From NCBI GenBank assembly GCA_963821525.1, contig CAWGED010000014.1, forward strand, positions 32,001 to 96,000: DNA of 64,000 nucleotides, read 5' to 3'. The translations under genes and the position numbers were made by a program. This document shows, piece by piece, positions 1 to 64,000 of this stretch. The notes below the pieces were generated by a model. The model saw only the letters and a list, made by a program, of their open reading frames with translations, was not told where the DNA came from and searched no databases. Positions within the stretch are counted from its first letter, which is position 1. Every line of letters begins with the position of its first letter. The DNA is from an uncultured Gemmatimonadales bacterium. Its GTDB lineage: Bacteria; Gemmatimonadota; Gemmatimonadetes; Gemmatimonadales; GWC2-71-9.

Positions 1-867
1 CCTCAGTTGCAGGACCTCCTCGAAGCAGGTGTTCACTTCGGGCATCAGACCCGGCGGTGGAACCCCAAGATGCGGCGCTTCATCTTCGCCGAGCGCTCAG
101 GCATCTACATCATCGATCTCCAGAAGACGCTCCGGCAGATCATCCAGGCCCAGGAGCTCCTGAAGAGCGTGGTGCTCAAGGGCGAGGGAGTCCTCTTCGT
201 CTGCACCAAGAAGCAGCTCAAGGGAATCGTGCAGGCCGAGGCGCAGGAGTGCGGCTCGTACTACGTGACCGAGCGCTGGCTGGGCGGCATGCTCACCAAC
301 TTCCAGACCATCAAGAAGCAGCTGCGCCGGCTGCGGGAGCTGGAGCAGGGCGCCGCGGATGGCGAGTTCGAGAACTACACCAAGAAGGAAAAGCTCCTGT
401 TCGAGCGGGAGCGGGAGAAGCTGAGCCGCAACCTGGAAGGCATCAAGCAGATGGGCCGGCTTCCCGGGGCGCTGTTCGTGGTGGATGCGAAGAAGGAAAA
501 GATCGCGGTGCAGGAGGCCAACAAGCTTGGCATCCCGGTGGTCGCGATCGTGGACACCAACGCCGACCCCGACGTCATCACGGTTCCGATTCCGGGCAAT
601 GACGACGCGATCCGCGCGGTTTCCCTGATCACCGGCGCGCTGAGCGAGATCATCAAGGAAGCCCGGGCGCAGAGCCCGATCCGCGAGGCCGCGGAGGATG
701 CCGAGGCCGAGACCTACAGCACCGACGGCGGCACCGAAGGCGACGTGGATGCCGAGCGGCGCAAGCGCCGGCCGCGTCGTAAGCGTCGGCCGAAGCCGGA
801 GGCGATTGCGGCTCGCTTGAAGCACGAGGAGCAGGCGCCCAGCCCGGCGGGCGAGCCGGAAGCGTAA
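1..867 (+). CDS. rpsB: 30S ribosomal protein S2 (5' end truncated by window edge)
   Basis: LLEAGVHFGHQTRRWNPKM, RWLGGMLTNF and PGNDDAIRA motifs; frame is open from base 1. Confidence 0.98.
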   Translation, partial: PQLQDLLEAGVHFGHQTRRWNPKMRRFIFAERSGIYIIDLQKTLRQIIQAQELLKSVVLKGEGVLFVCTKKQLKGIVQAEAQECGSYYVTERWLGGMLTNFQTIKKQLRRLRELEQGAADGEFENYTKKEKLLFEREREKLSRNLEGIKQMGRLPGALFVVDAKKEKIAVQEANKLGIPVVAIVDTNADPDVITVPIPGNDDAIRAVSLITGALSEIIKEARAQSPIREAAEDAEAETYSTDGGTEGDVDAERRKRRPRRKRRPKPEAIAARLKHEEQAPSPAGEPEA

Positions 868-897
868 GCCCGGCGGTGTTGGACCGCATACGAGTCG

Positions 898-934
898 CCG
901 CCGTCCGGCCCTCGGGCCAAGGACGGCGGTTTCA
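898..934 (+). terminator. Hairpin between rpsB and tsf (possible attenuator/terminator)
   Basis: ccgccgtcc-ggccc-tc-gggcc-aa-ggacggcgg followed by tttc. Confidence 0.5.
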
Positions 935-957
935 CTATCACATCTGGAAAGCACGAC

Positions 958-1832
958 ATGAGCACGATGGCGATCTCAGCGAAGGATGTAGCCCAGCTCC
1001 GCGCCCGGACCGGCGCGGGCATGATGGATTGCAAGAAGGCCCTCGAGGAAGCGCAGGGCGACATGGACAAGGCCGCCGAAATCCTGCGCAAGAAGGGCAT
1101 CGCGAAGGCAGAGACCCGGACCGAGCGGACCGCCTCGCAGGGGCTGGTCGTGATCGATCCCGCGCCGGACGGGAAGTCCGCGGCGATGATCGAGCTGGAC
1201 TGCGAGACCGACTTCGTGGCCCGCACCTCCGATTTCATCGGGCTCGCCAAGGAACTTGGCAAGCACGCAGCGGCGCACGCGCCTTTCGGCGTGAACCCGG
1301 GCAGCGCGATCGACGCCCAGCCTTTCCAGCGGGAAGACCGTCGCCGAGGTCGTAAAGGCGATGTCGGGCAAGACCGGTGAAGCGATGAGCCTCAAGCGAG
1401 TCGCTCGGCTCGAGGCCAAGGACGGTGTCGTCGGCGCCTACCTGCATCACAACGGCCAGTCGGGCGCCCTGGTCGCGGTTGATGGTCCGCACAGCGAGGC
1501 GGTCTCCGAGCTGGCACGCGAGCTGGCCCTGCACGTGGCCTTCGCCGACCCGGCGGGAATCTCCGATGCCGATGTGCCGGCCGAGCTGGTAGAGCGGGAG
1601 CGACGGATCGCGGAAGAGCAGGTCGCGGCCGAAGGGAAAGCCCGAGAACATCCGGGCAAGATCGTCGAAGGAAAGGTCCGGAAGTTCCTGGCCGAGCGGA
1701 CTCTGATCGGGCCAGCCCTTCGTGCGGGATGACAAGAAGCCCGTCGCGGAGCTTGTAAAGGAAACCGCCGCGAAGACCGGGGCGCCGGTCACCGTTCGCG
1801 CCATCGCCCGCTTCCGGGTGGGAGAAGGCTGA
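958..1832 (+). CDS. tsf: Elongation factor Ts; split by indels near 1330, 1637/1655 and 1710 (probable sequencing errors)
   Basis: [27 protein letters not shown] and GAYLHHNG motifs in successive frames; TGA overlaps the pyrH ATG. Confidence 0.93.
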
Positions 1833-2542
1833 TGCGACGGGCCTACGCCCGCGCGCTGCTCAAGCTTTCCGGGGAGGCGCTCGCCGGCGAGAAGGGATAC
1901 GGACTCGACTTCAAAGTGGTCGAGTCCTTCGCCGACGAGCTTCTCACGGTTCACGCTCGGGGAATTCAGCTGAGCCTCGTGGTGGGCGGCGGCAACATCC
2001 TTCGGGGAACCACTGCGAGCCGGCAGGGCCTGGACCGCGTCTCCGCCGATTACATGGGGATGCTGGCCACCGTCATCAACGCCCTCGCGGTGCAGGACAT
2101 CCTCGAGCGCAAAGGCGTCCAGACCCGGGTGATGACCGCGATTCGTATGGAATCGCTGGCCGAGCCCTACATCCGCCGCCGGGCGCTCCGCCACATGGAG
2201 AAGGGGCGCCTCGTTATCTTTGCTGGTGGAACCGGAAACCCCTATTTCTCGACTGATACCGCCGCCGTTCTCCGGGCATTGGAGATCGAGGCGGACTCGA
2301 TACTCAAAGGGACCAACGTGGACGGGGTGTTTACCGCGGACCCCAAGAAGGACCCCGCGGCGCGGCTCATTCCGGAGCTGACCTTCCAGGATGCCCTGGT
2401 GAACGGGTATGAGGTCATGGACCGGAGCGCCTTCGGTCTCTGCCAGACCAACAAGCTTCCGATCATCGTCTTCAACATGAACCAAGCCGGTAATCTCGAC
2501 CGCGTCCTGCGCGGCGAGCCGGTGGGGACGATCGTCCAATGA
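1832..2542 (+). CDS. pyrH: Uridylate kinase
   Basis: [28 protein letters not shown]; follows tsf. Confidence 0.97.
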
Positions 2543-3102
2543 GCACACCGAACAGCATTCCCGAGCTGGTCAAGCACGCCCGTGAACTGATGAACAAGGC
2601 GGTGGAGAACACTCGCAAGGAGTTCTCCGGCATCCGAAGCGGCAAGGCCACCACCTCGCTGCTCGACATCATCCGGGTGGAGGCCTACGGCAGCGAGGTC
2701 CCGCTCAATCAGGTCGGCATGGTGGCGGCTCCCGAGGCGCGGCTGCTCACCGTGCAGCCGTTCGACAAGTCCCTCGCTCCGGCCATCGAGAAGGCGATCC
2801 GCGAATCCGATCTGGGTCTGAACCCCGCCAGTCAGGGCGGGCTCATCCGGATCCCGATTCCGTCGCTCAACGAGGAGCGGCGCAAGGATCTGGTCAAGGT
2901 GATTCACAAGCTGGCCGAGGAGGGACGGGTCGCGGTGCGCCACGCCCGGGGCGAGGCGCACAACAAGGTGAAGAAGATGGAGAAGATCGCCGAGGACGAG
3001 CGGACTCGCGGGGAGAAGGAAATCCAGAAGCTCACCGACGATCACATCCGGCAGATCGATCAGCTGATCTCCGCCAAGGAAGCGGAGATCATGGAAGTCT
3101 GA
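2539..3102 (+). CDS. frr: Ribosome recycling factor
   Basis: [31 protein letters not shown]. Confidence 0.97.
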
Positions 3103-3106
3103 ACCG

Positions 3107-3847
3107 ATGGGTGAGGATCTGCTGTCGCAGTTGAAGCTGAACGGCGCGGTACCGGCTCACATTGCCATCATCATGGATGGGAATGGACGCTGGGCGAGAA
3201 AGCGGGCGCTCCCTCGTCCCCTGGGACACAAGGCCGGAATGAAGGCGGTGCGGGAGGCGGTGGAAGGAGCGCTCGCCGCCGGGGTAGAGGTGCTCACCCT
3301 GTTCGCATTCAGCCAGGAAAACTGGAGTCGTCCGGCGCCGGAAATCGACGCGCTGATGAGCCTGCTCCAGGAGTACATCGCGAACGAAATGGCCGAGCTG
3401 CGGCAGCAGGGCGTCTCGGTCCGCTTCCTGGGAGACCTGACCCGGCTGAGCCCGTCGGCGCTGCAGGCCGTGGATCGCCTGACTGGCGAGACCGCCAGCG
3501 GGGAGGCCCTCGCGCTGAACATCTGTATCTCCTACGGCTCCCGCGCCGAAATCACCCGTGCCGCCCGGATGCTCGCCGAGGACGTTGCGGCTGGCCGTAT
3601 CAAACCCAGTGAGATCGACGAAGAAGCGGTGAGCCGGCGGCTCTACACCGCCGCCTGGCCCGATCCCGACCTGCTGATCCGGACCTCGGGCGAGCTGCGG
3701 ATCTCCAACTTCCTCCTCTGGCAGCTGGCGTACGCCGAGCTGTACGTGACCCCGGTCCTGTGGCCCGATTTCACCCGCCGTCATTTGTTCGAGGCGATTC
3801 TCGACTTCCAGAAGCGGGACCGGCGATTCGGCAAGGTGTCGGTTTGA
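3107..3847 (+). CDS. uppS: Undecaprenyl diphosphate synthase
   Basis: HIAIIMDGNGRWA, FSQENWSRP, DLLIRTSGELRISNFLLWQ. Confidence 0.97.
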   Translation: MGEDLLSQLKLNGAVPAHIAIIMDGNGRWARKRALPRPLGHKAGMKAVREAVEGALAAGVEVLTLFAFSQENWSRPAPEIDALMSLLQEYIANEMAELRQQGVSVRFLGDLTRLSPSALQAVDRLTGETASGEALALNICISYGSRAEITRAARMLAEDVAAGRIKPSEIDEEAVSRRLYTAAWPDPDLLIRTSGELRISNFLLWQLAYAELYVTPVLWPDFTRRHLFEAILDFQKRDRRFGKVSV

Positions 3848-3852
3848 AAACA

Positions 3853-3960
3853 GTGAGCGGTGAGCGGTGAGCGGTGAGCGGGCAGCACGGTCAGATCTGA
3901 GAAGCTCGCCGGGCGCGCGTGCAGTTCCCGCTTACCGCTCACCGCTCACCGCTTACCGCC
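3853..3960. repeat. Inverted heptamer arrays (GTGAGCG)4 ... (CCGCTYA)4-5
   Basis: Left arm 3853-3880, right arm 3928-3960; arms are reverse complements. Confidence 0.9.
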
Positions 3961-3968
3961 CGTAGCGC

Positions 3969-4838
3969 ATGGCCTCCAATCTCTTCCAGCGCATCTCCTT
4001 CGCCGTTATCGCCATTCCCGTGGCGCTCGGCGTCGTCTGGTTCGGCGGTTGGCCGCTCGTCGGATTGCTCGCGATTGTCGGCGCGCTCGGGTCGAGGGAG
4101 TTGTTCGATTTCGCCCAGCGGCAACAGATCGCTCCGCTTTCGGCCTGGGGAATCGCTTCGGCCGCGGTCCTGCCGTTTCTCGTCTACCTCTCGATCATCA
4201 CGCCGGGAGGCTGGCTCGCGTTCCTGCTGGGTAACTCCTGGTTCCTCGCCGCGTTGTGGCTGGTCGCCACGCTCACGATTGCGCTGGCTCGTCGAACTCC
4301 CAGCGATCGGCCACTCGCCGTTACGGCCATCACCGTTTTCGCCGTTGGATACACCGCCGGACTCCCCGCCACGCTGCTCCCCATTCGGCATTTCACCGAG
4401 CCGGGTCGTTCCTGGGCCGGCGCGTGGCTGGTGTTCACACCACTCGTCATCACCTGGGTTTGCGATACCGCGGCGATGTTCGCCGGAAGGCTCATCGGTG
4501 GCCCCAAGCTCTGGCCGGCCATCAGTCCCGGCAAGACCTGGTCGGGCAGTGTGGCCGGAGTCGTGGCCGCGCTGGCGACGGTGCCGCTGCTCAACAGCCT
4601 GGTCCTGGAACGCCAGGGTATAGCTCTCCCGATCACCCAGGGACTGATCTTCGGGCTGATCCTCGGAATTGTCGGGCAGATTGGCGATCTTGCGGAGTCT
4701 CTCTTCAAGCGGGAAGTGGGTCTCAAGGATTCCTCGGCGATCATTCCGGGTCACGGAGGCATCCTGGACCGCTTTGATTCGCTCTATTTTGTGCTGCCGG
4801 TCTCGGCGGCGTTCTATCGCCTGGTCGGGATGATCTGA
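3969..4838 (+). CDS. cdsA: Phosphatidate cytidylyltransferase
   Basis: ISPGKTW, GDLAESLFKR, KDS...IPGHGGILDRFDS. Confidence 0.96.
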   Translation: MASNLFQRISFAVIAIPVALGVVWFGGWPLVGLLAIVGALGSRELFDFAQRQQIAPLSAWGIASAAVLPFLVYLSIITPGGWLAFLLGNSWFLAALWLVATLTIALARRTPSDRPLAVTAITVFAVGYTAGLPATLLPIRHFTEPGRSWAGAWLVFTPLVITWVCDTAAMFAGRLIGGPKLWPAISPGKTWSGSVAGVVAALATVPLLNSLVLERQGIALPITQGLIFGLILGIVGQIGDLAESLFKREVGLKDSSAIIPGHGGILDRFDSLYFVLPVSAAFYRLVGMI

Positions 4839-5972
4839 TGCGCCACCAGTCCAGGAACGACAACCAGCCTGCGAAGACACGGGGAGTCGCCATCCTCGGG
4901 TCTACCGGCTCGATCGGAAAGAGTGCGCTGGCGGTGATCGGCAGACAGCGCGATCACTTCCGGGTCGTGGCGTTGACCGCGCGGAGCAACGAAGCGGCGT
5001 TGGGCCGCCAGGTCGCGCAGTGGCAACCGGCTTATTCCGCCCTGGTGAGCAAGACGGGTCCCGAGGCTTTGGTCGAGGCGGCGACTCATCCCGATGTGGA
5101 CATCGTGCTCAACGCCGTGGTCGGCTCGGCAGGACTCGACGCGACTCTCGCGGCGCTTCGCGCCGGGAAACGGGTGGCCCTGGCCAACAAGGAAACGCTG
5201 GTCATGGCGGGCGACCTGGTGCGGGCAGCCGCCTGCGCCGGCGGCGGTGAATTGGTTCCCGTGGATTCGGAGCACAGCGCCGTCCTGCAATGTCTTCAAG
5301 GTCGGGAGACCGGCCTCGCGCGAGTGATCCTGACGGCGTCGGGCGGCCCCTTTCGCGAGTGGGAGCCGGACCGGATCCGAGCGGCGACGGTGCAGGAAGC
5401 GCTCAACCACCCGACCTGGAGCATGGGGAACAAGGTCACGGTGGACAGCGCGACCCTGGCCAACAAGGCGCTCGAGCTGATCGAGGCCCACCATTTCTTC
5501 GAACTGGGCTACGATACTCTCGACGTCGTGGTCCATCCCCAGAGCATCGTGCACGCTCTGGTTGAGTACTGTGACGGTAGCGTCATTGCCCAAATCGCCT
5601 TTCCCTCGATGGAACTGCCGATTCTCTATGCCCTCACCTATCCCACACGGCTCCCGGATCAGGGTGTCCGCCGGTTCGATCCGGTGCAGGCCGGTGTCCT
5701 CACCTTCGAGCCGGTGAGGAGCGATGTCTTCCGCGCGTATTCGGCAGGGCTTTCGGCGGGACGCGCCGGCGGGACTGCTCCTGCGGTGTTCAACGCCGCC
5801 AACGAAACCGCGGTGGCTGCATTCCTCGACGGACGAGTGCCGTTCGGCCGCATCTCCGATACGATCGAGCGAGTTCTCGATGAACATGCAGCCGGCACCC
5901 GCCGGTGATCTTGATACCGTGCGCGCCGCGGACCAGTGGTCCCGGGTCCGCGCCAGTGAGGTGTTGAAGTGA
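4838..5972 (+). CDS. dxr: 1-deoxy-D-xylulose 5-phosphate reductoisomerase; indel near 5890
   Basis: ILGSTGSIG, LANKE, PVDSEHSA, HPTWSMGNKVTVDSATL; the last helix (DLDTVRAADQWSR) is in another frame. Confidence 0.93.
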
Positions 5973-7333
5973 TCGTTTTCGAGTATCTCTGGCCCCTGGT
6001 CGTCACCCTCGGCGTGCTGATCTTCGTGCACGAAGCGGGGCATTTCATCGCGGCGAAGTGGGCGGGGATCTACGTGCATCGTTTCTCACTGGGCCTCGGT
6101 TCACCGATTCCCTGGCTCACCCGGAAGATCGGAGAAACCGAGTATTCGATCTCCTGGCTCCCGCTCGGCGGCTACGTGAAGATGGCGACCGCGGAGGAAG
6201 GAGCCGACAGCTCGGCGCTCGAGGGTGGCGCGTCGGAGATCGCGCACATACCGCCCGACCGGATGTTCGAGGCCAAACCGGTCTGGAAGCGGATGGTGGT
6301 CATTCTGGCCGGCGTCACCATGAACGTGGTGTTCGCCTGGTTCGCGTTTGTGTTTCTGGCGGCGAAAAACGGGGAGCAGATCGATCCGGTCACCAGGATC
6401 GGCGCCGTTACCGCGGACAGCCTGCCCCCTGGCGCTGAGGCCCTCGCCGCAATGCATCCGGGAGACAGCATCGTCGCGATCGACGACCAGCCGGTGCATT
6501 CGTGGAACGAAGTCCAGGAGTTGATCGGCTCCAGCTCCGGCGACTCGGTGGTCGTTCACCTGGCCGACGGGCGAGCGCTGCCGATTCACATTCATCCCGC
6601 AGCACTCGTGGATCGGGTGCGGGTCCTGAACGCCATCGCGCCGGCCCACCAGCCACTGGTCGAGACGGTCGAGAGTGGCCGGCCCGGCCACAAGGGCGGC
6701 TTGCTCCCCGGCGACACGATCCTGGCGCTCAACGATTCGCCGGTCGAGTCGCGCGACGTAGTCATACCCACGATCCGCAACAGCATCGGAACCCCTTTGA
6801 AGTTCCGGGTCGGGCGCGCGGGCGGACCGGTCGATCTCACGATCACGCCGGAAGCGGTGACCGAGGCGGGCAAGCAGGTGGGCAAGATCGGAGTCGCCTT
6901 CCGCGAGGCGGTCAACTGGGAACGCCGGCCTTACACTTTGAGTCAAGCCTTCGGCGCCGGTGCCCGGGCGACTCTCGCGGCATCCACCCAGATCGTGCGC
7001 ACCGTGCAGGGACTGCTCTCTGCCCGGATCTCCAGCCGCGAGGTCGGTGGTCCGATTCTGATCGGCCAGCTCGCCGCGCAGAGTGCGAGGCTCGGGTTCG
7101 ACACCTTCCTCGCCTTCATGGCGCTGATCTCGGTCAACCTCGCCATCCTCAACCTGCTTCCCATCCCGGTGCTGGATGGCGGGCAGTTCCTCTTCCTGCT
7201 GGCGGAGGTGGTGTTGCGTCGCCCGCCGTCGCTCAAGCTGCGAGAGCGGCTGACGCTTGTCGGTCTGGTGCTCATCGTCTCACTGATGGTCCTGGCGTTC
7301 TCAAACGACATTCGCCGGCTGATCGGCATCTAG
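5969..7333 (+). CDS. rseP: RIP metalloprotease RseP (two PDZ domains)
   Basis: [25 protein letters not shown]. Confidence 0.96.
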
Positions 7334-7353
7334 TCGGGAAGGGTGACGCTGCT

Positions 7354-9282
7354 ATGGATCGGTGGAACGTCGCCGCCAAGGTAGCTGCGGCCTCGAGCGC
7401 GGTGCTGGCAGTAGGCCTGTTGCTCACGGGTTTCTTCGCCTGGCGGGCCACGGACCGGAAGGTGCTTGGGCTGCAGTTGCAACAGGCGAGCGCCCAGCTC
7501 GACGGGAATCTCGCTCTGGCCCGGGCCATGTTCGACCAGCGCTTTCCCGGTCCTTGGCGTCTGGTGGACGCCACCGGTGTGGAACCGCTCGTCGAGCTGT
7601 TTAACGGCAACGGCCGGCTTGATGGTTGGAGGACCCGCGAACGGCTGAGCGCCCACCTCTACAAGGGCGCGACGCCGATTCTGGGGAATCCCGACGTCGA
7701 GAGCCTGTTGCTCGAGCTGGACAGCCTCACCGGGATGGAGATGACGGTGGCGCAACGCATCCGGTCGCTGCCCTCTCCCGATTCCACGGTGGGAGACGCC
7801 CCGAACGGAAGGGCGCTTCGTCTGGTGACGACAGTGACCCGCGCCGACAGCATGGGCGTATTGCGCCGCGCCAACCTCACCATCATGCCGACCCGCAGCC
7901 CCGTCACTGGCCGGACCGTCGGAGCCGGGGCGGTCTTCGCTTCCGGCGTGGCCTATGGCGGAAGAGCGCTGGTCGCGGGACAGGATCGCTGGACCCGCTA
8001 CGAGCCGATCGTGAGCCCGGATCGCGGTGTCGTCGGCATCCTGTATGGCGGCATGCGCTTCGATCCCTTCGCGCAGGCGGCGCACAGCGCCTCGTGGGCG
8101 CTGGCGCGGACCTTTCTGGCGGTCGGCCTCGCGTCCGCGCTGGTCGCGATCGGGATCCTCTACCTGATCACCCGGAGATTGCTGCGGCCGCTCGGCGGAA
8201 TCGAGCAGGCCGCGGCTCGAATCTCTGCGGGCGATCTCTCATGCCGCAGCGGGATAAGCCAGGAGGATGAAATCGGCGTTCTGGCTCGCACCTTCGACGA
8301 GATGGCGAGCCAGCTCCAGACTCTGCACCACGGGATTCTCGCGACGACGGATCGGCTTTACCAATCCGCCCGGGGAGTGGACGAGGCTGCTACCGCCGCC
8401 GCGCACGCAACTCATCAGGTCTCCGATGCGGCCAGCGAGGTCTCCCGCGGATCAACCGAGATGAGTCAGAAGGCGGCCGAGGTGAACGAGCAGGTCACCG
8501 CGGTTCGCCGATACCTCGAGGCGATTGGCGAGAGGGTCGCGGCCGCCGTCGAGAAATCTCGGAGTGCTCGCAGCGTGGCGCAGCAGGGTCACATCGCCGC
8601 GTCGCAGGTGCTCGCGGCAGGGAATGATGTGCGGCAGACCGTCGCCGAGGCTTCCTCCGTGATGCGATCCCTCGGCGCTCAGGCCGACCGGATCAATCAG
8701 GTCGTCGAGTTCAGCAAGGAAGTCGCGATCCAGACCAACCTCCTTGCCCTCAACGCTGCGATCGAGGCCGCACGCGCGGGCGTGCATGGGCGCGGCTTCA
8801 GGGTCGTCGCCGCCGAGATCAAGACGCTGGCCAAAGAGACCAGAGAATCCTCGGACAGTATCGGCAAGCTGATCGCGGAAACCCGGGAGCAGATGGCGGC
8901 GGCGGTCGAGATGCTCGACCGGGTGGAGAAGGAGACCGAAGCCGGACTCGAGGCCGCCCGCAGCAACGATCAGGGATTCAGCCGTATCTCCGACTCGGTC
9001 GCCCTGGTCGTGGGCCGGATCGAAGAGATCAGTGAGGCGGCGGGCGGGGTGTCTCGCAGCATGGATCTGGTGAGCGAGGGAATCGAAGGTGTCGCCTCCT
9101 TTGCCCAACAGAGCGCGGCGGCCAGCGAGCAGGTCGCTGCACTCGCCGAGGAGCAGAGCACGACGCTCCGTGCGATCTCGGCGGAAGTTCACGGCCTTTC
9201 CGCTTTGGCCGGTGAACTCCAGCTCACGGTCAGCACGCCAAGCCGGGCGAGTACGACACAACCGGTCATCGAGACCGCGTAG
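7354..9282 (+). CDS. Methyl-accepting chemotaxis protein (Cache-type sensor, HAMP, signalling domain)
   Basis: Two TM segments, DEIG HAMP motif, [31 protein letters not shown]; likely start is ATG 7354 within the 6502 ORF. Confidence 0.9.
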
Positions 9283-9285
9283 GCG

Positions 9286-9301
9286 TGGCACACCGGGTGC
9301 A
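9286..9301 (+). promoter_or_regulatory. Putative sigma54 -24/-12 promoter
   Basis: TGGCACaccggGTGCA: GG-N10-GC spacing, upstream of the ABC operon. Confidence 0.4.
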
Positions 9302-9428
9302 AAGACGGGCGCTTCGTATCGTCCAGCGGCCATAAGGTGTTGACCCGAGTCATGTTCCGTCCGGACTGGCGCGCCAGATTGTCCCTGATGACATTTTGTC
9401 CCTCACGAGGAACCGCGAACTCCGCATC

Positions 9429-10370
9429 ATGACGCTTCTCGCACTCGATCAAGTCACCAAGCGCTTCAACGGTATCCCCGCAGTCGACGCGGTCTCCTTC
9501 TCGGTGGATCGCGGTCAGGTCGTGGGATTTCTGGGGCCCAACGGGGCTGGGAAGTCCACCACGATGCGGATGATTACCCAATACCACGAGCCCGATCAGG
9601 GCCGCATCACCTTCGACGGCAAGCCCCTCTCGGAAGCGGGGTGTGAGGCGAAGCGTCGGGTGGGATACCTGCCGGAGAACAATCCCCTTTACGGCGACAT
9701 GCTGGTGGCGGAATATCTGGGGTTCGTCGCCCGGCTTCGGGATCTCGAAGGGACCGATCGCCGGCGCGCAACGGACCATGCCGTCGCGGCGACGGGTATT
9801 GACCAGGTGTTCTACCGGCCGATCGGGGAGTTGTCGAAGGGATACAAGCAGCGGGTCGGCCTCGCCGCTGCCATCCTGCCACAGCCCGATCTGCTGGTGC
9901 TGGACGAGCCGACCGAAGGCCTCGATCCCAACCAGCGGGTAGAAATTCGCCGCCTCATCAATGCGCTGGGACAGGACCGGACCGTTCTGCTCTCAACTCA
10001 CATTCTCTCTGAAGTGCAGTACACCTGCTCCCGGCTCCTCATCATCAACCGAGGCAAGATCGCGGCGGACGGGCCGGTCTCTGATCTGGTGAGCCGGGCG
10101 GGTGGAGAGGTGCGCATTTCGGTCGAGGCGTCGGGGCAGGGAATTGCCGATGGGCTCGCGGCGCTTCCCGGAGTTCTGGAATGCACTCCGCAAACGGAAA
10201 AGGAAGGACGGGTGAGCTTGATTCTTACCGCCAGCGCCGAGCAGGATCTCCGGCCGGAGATCTTCAGGCTGGCTTTATCCAGGGGATGGATCCTGTACGA
10301 ATTGCATCAGGAAGCCGGGAGCCTGGAAGATCTGTTCCGCCAGCTGACCGCTGCCGGGGAGGCCGCATGA
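9429..10370 (+). CDS. ABC transporter ATP-binding protein (GldA-like)
   Basis: GPNGAGKSTT, LSKGYKQRVG, LDEPTEGLDP. Confidence 0.9.
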   Translation: MTLLALDQVTKRFNGIPAVDAVSFSVDRGQVVGFLGPNGAGKSTTMRMITQYHEPDQGRITFDGKPLSEAGCEAKRRVGYLPENNPLYGDMLVAEYLGFVARLRDLEGTDRRRATDHAVAATGIDQVFYRPIGELSKGYKQRVGLAAAILPQPDLLVLDEPTEGLDPNQRVEIRRLINALGQDRTVLLSTHILSEVQYTCSRLLIINRGKIAADGPVSDLVSRAGGEVRISVEASGQGIADGLAALPGVLECTPQTEKEGRVSLILTASAEQDLRPEIFRLALSRGWILYELHQEAGSLEDLFRQLTAAGEAA

Positions 10371-12595
10371 AGGCGGTCTGGACCGTAGCTCGGCGAGAGC
10401 TCAAGGCGATGTTCGACACCCCGACCGGCTATGTGCTGCTGGTCGTCTTCATCGTCGCCAATTCGTTCCTGTTCTTCCGGCAGGCGTTCCTCTCGAGCAC
10501 GGCATCGCTCCGGCCGATGCTGGATCTTCTGCCGTGGCTCTACCTGTTCTTCGTGCCTGCGGTCGCCATGCGGAGCCTGGCGGAGGACACCCGGACCGGT
10601 CTGCTCGAGGTCATACTCTCGCAGCCTCTCACCGAGCTCGAGCTGCTGCTGGGCAAGTACCTCGGCACCGTGCTCTTCCTCGGTGTGGCGCTGCTCTGCA
10701 CCCTGCCGATTCCGCTCGCACTGGCGGTCGGCGCCGACCTGCAGTGGGGCCCGATCGTGGCCCAGTACGTCGGCTCGATGCTGCTCGGCGCGGGCCTCGC
10801 CGGCGTGGGTGTCTGGGCCTCGTGCCTCACTCGAAGCCAGATCACGGCGTTCATTACGGCGCTGGCCGTCTGCTTCATCCTGATCCTGGTGGGACTCAAT
10901 CCGCTCATCGTCGGTCTTCCCCCGCAGCTCGGGGCCGTGGCGGCTCGGTTGGGCGTGCTCTCGCACTTCGACAACATGGGCCGCGGCGTGATCGATCTGC
11001 GTGACGCGGTGTACTTCGTTTCGCTGGCCGGTGTCTTTCTGGTCCTGGCTTATGCCGCCCTCATGGGACGCAAGCTTGCCCCCGCGGGCAGCGCTCGCGG
11101 GCGCCTTCGGCTCGGTGCACTGCTTCTGGTCGGCACTCTCGTCGTCGTGAATCTGCTGGGGAGCTACATCGGCGGGCGTCTCGATCTCACTCCGGGACGG
11201 GCCTACACCCTGAACAAGGCGACCCGGGAGATTGCGGGCGGACTGCAGGACATCGTCACCATCAAGGTGTTCGCCTCGAAGGAGCTTCCGTCCGAAGTCG
11301 CCCTGATGCAGCGCGATCTCGACGATCTGCTTTCAGACCTGCGTGCTGCAGGCAAGGGGAAAATCCGGGTCATCGAACGCGATCCGGCTGACGATCCCGC
11401 ACTGCGGAGCGAGGCGCAGTCGCTGGGCATTCAGCCGGTGCAGTTCAACGTGGTGGGCAAGGCTGAGCTTCAGGTAAAGGAGGGGTACTTCGGCCTCGCG
11501 ATACAGTATGCCGATGGTGTCGAGCAGATCCCCTTCATTCAGCACACGGATGATCTGGAGTACCGGCTCGCTTCATCGATCCGGGCGCTCACCCGGGCCA
11601 AGAAGCCGGGCATCGGAATCGTCGCCGCGCCGGATTACCAGCGCCAGGGGACGGGCTTCGGCGTGCTCGAAGACCAGCTGAAGAAGAGCTACGACGTCCG
11701 GAGCGTCTCTCTGGCGGACTCAACCCAGCCGGCGGCGGATCTCTCCACCCTGGTTCTCACCGGATCTCCCGACTCCTTGCCGGCTCCGACTCTCGCCCGG
11801 CTCCGCGCCTTCCTGGATCGGGGCGGCAGTGTCCTGGTGCTTGCGGCCGGTGCCGAGGTCTCGCCGCAGGTTCCCCGCGCCATGACTCGGGCGCCGGTGT
11901 GGAATGACTTGCTCAAGCCCTACGGGCTGCAGATCCGCGCCGACATGGTGTACGACCTCGCCGCCAACCAGATCGTTCCCTTGCCGAGCGACATGGGCCA
12001 GGTGCTCCAGCCCTATCCACTCTGGCTCCGCGCAAGACCGACCAGCAGTGTCATCGGTGAGGGCGTGGGCGAGGTGTTCCTGCCATGGACCAGCAGCATT
12101 GATACGACTGGTGCCAAGGGTTCGGTGACGCCGCTCCTCCTCACCAGCAACGCAGCGGGGGTCGCGGAGCAGGAGGTGGATATCTCGCCGACCCGGGAAT
12201 TCCCGCCGGTCGATCTCAAGACCCGCATTCTCGCCGCCACCTCTTCCCTGTCGGCCAAGGACAGCACGGCACCCAAGGGACGAGTGGCTGTCGTCGGCAG
12301 CTCCGATTTCGTCTCGGACCGCTACGCCTCCCGCGCCACGCCGAACGTGGTCTTCACCCTGAACGCGATCGACTGGCTGGCGCAGGACGAAGCGCTCATT
12401 GCCATTCGTAGCCGTGACCGGCGGCCTCCACCGCTCGTGTACTCAAGTCCCGCGCTCCGCGAGGGTGTGAAGTACGCCAACGTCATTCTCCTGCCCGTGC
12501 TGATCATGCTCGGTGGCACGATTCATCTTCTCCGTCGCCGGCGGCAGGCCCAACAACCGTACCGGCAGCTCTCGCCCGCTTCGGAGGCAGCATGA
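10367..12595 (+). CDS. Fused GldF-like ABC permease and GldG-like periplasmic domain
   Basis: Multi-TM N-terminus (ARRELK...FVPAVAMR) followed by RLDLT...YTL, DDLEYRL, NAIDWLAQDEALIAIR. Confidence 0.85.
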   Translation: MKAVWTVARRELKAMFDTPTGYVLLVVFIVANSFLFFRQAFLSSTASLRPMLDLLPWLYLFFVPAVAMRSLAEDTRTGLLEVILSQPLTELELLLGKYLGTVLFLGVALLCTLPIPLALAVGADLQWGPIVAQYVGSMLLGAGLAGVGVWASCLTRSQITAFITALAVCFILILVGLNPLIVGLPPQLGAVAARLGVLSHFDNMGRGVIDLRDAVYFVSLAGVFLVLAYAALMGRKLAPAGSARGRLRLGALLLVGTLVVVNLLGSYIGGRLDLTPGRAYTLNKATREIAGGLQDIVTIKVFASKELPSEVALMQRDLDDLLSDLRAAGKGKIRVIERDPADDPALRSEAQSLGIQPVQFNVVGKAELQVKEGYFGLAIQYADGVEQIPFIQHTDDLEYRLASSIRALTRAKKPGIGIVAAPDYQRQGTGFGVLEDQLKKSYDVRSVSLADSTQPAADLSTLVLTGSPDSLPAPTLARLRAFLDRGGSVLVLAAGAEVSPQVPRAMTRAPVWNDLLKPYGLQIRADMVYDLAANQIVPLPSDMGQVLQPYPLWLRARPTSSVIGEGVGEVFLPWTSSIDTTGAKGSVTPLLLTSNAAGVAEQEVDISPTREFPPVDLKTRILAATSSLSAKDSTAPKGRVAVVGSSDFVSDRYASRATPNVVFTLNAIDWLAQDEALIAIRSRDRRPPPLVYSSPALREGVKYANVILLPVLIMLGGTIHLLRRRRQAQQPYRQLSPASEAA

Positions 12596-13527
12596 GCGCC
12601 AAACAGCTGCTTCGAATCGCGCTGGTGTTACTCGGTGCGATCGCGCTCTGGGGTGCTCTCGCCGTGGCAAAAAAGTCTCGGCAGGAACGTCCGTCGCGCA
12701 TGGTGCTTCCCGTGCTCGACAGCGCGTCCATCAACCGGATCGACATCCGCAAAGGCGCCGACTCGGTAGTGTTGATCAAGTCCGCGACCGGCTGGACGGT
12801 GAACGGCTGGACCGCGGCTCCCGCGGAAATGAGTGACTGGTTTACCGCTCTGGCCGATACGAATGCCCGGAGCGATCTCGCCGCCCAGAGCGAAGCCCTG
12901 CACCAACGACTCGGCGTGGACAGCGCCGGGCGGAAGGTGGTTCTGCAGGCCGGCGATAAGACGCTGGCAACGCTCGTGGTCGGGAACCGAGGGCCAGACT
13001 TCGAAGGGATCTACGTTCGCCGCGTGGAGTCGCCCGAGGTGTATCTCTCCCATGCCAGGTGGGCCGAGATGGCGGGCCGCGCGGCCGATGAATGGCGAGA
13101 CAAGCAGATCGCGAAGGTGGCAGCCGACAGCATTAAGGAAATCGCCGTCAGCCGGGCTTCCGGGAAGTTTACCGTGATCAAGGACGGCGGTTGGAAGTTC
13201 AAGTCGGGAGGCTCCGGGACGCCGGACAGTGCGGCCTCGGCCCGCTTCGCCGCGGCCTTTGGCGATCTCCACGCGATGGGTTTTGCCAATCCCGCACTCG
13301 CCGACACGCTGCGTCACGCCAAGCCCTGGCGTAGTGTTCGGGTGATCAATGCAGCCGGCGCTACGCTACTCTCAGTGGAACTCGATTCGACCGCGGCGGG
13401 ATTCTGGCTTCGGCCTGATAGCGGTGGCGTCGTGTATCGGGTTGATCAGTCGGTCACCGAGGCGATTGCACCGGCAGCTTCGGCACTCGCGGCGCCCAAG
13501 GCTCAGGGAGTAGGGAGTGGGGTGTAG
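12592..13527 (+). CDS. DUF4340-like membrane-anchored protein
   Basis: N-terminal TM, LVVG...YVRR...VYL and WRDK motifs; usual position after GldG. Confidence 0.65.
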   Translation: MSAKQLLRIALVLLGAIALWGALAVAKKSRQERPSRMVLPVLDSASINRIDIRKGADSVVLIKSATGWTVNGWTAAPAEMSDWFTALADTNARSDLAAQSEALHQRLGVDSAGRKVVLQAGDKTLATLVVGNRGPDFEGIYVRRVESPEVYLSHARWAEMAGRAADEWRDKQIAKVAADSIKEIAVSRASGKFTVIKDGGWKFKSGGSGTPDSAASARFAAAFGDLHAMGFANPALADTLRHAKPWRSVRVINAAGATLLSVELDSTAAGFWLRPDSGGVVYRVDQSVTEAIAPAASALAAPKAQGVGSGV

Positions 13528-13594
13528 GGAGTAGGGAGTGAGAATGGTCACACGATCCGTTCCTGACTCCCTACTCCCTACTCCCTACTCCCTA
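13505..13594. repeat. Inverted heptamer arrays (AGGGAGT)5 ... (ACTCCCT)4 between convergent genes
   Basis: Left arm 13505-13539, right arm 13566-13594; contains both stop codons. Confidence 0.92.
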
Positions 13595-14528
13595 TTTCAC
13601 TCCCCACCACCTCCACCACTTCCTCTCCGTCGTCACCGGCGCCGACTTGGAATCCCGCAGATAGCCCGACGGCACCTTGATCTCGCCCGTCGGCCGAGTC
13701 TTGGCCGCGATGTCGATGAGATCCTCGAGTAGTGTCTGTGCCTTCGGATAGCGGTCGTCGGGATGCTTGGCGAGCAGCTTGAGGATGATGCGCTCGAACC
13801 GCTTGGAGATCTCCGGCCGGCGCGCTCGGGGTGGCTCGGGTGGCGTCTCCACGTGCATGCGCGCCAGCTCGAACCAATCTTTCGATCTGAACGGCAGGTC
13901 CCCGGTCGTCGCGCGGTACAGTGTGATCCCCAGCGAATAGAGATCCGAGCGCCCGTCGAGCGGCCTCCCCTGTGCCTGCTCCGGCGAGATGTAGGCCGGT
14001 GTGCCGATCGTCATGTTGAATCCGGTCGCGGCCACGTAACCGCTCACTGCCCGCGCCACGCCGAAATCGGTGAGTACCGGTCTCCCGTCTTCGGCGAAGA
14101 GGATGTTGTCCGGCTTGATATCGCGATGCACGATATCCTGGTCATGCGCAAAGCCGAGCGCCTCGGCGACACCGATCGCGATGGGGACCACATCCGATTC
14201 CGCCATCACCGGCTCCCGCTGGTTTCGGGCGGCGAGGCTGTCGGGATAGAGGTCCATCACGAAGAAGACCATTCCCCCTTCGGTCCCGACCTCTTCGATG
14301 TGAACGATGTTGGGATGTCGTAACCCTGCCGCGAGAGAGGCCTCCTGCCGGAAACGGGTTTCGAAGGCCGGGTCCGAACCATACCTGTGCTTTAAGACTT
14401 TGAGCAGCAAATGACTTACCGTCGTCGCGCCGGGCGTGATACACCCAAGCGAAGCCTCCCTGACCCTGGAGTTCGGTGAGTTGGTAGCGGCCGAGTTGGG
14501 TTCCGGGGGCGGGTGCGTCGGTCTGCAT
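13592..14528 (-). CDS. Hanks-type Ser/Thr protein kinase; indel near 14410
   Basis: GQGGFAWVY in the 14528 ORF; LKVL, HRDIKPDN, DFG, GTPAYISPEQ in the 14410 ORF. Confidence 0.9.
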
Positions 14529-14535
14529 TCCGGGG

Positions 14536-14565
14536 TTGCCGGTGAGGTTGGCGAGGGGTTATTTT
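14536..14565 (+). promoter_or_regulatory. Putative sigma70 promoter of rpsO-pnp
   Basis: TTGCCG-N18-TATTTT. Confidence 0.4.
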
Positions 14566-14632
14566 GTTGTGCTACTTACGAATAGCGTACACGACGCAGG
14601 CCCTCGCGACACCGCAAGAGGATACACGAGGA

Positions 14633-14893
14633 ATGGGCTTTGACAAGCAGGCGATCATCGCCAAGCAGCGGCTCCACGACAGCGATACCGGTTCCGCCAA
14701 GGTGCAGATCTCGCTCCTGACCGAGCGGATCAACTCACTAACCGATCACTTCCGCACCCACCCCAAGGATCATCACGGTCGCCGGGGTCTGCTCAAGATG
14801 GTCGGCACCCGCCGTCGCCTCCTCAACTACCTCAAGCAGAACGATCTCGCCACGTACCGGACCCTGATCGACGCATTGGGTCTCCGACACTAA
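14633..14893 (+). CDS. rpsO: 30S ribosomal protein S15
   Basis: [29 protein letters not shown]; gagga RBS. Confidence 0.97.
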
Positions 14894-14909
14894 CGCGATA
14901 TCAAGGGCC

Positions 14910-14942
14910 AGGGGCGTCTCGACCGGCACGTCGGGACGCCCT
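14910..14942 (+). promoter_or_regulatory. Stem-loop between rpsO and pnp
   Basis: gggcgtctcgac-cggcac-gtcgggacgccc. Confidence 0.5.
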
Positions 14943-14984
14943 CGACGCATTTGGGTGCTTCTCACCTGGAAAGAAATCGAGTTT

Positions 14985-17076
<2,092 letters not shown>

Positions 17077-17083
17077 CAGCCGC

Positions 17084-18340
17084 GTGGAAACCGTCCAGCT
17101 CGACACCGGCCTCCACAGTACCCGGGCACCCAACGGCCTTACGGTCCTCACCGAGGTCCTGCCCGGGGTCCGTTCCGCCGCGGTGGGCGTTTGGGTCAGG
17201 TCCGCCAGCGCCCACGAGCCGCGCGCCAAGATGGGCGTATCCCACCTGCTCGAGCACATGGTGTTCAAGGGGACCGAGCGCCGGAACGCCAGGGAGCTCG
17301 CGCTCGAGCTCGAGGTCCGGGGCGGTTCCCTCGATGCCTATACCAGCCGCGACCACACCCACTACCAGGCTCACGTCCTCGATCAGAACCTTCCCGAGGC
17401 GGTCGATGTCCTGACCGACCTGGTGCACCGTCCCTTGCTCCGGGCCAGCGATCTCGACTTGGAGCGGAACGTGGTGCTGGAGGAGATCTCCACGGTGGAG
17501 GACACGCCGGATGATCTCGTCTTCGAGCTGTTCTCCGAACGGCTGTGGCCCGAACATCCCTACGGCTACTCGATCCTGGGCACGCGCGACACCGTCAGCG
17601 CCCTGGGCCCCGGCGATCTCCAGGCCCTCCATCGGGCCGGGTACTATCGCGGCAACTGCGTGGTTGCGGCGGCGGGCTGTCTCCAGCATGATCGTGTCCT
17701 CGAATTGCTCGAGCACGAGGGCTGGTTCGCCGGCGGCACTGCCGAGCCGCCTCTCCCGCCAGTGGCTTCAGTGCCGGCGGTCCGCGGTGCCGACGTCAGC
17801 ATCGCGCGGGATTCGAACCAGACTCATCTGGTCTTCGGCTCCGACACCTTCCCCTATCGGGACCGGCGGCGGTTCGCTCTCTCGATCGTGACCAACGTGT
17901 TCGGGGGCGGGATGTCGAGCCGGCTGTTCCAGTCGATCCGGGAAGAGCTGGGCCTGGCCTACGGGGTCTACGCCTATCAGCAGTTCTTCCAGACCGCGGG
18001 AATTGCGGGAGTGTACGTCGGTACCCAACCCGCGACGGCCGCGCAGGCGGAGGAAGCGATTCGCGCCCAGTATCGTCGCCTGGCGAATGAAGGACTCCCG
18101 GCCGAGGAGCTGGCAAGCGGCAAGCAGCAGCTCAAGGGGCAGTTGATGCTCTCGTTGGAGAGCCCGGCCAGCCGGATGAATCGTCTGGCAAGCATCACCC
18201 TGCACGGCGAGCCGTATCGCAACCTGGAAGCGCTTCTGGCGGAGATTGATGCAGTCACGGTTGACCAGGTCGCGGCGCTCACTGCTGAGTATTTCGATCC
18301 GGATCGACAGACAGTTGTAAGGCTGGGACCAGAGCAGTGA
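17084..18340 (+). CDS. M16 family zinc peptidase
   Basis: HLLEH inverted zinc motif, GGGMSSRLFQSIRE. Confidence 0.93.
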   Translation: METVQLDTGLHSTRAPNGLTVLTEVLPGVRSAAVGVWVRSASAHEPRAKMGVSHLLEHMVFKGTERRNARELALELEVRGGSLDAYTSRDHTHYQAHVLDQNLPEAVDVLTDLVHRPLLRASDLDLERNVVLEEISTVEDTPDDLVFELFSERLWPEHPYGYSILGTRDTVSALGPGDLQALHRAGYYRGNCVVAAAGCLQHDRVLELLEHEGWFAGGTAEPPLPPVASVPAVRGADVSIARDSNQTHLVFGSDTFPYRDRRRFALSIVTNVFGGGMSSRLFQSIREELGLAYGVYAYQQFFQTAGIAGVYVGTQPATAAQAEEAIRAQYRRLANEGLPAEELASGKQQLKGQLMLSLESPASRMNRLASITLHGEPYRNLEALLAEIDAVTVDQVAALTAEYFDPDRQTVVRLGPEQ

Positions 18341-18440
18341 ACGGTGAACGGCTAACGGTGAATGGGGTCGCGCCCGCTCACCGCTTACCGCTCACCGCTC
18401 ACTAACTACCGTTCCCCGTTCCCCGTTCACCGTTCACCGC
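18337..18440. repeat. Composite heptamer arrays (GTGAACG)4 ... (CCGCTYA)4 (CCGTTCM)4
   Basis: Blocks at 18337-18364, 18374-18402, 18409-18440. Confidence 0.9.
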
Positions 18441-18450
18441 AGGTCGGGCC

Positions 18451-19563
18451 ATGATCATCGGCGTCCCCAAGGAAATCAAAACCAACGAGAACCGGATTGC
18501 GCTGGTGCCTGCCGGCGCCGAATCGTTTGTCGGACTGGGACACACGGTCTACGTGGAGAAGGGAGCCGGGGTCGGCAGCGGGTTTCCCGACGAGGACTAT
18601 GTCGAGGCCGGCGCCAAGATGCTCCCCACCGCCGACGAGGTCTGGGCCAAGGCGGAGATGATCATCAAGGTCAAGGAGCCGATCGCGGTGGAGTATCCCC
18701 GCATGCGCGCCGGCCAGGTGATCTACACCTACTTCCACTTCGCGGCGGATGAGGCCCTGACGAAAGCGGTGGTGAAGTCGGGCGCCATCGCGGTCGCCTA
18801 CGAAACCGTCCAGCTGCCCAGCGGCGAGCTTCCGCTACTCACGCCCATGTCGGAAGTCGCCGGGCGCATGGCAGTGCAGGAGGGCGCCAAGTACCTGGAG
18901 AAAGTCTTCGGCGGAAGCGGCATTCTGCTCGGCGGAGTGCCGGGTGTGGCCCCAGGCGAAGTGGTCATTATCGGCGGCGGTGTCGTCGGAATCAACGCCG
19001 CGAAGATGGCGGCCGGTCTCGGCGCACACGTCACGATTCTCGATATCTCGCTCGACCGGTTGCGCTACCTGGACGATGTGCTGCCGGCCAATGTGGACAC
19101 GGCCTACTCGAACCGGCACAACATTCTTGCCTGTATCCGCCGGGCCGACCTCGTGGTGGGAGCCGTGCTTCTGCCCGGCGCCAAGGCCCCACACCTGGTC
19201 AAGCGGGCTGACCTCAAGCTGATGAAGCCGGGCTCGGTGATCGTGGACGTCGCGGTGGACCAGGGCGGTTGTGTCGAGACCATCAAGCCCACGACCCACG
19301 AAGACCCGACCTACTTCGTGGATGGCATCCTCCACTACGCCGTAGCCAACATGCCGGGCGGAGTCCCCCGGACCTCCACCCTGGCTCTCACCAACGCGAC
19401 GCTCCCCTACGGACTCAAGCTCGCGAAGCAGGGCTGGAAGAAAGCCTGCGCCGCCGACCCGTCCCTCAAACTCGGCCTCAACGTGGTCGAGGGGAAAGTG
19501 GTGTATCCGGGAGTGGCGGAGGCGTTTGGGTTGCCACTGAGTTCGGTGGATTCAGTTCTTTAG
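18451..19563 (+). CDS. ald: Alanine dehydrogenase
   Basis: [40 protein letters not shown]. Confidence 0.97.
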
Positions 19564-19565
19564 AC

Positions 19566-19658
19566 GGCGGACAAGGCGGACAGGACGGACGGGGCGGGTA
19601 ACTGCCTGTCCGCCCTGTTCCACCCGACCGCCCTGTTCGTCTGGACGTCCTGACCGCC
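19566..19658. repeat. Inverted nonamer arrays (GGCGGACAG-like)4 ... (CTGWCCGCC-like)5
   Basis: 9-nt period at 19566-19601 and 19606-19658. Confidence 0.75.
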
Positions 19659-19676
19659 ACATCCGCACCGACCACT

Positions 19677-20130
19677 ATGATCGACATCCAATTCACCCGT
19701 CTCCCGCACGGCGAAGGTCTCCCCGTCCCCAACCGGGCGACCGAAGGGGCCGCCGGCTACGACGTCGTCAGTGCCGACGACGGCGATCTGGCTCCCTTGG
19801 AAAGGAAGCTCTTCCGGACCGGCTTTCGGCTGGCGATTCCGGCGGGTTACGAGTGCCAGGTACGGCCCCGGTCCGGGCTGGCGCTCAAGCACGGGATCAG
19901 TTTGCCCAACACGCCCGGCCACGATCGACAGCGATTATCGCGGCGAGTTGATGATCGCACTGATCAACCTGAGCCAGGAGCCGTTTCAGGTGACTCGGGG
20001 GATGCGGATTGCCCAACTGGTCTTCGCGCGGGTGGCCGACGCCGCCTTCCGGGAGGTGGAGGAGCTGCCCAGTTCAGCCCGCGGTGAGGGGGGATTCGGC
20101 AGTACTGGAACTGGACGGTTGGTTGGGTGA
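19677..20130 (+). CDS. dut: dUTP pyrophosphatase; indel near 19918
   Basis: [36 protein letters not shown] in two frames. Confidence 0.93.
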
Positions 20131-20245
20131 CCTGGAGCCCCCTTGGTGACCCAGCGCACCGACGGGGCCAAGCTAACTTGTCGTCTTGTCCCATCTTACA
20201 GCCCCCGTTAGCTTACCCGCACCACCCGTCTTCCCTGGCTCCGGA

Positions 20246-21283
20246 ATGAAGTTTTCTCAGCTAAAATTTGGCGCTTTTCTGCCCGCCAATGAGATCGCTG
20301 TCGATCTCGGCACCGCGAACACTCTGGTGTACGTAAAGGGCGAAGGCATCGTCCTGAACGAGCCATCAGTGGTCGCGATTGAAAAGTCCACGGGACGACC
20401 GAAGGGCTACGGGCTTGAAGCGAAGCGCATGTTGGGTCGCACACCGGACAACATTGTCGCGGTGCGTCCGCTGAAGGACGGCGTCATCGCCGACTTCGAC
20501 GTGACCGAGAAGATGTTGCGCTACTTCCTGAAGCAGATCATCGACAAACACGTCTTCAAAGTGCGCCCCAAGGTGATCGTGTGCGTGCCGTCCGGCATCA
20601 CCGAGGTGGAGCGCCGCGCGGTGCGCGACTCGGCCGAGACCGCGGGCGCCAAGCAGGTGCACATGGTGGCGGAACCGATGGCTGCCGCGATCGGCGTGGG
20701 GCTGCCGGTCGAGACGCCCACCGGCAACATGGTGATCGACATCGGCGGCGGGACCACCGAAATCGCGGTGATCGCTTTGTCCGGCATCGTCTCCGACACC
20801 TCGATCAGAGTCGGTGGCGACGAGCTCGATCAGGCCATCGTGCAGTTCATGCGGAAGAACTACAACCTCCTCGTCGGCGAACCGACCGCGGAAGCCATCA
20901 AGATCAAAATCGGCTCCGCTGCTCCAGTGGGAGAGGAGCGGGAGATGGAAGTGAAGGGCCGCGACCTCGTCTCGGGCATTCCGAAGACGGTCCGGGTCCA
21001 TTCCAGCGAGATCCGGGAAGCGGTGCAGGAGCCGATTCAGCAGATCGTGGACGCGGTGCGGCGCGCCCTTGAAATCACGCCGCCCGAGCTTGCGAGCGAC
21101 ATCGTAGACCGTGGCATCATCATGACCGGCGGCGGCGCGCTGATCCGGGGGCTGGACATCCTGCTCGCGCAGGAGACCGGGCTGCCGATCCATGTCGACG
21201 AAGATCCGCTGACGTGTGTGGTTCGCGGGGCGGGCCGGATCCTCGACGACTTCGAAAAGTACCGCAGCGTCCTTTCGCTCTGA
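20246..21283 (+). CDS. mreB: Rod shape-determining protein MreB
   Basis: DLGTANT, EPMAAAIG, DIGGGTTE, TGGGAL. Confidence 0.98.
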   Translation: MKFSQLKFGAFLPANEIAVDLGTANTLVYVKGEGIVLNEPSVVAIEKSTGRPKGYGLEAKRMLGRTPDNIVAVRPLKDGVIADFDVTEKMLRYFLKQIIDKHVFKVRPKVIVCVPSGITEVERRAVRDSAETAGAKQVHMVAEPMAAAIGVGLPVETPTGNMVIDIGGGTTEIAVIALSGIVSDTSIRVGGDELDQAIVQFMRKNYNLLVGEPTAEAIKIKIGSAAPVGEEREMEVKGRDLVSGIPKTVRVHSSEIREAVQEPIQQIVDAVRRALEITPPELASDIVDRGIIMTGGGALIRGLDILLAQETGLPIHVDEDPLTCVVRGAGRILDDFEKYRSVLSL

Positions 21284-21285
21284 TC

Positions 21286-22129
21286 ATGGCGGGGACGGAT
21301 CGTTCTCTCTCCCGCCACGATACACTCCTTCTCCTCGTGTGTGTGGGATTATCGGTGGGAGCGCTCTCCGCGCCTCCCGCCGTGGGCGAGGCCATCGCCA
21401 CTGGCGTGCGCCAGACCATCCTGGTTCCCTTCCTGTGGTTGCAGAAGCGCGCCGAGGAGTCACGCACCAGCCGCGCGGTGGTGGAGAATCTCCGGGCCGC
21501 GCACGACTCCGCCGCGATCCTCGTCCAGGCGCTGCCCGCGCTCGAAGAGGAGAACGCCCGGCTCCGCGCTCTGCTCGGCTCTCGGCCAGCGGCTCACGAC
21601 GCCTTATGTCGCGGCCGAAGTGCTCCACCAGTCGCTGCCGACCGATGGACGGACCCTGATCCTCTCGGCGGGATCGGATGCCGGGGTGCACCCCTACGAT
21701 CCCGTGGTCTCGCCAGAAGGCCTGATTGGAGTGGTGCGGACGGTGGAGAAGGACCAGAGCGTCGCGATGACCTGGGCCCATCCGGAGTTCCGCGCCAGTG
21801 CCTACGCGGTCCCCGGCGACGTCTTCGGCATCGTGGCACCCTCGGTGCAGATCTCGGGCAGCGAGATGCTGCTTCAGCTCCGTGGTGTCGCTTACCGTGA
21901 CTCAGTCCCGACCGGAACGGCGGTCGTCACCTCCGGCCTTGGCGGCGTGTATCCCCCGGGGCTCCCGGTGGGAACCGTAATCAGCCACGCCGAAGAAGCC
22001 GCGGGCTGGGAACGGGTCTATCTCATTCGCCCGGCGGCGAACCCGGAGCTAGTGACCCACGTTCTCATCTTGCGCAAACCCGGTCCGGAATCGGTCGCTC
22101 CCGCGTTTCATCCGGATTCGCTCCCGTGA
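21286..22129 (+). CDS. mreC: Rod shape-determining protein MreC; indel near 21578
   Basis: TM, coiled coil EENARLRALL, VVTSGLGGVYPPGLPVG. Confidence 0.9.
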
Positions 22130-22623
22130 TCATCCTGCGCTCCGATCGCAGGCGGCTGCTGCTCGCGCTCGGCCTCCTGCTTCTGCTGCACTTCACGTTG
22201 CGGCCGAGATTCGGCCATCCGGAGTCGGCTCCCGATTTCCTCCTGCTGGCGTTGCTGGTCTTCTCGATCCGGAGCCGGCCGGGTGCCGCGGCCGTCATGG
22301 GATTCATCGTCGGCGTGCTGGGGGACTCGCTCACTCCGGCCCGATTCGGCGCCGGCGCCCTGGCCCACACCGTGGTGGGCTATCTCACCGCCTGGGGCAG
22401 GGCAGTATTTTTCGCCGATAACCTGATGGTGAACGGTGCCGTGTTCTTCGCCGGCACCTGGTTGCGCAATCTGATCGTATTGATGGCCAGCGGTGGTCCG
22501 GGCGACGGCCTGATGCGGCAACTGTTGATCTGGTCTCCTCTGCAGTCGCTCACCACGGCGATCAGCGGCGCAATCTTCCTCACCTTGTTCCGACGCTGGC
22601 TGGATATCAGGCTCGAGGAATGA
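22126..22623 (+). CDS. mreD: Rod shape-determining protein MreD
   Basis: Hydrophobic protein with PDFLL motif, between mreC and mrdA. Confidence 0.85.
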   Translation: MIILRSDRRRLLLALGLLLLLHFTLRPRFGHPESAPDFLLLALLVFSIRSRPGAAAVMGFIVGVLGDSLTPARFGAGALAHTVVGYLTAWGRAVFFADNLMVNGAVFFAGTWLRNLIVLMASGGPGDGLMRQLLIWSPLQSLTTAISGAIFLTLFRRWLDIRLEE

Positions 22624-24497
22624 AGGAATTCCATTCGTTCCGGGTTCACGAACGGGCCACCGGCGCTCGCCTGGTGATCGTCGGCGTGTTCCTGCTGCTG
22701 GTCGGCGCCTTCTTCCGCACCCAGGTCCTGGACTACGACCGGTTCCGTCTCCGGGCCGAGAGCAACCGCCTGAGACCGGTGCCGCTGCAGCCGGCTCGCG
22801 GCACGATCTACGATCGCCAGGGGCAGATCATCGCGGAGACGGTTCCCGGTTATTCGGTCGCCTTGCTGGCGTCGTCGAGCGATTCAATGCGCCAGGTCCT
22901 GGACCGGTTCAACAAGATCGTGCCGCTCGATTCGGACGCGGTCGAGACCGTGCTGAACCGCTATCTGGTGGCTCGCTATCAGCCAGCGCTGGTCCTGGGC
23001 AATGCCACTCGGGAGCAGGTATCGCGGCTGGAAGAGCACCGCGCCAGCCTGCCGGGTCTCGTCATCCAGTCGGAGCCTCGACGGGTGTATCCGAGCTCGC
23101 GCGCTGTCTCCCACCTGGTGGGCTATGTCGGTGAAGTGACGCAGGCCGATCTCGACAACAGCCGCTACGCAAATGCCCGACTGGGTACCGTTGTGGGGCG
23201 GTCGGGACTGGAGCAGGAGTACGACGATACCCTGCGGGGGATTCCCGGGGTCCGCTACATCGAAGTGGACGCTCGCGGCCGTCTGGTGAGAGAGCAGGGT
23301 GCAGCGCCGCCGCTTCCACCGGTGGCCGGCCGGTCTCTTCGCACGACGATTGATATGCCGCTGCAGCTCTTCATCGACAGTATCTGGCCGCCCGGAATCA
23401 GCGGCGCCATGATCGCCATGACGCCGGACGGCCAGGTCCGCGCGCTCTATTCGACACCGAGTTACGATCCCAATTCCTTCGTCGGCGGGATCTCCTCATC
23501 GGAGTGGAGGAGTCTCAACACCGACCCGACTCTTCCGCTTCTCAACCGGGCGCTGCAGGTCCGGTATCCGCCGGGATCGCCCTTCAAGCTCGCGACCGCG
23601 GCGATGGCGCTGAAGCGCGGCCTGGTGGACCTGCACACGCATATGCCGGTCCCCTGCCGTGGGGGAATGCAGTACGGCAACCGCTATTTCAAATGCTGGA
23701 ACAAGACCGGTCACGGCTCGCTCGACCTGGTCGGGGCAATCGCGCAGAGCTGCGACGTCTATTTCTACCAGCTCGGCCTTCGACTCCAGCTCCACGCCCT
23801 GCTGGAAGATGGCGTGAAGATGGGCTTCCGGGACCGGACCGGCATCGATCTTGTCAACGAGGTCACGCCGATTTATCCCGGCTCCACCGCCTACTACGAC
23901 AAGACCTACGGCCCACGCGGCTGGAGCAATGCGGTGATTCTCAACCTCTCCATCGGACAGGGCGAGAATACCCAGACGCTGATCAACATGCTGAAGTTCT
24001 ACAGCGCGCTGGCCGGCGCCGGCAAAACCGCGACACCCTATCTGGTGCATCCCGATTCGGCGGCAACCTTCGATTTGGGACTCACGCCAGACCAGCTCGA
24101 AGGCCTGCGTACGGCGCTGATCGCCGTGGTGGAGCGAGGCACGGCCGCCCGGAGCCGGCGGGCCGATCTCCAGATCGCAGGGAAAACCGGAACCGCCCAG
24201 AATCCCCACGGCAAGGACCATGGCTGGTTCATCGGCTTTGCTCCAGCCGAGAAACCGGAAATCATTGTCGGCGCGATCTTCGAGTTCGGCGAGCATGGAA
24301 CCGTCGTTGCGCCGTACGTCGTGCGAGCGATCAGCCGCTACCTGTTGGGACCCGACTCCACCGGGGCCAAACCCAACATTCGGATCATCGCTCCCGAGGA
24401 CTCGGCGCCCCGCGAAGTCGAAGTGCGGCCAGCGCCCGTAGCGCCCACTGATTCACTGCTGGTGCCCAGAGTGGTTACACCTCCGCCGCCCCAATGA
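22620..24497 (+). CDS. mrdA: Penicillin-binding protein 2
   Basis: RGTIYDR, YPPGSPFK (SxxK), SCD, GKTGTAQ. Confidence 0.95.
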   Translation: MKEFHSFRVHERATGARLVIVGVFLLLVGAFFRTQVLDYDRFRLRAESNRLRPVPLQPARGTIYDRQGQIIAETVPGYSVALLASSSDSMRQVLDRFNKIVPLDSDAVETVLNRYLVARYQPALVLGNATREQVSRLEEHRASLPGLVIQSEPRRVYPSSRAVSHLVGYVGEVTQADLDNSRYANARLGTVVGRSGLEQEYDDTLRGIPGVRYIEVDARGRLVREQGAAPPLPPVAGRSLRTTIDMPLQLFIDSIWPPGISGAMIAMTPDGQVRALYSTPSYDPNSFVGGISSSEWRSLNTDPTLPLLNRALQVRYPPGSPFKLATAAMALKRGLVDLHTHMPVPCRGGMQYGNRYFKCWNKTGHGSLDLVGAIAQSCDVYFYQLGLRLQLHALLEDGVKMGFRDRTGIDLVNEVTPIYPGSTAYYDKTYGPRGWSNAVILNLSIGQGENTQTLINMLKFYSALAGAGKTATPYLVHPDSAATFDLGLTPDQLEGLRTALIAVVERGTAARSRRADLQIAGKTGTAQNPHGKDHGWFIGFAPAEKPEIIVGAIFEFGEHGTVVAPYVVRAISRYLLGPDSTGAKPNIRIIAPEDSAPREVEVRPAPVAPTDSLLVPRVVTPPPPQ

Positions 24498-25738
24498 GAA
24501 GCCTGGGACCCGATCGCCCGCTTCTGATTGTGACCGTGCTGCTCGTGCTGTTCGGTCTCCTGATGCTTTATTCGGCGGGGCAGACCGACGTGCCGGTGCT
24601 GGCCGCCGAAGGGGCCTGGAAGCGGCAGCTGATCTGGCTGGGGGCGGGAGCGATTCTCGCGGCACTGGTGTTCCGCCTGTCGCCCCGGCTGCTCGAATGG
24701 GCGGCGCTTCCACTCTACAGCTTCTCGCTCGCACTGCTCGCCGTCACCCTGGTCATCGGGCGCGGAGCGGGAACCGCCGCGAGCAGCAAGAGCTGGATCT
24801 ACATCGGTGGGCATGCCGTCGGACAGCCGGCCGAGCTGGCCAAGATAGCCGTCGTACTCATGCTGGCTCGTTATCTCTCGAGCCGGCGCGAGGCGCCCGC
24901 CAGCCTGCGGGAACTCGTGGCCCCATGCCTCCTTGCCGGGGTACCAGCGCTGCTGGTCCTCAAGCAGCCTGACTTGGGGAGCGCCCTCGTGTTCGGGGGT
25001 ATCCTGTTCGCGATGCTGTATTGGGCCGGCGTCAAGCCATCGCTGCTGTTCATGCTGGCGTCTCCCGTGGTGAGCCTGCTCCTCGCCTTCACCATCTGGA
25101 CCTGGGTCACCTGGATGGCGATCCTGATCACCCTGATGATGATTTGGCGTCCGTATGTCGCCGAAGCAGCGGCCGTGGCGGTGCTCAACGCGGTGATGGG
25201 TTTCGTCGCGATTCCCATCTGGCGGCGACTCGAGCCCTACCAGCAGAATCGCCTCCTCACGTTCCTCAATCCTGAGGTTGATCCGCAGAAGGCGGGCTAT
25301 CACGCCATTCAGTCCAAGGTCGCGATCGGTTCCGGCGGCTGGTTCGGCAACGGGTTCCTCGAAGGCCCCCAGAAACGGCTCGCGTTCCTCCCGGCCCAGC
25401 ACACCGATTTCATCTTCTCGGTGGTCGGAGAGGAACTGGGCTTCCTCGGCGTCCTGGCCGCGCTGGTCCTGTTCCTGATTTTCTTCCTCGTCCTGCTCCG
25501 GATCGCCCGCCGGGCGGTGGATCCCTTCTCCAGTCTGGTGGTCTTCGGGTTGACCGGCCTCTTCGGCACCCACGTCTTCGAGAACGTGGGGATGACAGTC
25601 AACCTGATGCCCATTACCGGGATCCCGCTCCCCTTCTTCTCCTATGGCGGGTCCTTCCTGCTGGCTTCCTCCATCAGTCTGGGGCTGGTGCTCCGGGCGG
25701 CCTGGGACGCCAGATTGGCAGGCTATGTCGATGTGTAG
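24494..25738 (+). CDS. rodA: Rod shape-determining protein RodA
   Basis: QPAELAK, QPDLGSA, HTDFIFS...EELG, PITGIPLPFFSYGGS. Confidence 0.95.
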   Translation: MRSLGPDRPLLIVTVLLVLFGLLMLYSAGQTDVPVLAAEGAWKRQLIWLGAGAILAALVFRLSPRLLEWAALPLYSFSLALLAVTLVIGRGAGTAASSKSWIYIGGHAVGQPAELAKIAVVLMLARYLSSRREAPASLRELVAPCLLAGVPALLVLKQPDLGSALVFGGILFAMLYWAGVKPSLLFMLASPVVSLLLAFTIWTWVTWMAILITLMMIWRPYVAEAAAVAVLNAVMGFVAIPIWRRLEPYQQNRLLTFLNPEVDPQKAGYHAIQSKVAIGSGGWFGNGFLEGPQKRLAFLPAQHTDFIFSVVGEELGFLGVLAALVLFLIFFLVLLRIARRAVDPFSSLVVFGLTGLFGTHVFENVGMTVNLMPITGIPLPFFSYGGSFLLASSISLGLVLRAAWDARLAGYVDV

Positions 25739-25842
25739 TAACGAGTTAGAAGCAAGGGGTGGCGCGAGCCGAAGGTGCTACCCAGATTAGGTGGATATGG
25801 ATGCTGCCCTTAAGACCCCTCCCCTAACCCCCCGACAGGTCC

Positions 25843-26712
25843 ATGGCTCGCATGGCGTGGTTTAGGAAGGAGAAGAAGCCGCGGCAGTCCACCAGGGAGC
25901 GCCTGGAGATTCCGGCGGATGCCTGGGAAAAATGCGACGCCTGCGGCCACATAGATCTCCGAGAAAAGTTCGAACGCGCGCTCAATGTCTGCCCTGAGTG
26001 CGGCTACCACCGCCGGTTTACGGCGGAGGAGTACATCGAGCTTCTGACCGACGATGGAAGTTGGCGGGAGCTCTATGGCGACCTTCGCTCGGAGGATCCG
26101 CTCGGTTTCGAGCATTACCCCGACCGTCTCAAGGCGGCCAACAAGAAGGCCGGTCACGCCGACGCGATGTACGCCGGCACCGGCCGGCTCGATCGGGTCC
26201 CGCTCAACCTCGGCGTCATGAACTTCGCCTTCATGGGCGGTTCAATGGGCTCCGTGGTAGGCGAGAAGATCACCCGGCTGGCCCGGCGCTCCGCTGAGAA
26301 ACGCATTCCGCTCATTCTGGTCTCGACTTCGGGCGGCGCCCGGATGCAGGAGGGTGTCTTTTCCCTCATGCAGATGGCGAAGACCTCGGCCGCGATCGCC
26401 CAGCTCTACCAGTTGTCGATCCCCTACATCAGCATCCTGACCAATCCGACGACCGGCGGCGTCTCCGCTTCCTTCGCCATGCAGGGCGATGTGATTCTGG
26501 CGGAACCGGGAGCGGTGGTGGGATTCGCCGGTCAGCGGGTTATCAAGCAGACCATCGGTCAGGATCTCCCGGAGGGATTCCAGACTGCGGAGTTCCTGCT
26601 GGAGAAGGGCCAGGTCGACGACGTGATTCCCCGCGCGTCACTCCGGGAAACCACGGCCCGCCTGCTGCGACACATGCGGGGGCAGAGGCCGCACGAGGAG
26701 CCGGCGGAGTAG
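25843..26712 (+). CDS. accD: Acetyl-CoA carboxylase carboxyltransferase beta
   Basis: CDAC/CPEC zinc ribbon, FMGGSMGSVVGEK, SGGARMQE, PTTGGVSASFA. Confidence 0.97.
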   Translation: MARMAWFRKEKKPRQSTRERLEIPADAWEKCDACGHIDLREKFERALNVCPECGYHRRFTAEEYIELLTDDGSWRELYGDLRSEDPLGFEHYPDRLKAANKKAGHADAMYAGTGRLDRVPLNLGVMNFAFMGGSMGSVVGEKITRLARRSAEKRIPLILVSTSGGARMQEGVFSLMQMAKTSAAIAQLYQLSIPYISILTNPTTGGVSASFAMQGDVILAEPGAVVGFAGQRVIKQTIGQDLPEGFQTAEFLLEKGQVDDVIPRASLRETTARLLRHMRGQRPHEEPAE

Positions 26713-26839
26713 GTTAGCAGCCGTCAGCCGTCAGCGATCAGCTAAAAGCCATGGGCCGAGAGGTTGGAATTTCAACCCGGGCACATGGCTTTTCCGCTGA
26801 ATGCTTATGGCTGACGGCTGACGGCTGACGGCTGCTGAC
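26713..26839. repeat. Inverted heptamer arrays (CGTCAGC)n ... (GCTGACG)n with inner stem aaaagccatg/catggctttt
   Basis: 23-nt outer arms complementary except one G-U; 10-bp inner stem. Confidence 0.9.
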
Positions 26840-27374
26840 GAGTTAGCGGAACCAGAAAATGAATCGGATGCTCATAGAACACCGGCTCGAAAAGGGCCGC
26901 TCCGGCATCCGCCATGAACGCCTGCTTCAAATCGTCGGGCATCCGGCGATCGATTTCCCTGGCCAGTTCCCGCGCCTCTTCGATTCGCCCGGCGAGCTTG
27001 CCCCGCGCCACTTCCTCGCACGCGCCGAATAGCACCCACCAGTACTGACCGTCCTCCTCGCGCTCGATGATGTCGAGCGGGAAGAGATTGCAGATGAGCG
27101 GGCGATCCTCGTATGCCGCGCAGCCCTGACTGGGACCCAGATAGAACGGACAGCGGCAGCCTTGCCGGTTGAGACGTGAGCCGCCGCCCTTCCCATACAC
27201 CCGCCGGCCGCTCTCCACTGCTCCCGCGCGCTCCCTTGGCGAGAGGTAGACCACGCTCCGCTCGCACCTCTCGCACTCGGGGCAGAGGGTGTAGCCCTCG
27301 GTGAGCTCCCGGAATCCGGGAATTCGCCGCAATTCGGCTACAAACGGGTCGGGAACGAAGCTGTATCGGCCCAT
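26805..27374 (-). CDS. YkgJ-like Cys-cluster (Zn/Fe-chelating) protein
   Basis: CPECERC, CRCPFY, C..YEDRPLICNLFP. Confidence 0.75.
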   Translation of the reverse strand: MGRYSFVPDPFVAELRRIPGFRELTEGYTLCPECERCERSVVYLSPRERAGAVESGRRVYGKGGGSRLNRQGCRCPFYLGPSQGCAAYEDRPLICNLFPLDIIEREEDGQYWWVLFGACEEVARGKLAGRIEEARELAREIDRRMPDDLKQAFMADAGAALFEPVFYEHPIHFLVPLTRQQPSAVSRQP

Positions 27375-27412
27375 GGTTCGGGTCGCCGGTGGCGGGTACA
27401 TTGGTCGGCTTG

Positions 27413-28701
27413 ATGACTCGCCATCAAACCTACACACCGTCCGCTCCGCCGAGAACCGGCGGGCCAACCGCCTCGAGCTATAGCGAGGCGCTGGAATTTC
27501 TTTTTCCTCGCACGACCACCATCAAATTCGGGCTGGACAACACCCGTGCGCTGCTGCACGAGCTGGGCCATCCGCACCGGGTTTTCGTCTCGGTGCACAT
27601 CGGGGGGACCAACGGGAAGGGAAGCGTCAGCACGCTGGTGGCCGAGGTCCTGCGCGAGGCCGGTCATCCGGGTCGGACTCTACACCTCACCCCATCTGGT
27701 TTCGTTCCGGGAACGCGTTCAAGTGGACGGAGTGCCGATTTCCGAGGCGGCGGTTGCCATGTGGACCGGACACCTGGAACGGATCATCCGAAAGCGGAAG
27801 GCCACCTTCTTCGAGGCGACGACCGCGATCGCCTTTGCCGACTTTGCCGCGCGGGGCGCCGAGATCGTGGTCGCCGAAGTGGGACTCGGCGGCCGGCTCG
27901 ACAGCACCAACATCCTGATGCCGATGGTCAGTGCGGTGACCAAGATCGAGCGGGACCACATGAAGTACCTGGGCGACACGCTGGAGAAGATCGCGATCGA
28001 GAAGGCCGGGATCGCCAAGCCGGGGGTGCCTTTTGTGATCGGGGAGACGAGACCGCGGTTGGTGGAGGTCTTACGAAAATCGGCGATCAAGGCGGGCGGG
28101 ACGAACCGGGTCAGGCGGACATTCGGGTGCTGCCGCCGGATTACCTCTGGAAGGGGCCGCTGGGGCTGGAAGGGCCGCATCAGCGCCGCAATGCCGGCAG
28201 TCGCCCACGGCATCCTCATGGCACTTCCACCCCGCTATCGGCCCGAGCCGGGCGGCCATAGAGCGCGGATTCGCCCGGGCGCGGGTGCCGGGGAGGTTTG
28301 ATCGGCGCGGCAAATGGCTGTTCGACGTCGCGCACAACCCTGACGGGATGCGGTCGCTGGTCGCCGCGGTCGAGGATGCTCGTTTGCCGCGTCCGATTCA
28401 TGCCCTCGTCTCCATTCTCGGCGACAAGGCCTGGCCGGAGATGCTGGTGCGGCTCGACTCGGTGATCGATCGTGGCATCCTGACCATCGCCCCGACTGCG
28501 GCGGGAAGGGGCTGGGACATCGAATGGCTGCGACGCTGGCTCAAGGACCCCAACCGGCCGCCACCCAAGGCTCAATGGAGCCTGGTTCCCGATTTTGGTG
28601 AGGCACTGGCCCAGGTGCAGGAAGGGGCCGGGACCGTACTGGTCACCGGTTCGTTCCATACGGTTGGGGATGTGATGGGGGCGATTGGGATGGAGCCTTG
28701 A
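27413..28701 (+). CDS. folC: Dihydrofolate/folylpolyglutamate synthase; several indels
   Basis: HIGGTNGKGS, GLYTSPHL, EVGLGGRLDSTN, DVAHNPDG, VTGSFHTVG across frames. Confidence 0.9.
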
Positions 28702-28705
28702 AGGG

Positions 28706-28823
28706 CGATTGAAGATCGTTGATTGAAGATTGCTGATTTGCCCGGGCTCCAGGAGATCCGGCTGAATGCCCGGATCAATACCGCAATCCGCGCAATCGGC
28801 AATCTGCCATACCGACAATCGAC
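28706..28823. repeat. Inverted heptamer arrays (GATTGAA-like)n ... (CAATCNN)n
   Basis: gattgaagatcgttgattgaagattgctgattt ... caatccgcgcaatcggcaatctgccataccgacaatc. Confidence 0.75.
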
Positions 28824-28850
28824 CGCGACCGTCGCTATCTTTCCGCGCCT

Positions 28851-30149
28851 ATGCAACCCAAGGCCCTGCCGGGGTTTCGGGACTTTTATCCAGCCGACTT
28901 CGCCTTCCGGGCCCACTTGTTCAATACCTGGCGCGCCGTTGCGGCGCGTTATGGTTTTGAGGAGTGGGATGGACCACCGCTCGAACCGCTGGAGTTGTAC
29001 ACGGCGAAGAGCGGCGACGAGATCGTGGGTCAGCTCTACAACTTTGTAGACAAGGGAGAGCGGGAGGTCGCACTCCGGCCGGAGATGACTCCGACTCTGG
29101 CGCGAGTCGTCGCGGCCCGGGCCAACGGGCTCCGCAAGCCGATCCGCTGGTATTCGATCCCTCAGCTCTTCCGCTACGAACGGCAGCAGCGCGGCCGGTT
29201 GCGTGAGCACTTCCAGCTCAACTGCGACCTGATCGGCGAGCCAGGGCCCCTGGGCGATGCGGAAATCATCGCGCTGGCCATTGATATCATGCGGGCCTTC
29301 GGACTGGGGCCGCAGGATGTGCGGGTGAGGGTCTCGGACCGCCGGGTGCTCAACGCGTTGTTGCAGGACCTCAAAGTCCCGGCTGCGCAGTTGCCGCTGG
29401 CGTATCAGGCGCTCGACAAGCTTGGACGCCGGGACTATGCCGATCTCCGCCGCCAGGTGATCGCGGATGGCATGGACGCCGGCGTCCTCGATCAGCTCGA
29501 ATCGCTCAAGAATGTGCGGACCTGGGAGCAATTCCTGCAGGCGAAGGGCTCGCATGCCGGCGCGATCGCGGCGGGGAACCAGCTGGGTCAGACCATCGCC
29601 GCGTTGCACAGCATGGGACTCGAGGAATTCCTCGACTTCGACCTGACGATCGTGCGGGGGATCGCGTACTACACCGGCACGGTCTTCGAGCTGTTTGATG
29701 CGAAGCGCGAGCTGCGGGCAATCTGTGGCGGTGGGCGCTACGACAACCTGCTCAGCTCCCTCGGCGGCGTAGACCTCCCGGCGGTGGGATTCGGGATGGG
29801 AGACGTGGTCCTGGGCGAGCTGCTCAAGGATCGGGGACTCGCGCCACCGTTGCCGGCGCCGATCGACGTGCTCGTCGCGGGGATCACCGACCAAGATCTC
29901 CCCCACGTCCTTCGCCTCGCTCACGAGTTGCGCGATGGCGGAATTCGCGTCGAGTTCGTGCTGAGCCTCCAGCCGATCGGGAAGCAGTTGAAGCTCGCCG
30001 ATGCCCGGGATGCGAGGTTCGCGGTCCTGATCGGCCCGGACGACCGGGCCAAAGGGGAAGTAGTCATCAAGGATCTTCGGACGAAGGAGCAGGTACCGAT
30101 CGCGGCGTCATCCGTGGTCAACGAACTCAAACGCCGTCTCAATGCATGA
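28851..30149 (+). CDS. hisS: Histidine--tRNA ligase
   Basis: LRPEMT, FRYERQQRGRLREHFQ, RGIAYYTG, GGGRYD. Confidence 0.97.
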   Translation: MQPKALPGFRDFYPADFAFRAHLFNTWRAVAARYGFEEWDGPPLEPLELYTAKSGDEIVGQLYNFVDKGEREVALRPEMTPTLARVVAARANGLRKPIRWYSIPQLFRYERQQRGRLREHFQLNCDLIGEPGPLGDAEIIALAIDIMRAFGLGPQDVRVRVSDRRVLNALLQDLKVPAAQLPLAYQALDKLGRRDYADLRRQVIADGMDAGVLDQLESLKNVRTWEQFLQAKGSHAGAIAAGNQLGQTIAALHSMGLEEFLDFDLTIVRGIAYYTGTVFELFDAKRELRAICGGGRYDNLLSSLGGVDLPAVGFGMGDVVLGELLKDRGLAPPLPAPIDVLVAGITDQDLPHVLRLAHELRDGGIRVEFVLSLQPIGKQLKLADARDARFAVLIGPDDRAKGEVVIKDLRTKEQVPIAASSVVNELKRRLNA

Positions 30150-30192
30150 GATTGAGGTCAATCTTCAATCTGAAATCTTCAATCTGAAATTC
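30149..30192. repeat. Heptamer array (CAATCTT/CAATCTG/AAATCTT) filling the hisS-proS gap
   Basis: caatcttcaatctgaaatcttcaatctgaaattc, preceded by a short gattga arm. Confidence 0.85.
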
Positions 30193-30197
30193 ACAGA

Positions 30198-31649
30198 ATG
30201 GCAGACGATAAGGCCCTGACTCCCCGCGCCACCGACTTCAGCGCCTGGTACAACGAAGTCATCATGCGAGCCCAGCTGGCCGACTACAGCCCGGTGCGCG
30301 GATGTATGGTCATCCGTCCCAATGGCTACGCCATCTGGGAGCAGATGCAGCGCGCCCTGGACGAGATGTTCAAGGAGCATGGGGTTCAGAACGCCTATTT
30401 CCCGCTCTTCATTCCGATGAGCTTCTTCTCCAAGGAAGCGGAGCACGTGGAGGGGTTCGCGCCCGAGCTGGCGGTGGTCACGCATGGTGGCGGGAAGGAG
30501 CTGGAGGAGCCCCTCGCTATCCGGCCCACCTCGGAGACCATCATCTACTCGATGTACGCCAAGTGGATTCAGAGCTACCGCGATCTGCCGATGCTCATGA
30601 ACCAGTGGTGCAACGTGGTCCGTTGGGAGATGCGCACGCGGTTGTTCCTGCGTACCGCGGAGTTTCTCTGGCAGGAGGGACACACGGCTCACGTCTCCGA
30701 GGCGGAAGCCGAGGAGTTCACGCTCACCATCCTCAAGACCTACCGCCGGTTCGCGGAGGAGTGGATGGCGATGCCGGTGATCACGGGCCTGAAGACCGAC
30801 AGCGAGCGTTTCGCCGGCGCGCTCCGCACCTACTGTATCGAAGCGCTGATGCAGGACAACAAGGCGCTGCAGGCGGGCACCTCCCACAACCTGGGGCAGA
30901 ACTTCGCCAAGGCGTTCGAGGTCACCTACCAGAACGACAAGGGCGGGCTCGACTACGTGTGGAACACCTCGTGGGGAGTGTCGACTCGGCTCGTCGGCGC
31001 GCTGGTCATGACCCACGGAGACGATGCCGGCATCATCACGCCGCCACGACTGGCGCAGTACCAGGCCGTCATCGTGCCGATCTACAAGTCGGACGAGGAG
31101 CGGACCACGGTGCTGGACGCCGCCCAGCACGTGTACCGCGAGCTCAAGACCGGCGGGATCCGGGTGCATCTCGACGCGCGAGACGGGATGAAGCCCGGCG
31201 CCAAGTACTACGAGTGGGAGGGGAGGGGAGTCCCGCTGCGCCTGGAAATCGGTCCGCGCGATGTGGCGGCAGGGCACGTCATGCTGGCCCGGCGAACCGG
31301 TGGGAAGAAGACGCCCTTCGCTACCAACGGACTGGCGCATTCCCTCAGGATCGAGATTGACGCCATGCAGCAGGATCTGCTGGATGCGGCCCGCACTCGC
31401 CGGGAGCAGAACAGCGTCCGCGGGATTGAAAGCAAGGAGGCGTTCCTGGAGTTCATCGCTCGGGACGGCGGATTCGCTTACGCCGGCTGGTGCGGCGACA
31501 CCTTTTGTGAGGCCGACATCAAGGAGCAGACGAAGGCGACGATCCGGTGCCTGCCGGACGAGGAGTTCCGCTCTCCGAAGGCGCCGACCAGGTGCATGTG
31601 GTGCAACCGTCCCGCGGTAGCGGAGGCCGTATGGGCGAAAGCGTACTGA
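30198..31649 (+). CDS. proS: Proline--tRNA ligase, archaeal/eukaryotic type
   Basis: DFSAWY, IRPTSET, FLRTAEFLWQEGHT, QAGTSHNLGQNF, C-terminal Cys motif and AKAY; no editing insertion. Confidence 0.97.
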   Translation: MADDKALTPRATDFSAWYNEVIMRAQLADYSPVRGCMVIRPNGYAIWEQMQRALDEMFKEHGVQNAYFPLFIPMSFFSKEAEHVEGFAPELAVVTHGGGKELEEPLAIRPTSETIIYSMYAKWIQSYRDLPMLMNQWCNVVRWEMRTRLFLRTAEFLWQEGHTAHVSEAEAEEFTLTILKTYRRFAEEWMAMPVITGLKTDSERFAGALRTYCIEALMQDNKALQAGTSHNLGQNFAKAFEVTYQNDKGGLDYVWNTSWGVSTRLVGALVMTHGDDAGIITPPRLAQYQAVIVPIYKSDEERTTVLDAAQHVYRELKTGGIRVHLDARDGMKPGAKYYEWEGRGVPLRLEIGPRDVAAGHVMLARRTGGKKTPFATNGLAHSLRIEIDAMQQDLLDAARTRREQNSVRGIESKEAFLEFIARDGGFAYAGWCGDTFCEADIKEQTKATIRCLPDEEFRSPKAPTRCMWCNRPAVAEAVWAKAY

Positions 31650-31675
31650 AGCCGGATCCGCAGAAAAGCGGGAAA

Positions 31676-32974
31676 GTGGGCCGTGCGCTCGTGGATACCA
31701 AGGCGCTGTTCGCCGATGCGGGGCTCACCCGCGAGAGCCATTCGCTGCTGCTGGGCGGAGTCCATCTGAGCGAAATCGCGGAGAAGGCCGGCACCCCGAC
31801 TTTCGTCTACAACGCCGAAGTGATCCGGCGACAGTTTCGCACCTTGGACACGGGCCTCACCGGGGTGAAGCACCGGGTCTGTTTCGCAGTGAAGGCCAAC
31901 AGCAACCTCGCGGTGCTGCGGGTGCTACGTGATCTCGGCGCCGGCGCCGACATCGTCTCGGGCGGTGAGATGCTGCGGGCCCTCGCCGCCGGATTCCCGG
32001 CCGAACGGATCGTGTTCAGCGGCGTCGGCAAGTCTCTCAGGGAACTCGACGCCGCGGTAGAGGCCGGTCTCGGCCACATCCATCTCGAATCGGCCGACGA
32101 GCTTCACGCGCTCAGCGGCATCGCGGCGAGGCAGAAGCGGAAGGTTGTCGTCGGCATCCGGGTGAACCCGGAGGTCTCGGCCGATACGCATCCCTACATC
32201 GCGACGGGACAGGGCGGCATCAAGTTCGGAGTGCCGTTCGATCAGGTGGTCGACCTGGCGTTGGCCGTCCATGCCGACGCATGGCTTCAGCTGGACAGCA
32301 TCGCCATGCACATCGGCAGCCAGATCCTGGATGCCAAACCCTACCGGCAGGGGCTCGAACGCCTCACCGAGCTGGTGGGCCGGGTGCGGGACGCCGGTGT
32401 CGATACCCTTCGCACCCTCGACATGGGGGGCGGCCTCGGCATCCGGTATCGCGACGAGACGCCGCTCACTCCGGACCGGTTGGTGCAGGCCATAATGCCC
32501 GTGGCCGAGCAGACCGGTCTCACCATCGTGCTGGAGCCCGGGCGCTTCCTGGTCGGCAGCGCGGGCGTCCTGCTCACCACCGTGCTGTCACGTAAGCATT
32601 CGGGTGGGAAGGAGCTGGTCCTGGTGGACGCCGGCATGAACGATCTGGTGCGCCCGAGCCACTACCAGGCGTACCACGAAATGGTTGAGCTGGAGACCAA
32701 AGGCAGGCCGGGAGGGCTGGTGGACGTGGTTGGCCCGGTCTGTGAAACCGGTGACTTCCTGGCGCTGGACCGGGAGCTGCCGGGCCTGGTCGCTGGTGAG
32801 CGGCTCGCGGTGCTGAGTGCCGGAGCCTACGGATTCGTCATGAGCTCCAACTACAACGCACGGGCTCGTGCGGCCGAGGTCATGGTCGATCAGGGTCGGT
32901 GGGGGGTGGTACGAGACCGTGAGAGAGTGGAGGAGTTGTTTGCGGGAGAAAGGGCGGAGCCGGAATGGGAATAA
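31676..32974 (+). CDS. lysA: Diaminopimelate decarboxylase
   Basis: FAVKANSN, HIGSQ, EPGR, CETGD, GAYGFVMSSNYN. Confidence 0.96.
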   Translation: MGRALVDTKALFADAGLTRESHSLLLGGVHLSEIAEKAGTPTFVYNAEVIRRQFRTLDTGLTGVKHRVCFAVKANSNLAVLRVLRDLGAGADIVSGGEMLRALAAGFPAERIVFSGVGKSLRELDAAVEAGLGHIHLESADELHALSGIAARQKRKVVVGIRVNPEVSADTHPYIATGQGGIKFGVPFDQVVDLALAVHADAWLQLDSIAMHIGSQILDAKPYRQGLERLTELVGRVRDAGVDTLRTLDMGGGLGIRYRDETPLTPDRLVQAIMPVAEQTGLTIVLEPGRFLVGSAGVLLTTVLSRKHSGGKELVLVDAGMNDLVRPSHYQAYHEMVELETKGRPGGLVDVVGPVCETGDFLALDRELPGLVAGERLAVLSAGAYGFVMSSNYNARARAAEVMVDQGRWGVVRDRERVEELFAGERAEPEWE

Positions 32975-32977
32975 AAT

Positions 32978-33082
32978 CGAGTACCGAGTACCGAGTACCG
33001 AGTACCGAGTACAAAACGGCGGAGAATCGCTGCCCCGATGTCAGAAGTCGGTACTCGATCTCGGCTACGCAGTACTCGGATA
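32978..33082. repeat. Heptamer array (CGAGTAC)5 with degenerate inverted arm (GGTACTC)
   Basis: Perfect array 32978-33012; tcggtactcg at 33048 and agtactcgg at 33071. Confidence 0.88.
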
Positions 33083-33105
33083 CTTTCTTATCAAATAGAC
33101 GGAGA

Positions 33106-34663
33106 ATGACCCACCACGCCGGCATCCTCATCATCGACTTCGGGTCCCAGTACACCCAGCTCATCGCGCGGCAGGGTGCGGGAGGCGCAGGGTCTACTGC
33201 GAAATCCATCCGCCATCTCGCCCGGTGGAATGGATTCGCGAGTGGAAGCCCAAGGGGATCATTCTTTCGGGCGGGCCCAATTCGGTGTACGGCGACAACG
33301 TCCCCACCGCCGAGCCGGCCCTGCTCGAGCTGGGCACGCCGGTGCTCGGCCTCTGCTACGGTATGCAGCTGCTGGCCCATCTCTCCGGGGGGAAGGTTGA
33401 ACGGGCGGCCCGCCGGGAATACGGCCGGGCGATGATCGAGATCAAGGGCGGGAAGCTGTTCCATGGCTTCGGCGACGGGCGAGGAAACCCCGGTCTGGAT
33501 GAGCCACGGGGATCACGTGGATACGGCTCCTCCGGGTTACCGGGTTACCGCGTCGAGCGCCAATGCGCCGGTTGCGGGATTCGAGCATACCACGAAGCCG
33601 CTCTACGGCGTGCAGTTCCACCCGGAAGTGGCGCACACCCCGCGAGGCGGAGAGATCCTCCACAACTTCCTCTTCGAGGTCTGCGGCTGCGTTCCCGATT
33701 GGACGCCGGGTAACTTCATCGAAGGAGAGATCGCCCGGATCCGCGAGCTGGTGAAGCCCGATCAGCGGGTGATTTGCGGCCTGTCAGGCGGGGTGGATTC
33801 CTCGGTAGCCGCGGTGCTGGTCCATCGTGCGGTCGGCGACCGGCTCACCTGCATCTTCGTGGACCACGGCCTGCTTCGGCTGCATGAGCGTGACCAGGTC
33901 GAGCACACCTTCCGCCGCCACCTGGGGATCGATCTCCGGGTCGTGGACGCCGGCGCCCAGTTCCTCGCGGACCTCGACGGCATCACCGATCCCGAGCTCA
34001 AGCGGAAGAAGATCGGGCACCGCTTCATCGACGTCTTCGAAGCCGAAGCGAAGAAGGTCGGCTCCGGCGTCGCCTACCTGGTGCAGGGGACGCTCTATCC
34101 CGACGTCATCGAGTCCATGTCCCCGCTGGGTGGGCCGTCGGTCACGATCAAGACCCATCACAACGTGGGCGGGCTTCCCGAGAAGCTTCCCTTCAAGCTG
34201 ATCGAGCCGCTGCGGGAGTTGTTCAAGGACGAGGTCAGGCAGGTAGGGCGCGAGTTGGGATTGCCCGACGAGATGGTGGGCCGCCATCCGTTCCCCGGAC
34301 CGGGCCTCGCGATCCGGGTGGTCGGCGACATCACGCCGGCCAACCTCGACATCCTCCGCCGAGCCGACCACATCTACATCGAGGAGATTCGCGCGGCCGG
34401 ACTGTACGACGAAATCTGGCAGGCCTTCGCGGTGCTGCTCCCGATCCGCTCGGTAGGGGTCCAGGGCGACGAGCGGAGCTACGACCAGGTGGTCGCGCTG
34501 CGCGCCGTCACCAGCCGGGATGGCATGACGGCCGACTGGTACTGCCTTCCCGCCCGAAGTCCTGGCCCGCATCTCGAACCGAATCGCCAACGAAGTGGAA
34601 GGGGTGAACCGGGTGGTGTACGACGTGAGCTCGAAGCCGCCTGCCACGATCGAATGGGAATAA
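33106..34663 (+). CDS. guaA: GMP synthase (glutamine-hydrolysing); several indels
   Basis: [58 protein letters not shown]. Confidence 0.95.
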
Positions 34664-34680
34664 CGGGAAGCACCTAGGGA

Positions 34681-34786
34681 GATTTCAGATTGAAGATTTC
34701 AGATTGAGGATTGAAAACGGAGGTCGTCCTAGATCAGAAGCAGAGGCAGTTCAATCTGCAATCTGAAATCTTCAATCTTCAATCCC
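34681..34786. repeat. Inverted heptamer arrays (GATTTCA GATTGAA)n ... (CAATCTG/AAATCTT)n between convergent genes
   Basis: Arms at about 34681-34715 and 34751-34786. Confidence 0.9.
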
Positions 34787-35239
34787 TCAAACTCCCTTCT
34801 CCTCCAGCATCTCAAAAAACCCCTCGGCCGTCTGCAGTTTCGCCAGCCGTTCCGGGACATCGGGATCCTTGGCGAACTGGGCGATCTTGCCCAGGATCGG
34901 CAGGTACTGGTTGCTCACTTCGATAGGCGGGGCCACGATCAGGAAGAAGTGATGCACCGGCAGGCCGTCGATCGCGTCGTAGGCAACCCCGACGGGATGA
35001 TGGCCGTACGCGAGGCGGACATTGTTCACCACGAGCGAGCGCCCGTGAGGAATGGCGATTCCTCGTCCGACCCCGGTTGAGCCCAGCTCTTCACGCCGGG
35101 ACAGGATCTTGACCAGTGTCGCCGCCGAGCGCTCGTCGAGCTTCAGCAGGTCCACTAATTCGTTCAGGATATCTCCCCGGGTGGTGCCGCTCAGGTCGAG
35201 CCGCACGCTCTCCGGAGTGAAGAATTCATGTAAGCGCAT
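34787..35239 (-). CDS. PTS EIIA (Ntr/Fru-type) protein
   Basis: REELGSTGVGRGIAIPHGR phospho-His motif. Confidence 0.9.
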   Translation of the reverse strand: MRLHEFFTPESVRLDLSGTTRGDILNELVDLLKLDERSAATLVKILSRREELGSTGVGRGIAIPHGRSLVVNNVRLAYGHHPVGVAYDAIDGLPVHHFFLIVAPPIEVSNQYLPILGKIAQFAKDPDVPERLAKLQTAEGFFEMLEEKGV

Positions 35240-35249
35240 GGAGGCAAAG

Positions 35250-35279
35250 AAGCTACATCGCCCTCTGGCGCACTGTCAA
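35250..35279 (-). promoter_or_regulatory. Sigma70 promoter of the EIIA gene
   Basis: TTGACA-N18-TAGCTT, ending 10 nt before the ATG. Confidence 0.6.
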
Positions 35280-35368
35280 ACCAGCCCGAGATCAAGCGGA
35301 AGTCCATGCCGCCGCCCCCTCCATCGGCTCACTTTGCCCCTCCCAGTTCTTGTCGTATCTTATTGGCC

Positions 35369-36355
35369 ATGAAGCAGTTCCCCTATCCCTCCGAGCACAG
35401 CATCCCGCTGCTCCTGGCCCCGATGGCCGGGGTATCGGAAGCGCCGTTCCGCCAGATCTGCCGCGGGATGGGCGCCGATGTCGTGCTGTCCGAGTTCCTG
35501 AGCTCGGAGGCCATCCGCCGGCGGATTCGTCGCACCCTGGAGGGCGCCGAATTCGAAGAGTGTGAGCGTCCGATCGGCATCCAGATCTACGGCTCCGATC
35601 CGCAGGCGATGGCGGAGGCGACGGCGCTGATCACCGAGCATTACAAGCCAGAATTCGTGGACATCAATTTCGGTTGCCCGGTGAAGAAGGTGGTGCAGCG
35701 GAACGGCGGATCAGGTTGTCTCCGCGACATGGATCTGGTGGAGCGAATCGTCCGCGCGTGCATTGGCGCGACACACCTGCCGGTGACGGTTAAGACCCGG
35801 AGCGGCTGGAACGACGAGCTGCGCGATCCGGTCGGCATCGCCCTACGCATGCAGGACGCCGGCGCGCGCGCGTTCACCCTGCACGCCCGCACCAGGACCC
35901 AGATGTTCGGTGGGCGCGCCGATTGGGATGAAATTGCCGAGGTGACGGAGGCACTCGACATCCCGGTCATCGGCAACGGAGACATCCAGACCGCCGACGA
36001 TGTCGTTCGGATGCGGCAGCACACCGGGTGCGCCGGCATCATGATCGGTCGGGGAGCCTTTGGAAATCCCTGGCTCTTCCGCGATGCCCAGGCGTTGCTG
36101 GCAGGAAAGCCTCGGCCACTCGCACCCGACGCCGCCGAGCGGTTCCGGGTGGCGCTGCAGCACGCCCGCCTCGCGATCCGGCTTCAGGGCGACAGCCGCA
36201 AGACGGTCATCGAATTCCGCAAGCACTTTGGGTGGTACACCAAGGGCCTGCACGGTGCGAGCGATCTCCGCGCGCGGCTCTTCCAGGTCGAAACCATGGC
36301 CGAGGCCGAGGAAATCTTCGCATCCTACCTCGGCCCGATCGCTCAGGTGGCGTGA
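35369..36355 (+). CDS. dusB: tRNA-dihydrouridine synthase
   Basis: LAPMAGVS, DINFGCP, HARTR, IGNGDI, MIGRGA. Confidence 0.93.
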   Translation: MKQFPYPSEHSIPLLLAPMAGVSEAPFRQICRGMGADVVLSEFLSSEAIRRRIRRTLEGAEFEECERPIGIQIYGSDPQAMAEATALITEHYKPEFVDINFGCPVKKVVQRNGGSGCLRDMDLVERIVRACIGATHLPVTVKTRSGWNDELRDPVGIALRMQDAGARAFTLHARTRTQMFGGRADWDEIAEVTEALDIPVIGNGDIQTADDVVRMRQHTGCAGIMIGRGAFGNPWLFRDAQALLAGKPRPLAPDAAERFRVALQHARLAIRLQGDSRKTVIEFRKHFGWYTKGLHGASDLRARLFQVETMAEAEEIFASYLGPIAQVA

Positions 36356-37119
36356 CTCGCGACCAGCTCGAGCGGCTGTTGGGCGATGTGGCCGCTGGGC
36401 GCCTGGACGCCGCCGCAGCACTCGATCGGTTGCGGCACTTTCCCACGGAGCAGCTTCCCTTCGCCCAGCTCGATCATCATCGCAGCCTGCGGCAGGGGCA
36501 TCCTGAAGTCATCTTCTGCGAGGGGAAAACCGTCGAGCAGGTCGGGGCCATCGCCGAACGATTGGTCGCGGCCAGCGGCGGATTCCTGGGAACTCGCGCG
36601 ACTCCGGAACAGGCCGCCGCCCTCGAGGCGCGATTTCCCGAGCTGCAGTGGAATCCGCTGGGGCGGACCGTCTACCTCCCGTCTCCCGCTGCGGTATCTT
36701 CGCCGGGCACCGGAGACCTGCTCATCGTCTCGGCGGGAACCAGCGATCTCCCCGTTGCCGAGGAAGCTGCGGCGACCGCGACGGCATTCGGGCTCTGCGT
36801 TGGACGGCTTACCGACATCGGTGTCGCCGGCATTCACCGCCTCCTGAATCAGAGCCGGCGGCTTGCCCAGGCTGATGCAGTGATCGTCGTCGCCGGAATG
36901 GAAGGCGCATTGCCGAGCGTCGTGGGCGGGATGGTATCGGTGCCGGTGATCGCGGTGCCGACCAGCGTCGGCTATGGCGCGTCCTTCGGGGGTCTGGCGG
37001 CACTCCTCGCGATGCTGAACTCCTGCGCCGCAGGCGTCACGGTGGTCAACATCGACAATGGATTCGGCGCGGCGGTCGCGGCGAGCCGCATTCTGAGCAA
37101 GCGACCGCCGTCGGCCTGA
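36352..37119 (+). CDS. larB: LarB-like (PurE-related) carboxylase
   Basis: [49 protein letters not shown]. Confidence 0.9.
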
Positions 37120-37120
37120 T

Positions 37121-38041
37121 ATGCTGCGGACGATCTTCGCAACCGAGAATCCCAAATTCTGCTGGCTGGACCTGGTCGAGCCCACGAAGGCTGACCTCGA
37201 GGAGATCGTTCGGCGCTACGGGCTCTACCCGACCGCCGTGGCAGACTGTATGGATCCGGAGCATCTGCCGAAGTTCGAGCGCTACGATGGCACCAGCTTC
37301 GTCATCCTGCGGGCCATCGACGAGAAAGCGGGTCCCGGAGCGGTGAGCATCCAGGCCCTGACCAGGAAGGTGGCCATTTTCTTCGGCCCGGAGTTCCTGA
37401 TCACCATTCACCGCAAAGAGCAGGAGTATCTCCAAAAGCTCCAGGCCGCGTGGTCGGCCAAGTACTCGGCTCCCACCCCGCCCGCCCAGCCGATGCCGGA
37501 ATTGCTGGTCGATATCATGAACCAGGCGATCGAGACTTACGAGAAGCCGCTGGAGGAAGCCGAAGCGGGGATGGACAAGTTCGAGGCCGGGTTGTTCCGG
37601 ACCCAGAAGGTCACCCTCATTCTCCGCGAGATCTACTTGCTGAAGCGGCGGGTGACGCTGGCCAAACGCATGCTTTGGAAGATGCTTGCCACGACAACCC
37701 GGCTGGCGGCCGGAGCGGAGCGTGGTTCGACCTTGTTTCAGGATCTGCGGGAGAATGCCGAAAGCATGCACTTCTACGCCGACGAGCTGCTCGAGGACGT
37801 GAACAACCTGCTCCACATGCAGCTTTCTCTCGCCTCGCATCGCGGCAATGAGGTGATGCGGGTCCTCACCATCTTCTCGGCGTTCTTTCTGCCGCTCACG
37901 TTTGTGGTCGGGATCTACGGCATGAATTTCCATTTCATGCCGGAGCTCAATAAGACCTGGGGTTACCCCATGGTCTGGGGGCTCATGGTTCTCATTGCTC
38001 TCGGGATCTTCGTGTGGTTCCGGAGAAAGGGGTGGTTGTGA
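37121..38041 (+). CDS. CorA family Mg2+/Co2+ transporter
   Basis: NEVMRVLT...GIYGMNF and two C-terminal TM helices. Confidence 0.92.
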
Positions 38042-39489
38042 TGTCGCTCGCGTCCGGTGGCAATCTGGGCTGGTTCGCTGGCGGTGCGGTCGCGGCCGCG
38101 GTTCTCCTTCGCTTCATGAAGCGCTCCCGGAGTGGGATCGGACCCGGCACCGACCCTTCGCTGTTGCCCGAGCCGGGCCTCGACTGGTTGCGGCGGGCGC
38201 ATGGCGCGAAGGGTGTCTGGATATCGGAGCGGGCCCGGCCCGGCGAGGCGACCGTCTGGCATCGCGCCATTTCGGAAAAGATCCTTTCTCCGGCCCACGT
38301 GGCCGTGGTGGAGCAGCGACTCACCCAGGCGGTAGAGCAGGGAACCAGCGGCGCCGAGCGACTCGAGGCGGGGACCCTGCTCTTCGGTTCAGCAGGAGGA
38401 GTTGTCGCCGGAGTTCTCCTTCCCGCCGGCGCCCCACAGCCGAGCCTCGATCTCGCAGGTGAAGATCTGCTGCAGCTGCTGGAGGGAGCGGCCCGCCGTC
38501 CGATCCTGGCTCGCATCGAAGCCGAGAGCGAGCGGCCCATCGAGTCGCTCGGCAGCATCGCGCTCCGGCTGGCCTATCAGCTGGAACGGATTCTCGATGC
38601 CGAAGTGATCGTGGCTGTCGTGACGGGAGACGCCGTCAAGGTGATGGGCGTTTCGGGCCGTGCGGATCGCCGGCTGCTCGAAACCACTGCCGTTGCGGGC
38701 AGCCCGCTCGATCAGGTGGCCAGGGGAGAAGTCCGCCAGCTCTCGACGATCGCGGACCCACTGGGTGGCATCGTCCCCGACCGGCGCTCGCGCTTTACCC
38801 CGGCACTGATTCTTCCGATTCGGAGCGGGGAAGAGTTGTCGGGAGAAGTGGTCGGTGCCGTCGCCTTCTGGCCGGAAGACGACTCGGCCCCGGTAGGCCC
38901 CGTTATCGCGGAGGTGCAAGAGGCGATGCGGAACGCGGGACCGCGGATTGTGCGGGCGCTCGAATTCGAGGCCAAGGACGTAACCGCGATGTCTGATCCA
39001 CTCACGGGGCTCAAGAACCGGCGAGCCCTGGAAGACCTGATGGGACGGATGGGTGTGCAGCAGGCCAGTCTCATCTACTGCGACATCGACAAGTTCAAGA
39101 CGCTTAACGACGCGCTCGGCCATCCAGCGGGTGACGCGGCTTTGGTACACTTTTCCCGGCTCTTGAGCGACCAGATCCGCGGCGCCGACACCGCCGCGAG
39201 GATCGGGGGAGAGGAATTCGCCGTGTGGCTGCCGGGCGCGACCCTGGCGTACGGCGCTCGGATCGCCGATCGAATCAGGATCAAGCTGGGGACTACTCCC
39301 TGGGATTGGCAGGGCCGGCAGTGGCCCCTCAGCGCGTCGTTCGGTGTTGCGGCGGTGCCGGATACCTCGCGCAGCATCGGCAACCTGGCGGCCCAGGCGG
39401 ATGCGGCGCTCATGATCGCCAAGCGGGACGGGCGGAACCGCGTGGAGCTGGCGCGAAGGCTCGATCCCAGCCCGGCCGGATTGGCCTAA
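38041..39489 (+). CDS. Diguanylate cyclase with GAF-like N-terminal region
   Basis: DPLTGL, DIDKFK, RGAD I-site five residues before GGEEF. Confidence 0.9.
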   Translation: MSLASGGNLGWFAGGAVAAAVLLRFMKRSRSGIGPGTDPSLLPEPGLDWLRRAHGAKGVWISERARPGEATVWHRAISEKILSPAHVAVVEQRLTQAVEQGTSGAERLEAGTLLFGSAGGVVAGVLLPAGAPQPSLDLAGEDLLQLLEGAARRPILARIEAESERPIESLGSIALRLAYQLERILDAEVIVAVVTGDAVKVMGVSGRADRRLLETTAVAGSPLDQVARGEVRQLSTIADPLGGIVPDRRSRFTPALILPIRSGEELSGEVVGAVAFWPEDDSAPVGPVIAEVQEAMRNAGPRIVRALEFEAKDVTAMSDPLTGLKNRRALEDLMGRMGVQQASLIYCDIDKFKTLNDALGHPAGDAALVHFSRLLSDQIRGADTAARIGGEEFAVWLPGATLAYGARIADRIRIKLGTTPWDWQGRQWPLSASFGVAAVPDTSRSIGNLAAQADAALMIAKRDGRNRVELARRLDPSPAGLA

Positions 39490-39509
39490 GCGGTTGATCA
39501 GGTTAGATT
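39481..39509 (+). promoter_or_regulatory. Putative ssrA promoter
   Basis: TTGGCC-N17-TAGATT, 11 nt before the mature 5' end. Confidence 0.55.
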
Positions 39510-39520
39510 TGTGATCACCC

Positions 39521-39881
39521 GGGGGCGACTGGTTTCGACGGGTTTGAAGAAGGAATTGCTGCGTGCCCAGGTCCAGGTTCCTGGTTAAACCGCTTGGAAA
39601 CATTCAATTGCCAACTCTGAATTGGCGCTGGCTGCATAAGCTGAGCTAGACTCGCTTATCGCACCACCAGTGAGCAGAGCCCGCCCGGGGCGCTGACCGC
39701 TGGACGAAAATCCGGGCTGGCGTGCCGTGGTGCTCCACCACGGAGCGTGAGATCTCAGGAGATAGGTTGCGGGCAGGTCGGTGCTTCACCGGCCCGTGAC
39801 GACGGAAAGAAGAAGTGCCTACGCACGTAGATGTGGTTCTGGAAGCTGACTCGGACGAGGGTTCGATTCCCTCCGCCTCCA
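39521..39881 (+). ncRNA. ssrA: tmRNA; tag peptide ANSELALAA (39610-39639); CCA not encoded
   Basis: 5' GGGGGCGACTGGTTTCGAC, 3' GAGGGTTCGATTCCCTCCGCCTCCA, acceptor stem with G-U pair, tag ORF ending LAA-stop. Confidence 0.97.
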
Positions 39882-39888
39882 CTGTCCA

Positions 39889-39940
39889 AGCAAAAGCGGG
39901 AAAACGGGAACCGGGGATCCCTGTTCCCGCTTTTTGTTTG
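39889..39940 (+). terminator. Intrinsic terminator after ssrA, built from GGGAAC-type heptamers
   Basis: aaaagcgggaa...ttcccgctttttgttt. Confidence 0.75.
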
Positions 39941-40087
39941 GCTCCCGTCATCCCCTCGTCATCCGATCCGCTACATTGAAGTAGACGTGCGCTCACTCCT
40001 CCTAGCGGGACCTGGCATCGCCATCGTCCGACCACTCGCCTCCACTATTGGAGGCGAGTTTGTGCATTGCCGGGGAAGCGAGGCCTG

Positions 40088-41281
40088 ATGCTCTTTCTGC
40101 TCGCCGCAGGCTCGCTTCTGATTCAGGCGCCAATCCCCGATTCCCTCACTCTGGCCCAGGCGTTGAGCCAGGCGCGCACCGCGCGTGGGCAGGTCATGAC
40201 CGCAACCGCGCGTGTCGCGGCGGCGCGCGCAGGGTTCCGGCAAGCGGGAACGATTCCCAATCCGAATGGCAACTACGAATACACCGAAGATACTCCGCGC
40301 CAGCATTTGACGTTCGACCAGTCGTTCGATTGGCTCCTCACCCGCGGCCCCTCGCGGGACGCAGCCAATGCCTCGATCACCGGAGCCCTCGCCGACTCGG
40401 CCCAGCTCGAAGCCGATCTCGCGGCGGAGGTACGGCGTGCCTTCTACGCCCTGGTGGCTGCCCGGCAGCTCCACGCGCTCGTGGTAGCCCAGGCCGCCAC
40501 AGCCGATACGCTCGCCGGCATGGCGGAACACCGCTTCAAGAGCGGAGATATCTCCCGTTTCGAGGCCGATGCGGCGCTGCTCGAAGCACAACGGGTGCGG
40601 CTCAATCTCTCCCGGGCGCGCGAGGTCGAGACGATAGCGGGGGCCGAATTCAGTCGCACCCTGGGGCTGATGGAAGTGAGTCGTGCCCCGGTGCCTATCG
40701 CCGGGCTCGATGACGGGCTGGATGAGACTGGGCCCCGTCAGGCTCCGACCGAGGCGCTGATCCCGGGTATTCAACGGGCGACAGCGGAATCCACCGCCGC
40801 CACGCTCCGGGTTCGGGCGACCAAACGGGCCTGGATACCGATGCCGAGCGTTGTCGCCGGGGCGGAATGGTCTGATCCCGGCAGCCCGGGAGAAACTCTG
40901 GGTCTGATCGGCGTCTCTCTCCCCATCCCGCTATGGAATCAGGGCGGCGGCAATTCTGCAGCCGCACTCTCTGAGGCCGATGCGGCTGCCGCCGGCGCCC
41001 GGGAAGCGCGTCTCACCGCCAGAGCGTCTCTCGCCACTGCCGAAGTGCGCCTTGCCGAAGCTGCCGAGCGGGCTCGTCTCTCTCGAGACTCCCTTTTCCC
41101 TGCCGCCGGTCGCTTGCGGCAACAGGCGACTCTCGCCTACCAGGCTGGCGAGACCGGAATCCTCCCTGTGATCGAGGCGCTGCGCGCCGAGCGGGAAATC
41201 AGTGCCAGCACGGTGGATGAGCTTCTCTCGTATCAGGAGGCGGTAGCCGAATGGAATCGCCTGGCCGGGGTTGCCCGATGA
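40088..41281 (+). CDS. TolC/CzcC-like outer membrane efflux protein (alternative TTG start 40067)
   Basis: Signal peptide, LTLAQAL, IPNP, VSLPIPLWNQG, YQAGE. Confidence 0.85.
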   Translation: MLFLLAAGSLLIQAPIPDSLTLAQALSQARTARGQVMTATARVAAARAGFRQAGTIPNPNGNYEYTEDTPRQHLTFDQSFDWLLTRGPSRDAANASITGALADSAQLEADLAAEVRRAFYALVAARQLHALVVAQAATADTLAGMAEHRFKSGDISRFEADAALLEAQRVRLNLSRAREVETIAGAEFSRTLGLMEVSRAPVPIAGLDDGLDETGPRQAPTEALIPGIQRATAESTAATLRVRATKRAWIPMPSVVAGAEWSDPGSPGETLGLIGVSLPIPLWNQGGGNSAAALSEADAAAAGAREARLTARASLATAEVRLAEAAERARLSRDSLFPAAGRLRQQATLAYQAGETGILPVIEALRAEREISASTVDELLSYQEAVAEWNRLAGVAR

Positions 41282-42309
41282 GGTGGCAAATTGGTCTCGC
41301 AATCGTGGCCACGGTTGCGGCCTGCGGCAAGAAAGCCGACGACGGGGCCGAACCATCTCCGCTGGTGCCGGTAGGGATCGGCACCGTGGCGAAGGATACG
41401 ATCTCCCAGGTCATCACGCTCACTGGCCGTCTCATGCCGCTCCCGGGCGGTTCGGCGCTGCTCTCGGCCCCGGCAGATGCCATGGTGCGCACGGTCGCGG
41501 TGCAGATCGGAGAACGCGTACGCCAGGGAGAACTCCTCATCGAGCTCGACGCACCCGACCTCGCGGCCAATGCGAAGGCCCTGGTCGCCACCGCAACAAA
41601 CGCCGAACATGAAGCCGCCCGGCAAGAAGATCTCTTCTCCAAGGGAATCACCTCTCGCAAGCAGGTGGATGAGGCTGCGGCCCAGGCAACGAGCGCCCGT
41701 TCCGCGGCTGAAGCGGCGGAGCGGCTGCTGGATCAGGCTCAGGTAAGGAGCCCGCTCGATGGCGGCGTTCAGCGGGTTCTGGTGCATCCCGGCGAACGAG
41801 TCTCGGCTGGAGCGGAACTGGTCGAGGTGATTCGGGGTGGCTCTCTGGATTTCGTCGCCCAGGCAACGGCCGATCAATTGGCCCGACTCAAGACCGGGCA
41901 ATCGGCGTTGGTCACCCCCGAGGGCTCCACTGAGGGACAGGAGGGCAGGGTGCATGCGACCGCTCCCGCGGTGGACATCGCGTCCAACGCCGGCGCGGTC
42001 GTGATCCGTATTGCTCGCGCGGGCCCTGGCCTGCTTCCCGGCGCTGGAGCATCAGCACGGGTCAACCTTGGCCGAAAAGACAGGGTGCTCGTGATCCCAG
42101 ACTCCGCACTCGTATTGGTAGGCGATGTGATGTCGGTGTTCGTGGTGGGCGCCGATTCGGTGGCTCACGCTCACCCCGTCACCGTCGGGGTGCGGCAGAA
42201 GGGACGCGCCGAGGTTTCCGGCGATATCCAGGCCGGGGATCGGGTCGCTACGACAGGAGCCTACGGACTCTCCGACGGGATGCGGGTGGTCCCCATCGTA
42301 CCTCAATGA
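41278..42309 (+). CDS. RND efflux membrane fusion protein (lipoprotein)
   Basis: VAAC lipobox, lipoyl-like GERVRQGELL, RSPLDG, VIPDSAL. Confidence 0.9.
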   Translation: MRWQIGLAIVATVAACGKKADDGAEPSPLVPVGIGTVAKDTISQVITLTGRLMPLPGGSALLSAPADAMVRTVAVQIGERVRQGELLIELDAPDLAANAKALVATATNAEHEAARQEDLFSKGITSRKQVDEAAAQATSARSAAEAAERLLDQAQVRSPLDGGVQRVLVHPGERVSAGAELVEVIRGGSLDFVAQATADQLARLKTGQSALVTPEGSTEGQEGRVHATAPAVDIASNAGAVVIRIARAGPGLLPGAGASARVNLGRKDRVLVIPDSALVLVGDVMSVFVVGADSVAHAHPVTVGVRQKGRAEVSGDIQAGDRVATTGAYGLSDGMRVVPIVPQ

Positions 42310-45300
42310 GTGTGGCCGGATTCGCGGCCCGCCACCGGGCTGCGGTCTATCTCGCGGTCGTCCTCCTTGCACTTGGCGGGGTGTATTCTCTCGTCACCCT
42401 TCCCGCCGGCACCTATCCCGAGGCCATCTTCCCCCGCATCGTCGATCATCGCGCCGGGTAGGCACCTTCGAACCGCGGGACATGGTGGTGGCAGTCACCC
42501 GCCCGCTCGAAGAGGAACTGTCGGGCGTCATCGATCTCCGGCGGATTCAGAGCCGTACCGTGCGCGGGGCGACGGAGCTGAGTCTCGACTTCCGCTCGGG
42601 CGCCGATATGCAGTTTGCCCTGCAGCAGGTGCAGGGCCGCCTCGCCATACTCCAGCCGGAATTGCCTGCCGGCGTTCACGTTTTCGCCGAGCGGCTCACC
42701 CCATCGGTCTTCCCGATGATGCAGTTCGAGCTGACTGGTGGGGATCCCATCCTGCTTCGTGACTTGGCGCAGTACACCATTCGGCCTCGACTCGCGCGGC
42801 TTCCGGACGTGGGCAGAGGTCGAAGTGCAGGGAGGGCTGGTTCGCGAAGTCTCAGTCGTGCTCGACCCGGCGCGCCTGGTGAGCCACCGTATCGGCGCCA
42901 AGGAAGTTGCGGACCGGATCCTCGACGCCAATGTGGTCGAGGCGACGGGTCGGGTGGATCGGGAGTATCGCCAGCTCAGCGTGATCGTTTCCGGTCTGGC
43001 GGCGACCGCCGATGCGGTTGGCGCGCTCGTGGTAAGACGGGATCGCGACTACCCGGTGCGGGTGTCCGACCTGGGCAGCGTCCGGTACGGGGCGCAAGAT
43101 CAGTTCCAGATCGCAACGGGGAATGGACAACCGGCGGCCCTGATCAATGTCTCCCGCCAGCCGGCGGGAAATATTCTCCGAGTAGAACGTGCCGTCATCG
43201 CGATGGCCGATTCACTCCGCCATGATCCTCCCCGCCAAGGTGAAGCTCGAGTCGGTGTACAATCAGGGCGAGCTGGTCCGCTCATCCATTGGCAACGTAC
43301 GGGACGCGATGATTGTGGGCGGTGTGCTCGCAGTAATCGTGCTGCTGCTCTTTCTCCATCAGCCCGTCGTCACTGTCGCCGCTGCCCTGACCCTGCCCGT
43401 CACGATTCTCGGGACCTTCGCCGGTCTTCGCCTCTTCGGTGATTCGCTCAATCTCATGTCCCTGGGCGGTCTCGCCGTGGCGGTAGGGCTCATCATAGAT
43501 GATGCCGTCGTGGTCGTCGAGAACATCGAGCGTCGTCTCGTACAACGGAGAGACGATCCGCCGGCGCAGGTGATCCAGCAGGCGACGGATGAGATCCTGG
43601 CGCCGGTCGCAGGGTCGACGTTGACCACTGTGGTCGTGTTCGCCCCCCTCGCTCTGCTCGAGGGTGTAGTCGGCCAGTTCTTCCGATCGTTCGCGCTAGC
43701 GCTCACCATCGCGGTTCTCCTCTCGCTCGCGCTCGCGGTTCTTCTCATCCCGCTCCTGACCACCCAATGGGTCGAGCGGCAACTGCGATCGGGGAAGGCT
43801 GCGCGAACCCGGGTCGAGACACCGCGGATCGCGCGGCTGGAGAACTGGTACGTCAACACGTGCCGGCGCGGCATTTCAGCGGCCGCGGGCTGGCCCTGGC
43901 CGGCGCAGGATTACTCGTGCTGCTCGCCTTCGGACTCTGGCAAGTCGTCGGCACCGGTTTTCTCCCCCAGATGGACGAAGGAGGCTTCATTCTCGACTAC
44001 TGGACTCCTACCGGCAGCTCGCTGGCCGAGACCGACCGGCAGCTCCATCGCATCGAAGGCATCCTCAAGGAGGATTCCGACGTCGAGCGGTTCACCCGGC
44101 GCACCGGTCTCGAGCTGGGATTCTTCGCTACCGCGCCCAATACCGGCGATATGACGGTGCAATTGCGTCCCAGGAGAGACCGTGCCTCGGTCTACCAGGT
44201 GATCGACCGGTTGCGTACCCGGATCGAGACCGAGCTTCCCGCGGTCCGGGTGGAGTTCATCCAGATCATTGCAGGATCTCCTCGGCGACTTGACCGGGCT
44301 CGCCGGAGCCGGTGGAGATCAAGCTCTTTCATCCTCAGGTACGGGTCGCCGAAGCGGCAGGCGCAAACCGTAGCGGGAGCGATCGAAGGTGTGCCGGGCC
44401 TGGAGGACCTGTTCGACGGCGTAACCGGTGACATCCCTTCGGTCCGGGTGGACCTCGATCCGGTCCGGGTCAGCCGGCTGGGACTCACCCCAGCCGACGC
44501 GGTCGCCCAGGTGCACGCCGCACTATTCGGAGAGGAAGCCGGTGCCGTACGGGAACCGGATCGGCTGGTCCCGATTCGGGTCCGGGTGTCGGACAGCGTC
44601 CGATTCAATCCGGCCGTCGCGCGAACTCTGCCAATCATCGGACCCAACGGGTGGGCGCCTCTCGGCGGATTGGGCACCGTGGCGGACAGCTCGGATGTGA
44701 GCGAGCTGTGGCGGGAAAACCTCCGGCCGATGGTTATGGTGACCGGTGCGGTCGATCCGGAAACCTCCAACCTTGGCCACGTGATGCGGGAGATTCGGAA
44801 CAAGCTTGCAGGGGTAGCCCTCCCCCCCGGTGTCTCGCTCGAATACGGTGGGCAATACGCCGGACAGCGTGAGTCGTTTCGTCAGCTGCTGCTCGTGCTG
44901 GGACTCGCGATCGGCATCGTGCTGCTGGTGATGGTCGGGCAGTTCGGCCAGTTCCGGGCTCCGCTTGCCATCCTGGTGGCCGCGTCCCTCGGGCTCACGG
45001 GCGCACTGCTCGCGCTGGTCATCACGGGAATGCCGTTCAATGTGTCGAGCTTCATGGGGCTGATCCTGCTGGTAGGACTCATCGTGAAGAACGGAATCAT
45101 CCTGTTCGATGCGGCCCAGAGGATCCGACGGACCGGGGCCACGCCAGAGGAGGCGCTTCGGGAGGCCGGTCGGCTCCGTCTCCGGCCGATCTTGATGACG
45201 ACACTCTGCACGCTGGCCGGTCTGCTTCCTCTCGCGTTCGGCATCGGCTCCGGTGCCGAGCTTCAGCAGCCGCTCGCCATCGCAGTGATCGGCGGGCTGA

Positions 45301-45410
45301 CTCTGTCCACGGTAATCACTCTGGTGCTGTTGCCGGCGGGGCTGCTTGGGGTCGGGGCCCTTGGGCGGAAAAGCGGGAACGGGGAACAGGGAACGGGGAA
45401 CGGGGGGTAG
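42306..45410 (+). CDS. RND efflux permease (AcrB/CusA family); several indels
   Basis: NLMSLGGLAVAVGLIIDDAVVVVENI, GFLPQMDEG, VKNGIIL, RLRPILMTT. Confidence 0.9.
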
Positions 45411-45470
45411 GAGGCAGTGAAGCTGTACAACCACCTCATCCCGAGTTCCCGTTCCCTTTTCCCGCTTTTC
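45368..45470. repeat. Inverted heptamer arrays (GGGAACR)n ... (GTTCCC)n
   Basis: aaaagcgggaacggggaacagggaacggggaacgg ... gttcccgttcccttttcccgctttt. Confidence 0.85.
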
Positions 45471-45520
45471 TCACCCCTCTACCTTCAGAGTGTCGTGAAC
45501 CTGCGCCTCTGGAGACCGAA

Positions 45521-45976
45521 ATGAAAGCGTCTGCAACCTATACCGTGAAAAAGTGGGAGGAGAAGCCGTACGACGATATCTCCTCCGAGATGAAAATGAC
45601 GCGTGCCTCTGTCGAGTACGCGCTCGACGGCGAGATCAAGGGCAAGGCCGCGGTCGAATACCTGATGTTCTACAGCCACTTCGACGCCCAGGACCAGCAC
45701 AAGGCCGCGGCCGAGTACGTGGGACTGGTGCGCTTCAACGGTGCAGTGGGCGGGAAGTCAGGAAGTTTCGTGATGCAGGATACCGGGAGCTTCGAACAGG
45801 GAACCGCGAGCTCGGCCTTGCAGGTCGTCGAGCACTCCGGAACCGGAGAGCTGAAGGGGATCAAGGGTAAGGGAAGCTACCGGGCGAACAAGGAAGGGTT
45901 TCGGTTTGAGGTGGAGTACATCTGTGAATTGAGATGTCAGATTGAAGATTGCAGATTGAGAAGAGGTACTGTTTAG
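45521..45976 (+). CDS. DUF3224-like protein
   Basis: WEE, YVGLVRFNG..GGKSGSFV, SGTGELKGIKG. Confidence 0.75.
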   Translation: MKASATYTVKKWEEKPYDDISSEMKMTRASVEYALDGEIKGKAAVEYLMFYSHFDAQDQHKAAAEYVGLVRFNGAVGGKSGSFVMQDTGSFEQGTASSALQVVEHSGTGELKGIKGKGSYRANKEGFRFEVEYICELRCQIEDCRLRRGTV

Positions 45977-46030
45977 TCGCACCTCCTCACCAATCTAGCA
46001 ATCTTCAATCCTCAATCCGCAATCCCCATC
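45929..46030. repeat. Inverted heptamer arrays (GATTGAA/GATTGCA) ... (CAATCNN)
   Basis: gatgtcagattgaagattgcagattgag ... caatctagcaatcttcaatcctcaatccgcaatcc. Confidence 0.85.
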
Positions 46031-46031
46031 C

Positions 46032-46611
46032 TCAGCTCCCCGCCGTCACCGGAATCTTCACCCTCGTCGTCTCCCACTCCAACACCAGGAAGCCCGGTTC
46101 CGATGCGATGGTGAACATCTCGACCGGGGTCTTCAGCGCCTCGGGCTTCACCTTGCCGCGGCCGAGTTCCTGGGCCTTGACCGCATCGGTGTAGGTGTGC
46201 TCTTCGCCCCACTGGGTGATCGACTTGTTCACGATCACTTCCCACTCACCGGCATTGGGCACGGTGTACAACGAGTAGGAGCCCGCGGGAACCTTGATGC
46301 CCGCCACGACCAGCGGTCCGCTGGTGTGAATCATGGTCGGCTCGTTGGCACCGGTGCGCCAGAGCTTCCCATACGGCACATCGTCTCCGCCCAGCATGTG
46401 GCGGCCGCGCAGCGAGGGCCGGCCATAGCAGACCTTTACGTCCGAGGAGCCCACATTGAAGCTGAGCGAATCGAGCGGACTCTTCCGAGTGGCCAGAGGC
46501 AGCTTTTCGGTGTTCATCGTGATGCAGGCCAGCGGTGCGGGAGCAGGCCGGGCGGGTGAAACGGTCAGGGCGTGACAGGGCGGTCAGGGCGGTCAACGCT
46601 AGAAACGGCAT
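46032..46611 (-). CDS. DUF2911-like secreted protein; 1-nt insertion near 46574
   Basis: YGRPSLRGR, VPYGKLWRTGANE, GSYSLYTVP; signal peptide restored by removing one base. Confidence 0.8.
46562..46596 (-). repeat. Nonamer tandem (CTGACCGCC)~4 within a signal-peptide coding region
   Basis: ttgaccgcc ctgaccgcc ctgtc(a)cgcc ctgaccgt on the - strand. Confidence 0.75.
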
Positions 46612-46663
46612 AGAATCCTCTGGTTCGTGTACAGGGTGATCGCTGCTTCAGTCTTCTGCTATC

Positions 46664-46694
46664 CTAGGTACTCGGTACCCGGTACTCGGTACTT
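46664..46694. repeat. Single-arm heptamer array (GGTACTC)4 at the purK stop
   Basis: ctaggtactcggtacccggtactcggtactt. Confidence 0.85.
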
Positions 46695-47816
46695 AGTTCT
46701 TCAGCCTTTCCTTCGCCGCATGCGCTGCCTCCAGGGCCTCGCCCGGCGTGGCCGCCAGAACGGTCAGGTGCCCCATCTTGCGGCCGGGACGGGGTTCCTT
46801 CTTCCCGTAGAGATGCAGCTTCACGCGGGGATCCGCGAGGGCGCGGGCCCAGCGAGGCTCGCCATGGACCCACAGGTCACCCAGCAGATTGACCATCGCG
46901 ACAGGAGAGAGCAAGGTCGGTTCTCCGAGGGGCAGACCCGCCAGTGCACGCACCTGCTCCTCGAACTGATCGGTCACGCAGGCATCAAGGGTATAATGAC
47001 CGCTGTTGTGGGGGCGTGGGGCCATCTCGTTCACCAGCAGCTCACCGTCGCTCACGAAGAACTCGACCGCCATCGTCCCCACATATCCCATCGCCTGAGC
47101 CAGGCTCGCGGCCATTTCCTGCGCCTTCTTACTCAACGAAGAATCAATACGTGCCGGGACGACGCTGGTCTCCAGGATACCAGCGACATGGCGGTTCTCG
47201 GCGACGGGGAAAGTTACGGTCGCCCCATCTTCGCCACGCGCCAGCACGACGGAGACCTCGGTATCGAGTTTCACCCGCCGCTCCAGGATGCACGGCTGAT
47301 TCCCGAACTCGGCAAACCATCGGCGCAGCTCTTCCAGGCCGTTTACCGGGGCCTGCCCTTTCCCATCGTACCCCAAACGGTTGGTCTTGAGGAGGGCAGG
47401 GGGGCCGACCGAGGTGTAGGCCGCTGCAAAGTCGCTCTCGGAAGAAATGGCGTAGAACCCTGCGGTGAGGAGGCCATGCTTCCGCGCAAAGGTCTTCTCG
47501 GTGACCCGATCCTGAGTCAGTGCCACTGCCTCGGGCCCAGGGCGCACCGGGCAAAAGCGTCGCAGATATTCGAGACTCGCTGCGGGAACGTTCTCGAATT
47601 CGGTCGTGACGGCAGCCGCCGCTTCTCCCAGCTGCCTCAGGCCGCCTCGTCCTGATAAGCGGCCTGAATGTGCCGGTTGGCGAGAGTTCCCGCGGGGCTG
47701 AGTTGATCTGGATCAAGGACGACTATTTCATATCCCATTCGGCGAGCCGCGGCCGTGAACATCCTTCCCAGTTGGCCGCCCCCGAGCAATCCGAGGGTGG
47801 CCCCGGGAGAAATCAC
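46693..47816 (-). CDS. purK: N5-carboxyaminoimidazole ribonucleotide synthase; indels near 47640 and 47555
   Basis: [11 protein letters not shown] after the GTG overlapping the purE stop; [32 protein letters not shown]. Confidence 0.93.
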
Positions 47817-48307
47817 TTGGGCTCCGGAAGCTTGAGGCCCATCACCTTCTCAGTCTGGGAGGCGCGGAACTGATCGAGCCTGGAGGCGAGTGCGGGGTCC
47901 CGGCGGGCGAGGATCGCGACGGCGAAGAGGCCGGCGTTCTTGGCTCCGGCTTCTCCGATGGCAAACGTCGCAACCGGAATTCCGCCCGGCATCTGCACGA
48001 TCGAGAGCAGCGAGTCCAGTCCGTTGAGGTGCTTCGAGGCGACCGGGACCCCCAGCACCGGGAGCGTGGTTTTCGCGGCGAGCATTCCTGGCAGGTGTGC
48101 AGCGCCGCCAGCTCCAGCTATGATGCATTGCAGCCCCCGGCCGGCGGCCTCCTCCGCGTAGCGGTAGAGCAGGTCCGGCGTGCGGTGCGCCGAGACTACT
48201 TTTCGTTCGTGGGGGACGCCGAAACCCTCGAGTTGGGTTGCGGCGTGCTGCATGGTATCCCAGTCCGAATCGCTGCCCATCACGATGCCGACCAAGGGCT
48301 TCGTCAT
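47813..48307 (-). CDS. purE: N5-CAIR mutase
   Basis: [30 protein letters not shown]. Confidence 0.97.
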
Positions 48308-48398
48308 CTGTGTCTCGGGGATCGGGTTGCGGTTCCGCGGCTGGGAGTAGGATAACCGTCATACCGCTGTCATCCAACCCATCTACTATACTTTCTTC

Positions 48399-49088
48399 AT
48401 GCGCCTTCTTGTCGTCGAGGATGATCCCGCCCTGGGCGAGTTCCTGGTCAGGGTGCTTCAGGAAGCGGCCTGGGCCGCCGACCTCGCCGTGACCGGAGCA
48501 GCAGCGCTTACCTTGCTCGCGGTCAACGAATACGATCTCGTCATTCTGGATATCGGGCTCCCCGGAGAAGATGGGTTCTCCGTCTGCCGCTCTTTCCGGG
48601 CCCGAGGCGGCACCACTCCCATTCTGATGCTTACTGCGCGCGACGCCTTGGCCGATCGCGTCACCGGCCTCGACGCAGGCGCGGATGATTACCTCGCCAA
48701 GCCGTTCGCGGTCGAAGAGCTGCTTGCCCGGCTGCGCGCGCTGGCGCGGCGCCCCAAGCCTGCCCTCGATGTGCAGCTGCGCTTCGCCGACTTGGAGCTG
48801 GTCCCCGCCGAGCGGGTGGCTCGTCGAGGAGAGAGGGTGCTGAGCCTGACTCACCGGGAGTACGCGCTCCTTGAGCACCTGCTTCGCCATCCCCGGCGGG
48901 TTCAGACCCGCTCCCGTATCCTGGAACACGTCTGGGACGACAACTTCGATCCGGTGGGGAATGTGGTCGAGGTTCTCATCGCGCGGTTGCGCCGCAAGGT
49001 CGATGCACCTGGCTTCGCCCCTCTCATCCACACGGTCCGCGGCGCGGGCTACGTCCTGACGGATACCCCAACAGCCGATGTTTCGTAG
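48399..49088 (+). CDS. OmpR-family response regulator
   Basis: VVEDD, ILDIGLP, GADDYLAKPF, IHTVRGAGY. Confidence 0.95.
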   Translation: MRLLVVEDDPALGEFLVRVLQEAAWAADLAVTGAAALTLLAVNEYDLVILDIGLPGEDGFSVCRSFRARGGTTPILMLTARDALADRVTGLDAGADDYLAKPFAVEELLARLRALARRPKPALDVQLRFADLELVPAERVARRGERVLSLTHREYALLEHLLRHPRRVQTRSRILEHVWDDNFDPVGNVVEVLIARLRRKVDAPGFAPLIHTVRGAGYVLTDTPTADVS

Positions 49089-50450
49089 CCGGCTCCGGCT
49101 TCGGCTGGCTGGCTGGTTTGCGCTGGCCATCCTCCTCGGCCTGGCCGTGCTCGACCTCGGCCTCTTCACCGCCCTTCGCCGGGTTGCCGACCGCCAGCTG
49201 AGCGTCGAGGTGTTGACCGCCGCTCGCGGCTTGCGACTGGCGGTCAGGCGGGAAGCGGGAGATCAACAGCACTTCACCCTCGACGAAGCGGCGAAGGAAG
49301 CGCTCTCGGAGTGGCCCCCGGGGCACGAGGGCTTGGCATCTTTTCGCCCGACGGTAACATGATCGGGAAGCGCGGTCCCAAGGGACTGCTCGCCGCCGTA
49401 CCTCCACTAGACTCGCTGCCTCCTCCGGAACGGATTCTCGAGCTGCCTCTCAAAGTCGAGGGCAGTGCACGTATGGCGGCGGCGCGGGAAACCGGTGACT
49501 CCGGCTTCGTGGTGGTGGCCGTGGCTTCGACAGCCGAGTTGAAGTCACAGCTGGAGACATTAGCGTGGCTTCTCCTTCTCAGTGTTCCGTTAGTGCTGGT
49601 GATTTCGCTGCCGGCGGGATATTTCCTTGCTCAGCGGGCGCTGGCGCCGTTTCAGTCGCTCTCGGACGAGCTCGAGAGTATTCAACCTGGTGTACTCGAG
49701 CGCCGGCTGCCGATCGCCGAGCCGCCCGATGAGCTGGATCACCTGGCACAGCAGGTCAACTCCCTCCTCGACCGGCTCGCCGGCTCACAGCGGCAGACCC
49801 GGAAATTTCTCGCCCAGGCCGCCCACCAGCTTCGCACTCCGCTGACCCTGATCCGGGGCGAGAGCGACCTGGCGATCGATCGTCCCCGGAGTCCGGAGGC
49901 GCTCCGCGCGGCACTGGATCGCGTGAATCTGGCCTCTCAGCAGATGAGCCGGCGGGTGGATGAACTCTTCCTCCTCGCGCGGGCCGAGGCCGGTGAAGCC
50001 CTGGCGCGCCCGGAGGCGGTTGAGCTGGACGCCGTCGCGATCGAAGCCGCCGATCTCATGCGGGGACGGGCCCATGCGCTGGGACGTAAGATCTCGCTGG
50101 GGCCGATGGCGAGCGTGGAGGTCCTGGGAGACGGTTCTCTGCTACGGGAAGCGGCAGTGGAGCTGGTGGAAAATGCCTGCCGGCACGGCGCCGCGAGCGA
50201 GCCGGTGGACATTGCCGTGACCGAACACGACAGCACCGCCTGTCTGCGGGTTACGAGTGCCGGTCCGCCGATCTCGGAAAACCTCCTCCATCGCGGATCC
50301 GAGGACGACTCGAGCCGGGGGATTGGTCTCTCAGTGGTTCGCTGGATTGCGACTGCCCACGGCGGAAAGCTGGACTATGTCCAGGAGGCCGGGCGCAATG
50401 TGATGGTGATGTGCCTGCCGCGTAGTCAGCCGCTAGCTGTTAGCCGTTAG
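49078..50450 (+). CDS. Sensor histidine kinase (HAMP, HisKA, HATPase); indel near 49335
   Basis: Two TMs, DEL HAMP motif, AAHQLRTPLT, ENA, GIGLS, AHGG. Confidence 0.88.
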
Positions 50451-50569
50451 CTGTTAGCTGTTAGCCAAGGCCGTAAGCCATTAGCCCTAAGCCAGAAGCG
50501 CGAGAGCTTACGGCTTAGGGCTCCGTACTCGGTACTAACTAGGTACTCGGTACTAGGTACTAGGTACTT
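50426..50569. repeat. Triple composite heptamer array (TAGCYGT)n, (TAAGCC..)/(GGCTTA..), (GGTACTM)n
   Basis: Three abutting blocks with 7-nt period between convergent genes. Confidence 0.88.
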
Positions 50570-51191
50570 CTTGAATCTTGTACACGACCGCCGCCAACGC
50601 CCCTCCCACGAACGGCCCCACCAGGTACAGCCACCAGCTCGCGAAGGACCCTCCGCCGAGCAACGCGTGAACCACGGTTATGCCGGTTCCTACGGCGGGA
50701 TTGAACGCGCCACCGGAAATGCCTCCGCCGGCAAACGCGGCGACCACGATGGTAAATCCAATGGCCAGGCCGTAGAACGAATTGCCCTTCACGTCGGGAT
50801 GGGTCGCGACGTTGAGCACGACGAGCGCCAGGGCGAAGGTGAAGAGAATCTCGACCAGGAGTGCCGCCACCACGCTTGCGTTCGCCGAGGGGGCGATCGG
50901 GATCGTGCGTCCGAAGATCACCGAGGAGAGATACGCCGCAACGATTGCACCGAGCACCTGGGCCACCACGTAGGGGATGAAGTCCTTCCCCGGCATCTTC
51001 CCTCGGAGCAGCACCGCGAGGGACACCGCCGGGTTGTAGTGCCCGCCGGAAATGTGGCCTCCCATGTACACCATGACCATCAGCGAGCAACCGATCGCGA
51101 GCGGCGCCATGGGGACCTCGCCGGTCACGGTGAGGCAGACGGTGAACACGAGGAAGAACGTGCCGATGAACTCCGTGACGAGATTGCGCAT
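50553..51191 (-). CDS. Aquaporin (MIP family)
   Basis: EFIGT, SGGHYNPAV, SGGAFNPAV. Confidence 0.93.
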   Translation of the reverse strand: MRNLVTEFIGTFFLVFTVCLTVTGEVPMAPLAIGCSLMVMVYMGGHISGGHYNPAVSLAVLLRGKMPGKDFIPYVVAQVLGAIVAAYLSSVIFGRTIPIAPSANASVVAALLVEILFTFALALVVLNVATHPDVKGNSFYGLAIGFTIVVAAFAGGGISGGAFNPAVGTGITVVHALLGGGSFASWWLYLVGPFVGGALAAVVYKIQEVPST

Positions 51192-51276
51192 GGTTGTCCT
51201 CGGTGGTCGGGGAACGGGAGGCAGCGCCGATAATCAGTGGGCCACGAGGGGATTTGGCAAGAGCGGGGAGGGGGAT

Positions 51277-51356
51277 GGTAATTGGTAATTGGTAATCGAT
51301 AATTGGTAATTGGTCATTGCCAATTACAAATTGCAAATTATCAATTACCAATCACC
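51277..51356. repeat. Inverted heptamer arrays (GGTAATT)7 ... (CAATTAC)5, essentially no spacer
   Basis: ggtaattggtaattggtaatcgataattggtaattggtcattg ccaattacaaattgcaaattatcaattaccaatc. Confidence 0.9.
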
Positions 51357-51832
51357 TTCTCTCCTTCTGATACGTCCCCATCAGCTCGCAGCTCACCACC
51401 ACGTGACCTTCCATGCTGGCGAGCAGTTTGGCACGGCTCGGCTGGCCGAGGTCGGGTAAGACGAGGTCGAGGGCGAAGAGCCGGAAGTAGTAGCGATGCC
51501 GGCCGATCGGTGGGCAGGGCCCGCCATAGCCGGTTCGTTTCCAGTCGTTGGTTCCCTCGCGAGTTCCCTGAGGCAGATCGGCTGCCTTGGTTCCTTCCGC
51601 GCAGCGTGCCGTCACTCGCCGGGAGATTGTACAGCACCCAGTGGGTCCAGATCGTCTTGGGCGCAGCGGGATCGGGAGCGTCTGGATCGTCTACGATGAG
51701 AGCCAGGCTCCTGGTATCTCCGGGAACACCGCTCCAGGAGAGCGGCGGGCTGATGTTCTTGCCCTCGCAGGTGTATTGAGCGGGGATACTGCTCTGATTG
51801 GAAAAGGCCTTGGAAGTGAGGGTGAGAGACAT
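51352..51832 (-). CDS. YbhB/YbcL Raf kinase inhibitor-like protein; indel near 51605
   Basis: SPPLSW, DDPDAP, WTHWVLYN, YGGPCPPIGRHRYYF. Confidence 0.9.
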
Positions 51833-51839
51833 AGTCCAA

Positions 51840-52223
51840 CTACTCGATCTTGAAATGGGGATTCTGGATCACGCCGAGGATATTGCCGAATGGGTCACGC
51901 ACGGCACCGATCTTGATCTCGCCGCCGACGTCGGCCACCTTCTCGAAGTCGGTCGCCCCGAGTGAGATCAGCCTGCGATACGCGGCCTCGGCATCGGCGA
52001 CGCCCCAGTATGCAATTCCTGCCTCGGGTCGTTCCTTCGGCGCATCGGCCTCGGGTGTGATACCCAGCTCAAAGCCACCCACATTGAATCCGACATAGAA
52101 GGGCTCATCGAAGTACGGCTTGCTCTCCAGCACCTTCGAATACCACGCCTTCGCGGCGGCAATGTCAGGAGCGGAGTACTTGGCGGTACGGAGGCCCACG
52201 AAGGCGGTGTTGGACTGCGGCAT
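51840..52223 (-). CDS. VOC/glyoxalase family protein
   Basis: AAKAWY, PYFDEPFYVGF, DPFGNILG. Confidence 0.85.
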   Translation of the reverse strand: MPQSNTAFVGLRTAKYSAPDIAAAKAWYSKVLESKPYFDEPFYVGFNVGGFELGITPEADAPKERPEAGIAYWGVADAEAAYRRLISLGATDFEKVADVGGEIKIGAVRDPFGNILGVIQNPHFKIE

Positions 52224-52246
52224 GGCGACTGCTCCTGCGAAAGCGG

Positions 52247-52663
52247 TCAATAGGTTGCCCAGACACCCGGTGTCGCCAGTTCCACCGAATGACCATCGGG
52301 GTCGCGAAAGTAAATGCTTTCTCCTCCTCGGCTCCAGCGCACTCGGCTCTCGATCGCGATGCCATGCTCGGCGAGCGTCTTCTCCCACGCCGGAAGATCG
52401 TCCCGCCCGATCGCAAAGGCGACGTGAATCGGGCCGTGGCCATCATGGGGAGGGATCCAGCCTGAAGGTGTCTCCGCTCCGCTCGTGGTGGCGCCGCGAT
52501 GAAAGAGCAGGAGGACGGTTCCTTGCCCCGCGTCGAGCGACACCAGCCTGCTCCCCTCGTCGAGCACTTTGAGTCCCATCAGTCCGGAATAGAATCGCTT
52601 CGCTCGCTCCAGGTCATCCGAATAGAGCGCGGTCTCCAGCACCCGAGTGAGGGCAGGGGGCAT
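52247..52663 (-). CDS. VOC/glyoxalase family protein
   Basis: LETALY, HVAF, YFRDPDGHSVEL. Confidence 0.88.
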   Translation of the reverse strand: MPPALTRVLETALYSDDLERAKRFYSGLMGLKVLDEGSRLVSLDAGQGTVLLLFHRGATTSGAETPSGWIPPHDGHGPIHVAFAIGRDDLPAWEKTLAEHGIAIESRVRWSRGGESIYFRDPDGHSVELATPGVWATY

Positions 52664-52675
52664 GGTTCGCTCGGC

Positions 52676-53305
52676 TCAGTAGGAATTCTCGCGAAGCTCC
52701 GCCACGGCAGTCTCCAGGTTCTGGCGCGCCTGCGTCTCGTATTTGCGGCGGAACGGGCCGGTCAGGTAGATCGCCGGCCGGGCGAGGAATCCTTCGAGGA
52801 TCTGTAGCCGGGCCTCCCGGAAATCCGGTTCCGGTACCCAGGCATACTCCTGGCGGATCTGCCGGTCGTAGACCTGGAAGCGTTCGGGCGGCGCGCCGAG
52901 GATGGTGAGATCGATGTCTGCGACGAGGGCAGCATCACCCCGGATCGAACTGCTGTCGTGGCGGGTCGCGAGGATCAGGTCATTGATTCGGCTGGCAGAG
53001 GTAGGCGACCCACCGGATGATACCACGACCTCTCTCGCCCAACGCGCGCTCTCTTCTTCATTGTCACTCGCGCGGGTGTCGTAGATCGCGTCGTGAAACC
53101 AGAGCGCCAGGAGCACCTCGGCCGGATACCGGGCCAGGCCATGCACCTCGTCGAATCGCCGGAAGCAGTCCTTCAGGTGCTCCACGTTGTGGTAAGCGCG
53201 GTGCGGCTCCGAGTAACGGCCAAGTAGCTCGGCCAGTACCCGGGGCTCGGGATTGCCGGAGCCCAGATTGAACCAGGCCCCCTTCCAGCGCTCCTCAAGT
53301 TCCAT
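52676..53305 (-). CDS. HD-superfamily metal-dependent phosphohydrolase
   Basis: YSEPHRAYHNVEH, WFHDAIYD, NEEESA, DIDL, IRQEY. Confidence 0.85.
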   Translation of the reverse strand: MELEERWKGAWFNLGSGNPEPRVLAELLGRYSEPHRAYHNVEHLKDCFRRFDEVHGLARYPAEVLLALWFHDAIYDTRASDNEEESARWAREVVVSSGGSPTSASRINDLILATRHDSSSIRGDAALVADIDLTILGAPPERFQVYDRQIRQEYAWVPEPDFREARLQILEGFLARPAIYLTGPFRRKYETQARQNLETAVAELRENSY

Positions 53306-53894
53306 CTGAGGCTGCGGCCTCCGCCGCCTTCCGGCCGAAGACAATGTGGCCCGCCTTGCGGAACACCCAGAAGCAGAAAAGGATCGCCAGCGCCAGGCAC
53401 ACGAAGGGCAGCACGATCGCGAGAATGACGGTGCCGGTCGCACCGAAAAGCTCCACGGTGGACACGAGGGCGTTGGCGGCGCCTCCGGTCGCGGCGAGCG
53501 ACTTCAGCCGGAGCAGTACGGTGGCACCCTGCAGCAACCCGGCTGCGCCCCCGCCTCCGATCAGCGCCACACCCCACTTGAGGACTGGCGGAAGATCCAC
53601 CATGACCGATGCGCTGGCGACCATGCCGGCCACGACCGCGGCTGGGGTCGCAATGGTATCGAGGAGGTGATCGAACCAGGGGATGTAGTAGGCAGCGATC
53701 TCGAGCAGGGTCGCGGTGCCGAAGGCGATCGCGGCAGGTATTGTCCCGATCCACGCAAAGCCGGGCGATAGCGGGATGTGGCCGGTCAGCGCACCAAGGC
53801 TGATCGCGAAGAGCGGTACGAATACCCGGAAGCCGCATGCAGCAGCCAACCCCAGTCCCAATCCAACGCCGAGCAGAGGATCGATCGAACTCAT
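53295..53894 (-). CDS. DUF4126-like membrane protein
   Basis: GLAAACGFRVFVPL, EIAAYYIPWFDHLLD. Confidence 0.8.
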   Translation of the reverse strand: MSSIDPLLGVGLGLGLAAACGFRVFVPLFAISLGALTGHIPLSPGFAWIGTIPAAIAFGTATLLEIAAYYIPWFDHLLDTIATPAAVVAGMVASASVMVDLPPVLKWGVALIGGGGAAGLLQGATVLLRLKSLAATGGAANALVSTVELFGATGTVILAIVLPFVCLALAILFCFWVFRKAGHIVFGRKAAEAAASDGT

Positions 53895-54376
53895 CAGTCG
53901 CAGGCTACTCGACGATAAGGGAATTCCGCACGCCGGCTGGCTCCGGATGCGACCCCGTCAATCCAGGCCACCAGCGAATCGGGGCCTCGGCGGACATACC
54001 CAACCCGCTGCGGAAAGTCGTGCTTGGGATCCTCGAAAATGACGGCCGTATCGGCGACCAGGCTCGACATGAAGGTGTTGGTCGCCTGACCTGCCGGATG
54101 CGCCTCATAAGCGAGGCGCCCGTCCTTCTCGGTGAGCAAGACCAGCTCGTAGTCGTGTAGCGTGTTGTCTCTGACGGTCCGGCCCACACCGATCATGCTC
54201 CCGCCCCTCGGGGCCATCCATCGCTCCTCTACGGTACGAGGGCCATTCGTGGCCTCCCAGCAGCCGGTGAGCCAGGAAACCTGATCCAGTCGTGGTGCCG
54301 CCTGGGCATGGATGTGTGGAGTCGGTAACAGTGCGACTGCCGCCGCCAACATTATCGGACGCAAACCTTCAGGCAT
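53894..54376 (-). CDS. Secreted hypothetical protein (DUF6265-like)
   Basis: Signal peptide, WLTGCW, EERW, FEDPKHDFPQRVGY. Confidence 0.7.
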   Translation of the reverse strand: MPEGLRPIMLAAAVALLPTPHIHAQAAPRLDQVSWLTGCWEATNGPRTVEERWMAPRGGSMIGVGRTVRDNTLHDYELVLLTEKDGRLAYEAHPAGQATNTFMSSLVADTAVIFEDPKHDFPQRVGYVRRGPDSLVAWIDGVASGASRRAEFPYRRVACD

Positions 54377-54749
54377 GGGTGAACGCCTCTCGTTCAAAGT
54401 GGTTGTCGTGATAGGGATCGCGTCCTTGAAGGAGCGCTAAGCCGCTCGCAGCCAGGTAGGCGGGGATGAAGAACGGTCCCCAGCGCTCGTACTGGCGGAC
54501 GTGAACCCGTTCGTGAGCTCTAGTCTTTTCCATCTCGGTTTGGCTGGTCGCCAGCACGACATGGCCGAGGGTAATCGCCACGACGCCGGTCGCTGCGGGC
54601 AACCGGGGCAGAATGCCTGCCAGCGCGCCGCCCCACGCCTCGAGCACTCCGTCATGGATCGCGACTTCGCCACCCGTGGTGCGGGCCAGAACCGCGCAGC
54701 CCACACCGAGGAGACTGTTGGGGCTGGTCCAGAGGTAGGCGAGTCGCAT
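54369..54749 (-). CDS. Hypothetical protein with HExxH motif
   Basis: AITLGHVV, HERVHVRQYERWG, DNHFEREA. Confidence 0.7.
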   Translation of the reverse strand: MRLAYLWTSPNSLLGVGCAVLARTTGGEVAIHDGVLEAWGGALAGILPRLPAATGVVAITLGHVVLATSQTEMEKTRAHERVHVRQYERWGPFFIPAYLAASGLALLQGRDPYHDNHFEREAFTHA

Positions 54750-55375
54750 CAGAAGGGAATCTCGGCCAGGATCCCCCACAGGGAGTTCCGGATATCCAAC
54801 CCCTGTTCGGTGATGCTGCGGAGTCCGAGGGAATAGCGGGCCTCGATTCCCAGCACGCTGTTTCCTACCCCAAACTCGAATCCTCCACCTACCACCGCGG
54901 TGGCGTCTATGCTCGGCACGGATGAAGCGTCGCAGGCCTGACGCTGACCGCCCGCGGTTCCGATGGCCTGCACATCACAGCCGATCAGAAACGCCGCGGC
55001 AGGACCGCCGAATGCAAAGGGTCTGACATACTTGCCCAGGCGGGGTCCTCGAAACCGGGCCAGGATCGGCGTCTCCAGGTACACGAATTCAAAATCGAGC
55101 GTGCCGCCCCCGCCGGGGAGTGGCGCGGTCTCACCCCCTTTACGGGCGAAGAGCAGCTCGGGCTCGACCGCAAACCAGCTCGCTGCCGGAATCCGTACGA
55201 AGGCGCCGGCCAGAGTCGCCGCGCGACTGGTGAGACCTGCCGCGTCGCTGCCGGTGAGACTTGCTCTGGAATAACCGATGATGGCGCCGAGCGACACGTT
55301 GCCGTGCTGCGCGGCACCCGGGGCAGGGAAGGCGATGACCAGCGCGGTGAGAATCTGGCTGGCGCGACGAATCAC
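54749..55375 (-). CDS. Outer membrane beta-barrel (porin-like) protein
   Basis: Signal peptide, EPELLF..KG, YLETPIL, EARY, terminal Phe. Confidence 0.75.
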   Translation of the reverse strand: MIRRASQILTALVIAFPAPGAAQHGNVSLGAIIGYSRASLTGSDAAGLTSRAATLAGAFVRIPAASWFAVEPELLFARKGGETAPLPGGGGTLDFEFVYLETPILARFRGPRLGKYVRPFAFGGPAAAFLIGCDVQAIGTAGGQRQACDASSVPSIDATAVVGGGFEFGVGNSVLGIEARYSLGLRSITEQGLDIRNSLWGILAEIPF

Positions 55376-55761
55376 CCGCGCACCTCGCTCATGATCGCGA
55401 GGATGTTGTCCTCGCTGTCCTGGAAGAATGCCATCCACAGCTCGTGATCGGGGAGTTTCGCCACTTCATGCGGGTCGCTGGTGAATCGAACCCCGCGTTC
55501 CTCGAGTGCGCGATGGCTCGACCGGATGTCGTTCACTTTGAAATAGAGGATCGAGCTCGGGTGGGCGAAGGCCGGTTGCTCCGGAGCCGACAGCATCAGC
55601 CGGACGCTACCGCACTCGAGGAACCCCAGTTGTCCAGCCTGGAACAGAAACTTGAGCCCCAGCACGTCGCGGTAGAAAGCGATGGCCCGGGGAACGTCCC
55701 GCGCCGTCAGCGCGATTTGTCCGATCTGCAGGAGACCCGGTGAGCCGTCTGCGTCCATCAT
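55372..55761 (-). CDS. VOC/glyoxalase family protein
   Basis: IGQIAL, AIAFYRDVLGL, LWMAFFQDSEDN. Confidence 0.88.
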   Translation of the reverse strand: MMDADGSPGLLQIGQIALTARDVPRAIAFYRDVLGLKFLFQAGQLGFLECGSVRLMLSAPEQPAFAHPSSILYFKVNDIRSSHRALEERGVRFTSDPHEVAKLPDHELWMAFFQDSEDNILAIMSEVRG

Positions 55762-55872
55762 GCCGCTCCTCAGGCGGGTTATGGCGCATTGTAGGTGTGG
55801 ACGACCGGAATGTCGAGGAGGAGGTGAGCTCGGCTCTTGCGCGGGATGAGTCTGGAGGGATAGCGTAGGGGC

Positions 55873-56289
55873 ATGCGTACCCCCATTCTCCTGCTCGCCG
55901 CGCTTCTCCTGCCTGCGGCCGCAACGGCCCAGGCCGATTCGGCAAAGGCCGATTCCGCGAGCTCAGCTTCCGCTCAGCCGCAAGCGCCGGCCGAAGCGTT
56001 CAGCTACACGTTCACCAATCCCGTCGAATTCATCCGCGTCCAGTTGAAGGGGGGCGTGACCTACTCGGCGGAGCTCAACAACCCTGGTGTGGTCCTCAGC
56101 TTCAAGCCGCGGGACCCCGGAACCCAGAAGCCGGATATCCGGAAGGACATGATGGGGCCGCCCAGCGCGAGTGGCTCAATAACCTTTCTGGTCAAGCCGC
56201 GCGCGGACGGAGAGTACGAGATCCGGGTTCAGGGAATCCAGGCGGGTGCGGCGGTTACGCTCTCGATGAAGGCCAAAACTAAGAATTAG
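55873..56289 (+). CDS. Secreted hypothetical protein
   Basis: Clear signal peptide, beta-rich body. Confidence 0.7.
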   Translation: MRTPILLLAALLLPAAATAQADSAKADSASSASAQPQAPAEAFSYTFTNPVEFIRVQLKGGVTYSAELNNPGVVLSFKPRDPGTQKPDIRKDMMGPPSASGSITFLVKPRADGEYEIRVQGIQAGAAVTLSMKAKTKN

Positions 56290-56824
56290 CGATCTCTCCC
56301 AGCCGTCGATCGAGCCGCTTCTCGTAACACATCACCGCGACCGCGGGGTGATCGGGAAGCGGCACTGGTATATAGGTGACGCCTCGGGCCTGAAACCCGG
56401 CCCTCTCATAGAACGCCCGGACTTTGGGGTCCACCAGGGTTGCGTCCAGCCGGATCCACCGCCGTCCCCGCCGTCTCACCAGCTCCTCCATGTGGGTCAG
56501 GCACCACGCTCCGATTCCCTTGCTCTGCACCTTCTTCGTGATAGCGAACCGGTGGAGGTACACCGCGGATCCTGAGGGCTCCTCCCACTGAATTGGGGCG
56601 TAATAGTCATCGGGAATGTCGCACAGTGAGAAGGTCCCGATGATCTCGCCGCCCTCGGTCACCACGAAGAGGCGTGCCGCCGTCGCGTCCGCCGCAATGG
56701 TTCCTGGTATGCTCGGCAACAACCAGTCAGGCACGCCATGGCGGTCGCGCATCTCGACGCCACAGGCGTTCAGGATGGCGACCGCCGCTCCCGCCTCCGA
56801 CGGCTCCGCGAGGCGGATCTCCAC
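56279..56824 (-). CDS. GNAT family acetyltransferase
   Basis: YLHRFAI...QSKGIG, IRLD, FYERAGF. Confidence 0.85.
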   Translation of the reverse strand: MEIRLAEPSEAGAAVAILNACGVEMRDRHGVPDWLLPSIPGTIAADATAARLFVVTEGGEIIGTFSLCDIPDDYYAPIQWEEPSGSAVYLHRFAITKKVQSKGIGAWCLTHMEELVRRRGRRWIRLDATLVDPKVRAFYERAGFQARGVTYIPVPLPDHPAVAVMCYEKRLDRRLGEIANS

Positions 56825-57258
56825 TACCGCACGTCGAATACGTAACTATTGAGCTGCGCGATTGTCGCCTGCTGCTCCGCGACCTGGAATGCCAGCACGT
56901 CCCCGCTGGTGATGACGCCGCACAGCCCATCGGGTCCCGTCACGGGCAGGTGCCGGATACGGCGCGAAGTCATGATGCTGCCGCACTCCTCGATGCTGGT
57001 ATCGAGGCTACAGGTGACCACGACCCGAGTCATGAGGTCGCCGACCTGGGTGCTGGCCGGGTCCCGCTCCTCTGCGACGACTCGGCGCATGATATCGCGC
57101 TCGGTGAAGATCCCCACCAGATGCCCGCCTTCCATTACGACAACTCCTCCGATACTGCGTTGATTCATGAGATGCGCGGCCTCCTGCACCGTGGTTGACG
57201 TCGGTACAGAGATTACCTCACGGCCTTTGCGCAGCAGGATGTCCCGAACACTTGGCAT
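56824..57258 (-). CDS. CBS domain protein
   Basis: LVGIFTERD, IRHLPV, GVITSGD. Confidence 0.9.
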   Translation of the reverse strand: MPSVRDILLRKGREVISVPTSTTVQEAAHLMNQRSIGGVVVMEGGHLVGIFTERDIMRRVVAEERDPASTQVGDLMTRVVVTCSLDTSIEECGSIMTSRRIRHLPVTGPDGLCGVITSGDVLAFQVAEQQATIAQLNSYVFDVR

Positions 57259-57342
57259 GCGAGCCTCCTTGCAAGTCTCCCTATAGTCGGCTGCGGTACG
57301 GCGGGCCGCAAGATGAGGTGGGAGGTGGAGCGTGAGCTGGCA

Positions 57343-57432
57343 GTCGGGGTCGGTAGGGGTCAGGGGTCAGGGGTCAGGGTTATAGATCTGGGTCGCTGTT
57401 CCCTGACACCTGGCACCTGATACCTGACACCT
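57343..57432. repeat. Inverted heptamer arrays (GGGGTCA)n ... (CCTGACA)4
   Basis: ggggtcaggggtcaggggtcaggg ... ccctgacacctggcacctgatacctgacacc. Confidence 0.85.
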
Positions 57433-57433
57433 T

Positions 57434-57913
57434 CTAACGGTGGCTCCAGAGCCGCTTAAGCAACTGGATCTGCCCCGTGTGATACGCATCGTGCGCCAGC
57501 ACCCCGGCGATCAGGTCGCCGTAGCTCCATTTCCGGATGGTGGGTGGCCGGCGATTCAGCCGTCCCTCAGGGAATCGGCGCAGGGCTTCGGCAAAGGCCT
57601 CGTGTTCCGCCTTGAGCAGCAAGCGATCGGCCGTCCAGGACCCTTCATCGAGATGATCGGGTGGGGCGGGCCAGTTGGAGGGTGAGCGGGGGAAGCCGGC
57701 CTCCGTGGTAGGATCCACGTGACGGCGCACTGCGTACTTCCAGTACGCAATGTGCAATGTGAGTTCCCAGATCGAGTGCAGTCTTGGAGCAGGCCGCCAA
57801 TGCGCCTGCTTCGCACTGATACCGCGCACCGCGCCGACTGGAGTTACGCCACCATGCCAGGCGCGACCAGCCTTCGGAGCGATCGTGCGTGACAGCAGAT
57901 CGACCTGTGCCAT
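57434..57913 (-). CDS. DinB family protein
   Basis: WHG, HSIWELTLH, HDAYHTGQI. Confidence 0.85.
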   Translation of the reverse strand: MAQVDLLSRTIAPKAGRAWHGGVTPVGAVRGISAKQAHWRPAPRLHSIWELTLHIAYWKYAVRRHVDPTTEAGFPRSPSNWPAPPDHLDEGSWTADRLLLKAEHEAFAEALRRFPEGRLNRRPPTIRKWSYGDLIAGVLAHDAYHTGQIQLLKRLWSHR

Positions 57914-57936
57914 GATGGATCAGGAATCAGATGGGC

Positions 57937-58260
57937 TTAGTGGATCTGGAACGCGTCCACCCGCTTGGCCAGATCAGGCGGCTCGGTACGAAGCACCTTC
58001 CCGGTGAGACTTACGTAAATCACCGCCCGTTGCGCTCCCGGAATCACCGTGGGTCCGAAACTGAAAATCCAGGCCGGCGGATTACCCTTGATCTGCTTCG
58101 CGCCGCGTAGAGCCAGTACCGTTTTCTGGGCGCCCATCTTGGGTGGCGGTGCGCCCAGCATCGAGCCGACCGCGAAATAGGCCGCAGCCCATGAGGCACC
58201 GAGCAACAGGAGCAGCACAAAACCTGCATATATGGCAAGACGGAACAGACGACCACCCAT
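57937..58260 (-). CDS. Hypothetical membrane-anchored protein
   Basis: ggag RBS, N-terminal TM helix. Confidence 0.6.
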   Translation of the reverse strand: MGGRLFRLAIYAGFVLLLLLGASWAAAYFAVGSMLGAPPPKMGAQKTVLALRGAKQIKGNPPAWIFSFGPTVIPGAQRAVIYVSLTGKVLRTEPPDLAKRVDAFQIH

Positions 58261-58369
58261 GAGGGCTCCCGGGGTACGAGTCAGATCTGCACGAAACAGT
58301 GCACTTCGATGGCGCCTGCTCGGCCTCGGGTCGTCCCGGTAGGTTAGAGGCGGAGAGCTGCGAGCGCGG

Positions 58370-58870
58370 TCAGCCGGGGGTAAGGCCGTGGCGAGCCAGC
58401 AGGGTGTCCACCGAGGCCAGGTCGAACTCGACTCCGTAGCCACGCGCCAGACCGGCAAGAGCGACGAGGTCCAGGCTGTTATGGTGTGTTGCGAGCGTGG
58501 CCAGCTCCTCGAAGAAGTGTTCGAATCCGCCCGGAGCTATCACTTCAAGAAACCGGACCGGTTCGCTGCCCGAATTCCAGAAGGCGTGGAAGACTCCCTT
58601 GGGCTTGTGAATGCAGCCTCCGGGACCGGCCAGCTCGATCTTGGTTCCCTGCTGCACGGTGAGGGTGCCTTCCAGCACGTAGGAAATCTCGTCCTCCCGC
58701 GAATGGCGATGCAGCGGAGCGCCGAGCAATCCGGGGCCCAGCGTGTGTTCCACGAGCGCGACGGACCCGCGACTCGCTTCGCTGAGGACTTTGAATGTCG
58801 TGCTGAAGGTACCCAGCGCAACGCGGCGCCCGGCACCCGGTGCCGTATAGGTGAGGAGCGACGGTCTCAT
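58370..58870 (-). CDS. Cupin domain protein
   Basis: PLHRHSREDE.SYVLEG, PKGVFHAFWN. Confidence 0.88.
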   Translation of the reverse strand: MRPSLLTYTAPGAGRRVALGTFSTTFKVLSEASRGSVALVEHTLGPGLLGAPLHRHSREDEISYVLEGTLTVQQGTKIELAGPGGCIHKPKGVFHAFWNSGSEPVRFLEVIAPGGFEHFFEELATLATHHNSLDLVALAGLARGYGVEFDLASVDTLLARHGLTPG

Positions 58871-58922
58871 GAGCCCTCCTGCGTAATCAGCCTTCTCTAC
58901 TAATGTGCCGTGCCAGGCGGGT

Positions 58923-59264
58923 CTACGCCACAGGCCCGCCCGGGGCCTGGTTTTTCCGGCCTTCTCGAATCTCGTAATGGGCCGAGCGCTGGTCGAACCG
59001 GAGCAGAAGCTCCCGGGCCTTGGGCGGTACGACCGCCACTTCGTAGTCCGCGCCGGCAAACCCTTGTACTGCGTCGATCGAATCGAACCACATCAGGGTC
59101 ACGAACTCCACCTCCTCGTCGCTCGGACGCCTGAGCAGCTCGATGCCGTGAAATCCCCGGAGGTTTCGTTCCACGATTCCCTGGAAAATCTCGCTGCGAA
59201 GCAATGCTTCGTAGGCGTCGGCGTTCGCCGGCGTGGTCCAGCCATGCCAGATGCGGCAGATCAT
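58923..59264 (-). CDS. ABM-like (dimeric alpha-beta barrel) protein
   Basis: MICRIWHGWT, EFVTLMWFDS, FAGADYE. Confidence 0.8.
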   Translation of the reverse strand: MICRIWHGWTTPANADAYEALLRSEIFQGIVERNLRGFHGIELLRRPSDEEVEFVTLMWFDSIDAVQGFAGADYEVAVVPPKARELLLRFDQRSAHYEIREGRKNQAPGGPVA

Positions 59265-59848
59265 TTCGCCCTCCCCACTTCCGCCGCGCGTTTGATTCGA
59301 CGCAGCATCACCTTACGGATCAGGCCGCTCGCGCCCCCGATGATGAACCAGTAGCGCTTGAAGGCTCTCCGACTCGCCTCGTCGTCACAGCGGACCCGTG
59401 TTTCGGTGGTGAGGCGAGTCGAGGCCCCCGCCGGGTCCAGCCGGAAACTCCAGACTCCCCGGGCCAGCTTAGGTGGTAGAGCCTCGAGAAAGGTGGCCGC
59501 CGAACTGGGCACCAGCTTGGCGGAAGGAGTCCAGAACCGTCCCGTCACGCCGAGCACCAGTTCCTCACCGGGAGACTCGGCCAGCAGCACGAATCCGTCG
59601 CCACCGAGAATGCCCCTTAGCCCTTCCACCTCTCGGTCCCGCCGGTGTTGCATCCGGCGCCTGGTGGCGCGCGGATGCAGGATCAGACCTGGCAGTGCCC
59701 GCAGGGTGAGCAGGGCGCGGATCAGCGGGGCGCGACGGAAGTCGGCTTCCCACAATGCACGATAGACCGCCTCGGGTGAAGCCCGAACGGTGATATCGTA
59801 ACTCGCGCTCACGTCGTAAACCGGCATCCAATGGTCGAGCAGGCTCAC
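59261..59848 (-). CDS. Hypothetical protein (DUF2867-like)
   Basis: ELVLG..GRFW, LTTETRV, FKRYW..I. Confidence 0.7.
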   Translation of the reverse strand: MSLLDHWMPVYDVSASYDITVRASPEAVYRALWEADFRRAPLIRALLTLRALPGLILHPRATRRRMQHRRDREVEGLRGILGGDGFVLLAESPGEELVLGVTGRFWTPSAKLVPSSAATFLEALPPKLARGVWSFRLDPAGASTRLTTETRVRCDDEASRRAFKRYWFIIGGASGLIRKVMLRRIKRAAEVGRAK

Positions 59849-59872
59849 TGGATAGACCGGTATGGTGTACGG

Positions 59873-60124
59873 CTACCCCTTCTTGACGAGCCGGACCAGA
59901 TACAGAAGGAGCAACGCCCCGACCAGGGCGGTAATCAGCGCGCCGATAATTCCTCCCGCGGCGATGCCGAGGAGGCTGAACACCCACCCGCCGATGAAGG
60001 CGCCGAGAACACCGACAACCAGGTCCCCAACCAATCCAAACCCAGAACCTTTCATAATCTTTCCGGCCAGGAAACCGGCAAGGCACCCAATTACGAGGAA
60101 GAGGATCAGGCTCTGCGTGGTCAT
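59873..60124 (-). CDS. GlsB/YeaQ/YmgE (transglycosylase-associated) membrane protein
   Basis: IG.LAGFLAGKIM, GVLGAFIGG, ALVGALLLL; aggagg RBS. Confidence 0.9.
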   Translation of the reverse strand: MTTQSLILFLVIGCLAGFLAGKIMKGSGFGLVGDLVVGVLGAFIGGWVFSLLGIAAGGIIGALITALVGALLLLYLVRLVKKG

Positions 60125-60370
60125 CGGAACACCTCCTGTGTGTGCACTGCGAGACCGTTTCGGCCGACGCACTGCCACGTGCACCTGACGGCAGCGCGGG
60201 CCGGAACGGATTGAAGGTGGGGCTCGCGTGGAGCGATGCTATCCCGCGTCACGAGCGGCCCTACCTGACAGAGACTGGCCACGCCGGGCGCGTCTCTCAT
60301 TACGACATTGACCTTCAGCCCATCGGTGTGCAGCCCGTTGGCGAGGTTGACCGGCTCGATCTGCCCCGGT

Positions 60371-60604
60371 TCAGGCGTGGTCCGCAACCGCGGTAACTCC
60401 CTCATGCCGGGCGCAGCTGGCACAACAGTAGAAAATGCCCTTGGCCTCGATCCCGTGGCCGATGATCCTGCATCCGCAGTGGTGGCAGGTCGGCGCCAGC
60501 ATGTGGATGGCGCACTCGAAACTGTCGAATGTATGGGTGCTGCCGGCCGCGACCACCTGGAACGAAAGGTGGTAGTCGTTACCGCAAACGTCACACTTGG
60601 CCAT
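60371..60604 (-). CDS. Small Cys/His-rich metallothionein-like protein
   Basis: CDVC, FDSFECAIH, CHHC, YCCASC; ggagg RBS. Confidence 0.8.
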   Translation of the reverse strand: MAKCDVCGNDYHLSFQVVAAGSTHTFDSFECAIHMLAPTCHHCGCRIIGHGIEAKGIFYCCASCARHEGVTAVADHA

Positions 60605-60687
60605 AACCCCTCCGAAATCGATGCGGCGCCCCGTGCGCCGTGCTCGGAAAGTGGCCAGTTATGCGGTGCGACGCCAGCCGCCGCCGG

Positions 60688-61023
60688 TCAGCGCCGCCGG
60701 CGCCGTTTCCTTGGTGGGGGCTCCGGCACGAACTGCAGGTTGACCGCGAGGAGCTGTCCCTCGAACCACGCCAGCAAGCGGCCAGTGAACTTTTCGGCCA
60801 GGTAGAACAGGTCGCTCTGGGTCTTGGGGCGAATGTGAGCGATCAAGACGCCGTTCGCCCGGCTCACCTCGATGTAGCCACCTTTGGGACGCTGGGCATG
60901 GCGCAAGCGGGTCTTCTTCTTGTTGGCCCAGGACCAGGTTCTGGCCTCTCGAATTCTGGCGCGCAGCAGCTGGTAGGCGTCGAGATGGCCGGCGGGAATT
61001 GCCTGGAGAACCACCATGGGCAT
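60688..61023 (-). CDS. Small basic hypothetical protein
   Basis: ggag RBS; plausible globular sequence with basic tail. Confidence 0.6.
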   Translation of the reverse strand: MPMVVLQAIPAGHLDAYQLLRARIREARTWSWANKKKTRLRHAQRPKGGYIEVSRANGVLIAHIRPKTQSDLFYLAEKFTGRLLAWFEGQLLAVNLQFVPEPPPRKRRRRR

Positions 61024-61052
61024 GCTCCGCGTTGGGTGGAGAAGGGGCCAGG

Positions 61053-61095
61053 GAATTTCAGATTGAAGATTTCAGATTGAAGATTGCTGATTTCA
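61053..61095. repeat. Single-arm heptamer array (GATTTCA GATTGAA)n
   Basis: gaatttcagattgaagatttcagattgaagattgctgatttca. Confidence 0.88.
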
Positions 61096-61170
61096 AAGTG
61101 TTGAACATGAGCATGGAGCCGGATTTCCCGACTAGATTCAGGGGTCTTCACAACCGACTGGAGCTGAGTC

Positions 61171-61533
61171 ATGCCGTACTTGACCCACAAACTTACTCGC
61201 GCAGCCCTGCTGGCCGTTACTCTGGCTGCCTGCGCGTCCGGGAGTTCTCAAAAGTCCCCGAGCCCGGATCAGGGGTCGGAGCCGCACCTGGAAGTGATCA
61301 ATCGCTCATCCGCTGACGTGGATATCTATCTCGTCCGTACCGGTCAGCGGATCCGGCTTGGACTTGCTCCCAACAATCAGACCACCAAGTTCTCGCTGAC
61401 CCCTGCGCTGACGATCGGGGCCGGCACGGTGCGCTTCGAGGCGGTGCCTATCGTGGGCGGCAACACCATCAGCACCGACCCCACGACCCTCCAGCCCAAC
61501 GCCACGGTCACCCTCGACGTTCCTCCTCCATAG
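61171..61533 (+). CDS. Putative lipoprotein
   Basis: LAAC lipobox, VINRS...DIY...RLG. Confidence 0.75.
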   Translation: MPYLTHKLTRAALLAVTLAACASGSSQKSPSPDQGSEPHLEVINRSSADVDIYLVRTGQRIRLGLAPNNQTTKFSLTPALTIGAGTVRFEAVPIVGGNTISTDPTTLQPNATVTLDVPPP

Positions 61534-61534
61534 G

Positions 61535-61624
61535 GTTAGCCGTTAGCAATTAGCCGGTAGCTGTTAGCTGTTACGGTCAGGAGGGTGGCATCACCCGACG
61601 GCTAACAGCTAACGGCCTACGGCC
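61535..61624. repeat. Inverted heptamer arrays (GTTAGCY)n ... (RGCTAAC)n
   Basis: gttagccgttagcaattagccggtagctgttagctgtta ... ggctaacagctaacggcctacggc. Confidence 0.88.
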
Positions 61625-61690
61625 CACTCTGTTTAATCACAAAGACAGACCGAGGTGACCCGCGGCAAGGGATCATCCGTGGCAGCGCGA

Positions 61691-62675
61691 TCAGTCCGAT
61701 TGAGGCGCCCGGACAATGCAGCGGAAGCCGACGTGACAGGTGGAGGTGTCGATCGGCTCGGGATAGCGCGCCGCAGGCCGGTAGCGGCGACAATAGTTGG
61801 GCGCGCAGAGATGGGATCCCCCTTTCAGCACCTTGCGGGGGATGCGGATGTTGGGCTGGCAGAGGTCGTAGCTCTCCTCCTCGCGCGGCCCTCTCGGATT
61901 CAGGGGAATACAGCAGGCCTTGGGCGCATCTCCCGGATGGCGAGGCACGTACCAGTCGGTGGTCCACTCCCAGACGTTTGCCGATCATGTCGTAGAGCCC
62001 GTAGCCGTTGGCCGGGAAGGACCCGACCGGCGAGGTGCTCTCGAACCCGTCCTCGACCAGGTTGCGCCAGGGGAATTCGCCCTGCCAGGTGTTGGCCATG
62101 AATCTCCCGCCCGGGAGGAACTCCTCGCCCCAGGCGAAGGCGGCCCCGTCCAGTCCGCCCCGGGCCGCGAACTCCCATTCGGCTTCCGTCGGAAGCTGCT
62201 TCCCTTCCCATCGAGCGAAGGCTTCGGCGTCGGTGTAGGCCACGTGGACCACCGGATAATCCGGCCCGGCGATGCTGGTCTCCGGCCCATAGGGATGGCG
62301 CCAGTCCGCCGCCTTCATGAACTGCCACCAGTTGGTGTAGTCTCGTAGGTCCACTCTCCCAGGCGGCATGGTGAAGACGAGCGAGCCGGCGTAGAGCATT
62401 TCCGGCTTGGCGCCCGGGTAGTGAGCGGGATCGGGGGGAATCTCCGCGAAAGTCTGATGCCCGGTTGCGGCAACGAATTTTTCGAACCGCCCGTTGGTGG
62501 TCGGGTAGCGGTCGATCCAGAACCCGGCAACCGTCACGCGGTGGACCGGACGCTCCTCAGGGTAATGATCTTGGGAACCCATGCGGAAAGTCCCGCCTGG
62601 GATCCACACCATGTCGGGAAAGGGTGGATCTCCGGGCGGGAGGGAAGATGCGGTGAGCGGACTCGATGCAGTCAT
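61691..62675 (-). CDS. Formylglycine-generating enzyme; indel near 61980
   Basis: PVVHV, LPTEAEWEFAARGG, ANTWQG, GLYDM.GNVWEW (split), KGGSHLCAPNYCRRYRP. Confidence 0.9.
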
Positions 62676-62977
62676 GAACCTCAATCCAGAGCCGGGGACT
62701 GGCTGTTCAGTCTACGTCCCCTGCAATCGGGGTCAAGGGAATGCTACCAAGGGGAGGGAGGGTACGACTAAAGGGTAATCTTCTATTGGTACGACCGTGC
62801 CATATCTTGAAACAGACCGAAGAGCGGACGCGCAATGAGTGGGTAACGCGGCAGCCGGGTCCTCCCAAACAAGCAAGGAAGGGTTTTCTCCTTTCGCTAC
62901 GCCGACGCAGCGAGCGCCAGCGTGGGCTGACGCTTGTACGGAATGGCCAGACCAAGAGCGACATGAACGAGGGTAGC

Positions 62978-64000
62978 ATGGCGGACGAGCTGGGCACCAT
63001 TGCTCAAGAGGCGTACATCTACCTGTACCCTCTGGTCACGATGGATTTGACGCGCCGACAGCTCACTAACATCGAGTTCGGCCGGGTGCCGGGTCGTGGT
63101 CCGATCAACACCTTCGCCCACATGCGCACCTTCCCCGATGGGGACTTTCGCGATGTGTTCGGCCGAATTTCGATACCCTGTATTCCACCGCCTGGCTCGA
63201 CGTGAGCCGGGAGCCGATGGTAATCTCCGCCCCGGAGGCTCAAGGCCGGTATTATCTGCTGGCGATGCTCGACATGTGGACCGACGTGTTCGCGGTCCCG
63301 GGGAAGCGCACGACCGGAACCTGTCCCGGCCACTGGGCGATCGTCGGGCCGGGCTGGACCCGCCAGCTGGCTGGTGACCTGGAGCGCATCACCTCGCCGA
63401 CGCCATTTGTCTGGATGATTGGGCGGACCCAGACCAACGGCCCGGAAGACTACCCAGCGGTGAAGGCGGTCCAGGACGGCTTCGTCATCACGCCGCTTTC
63501 GCAGTGGGGAAGAGAACGGCACCCGCTCAACGGCTCGATAGATCCTACGGTGGACATGGTGACGCCGCCGCTCGAGCAGATAAACAAGATGCCGCCGCTA
63601 CAGTTCTTCGCCTACGCGGCCGAGCTGCTAAAGATCAATCCACCCCACTTCACCGATCAGCCAATCATTGCCCGGATGAAGCGCCTCGGATTGGCGGTGG
63701 GAAGGAGCTTCGATACCGAGAAGGCGGATCCAGCAATCCGTCGGGCTCTCGAGCAGGGAGCGGCGGATGGATTCGAGGCCATGCAGGCGGCAGACCCGGC
63801 GATGGGGCGCCTGGTCAATGGCTGGCAGATCAACACGACAACGATCGGAGTGTACGGCACCAACTACCTGCAGCGCGCCATCATCGCGATGGGCGGTCTC
63901 GGCGCCGACCTGCCGGAAGACACGGTTTGTCCGTTGTTGCTCACCGACAGCGACGGGAAACCCATCGATGGCAGCAATCGATACCTGCTCCACTTCGACA
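62978..64000 (+). CDS. DUF1254/DUF1214 family protein (3' truncated; indel near 63160)
   Basis: EAYIYLYPLV, NFDTLYSTAWLD, DMWTDVF, GRTQTNG, GVYGTNYLQRA. Confidence 0.85.

Follow-up and report, generated by a model that had tools for sequence, protein, structure and literature searches.

Arrays of tandem heptamers lie between many genes of a 64-kb stretch of a Gemmatimonadales assembly (the window), which raises the question of what process makes or spreads them and whether a protein can be connected with them.

Heptamer arrays in the window and the genome

Our detector, which requires about three units per array, found 25 period-7 arrays in the window compared to a mean of 0.125 and a maximum of 2 in 40 block shuffles, and 0-1 array for each of the periods 5, 6 and 8-11. 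Across the genome there are 992 period-7 arrays, compared to 36 and 45 in two shuffles. A preliminary description of this DNA had proposed an excess of period 7 over shuffled controls as a test, and the excess is evident at both scales. Period 7 is dominant rather than exclusive, as an additional period-8/9 class is present (221 period-8 arrays genome-wide vs 42 and 38 in two shuffles). Of the 17 coordinates in that description, 16 coincide with an array of period 7 or 14 according to TRF; the exception, 39889, is a weak two-unit remnant. A 9-mer arm at 46562-46595 had been overlooked, and units described as unrelated are not wholly so: 93% of 51 distinct units carry an A at one position, the sign of a weak common frame.

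The arrays are real. An assembly artefact is rejected, since the 32978 array is bridged by one contig of an independent soil run, and in four congeners most of the same gaps are array-bearing; in another run the 32978 array is one unit shorter. Separately, RNA runs gave contigs with about 10% of words.

Scored with the units of the preliminary description, 10 of the 17 sites are clear inverted pairs (3853, 13505, 18337, 26713, 32978, 34681, 45929, 51277, 57343 and 61535), three are weak or degenerate pairs (28706, 39889 and 45368), three are single arms (30149, 46664 and 61053) and one is a four-arm composite (50426). The claim that most loci are hairpins is therefore right for the majority and not universal. 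Nine of the 17 sites, picked for their paired appearance, folded with z = -3.2 to -12.0, and at each of them 0 of 200 shuffles folded as well. The window sites are as follows (forward-strand coordinates):

3853..3959: uppS-cdsA hairpin; G-arm 3853-3881 (GTGAGCG x4), 46-nt loop, C-arm 3928-3959
13505..13594: hairpin at a convergent gene end; G-arm 13505-13539 (AGGGAGT x5), C-arm 13566-13594
18337..18439: composite hairpin 5' of alanine dehydrogenase; G-arm 18337-18365, C-arms 18374-18402 and 18409-18439
26713..26834: hairpin 3' of accD; G-arm 26718-26742 (CGTCAGC), palindromic loop, C-arm 26796-26834
28707..28821: folC-hisS gap; G-arm 28707-28738 (GATTGAA type), degenerate C-arm about 28776-28821
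30149..30190: hisS-proS gap; single C-arm 30158-30190 (GATTGAA/GATTTCA family) and one residual G unit
32978..33079: lysA-guaA gap; G-arm 32978-33012 (CGAGTAC x5), degenerate C-arm 33048-33079
34680..34784: hairpin between guaA and a convergent PTS IIA gene; G-arm 34680-34715, C-arm 34750-34784, GATTGAA/GATTTCA alternating
39889..39940: weak remnant hairpin directly 3' of tmRNA; GGGAACG type, arm scores 10 and 8.5, under the TRF threshold
45375..45463: hairpin at an RND permease gene end; G-arm 45375-45405 (GGGAACG), weak C-arm from 45448, half a REP-like palindrome in the loop at 45432
45939..46028: hairpin between convergent genes; G-arm 45939-45959, C-arm 45999-46028 (GATTGAA type)
46562..46693: mixed locus 3' of purK; 9-mer G-arm 46562-46595 facing 7-mer C-arm 46664-46693 (CGAGTAC family)
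50425..50568: four-arm composite; G-arms A 50425-50465 and B 50470-50503, C-arms B 50505-50536 and C 50538-50568
51276..51356: near-loopless hairpin of GGTAATT units
57355..57432: hairpin; G-arm 57355-57379 (GGGGTCA), C-arm 57401-57432
61054..61092: single G-arm in a divergent gap; GATTGAA/GATTTCA family
61535..61627: hairpin at a convergent gene end; G-arm 61535-61573 (GCTGTTA type), C-arm 61597-61627

An Rfam scan of the window returned tmRNA only, with no rRNA and no template RNA. The window arrays thus lie between protein genes or after tmRNA and not where rRNA intervening sequences are located.

Genome-wide, the arms face inward with the G-rich arm first. The outward order was found for one family at 0 of 552 loci, and any outward junction at 5 of 335 multi-arm loci. 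Inward G-rich polarity is kept at the 57 of 552 loci that mix families. Both arms are usually of one unit, and symmetrical nested arm orders are present. The median arm has 4.9 units, a length biased by the detector's need for about three units, and 27 of 847 arrays are near self-complementary. An inverted partner lies within 200 nt of 447 of 820 arrays, compared to 1 of 820 at random places, and 744 of 847 arrays lie outside called genes. These many extragenic, inverted hairpin doublets resemble REP/REPIN elements, but the copies have no short conserved palindromic unit in common, as there are 74 distinct left-arm units. Nor do they have the common internal sequence of MITEs, since 172 of 233 loops have no second genome match. 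Where loops do match elsewhere, the match is to nested arms, to an insert of REP-like type or to stretches of duplicated contig, and another REP-like family sits in some loops. None of the matches listed is a remnant of a cassette interior; cassettes are matched essentially via nested arms, which, as far as loop sequences can tell, would lend no support to simple internal deletion as the origin of the hairpins. No target-site duplication or excision intermediate was evident at the compared gaps, whose alleles did not include a near-identical empty one. As heptameric long SSRs or STRRs (the latter as cited in PMC4692102) the arrays qualify, in that intergenic tandem heptamers exceed other periods.

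We considered whether the arrays are host regulatory elements (terminators, RNase III stems, translation sites or G-quadruplexes), born by slippage and selected in transcripts, as has been proposed for the Xanthomonas, Beggiatoa and Geobacter repeats. Arms that adjoin stop codons (median 0-2 nt), enrichment in convergent gaps (120 of 455 with an array vs 328 of 2926 tandem gaps), stem lengths near 30 bp that suit RNase III, which is described as cutting the Coxiella element, and conserved gap occupancy would all be accommodated. Nevertheless, we regard this origin as improbable. Sense-strand mismatches are G-U in 220 cases and A-C in 216, and the sense strand is the better folder in 85 of 177 hairpins; lacking a G-U bias, selection on sense-strand RNA pairing is rejected. 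G-tracts are missing from most of the more than 20 unit families, and the most abundant units (GATTGAA, GCCGTCA, CGAGTAC and GTGAGAA) contain no GGG. A G-quadruplex repeat class is likewise rejected, as four GGG tracts are found only in the AGGGAGT, GGGAACG, GGGAGAC and GGGGTCA types. Furthermore, neighbouring GATTGAA and GATTTCA units alternate about twice as often as expected while identical neighbours are depleted, an anti-slippage order found likewise in the arms of cassette L008. A 19-mer of this family has 40 copies here, 4 in genome G001 and 0 in 149 other genomes of the phylum. Both arms also switch jointly to unrelated units, and a regulatory origin would leave the link of the arrays to one gene family unexplained. 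A secondary effect of the arrays on transcripts is possible.

A four-helix-bundle gene between the arms

The window has no TIGR02436 gene, in agreement with the earlier statement that it holds no candidate enzyme. That family had been named as a candidate for the genome at large, and all 13 of the genome's TIGR02436/PF05635 genes, each outside the window, lie between heptamer arms. Twelve of the 13 score above the TIGR02436 cut-off, and PF05635 matched 10 of 10 aligned proteins. Within the genus, 52 of 60 four-helix genes are enclosed by arms and 60 of 60 have at least one arm; outside it, arms enclose 21 of 25 such genes from the order's other genera and 29 of 38 from further genomes, most of which belong to other phyla, compared to 4 of 267 control positions. 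One protein clade has 8- or 9-mer arms in 11 of 12 members (quick tree). Published sequences point the same way: a 4-unit GGGAATC array overlaps the start of XCC0516, the crystallised pentamer (PMC4692102, supplement row), and heptamers lie 5' of the same gene family in the Coxiella rRNA intervening sequence (PMC4990558). Gene cassettes and window arrays thus directly share one arm design, and the window arrays are therefore likely gene-less copies of an exchangeable cassette. Making or moving the arrays is a candidate role of the four-helix protein. Heptamer repeats are already published; a general link between the PF05635/TIGR02436 family and dispersed heptamer arrays was not found in print, in a literature search mostly outside subscription journals.

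The preliminary description had also suggested correlating array load with gene families. The correlation with gene count is weak (rho 0.36 in 45 genomes), rests on one genus and comes from small, unequal genome samples. Genomes with 6-10 genes have 3 arrays in 124 kb and genomes with none have 2 in 158 kb; the gene is therefore not sufficient.

The model of the four-helix protein (pLDDT 92) superimposes on Xcc0516 (2GSC) with Z 20.6 and rmsd 0.8 over 112 aligned residues at 45% identity, and on Avd with Z 14.9 and rmsd 1.6-1.8 at 11-12% identity. The fold is thus directly supported. By analogy with 2GSC and 2RLD (five chains each) and PMC4990558, the genome's proteins are predicted to be homopentamers. 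The PF05635 family is not known to carry a catalytic motif. No strand-cutting or catalytic partner was found in the assembly, which was examined for RVT_1, Y1, GIY-YIG and GxxExxY. GxxExxY, the other candidate previously named, fails as a 7-mer partner because its genes lack period-7 arms and have repeats of another, 8-9-mer family instead. Y1/RAYT is rejected as well: 0 of 4 Y1 genes are enclosed by heptamer arms, having other palindromes instead, although one has a closed heptamer hairpin upstream. GIY-YIG genes are enclosed by their own palindromes and are also rejected. One single-protein scan of viral contigs, a weak negative, returned no relative that would indicate a phage vehicle.

The likeness to Avd, a reverse-transcriptase cofactor, brings in telomerase-like synthesis in place. 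Here, a junction would break, a reverse transcriptase with an Avd-like pentamer as its helper would add G-rich units to each 3' end, and the ends would be rejoined head-to-head. The strict inward G-rich polarity, even in mixed-family loci, the unique loops and the in-register families within one arm (14 of 38 junctions vs 8 expected, which is suggestive) are consistent with such synthesis. We consider it very improbable, as the assembly (81% complete) has no RVT_1 match, both arms are usually of the same unit with symmetrical nested orders present, and no template RNA was identified in the window. A diversity-generating retroelement is rejected on the same RVT_1 result and because the bAvd profile matched 1 of 10 proteins, below its cut-off.

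Exchange of arms and genes at orthologous gaps

Comparison of orthologous gaps for presence and unit switching had been proposed, and both kinds of difference were found. Of 809 gap comparisons with congeners, 174 are array-bearing; 154 of these are occupied in both genomes and 20 in one only. At 25 gaps both arms are replaced outright with no unit in common (strict counts 8, 7 and 10), and the genes flanking switched gaps have about background identity. In the uppS-cdsA gap, four congeners have a GCCGTCA-type hairpin in place of GTGAGCG; of four metagenome loci, three have a GCCGTCA hairpin, one has a lone three-unit GTGAGCG arm, and none is gene-filled or array-free. The lysA-guaA gap is array-free in G011. 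Units differ at 13505 (G002 and G003), at the tmRNA-adjacent site (a GACTGAG hairpin in G003 and G004), at 51276 (a GCTGTTA hairpin in G004) and at 45939 (three different units across four genomes), and the folC-hisS gap has an 8-mer family in G001, G002 and G004. At 34680, G003 and G004 keep the unit while the loop differs.

Where a site bears a gene, a change of unit is accompanied by a change of protein (38-77% identity) between flanks that are about 80-97% identical. Because unit and protein change together while flanks are kept, gene and arms are exchanged as a block. Among 46 same-site pairs, which are not independent, proteins are at least 71% identical in 14 of 18 pairs with matching units and at most 69% identical in 26 of 28 pairs with different units. 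For example, at one site G000 and G003 have flanks 96-97% identical, a protein 51% identical and different units, whereas the more distant G001 shares the unit and has an 86% identical protein. At one gap, G001 and G002 have the gene while G000 has a gene-less hairpin built from another unit, and two gene-bearing sites are found in both orientations, so filled, empty and inverted states are all directly observed. Between sites, the unit is poorly predictable from protein similarity (rho -0.11; p 0.076 outside the order). The abundant units ACCGAGT, ACGGGAG, AGGGAGT and AACGGGG (68, 46, 43 and 41 arrays) have their cassette only in congeners, and unit abundance is higher in cassette-owning genomes for 16 of 22 families.

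These exchanges might instead reflect host recombination with imported DNA that swaps, inverts and nests sequences between recombination-prone arms, with the four-helix gene as a passenger or regulator whose protein may bind the repeats in RNA and move nothing. In favour of this account, no enzyme was identified, gap occupancy is inherited and seldom newly acquired, inverted arms can invert what lies between them with no dedicated factor, a further REP-like family is present in loops, and array load is poorly tied to gene count. We nonetheless judge this account unlikely. Replacement ends at the gap and the flanks show no donor-type divergence, and swapped units are unrelated and offer no homology. 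Furthermore, the four-helix gene is the cargo in 9 of the 16 long-range arm pairs listed, plus one duplicated copy, and its packaging is constant across phyla, unlike that of a passenger.

A proposed cassette family and its relatives

Slippage alone, as previously argued, is insufficient given the anti-slippage variant order and the joint switching of arms, and the proposal that a trans-acting mechanism makes or spreads the arrays fits the dispersing process indicated here. We hypothesize, with somewhat better than even confidence, that the arrays are gene-less members of an exchangeable cassette family and that a predicted pentamer binds one unit per subunit and directs new arms to hairpin sites already present. 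By analogy, gene cassettes and empty hairpins would be paired much as RAYTs are with REPINs, with the pentamer likely reading the repeats. Each paralog would recognise its own unit; with such recognition, the period would be set by the ring and the unit would drift with the protein. Joint travel of protein and arms, with no binding needed, is an alternative source of the unit-protein covariation. Because the sense strand shows no G-U preference, recognition would be on DNA or on a strand-symmetric intermediate. A cassette may act as the template for new arms that are copied into the centre of an older hairpin, the older arms decaying thereafter. More speculatively, cutting and joining could fall to a host enzyme, or the invariant Q/R/S/N/E cluster could have an unrecognised activity of this kind.

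Passages on several known systems describe parts of this arrangement. The Coxiella burnetii 23S rRNA intervening sequence (S23p; PMC4990558) likewise has a PF05635 protein inside terminal inverted repeats and tandem heptamers 5' of the start codon, and a mobility role of its ORF was already hypothesised there. In Coxiella the heptamers are a local feature, whereas here cassettes lie between protein genes, 13 paralogs have their own units, and gene-less hairpins outnumber cassettes by hundreds. The Xanthomonas GGGAATC and Nostoc GGGGAYT repeats (PMC4692102) are also intergenic arrays, mostly of four units, with the G-rich strand 3' of stop codons, and Xanthomonas has 70-75 convergent inverted pairs per genome. 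Unlike here, each genome has one unit family, read as a G-quadruplex, and those passages report no association with mobile elements. The Geobacter metallireducens 'global regulator binding sites' (PMC2700814) are similar opposite-strand pairs at variable spacing, built of four or five hepta- or octanucleotides in tandem, but are interpreted as IHF/HU binding sites; a four-helix gene link is absent from the relevant passages and from 12 of 19 supplement files. Beggiatoaceae TAACTGA repeats (PMC4679880) are intergenic heptamer arrays of 2-6 units that adjoin start codons and are patchy across phyla, their mechanism being given as not known. In contrast to ours, nearly all are single arms of one unit, read as translational regulators, and the text does not mention helix-bundle proteins.

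REPIN-RAYT systems (PMC3116915) work alike in that many non-autonomous hairpins accompany few trans-acting genes flanked by their own repeat type, and in insertion into or beside existing copies. They differ in having short palindromes and an HUH tyrosine transposase instead of heptamer-array arms and an all-helical Avd-fold protein, and here exchange extends to the gene cassettes. Avd of diversity-generating retroelements (PDB 4DWL, 8UB7) has the same fold, and its pentamer is described as gripping one RNA stem-loop with all five protomers via flipped-out bases (bioRxiv 2023.10.23.563531), but it serves an adjacent reverse transcriptase.

Heptamer repeats are over-represented in bacterial genomes, with no accepted origin given in the passages on them (PMC4692102, PMC4679880), and no function is assigned to the S23p/IVP family, of which two crystal structures exist. 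Joining the two gives both questions a test, in the form of a named protein, a paralog-specific predicted ligand and a ring-to-repeat match, for which the genus supplies natural pairs of protein and unit, about 13 in each genome, as well as empty sites in the hundreds. In its broadest form, which we advance tentatively and at somewhat less than even confidence, the cassette would be pan-bacterial and work without a known transposase, recombinase or reverse transcriptase. Its Avd-fold pentamer would read five heptamers per arm, specifically for each paralog, and rewrite junctions by insertion into hairpins, giving the cyanobacterial, Xanthomonas, Geobacter and Beggiatoa repeats and the ORF-bearing rRNA intervening sequences a common origin. 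If the protein only binds, it would represent a natural family of repeat readers with variable specificity; if it drives exchange, it would represent a mode of DNA mobility without a known catalytic fold. The reading of the arrays as gene-less cassettes, if true, would explain a long-puzzling class of bacterial repeats.

Period-7 arrays in the window and the genome

The preliminary description placed arrays with a 7-nt period at 17 coordinates, and TRF agrees at 16 of them with a period-7 or -14 array. With a lag-based detector, we found 25 period-7 arrays in the window compared to a mean of 0.125 over 40 shuffles. The claim that most loci form hairpins stands in part: 10 of the 17 sites are clear inverted pairs and 3 are weak pairs, while 3 are single arms and 1 is composite. 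All nine sites tried folded better than all 200 shuffles each. The array at 32978 was also recovered from independent soil runs, in one of which it is one unit shorter. A short period-8 run within the guaA coding region (33530-33553) is probably due to chance.

We found that the excess at period 7 extends to the whole assembly (G000; 4.33 Mb, 19 contigs, 81% complete; the window spans 32001-96000 of contig C14), which contains 992 period-7 arrays compared to 36-45 in two shuffles, and 221 period-8 arrays compared to 38-42. Periods 5, 10, and 11 are at background while 6 and 9 are moderately raised. By our own crude gene caller, 744 of the 847 stronger period-7 arrays lie outside genes, and these are present in 120 of 455 gaps between convergent genes, 328 of 2926 between tandem genes, and 55 of 459 between divergent genes. 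The median distance from stop codon to arm start is 0-2 nt, and from arm end to start codon 22 nt. Arms have a median length of 4.9 units (847 arrays), read against a detector floor of approximately 3 units.

Inverted pairing is likewise in excess: an inverted partner lies no more than 200 nt away for 447 of the 820 arrays whose units are non-palindromic, compared to 1 of 820 random places. The hairpins have a stem of approximately 30 bp and a loop of approximately 35 nt (n=268), and the G-rich arm is the left arm in 371 of 431 untied cases. Of 552 loci examined arm by arm, 221 are simple pairs, 57 pair arms from unlike families, 199 have a single arm, 57 are more complex (nested orders included), and 18 remain unparsed. 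The fixed arm order claimed earlier was borne out, as no family has outward order and just 5 loci contain an outward junction; because paired loci served to orient the family list, this tests consistency across loci rather than the label. The units, described as unrelated, are indeed many and distinct, but the 51 units that occur two or more times follow a loose common frame in which one A is nearly fixed (information 3.52 compared to 2.91 +/- 0.12 in 20 shuffles).

Most loops are unique (172 of 233 have no second hit in G000), and the hairpins are therefore not copies of one MITE; comparing the 233 loops with the G000 genome traced no source for them. Gene-less copies of a separate REP-like palindrome family often lie in the loops, and 43 of 80 loci defined by a pattern that includes false hits adjoin an array. 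The window contains a half copy at 45432.

A four-helix gene between the arms

None of the 13 TIGR02436 matches of G000 falls in the window, in which the preliminary description had seen no candidate enzyme. TIGR02436-like genes had been proposed as candidates enclosed between arms, and inverted arms surround all 13 (period 7 in nine, period 8 in three, period 9 in one), nearly each with a distinct unit. From four congeners we took 47 of 48 matches, two being pieces of one gene. Together with the 13 genes of G000, 52 of 60 genes have both arms and all 60 have at least one, with most genes missing an arm located at contig ends. Both arms are also present for 21 of 25 best matches, taken one per genome from 25 further genomes of the order, and at 29 of 38 genome-collection loci (including Bacteroidota, Cyanobacteriota, Patescibacteria, Nitrospirota, Acidobacteriota, and Chloroflexota) compared to 4 of 267 control positions. 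The 5' arm of the gene is G-rich in 68 cases, tied in 14, and C-rich in 8 (n=90).

The four-helix protein matches PF05635, and its structure model (pLDDT 92) superposes on Xcc0516 (Z 20.6), BT_0352 (Z 16.4), and Avd (Z 14.9), with which a second comparison agrees. Seven polar residues (Q36, R39, S43, N47, E50, S70, and E73) are 92-99% conserved in 88 arm-flanked homologs. In a quick tree, one clade (support 95) has 8- or 9-mer arms in 11 of 12 proteins. A DGR structure has one stem-loop touched by each of the five protomers of Avd, with flipped-out bases entering crevices between subunits (bioRxiv 2023.10.23.563531). Because of the model fold, the Avd structure, the median of 4.9 units, and the 8-/9-mer clade, we infer a predicted ring in which each subunit would read one unit and the fixed A would be the gripped base. 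Adenine is commonly read by Asn and Gln.

Three four-helix genes (L012, L013, and L010 on contigs C7, C5, and C19) have a partial profile match and a frameshifted look, reflecting either real decay or assembly error. At two loci of family-f2 genomes (L039 in G047, L043 in G043), the gene is enclosed by long inverted repeats in which no 7-10-mer period was detected, possibly a non-periodic variant.

GxxExxY, Y1 transposase, and GIY-YIG genes were rejected as partners of the heptamers, as all sit in other repeat families; the earlier suggestion of GxxExxY thus falls. The GxxExxY genes (L014-L016; contigs C5, C4, and C8) have their own inverted 8-9-mer repeats with gene-less copies nearby and are a parallel gene-in-palindrome system; one GxxExxY gene of G000 is split into two matches. 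Four Y1/RAYT-type transposase genes (L176-L179; C12, C1, and C19) each have their own short palindromes, and small GIY-YIG genes (L181-L183; C5, C8, and C12) lie inside the REP-like family.

Exchange of arms at orthologous gaps

Across the congeners (81-96% nucleotide identity), gaps of the window keep their arrays while both arms often carry another unit. Unit switching, raised as a check in the preliminary description, is seen in the uppS-cdsA gap, with GTGAGCG in G000 and GCCGTCA in all four congeners. Three units occur among four genomes at 45929, and at 34681 the unit is kept while the loop changes. Telomerase-like synthesis could have made the arms in place, although we consider this highly improbable. 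In the congeners G001, G003, and G004 we surveyed approximately 470 kb per genome. Of 809 orthologous gap comparisons, 635 were without arrays, 129 had a common unit, 25 had arrays without a common unit, and 20 were one-sided; new array sites are rare relative to inherited sites. In a relative represented by one metagenome contig (L174), the uppS-cdsA gap contains a three-unit GTGAGCG arm alone, with neither loop nor second arm; this arm may have arisen from the hairpin at 3853 by deletion or be an intermediate of it. The window also contains a tmRNA gene (39521-39882; tag ANSELALAA), and in G001 the 3' end of this gene is followed by approximately 6.5 kb of other DNA, a pattern expected for an integration site.

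At gene-bearing sites, protein and unit change together (46 pairs that are not independent, rho -0.66), and at the clearest site this change runs against host relatedness. At least one gap carries the gene in G001 and G002, where G000 has an empty hairpin built from another unit, and at least one further gap is filled in G002 with a decayed arm in G000. Both orientations were found at two sites, at one of which the protein is 99% identical. The gene might be passive cargo swapped by host recombination, which we regard as unlikely. The flanks of replaced gaps have an identity of about background. Near-duplicate stretches on different contigs (C1/C12, C12/C13, C4/C9, and C5/C11) may be strain haplotypes within the assembly; at one ABC-transporter junction, the C5 and C11 copies have different cassettes (protein identity 38%).

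In the largest family, GATTGAA and GATTTCA alternate more often than expected (54 and 43 compared to 26 and 23) and identical neighbours are depleted (26 compared to 41). This order is the reverse of slippage, as the claim that local slippage is insufficient would have it, and matches the order in L008, a four-helix gene cassette with these arms. The alternating 19-mer has 40 copies in G000 and 4 in G001, and is absent from 149 other genomes of the phylum. We consider an origin of the arrays as regulatory hairpins from slippage quite improbable. The lack of a G-U bias (220 G-U compared to 216 A-C mismatches) speaks against selection on the transcript, although a side effect on RNA may exist.

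A candidate mechanism and known systems

The cyanobacterial STRR are heptameric repeats. Published examples include heptamer repeats with inverted pairs in Xanthomonas and Nostoc (PMC4692102), where the supplement includes an array that overlaps the XCC0516 start, a gene with no mention in the main text, paired hepta- and octamer sites in Geobacter (PMC2700814), and TAACTGA repeats in Beggiatoa (PMC4679880). The Coxiella 23S rRNA intervening sequence is described as a four-helix gene within inverted repeats, with heptamers (PMC4990558); the element studied here differs by position. A general link of this gene family to dispersed heptamer arrays was not found in the literature searched.

We lean towards a reading in which cassettes and empty hairpins belong together as one family, as do RAYT genes and REPINs. 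The predicted pentamer would recognise its cognate arms and, at gene junctions, guide how new arms are copied into the middle of hairpins already there. Landing immediately after stop codons, the insertions would spare genes, and decay of old arms would produce nested and mixed loci. The element would work like REPIN-RAYT but is not a member, because it has no HUH transposase and no shared palindrome. No enzyme for cutting or joining was identified in the 81%-complete assembly.

Other results weigh against this cassette reading. The proposed correlation of array load with gene count is present but weak (rho 0.36, p 0.015; small samples of 45 relatives, with kin not independent). Five genomes with 12-13 genes, sampled over the window's orthologous region, contain 84 arrays in 292 kb; among those sampled around proS, eight with 6-10 genes have 3 in 124 kb, and ten without the gene have 2 in 158 kb. 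For just 16 of the 22 families is a unit commoner in genomes owning its cassette, and the cassettes of several common units are absent from the G000 assembly. Between different sites, protein identity is a poor predictor of the unit (rho -0.11). The uniqueness of most loops and the rarity of new array sites count on this side too.

Our data indicate that the arrays are genuine, occur far more often than by chance, and are linked across phyla to one specific gene family. The element may represent a new class of mobile element, a proposal that we consider plausible, if somewhat short of probable.
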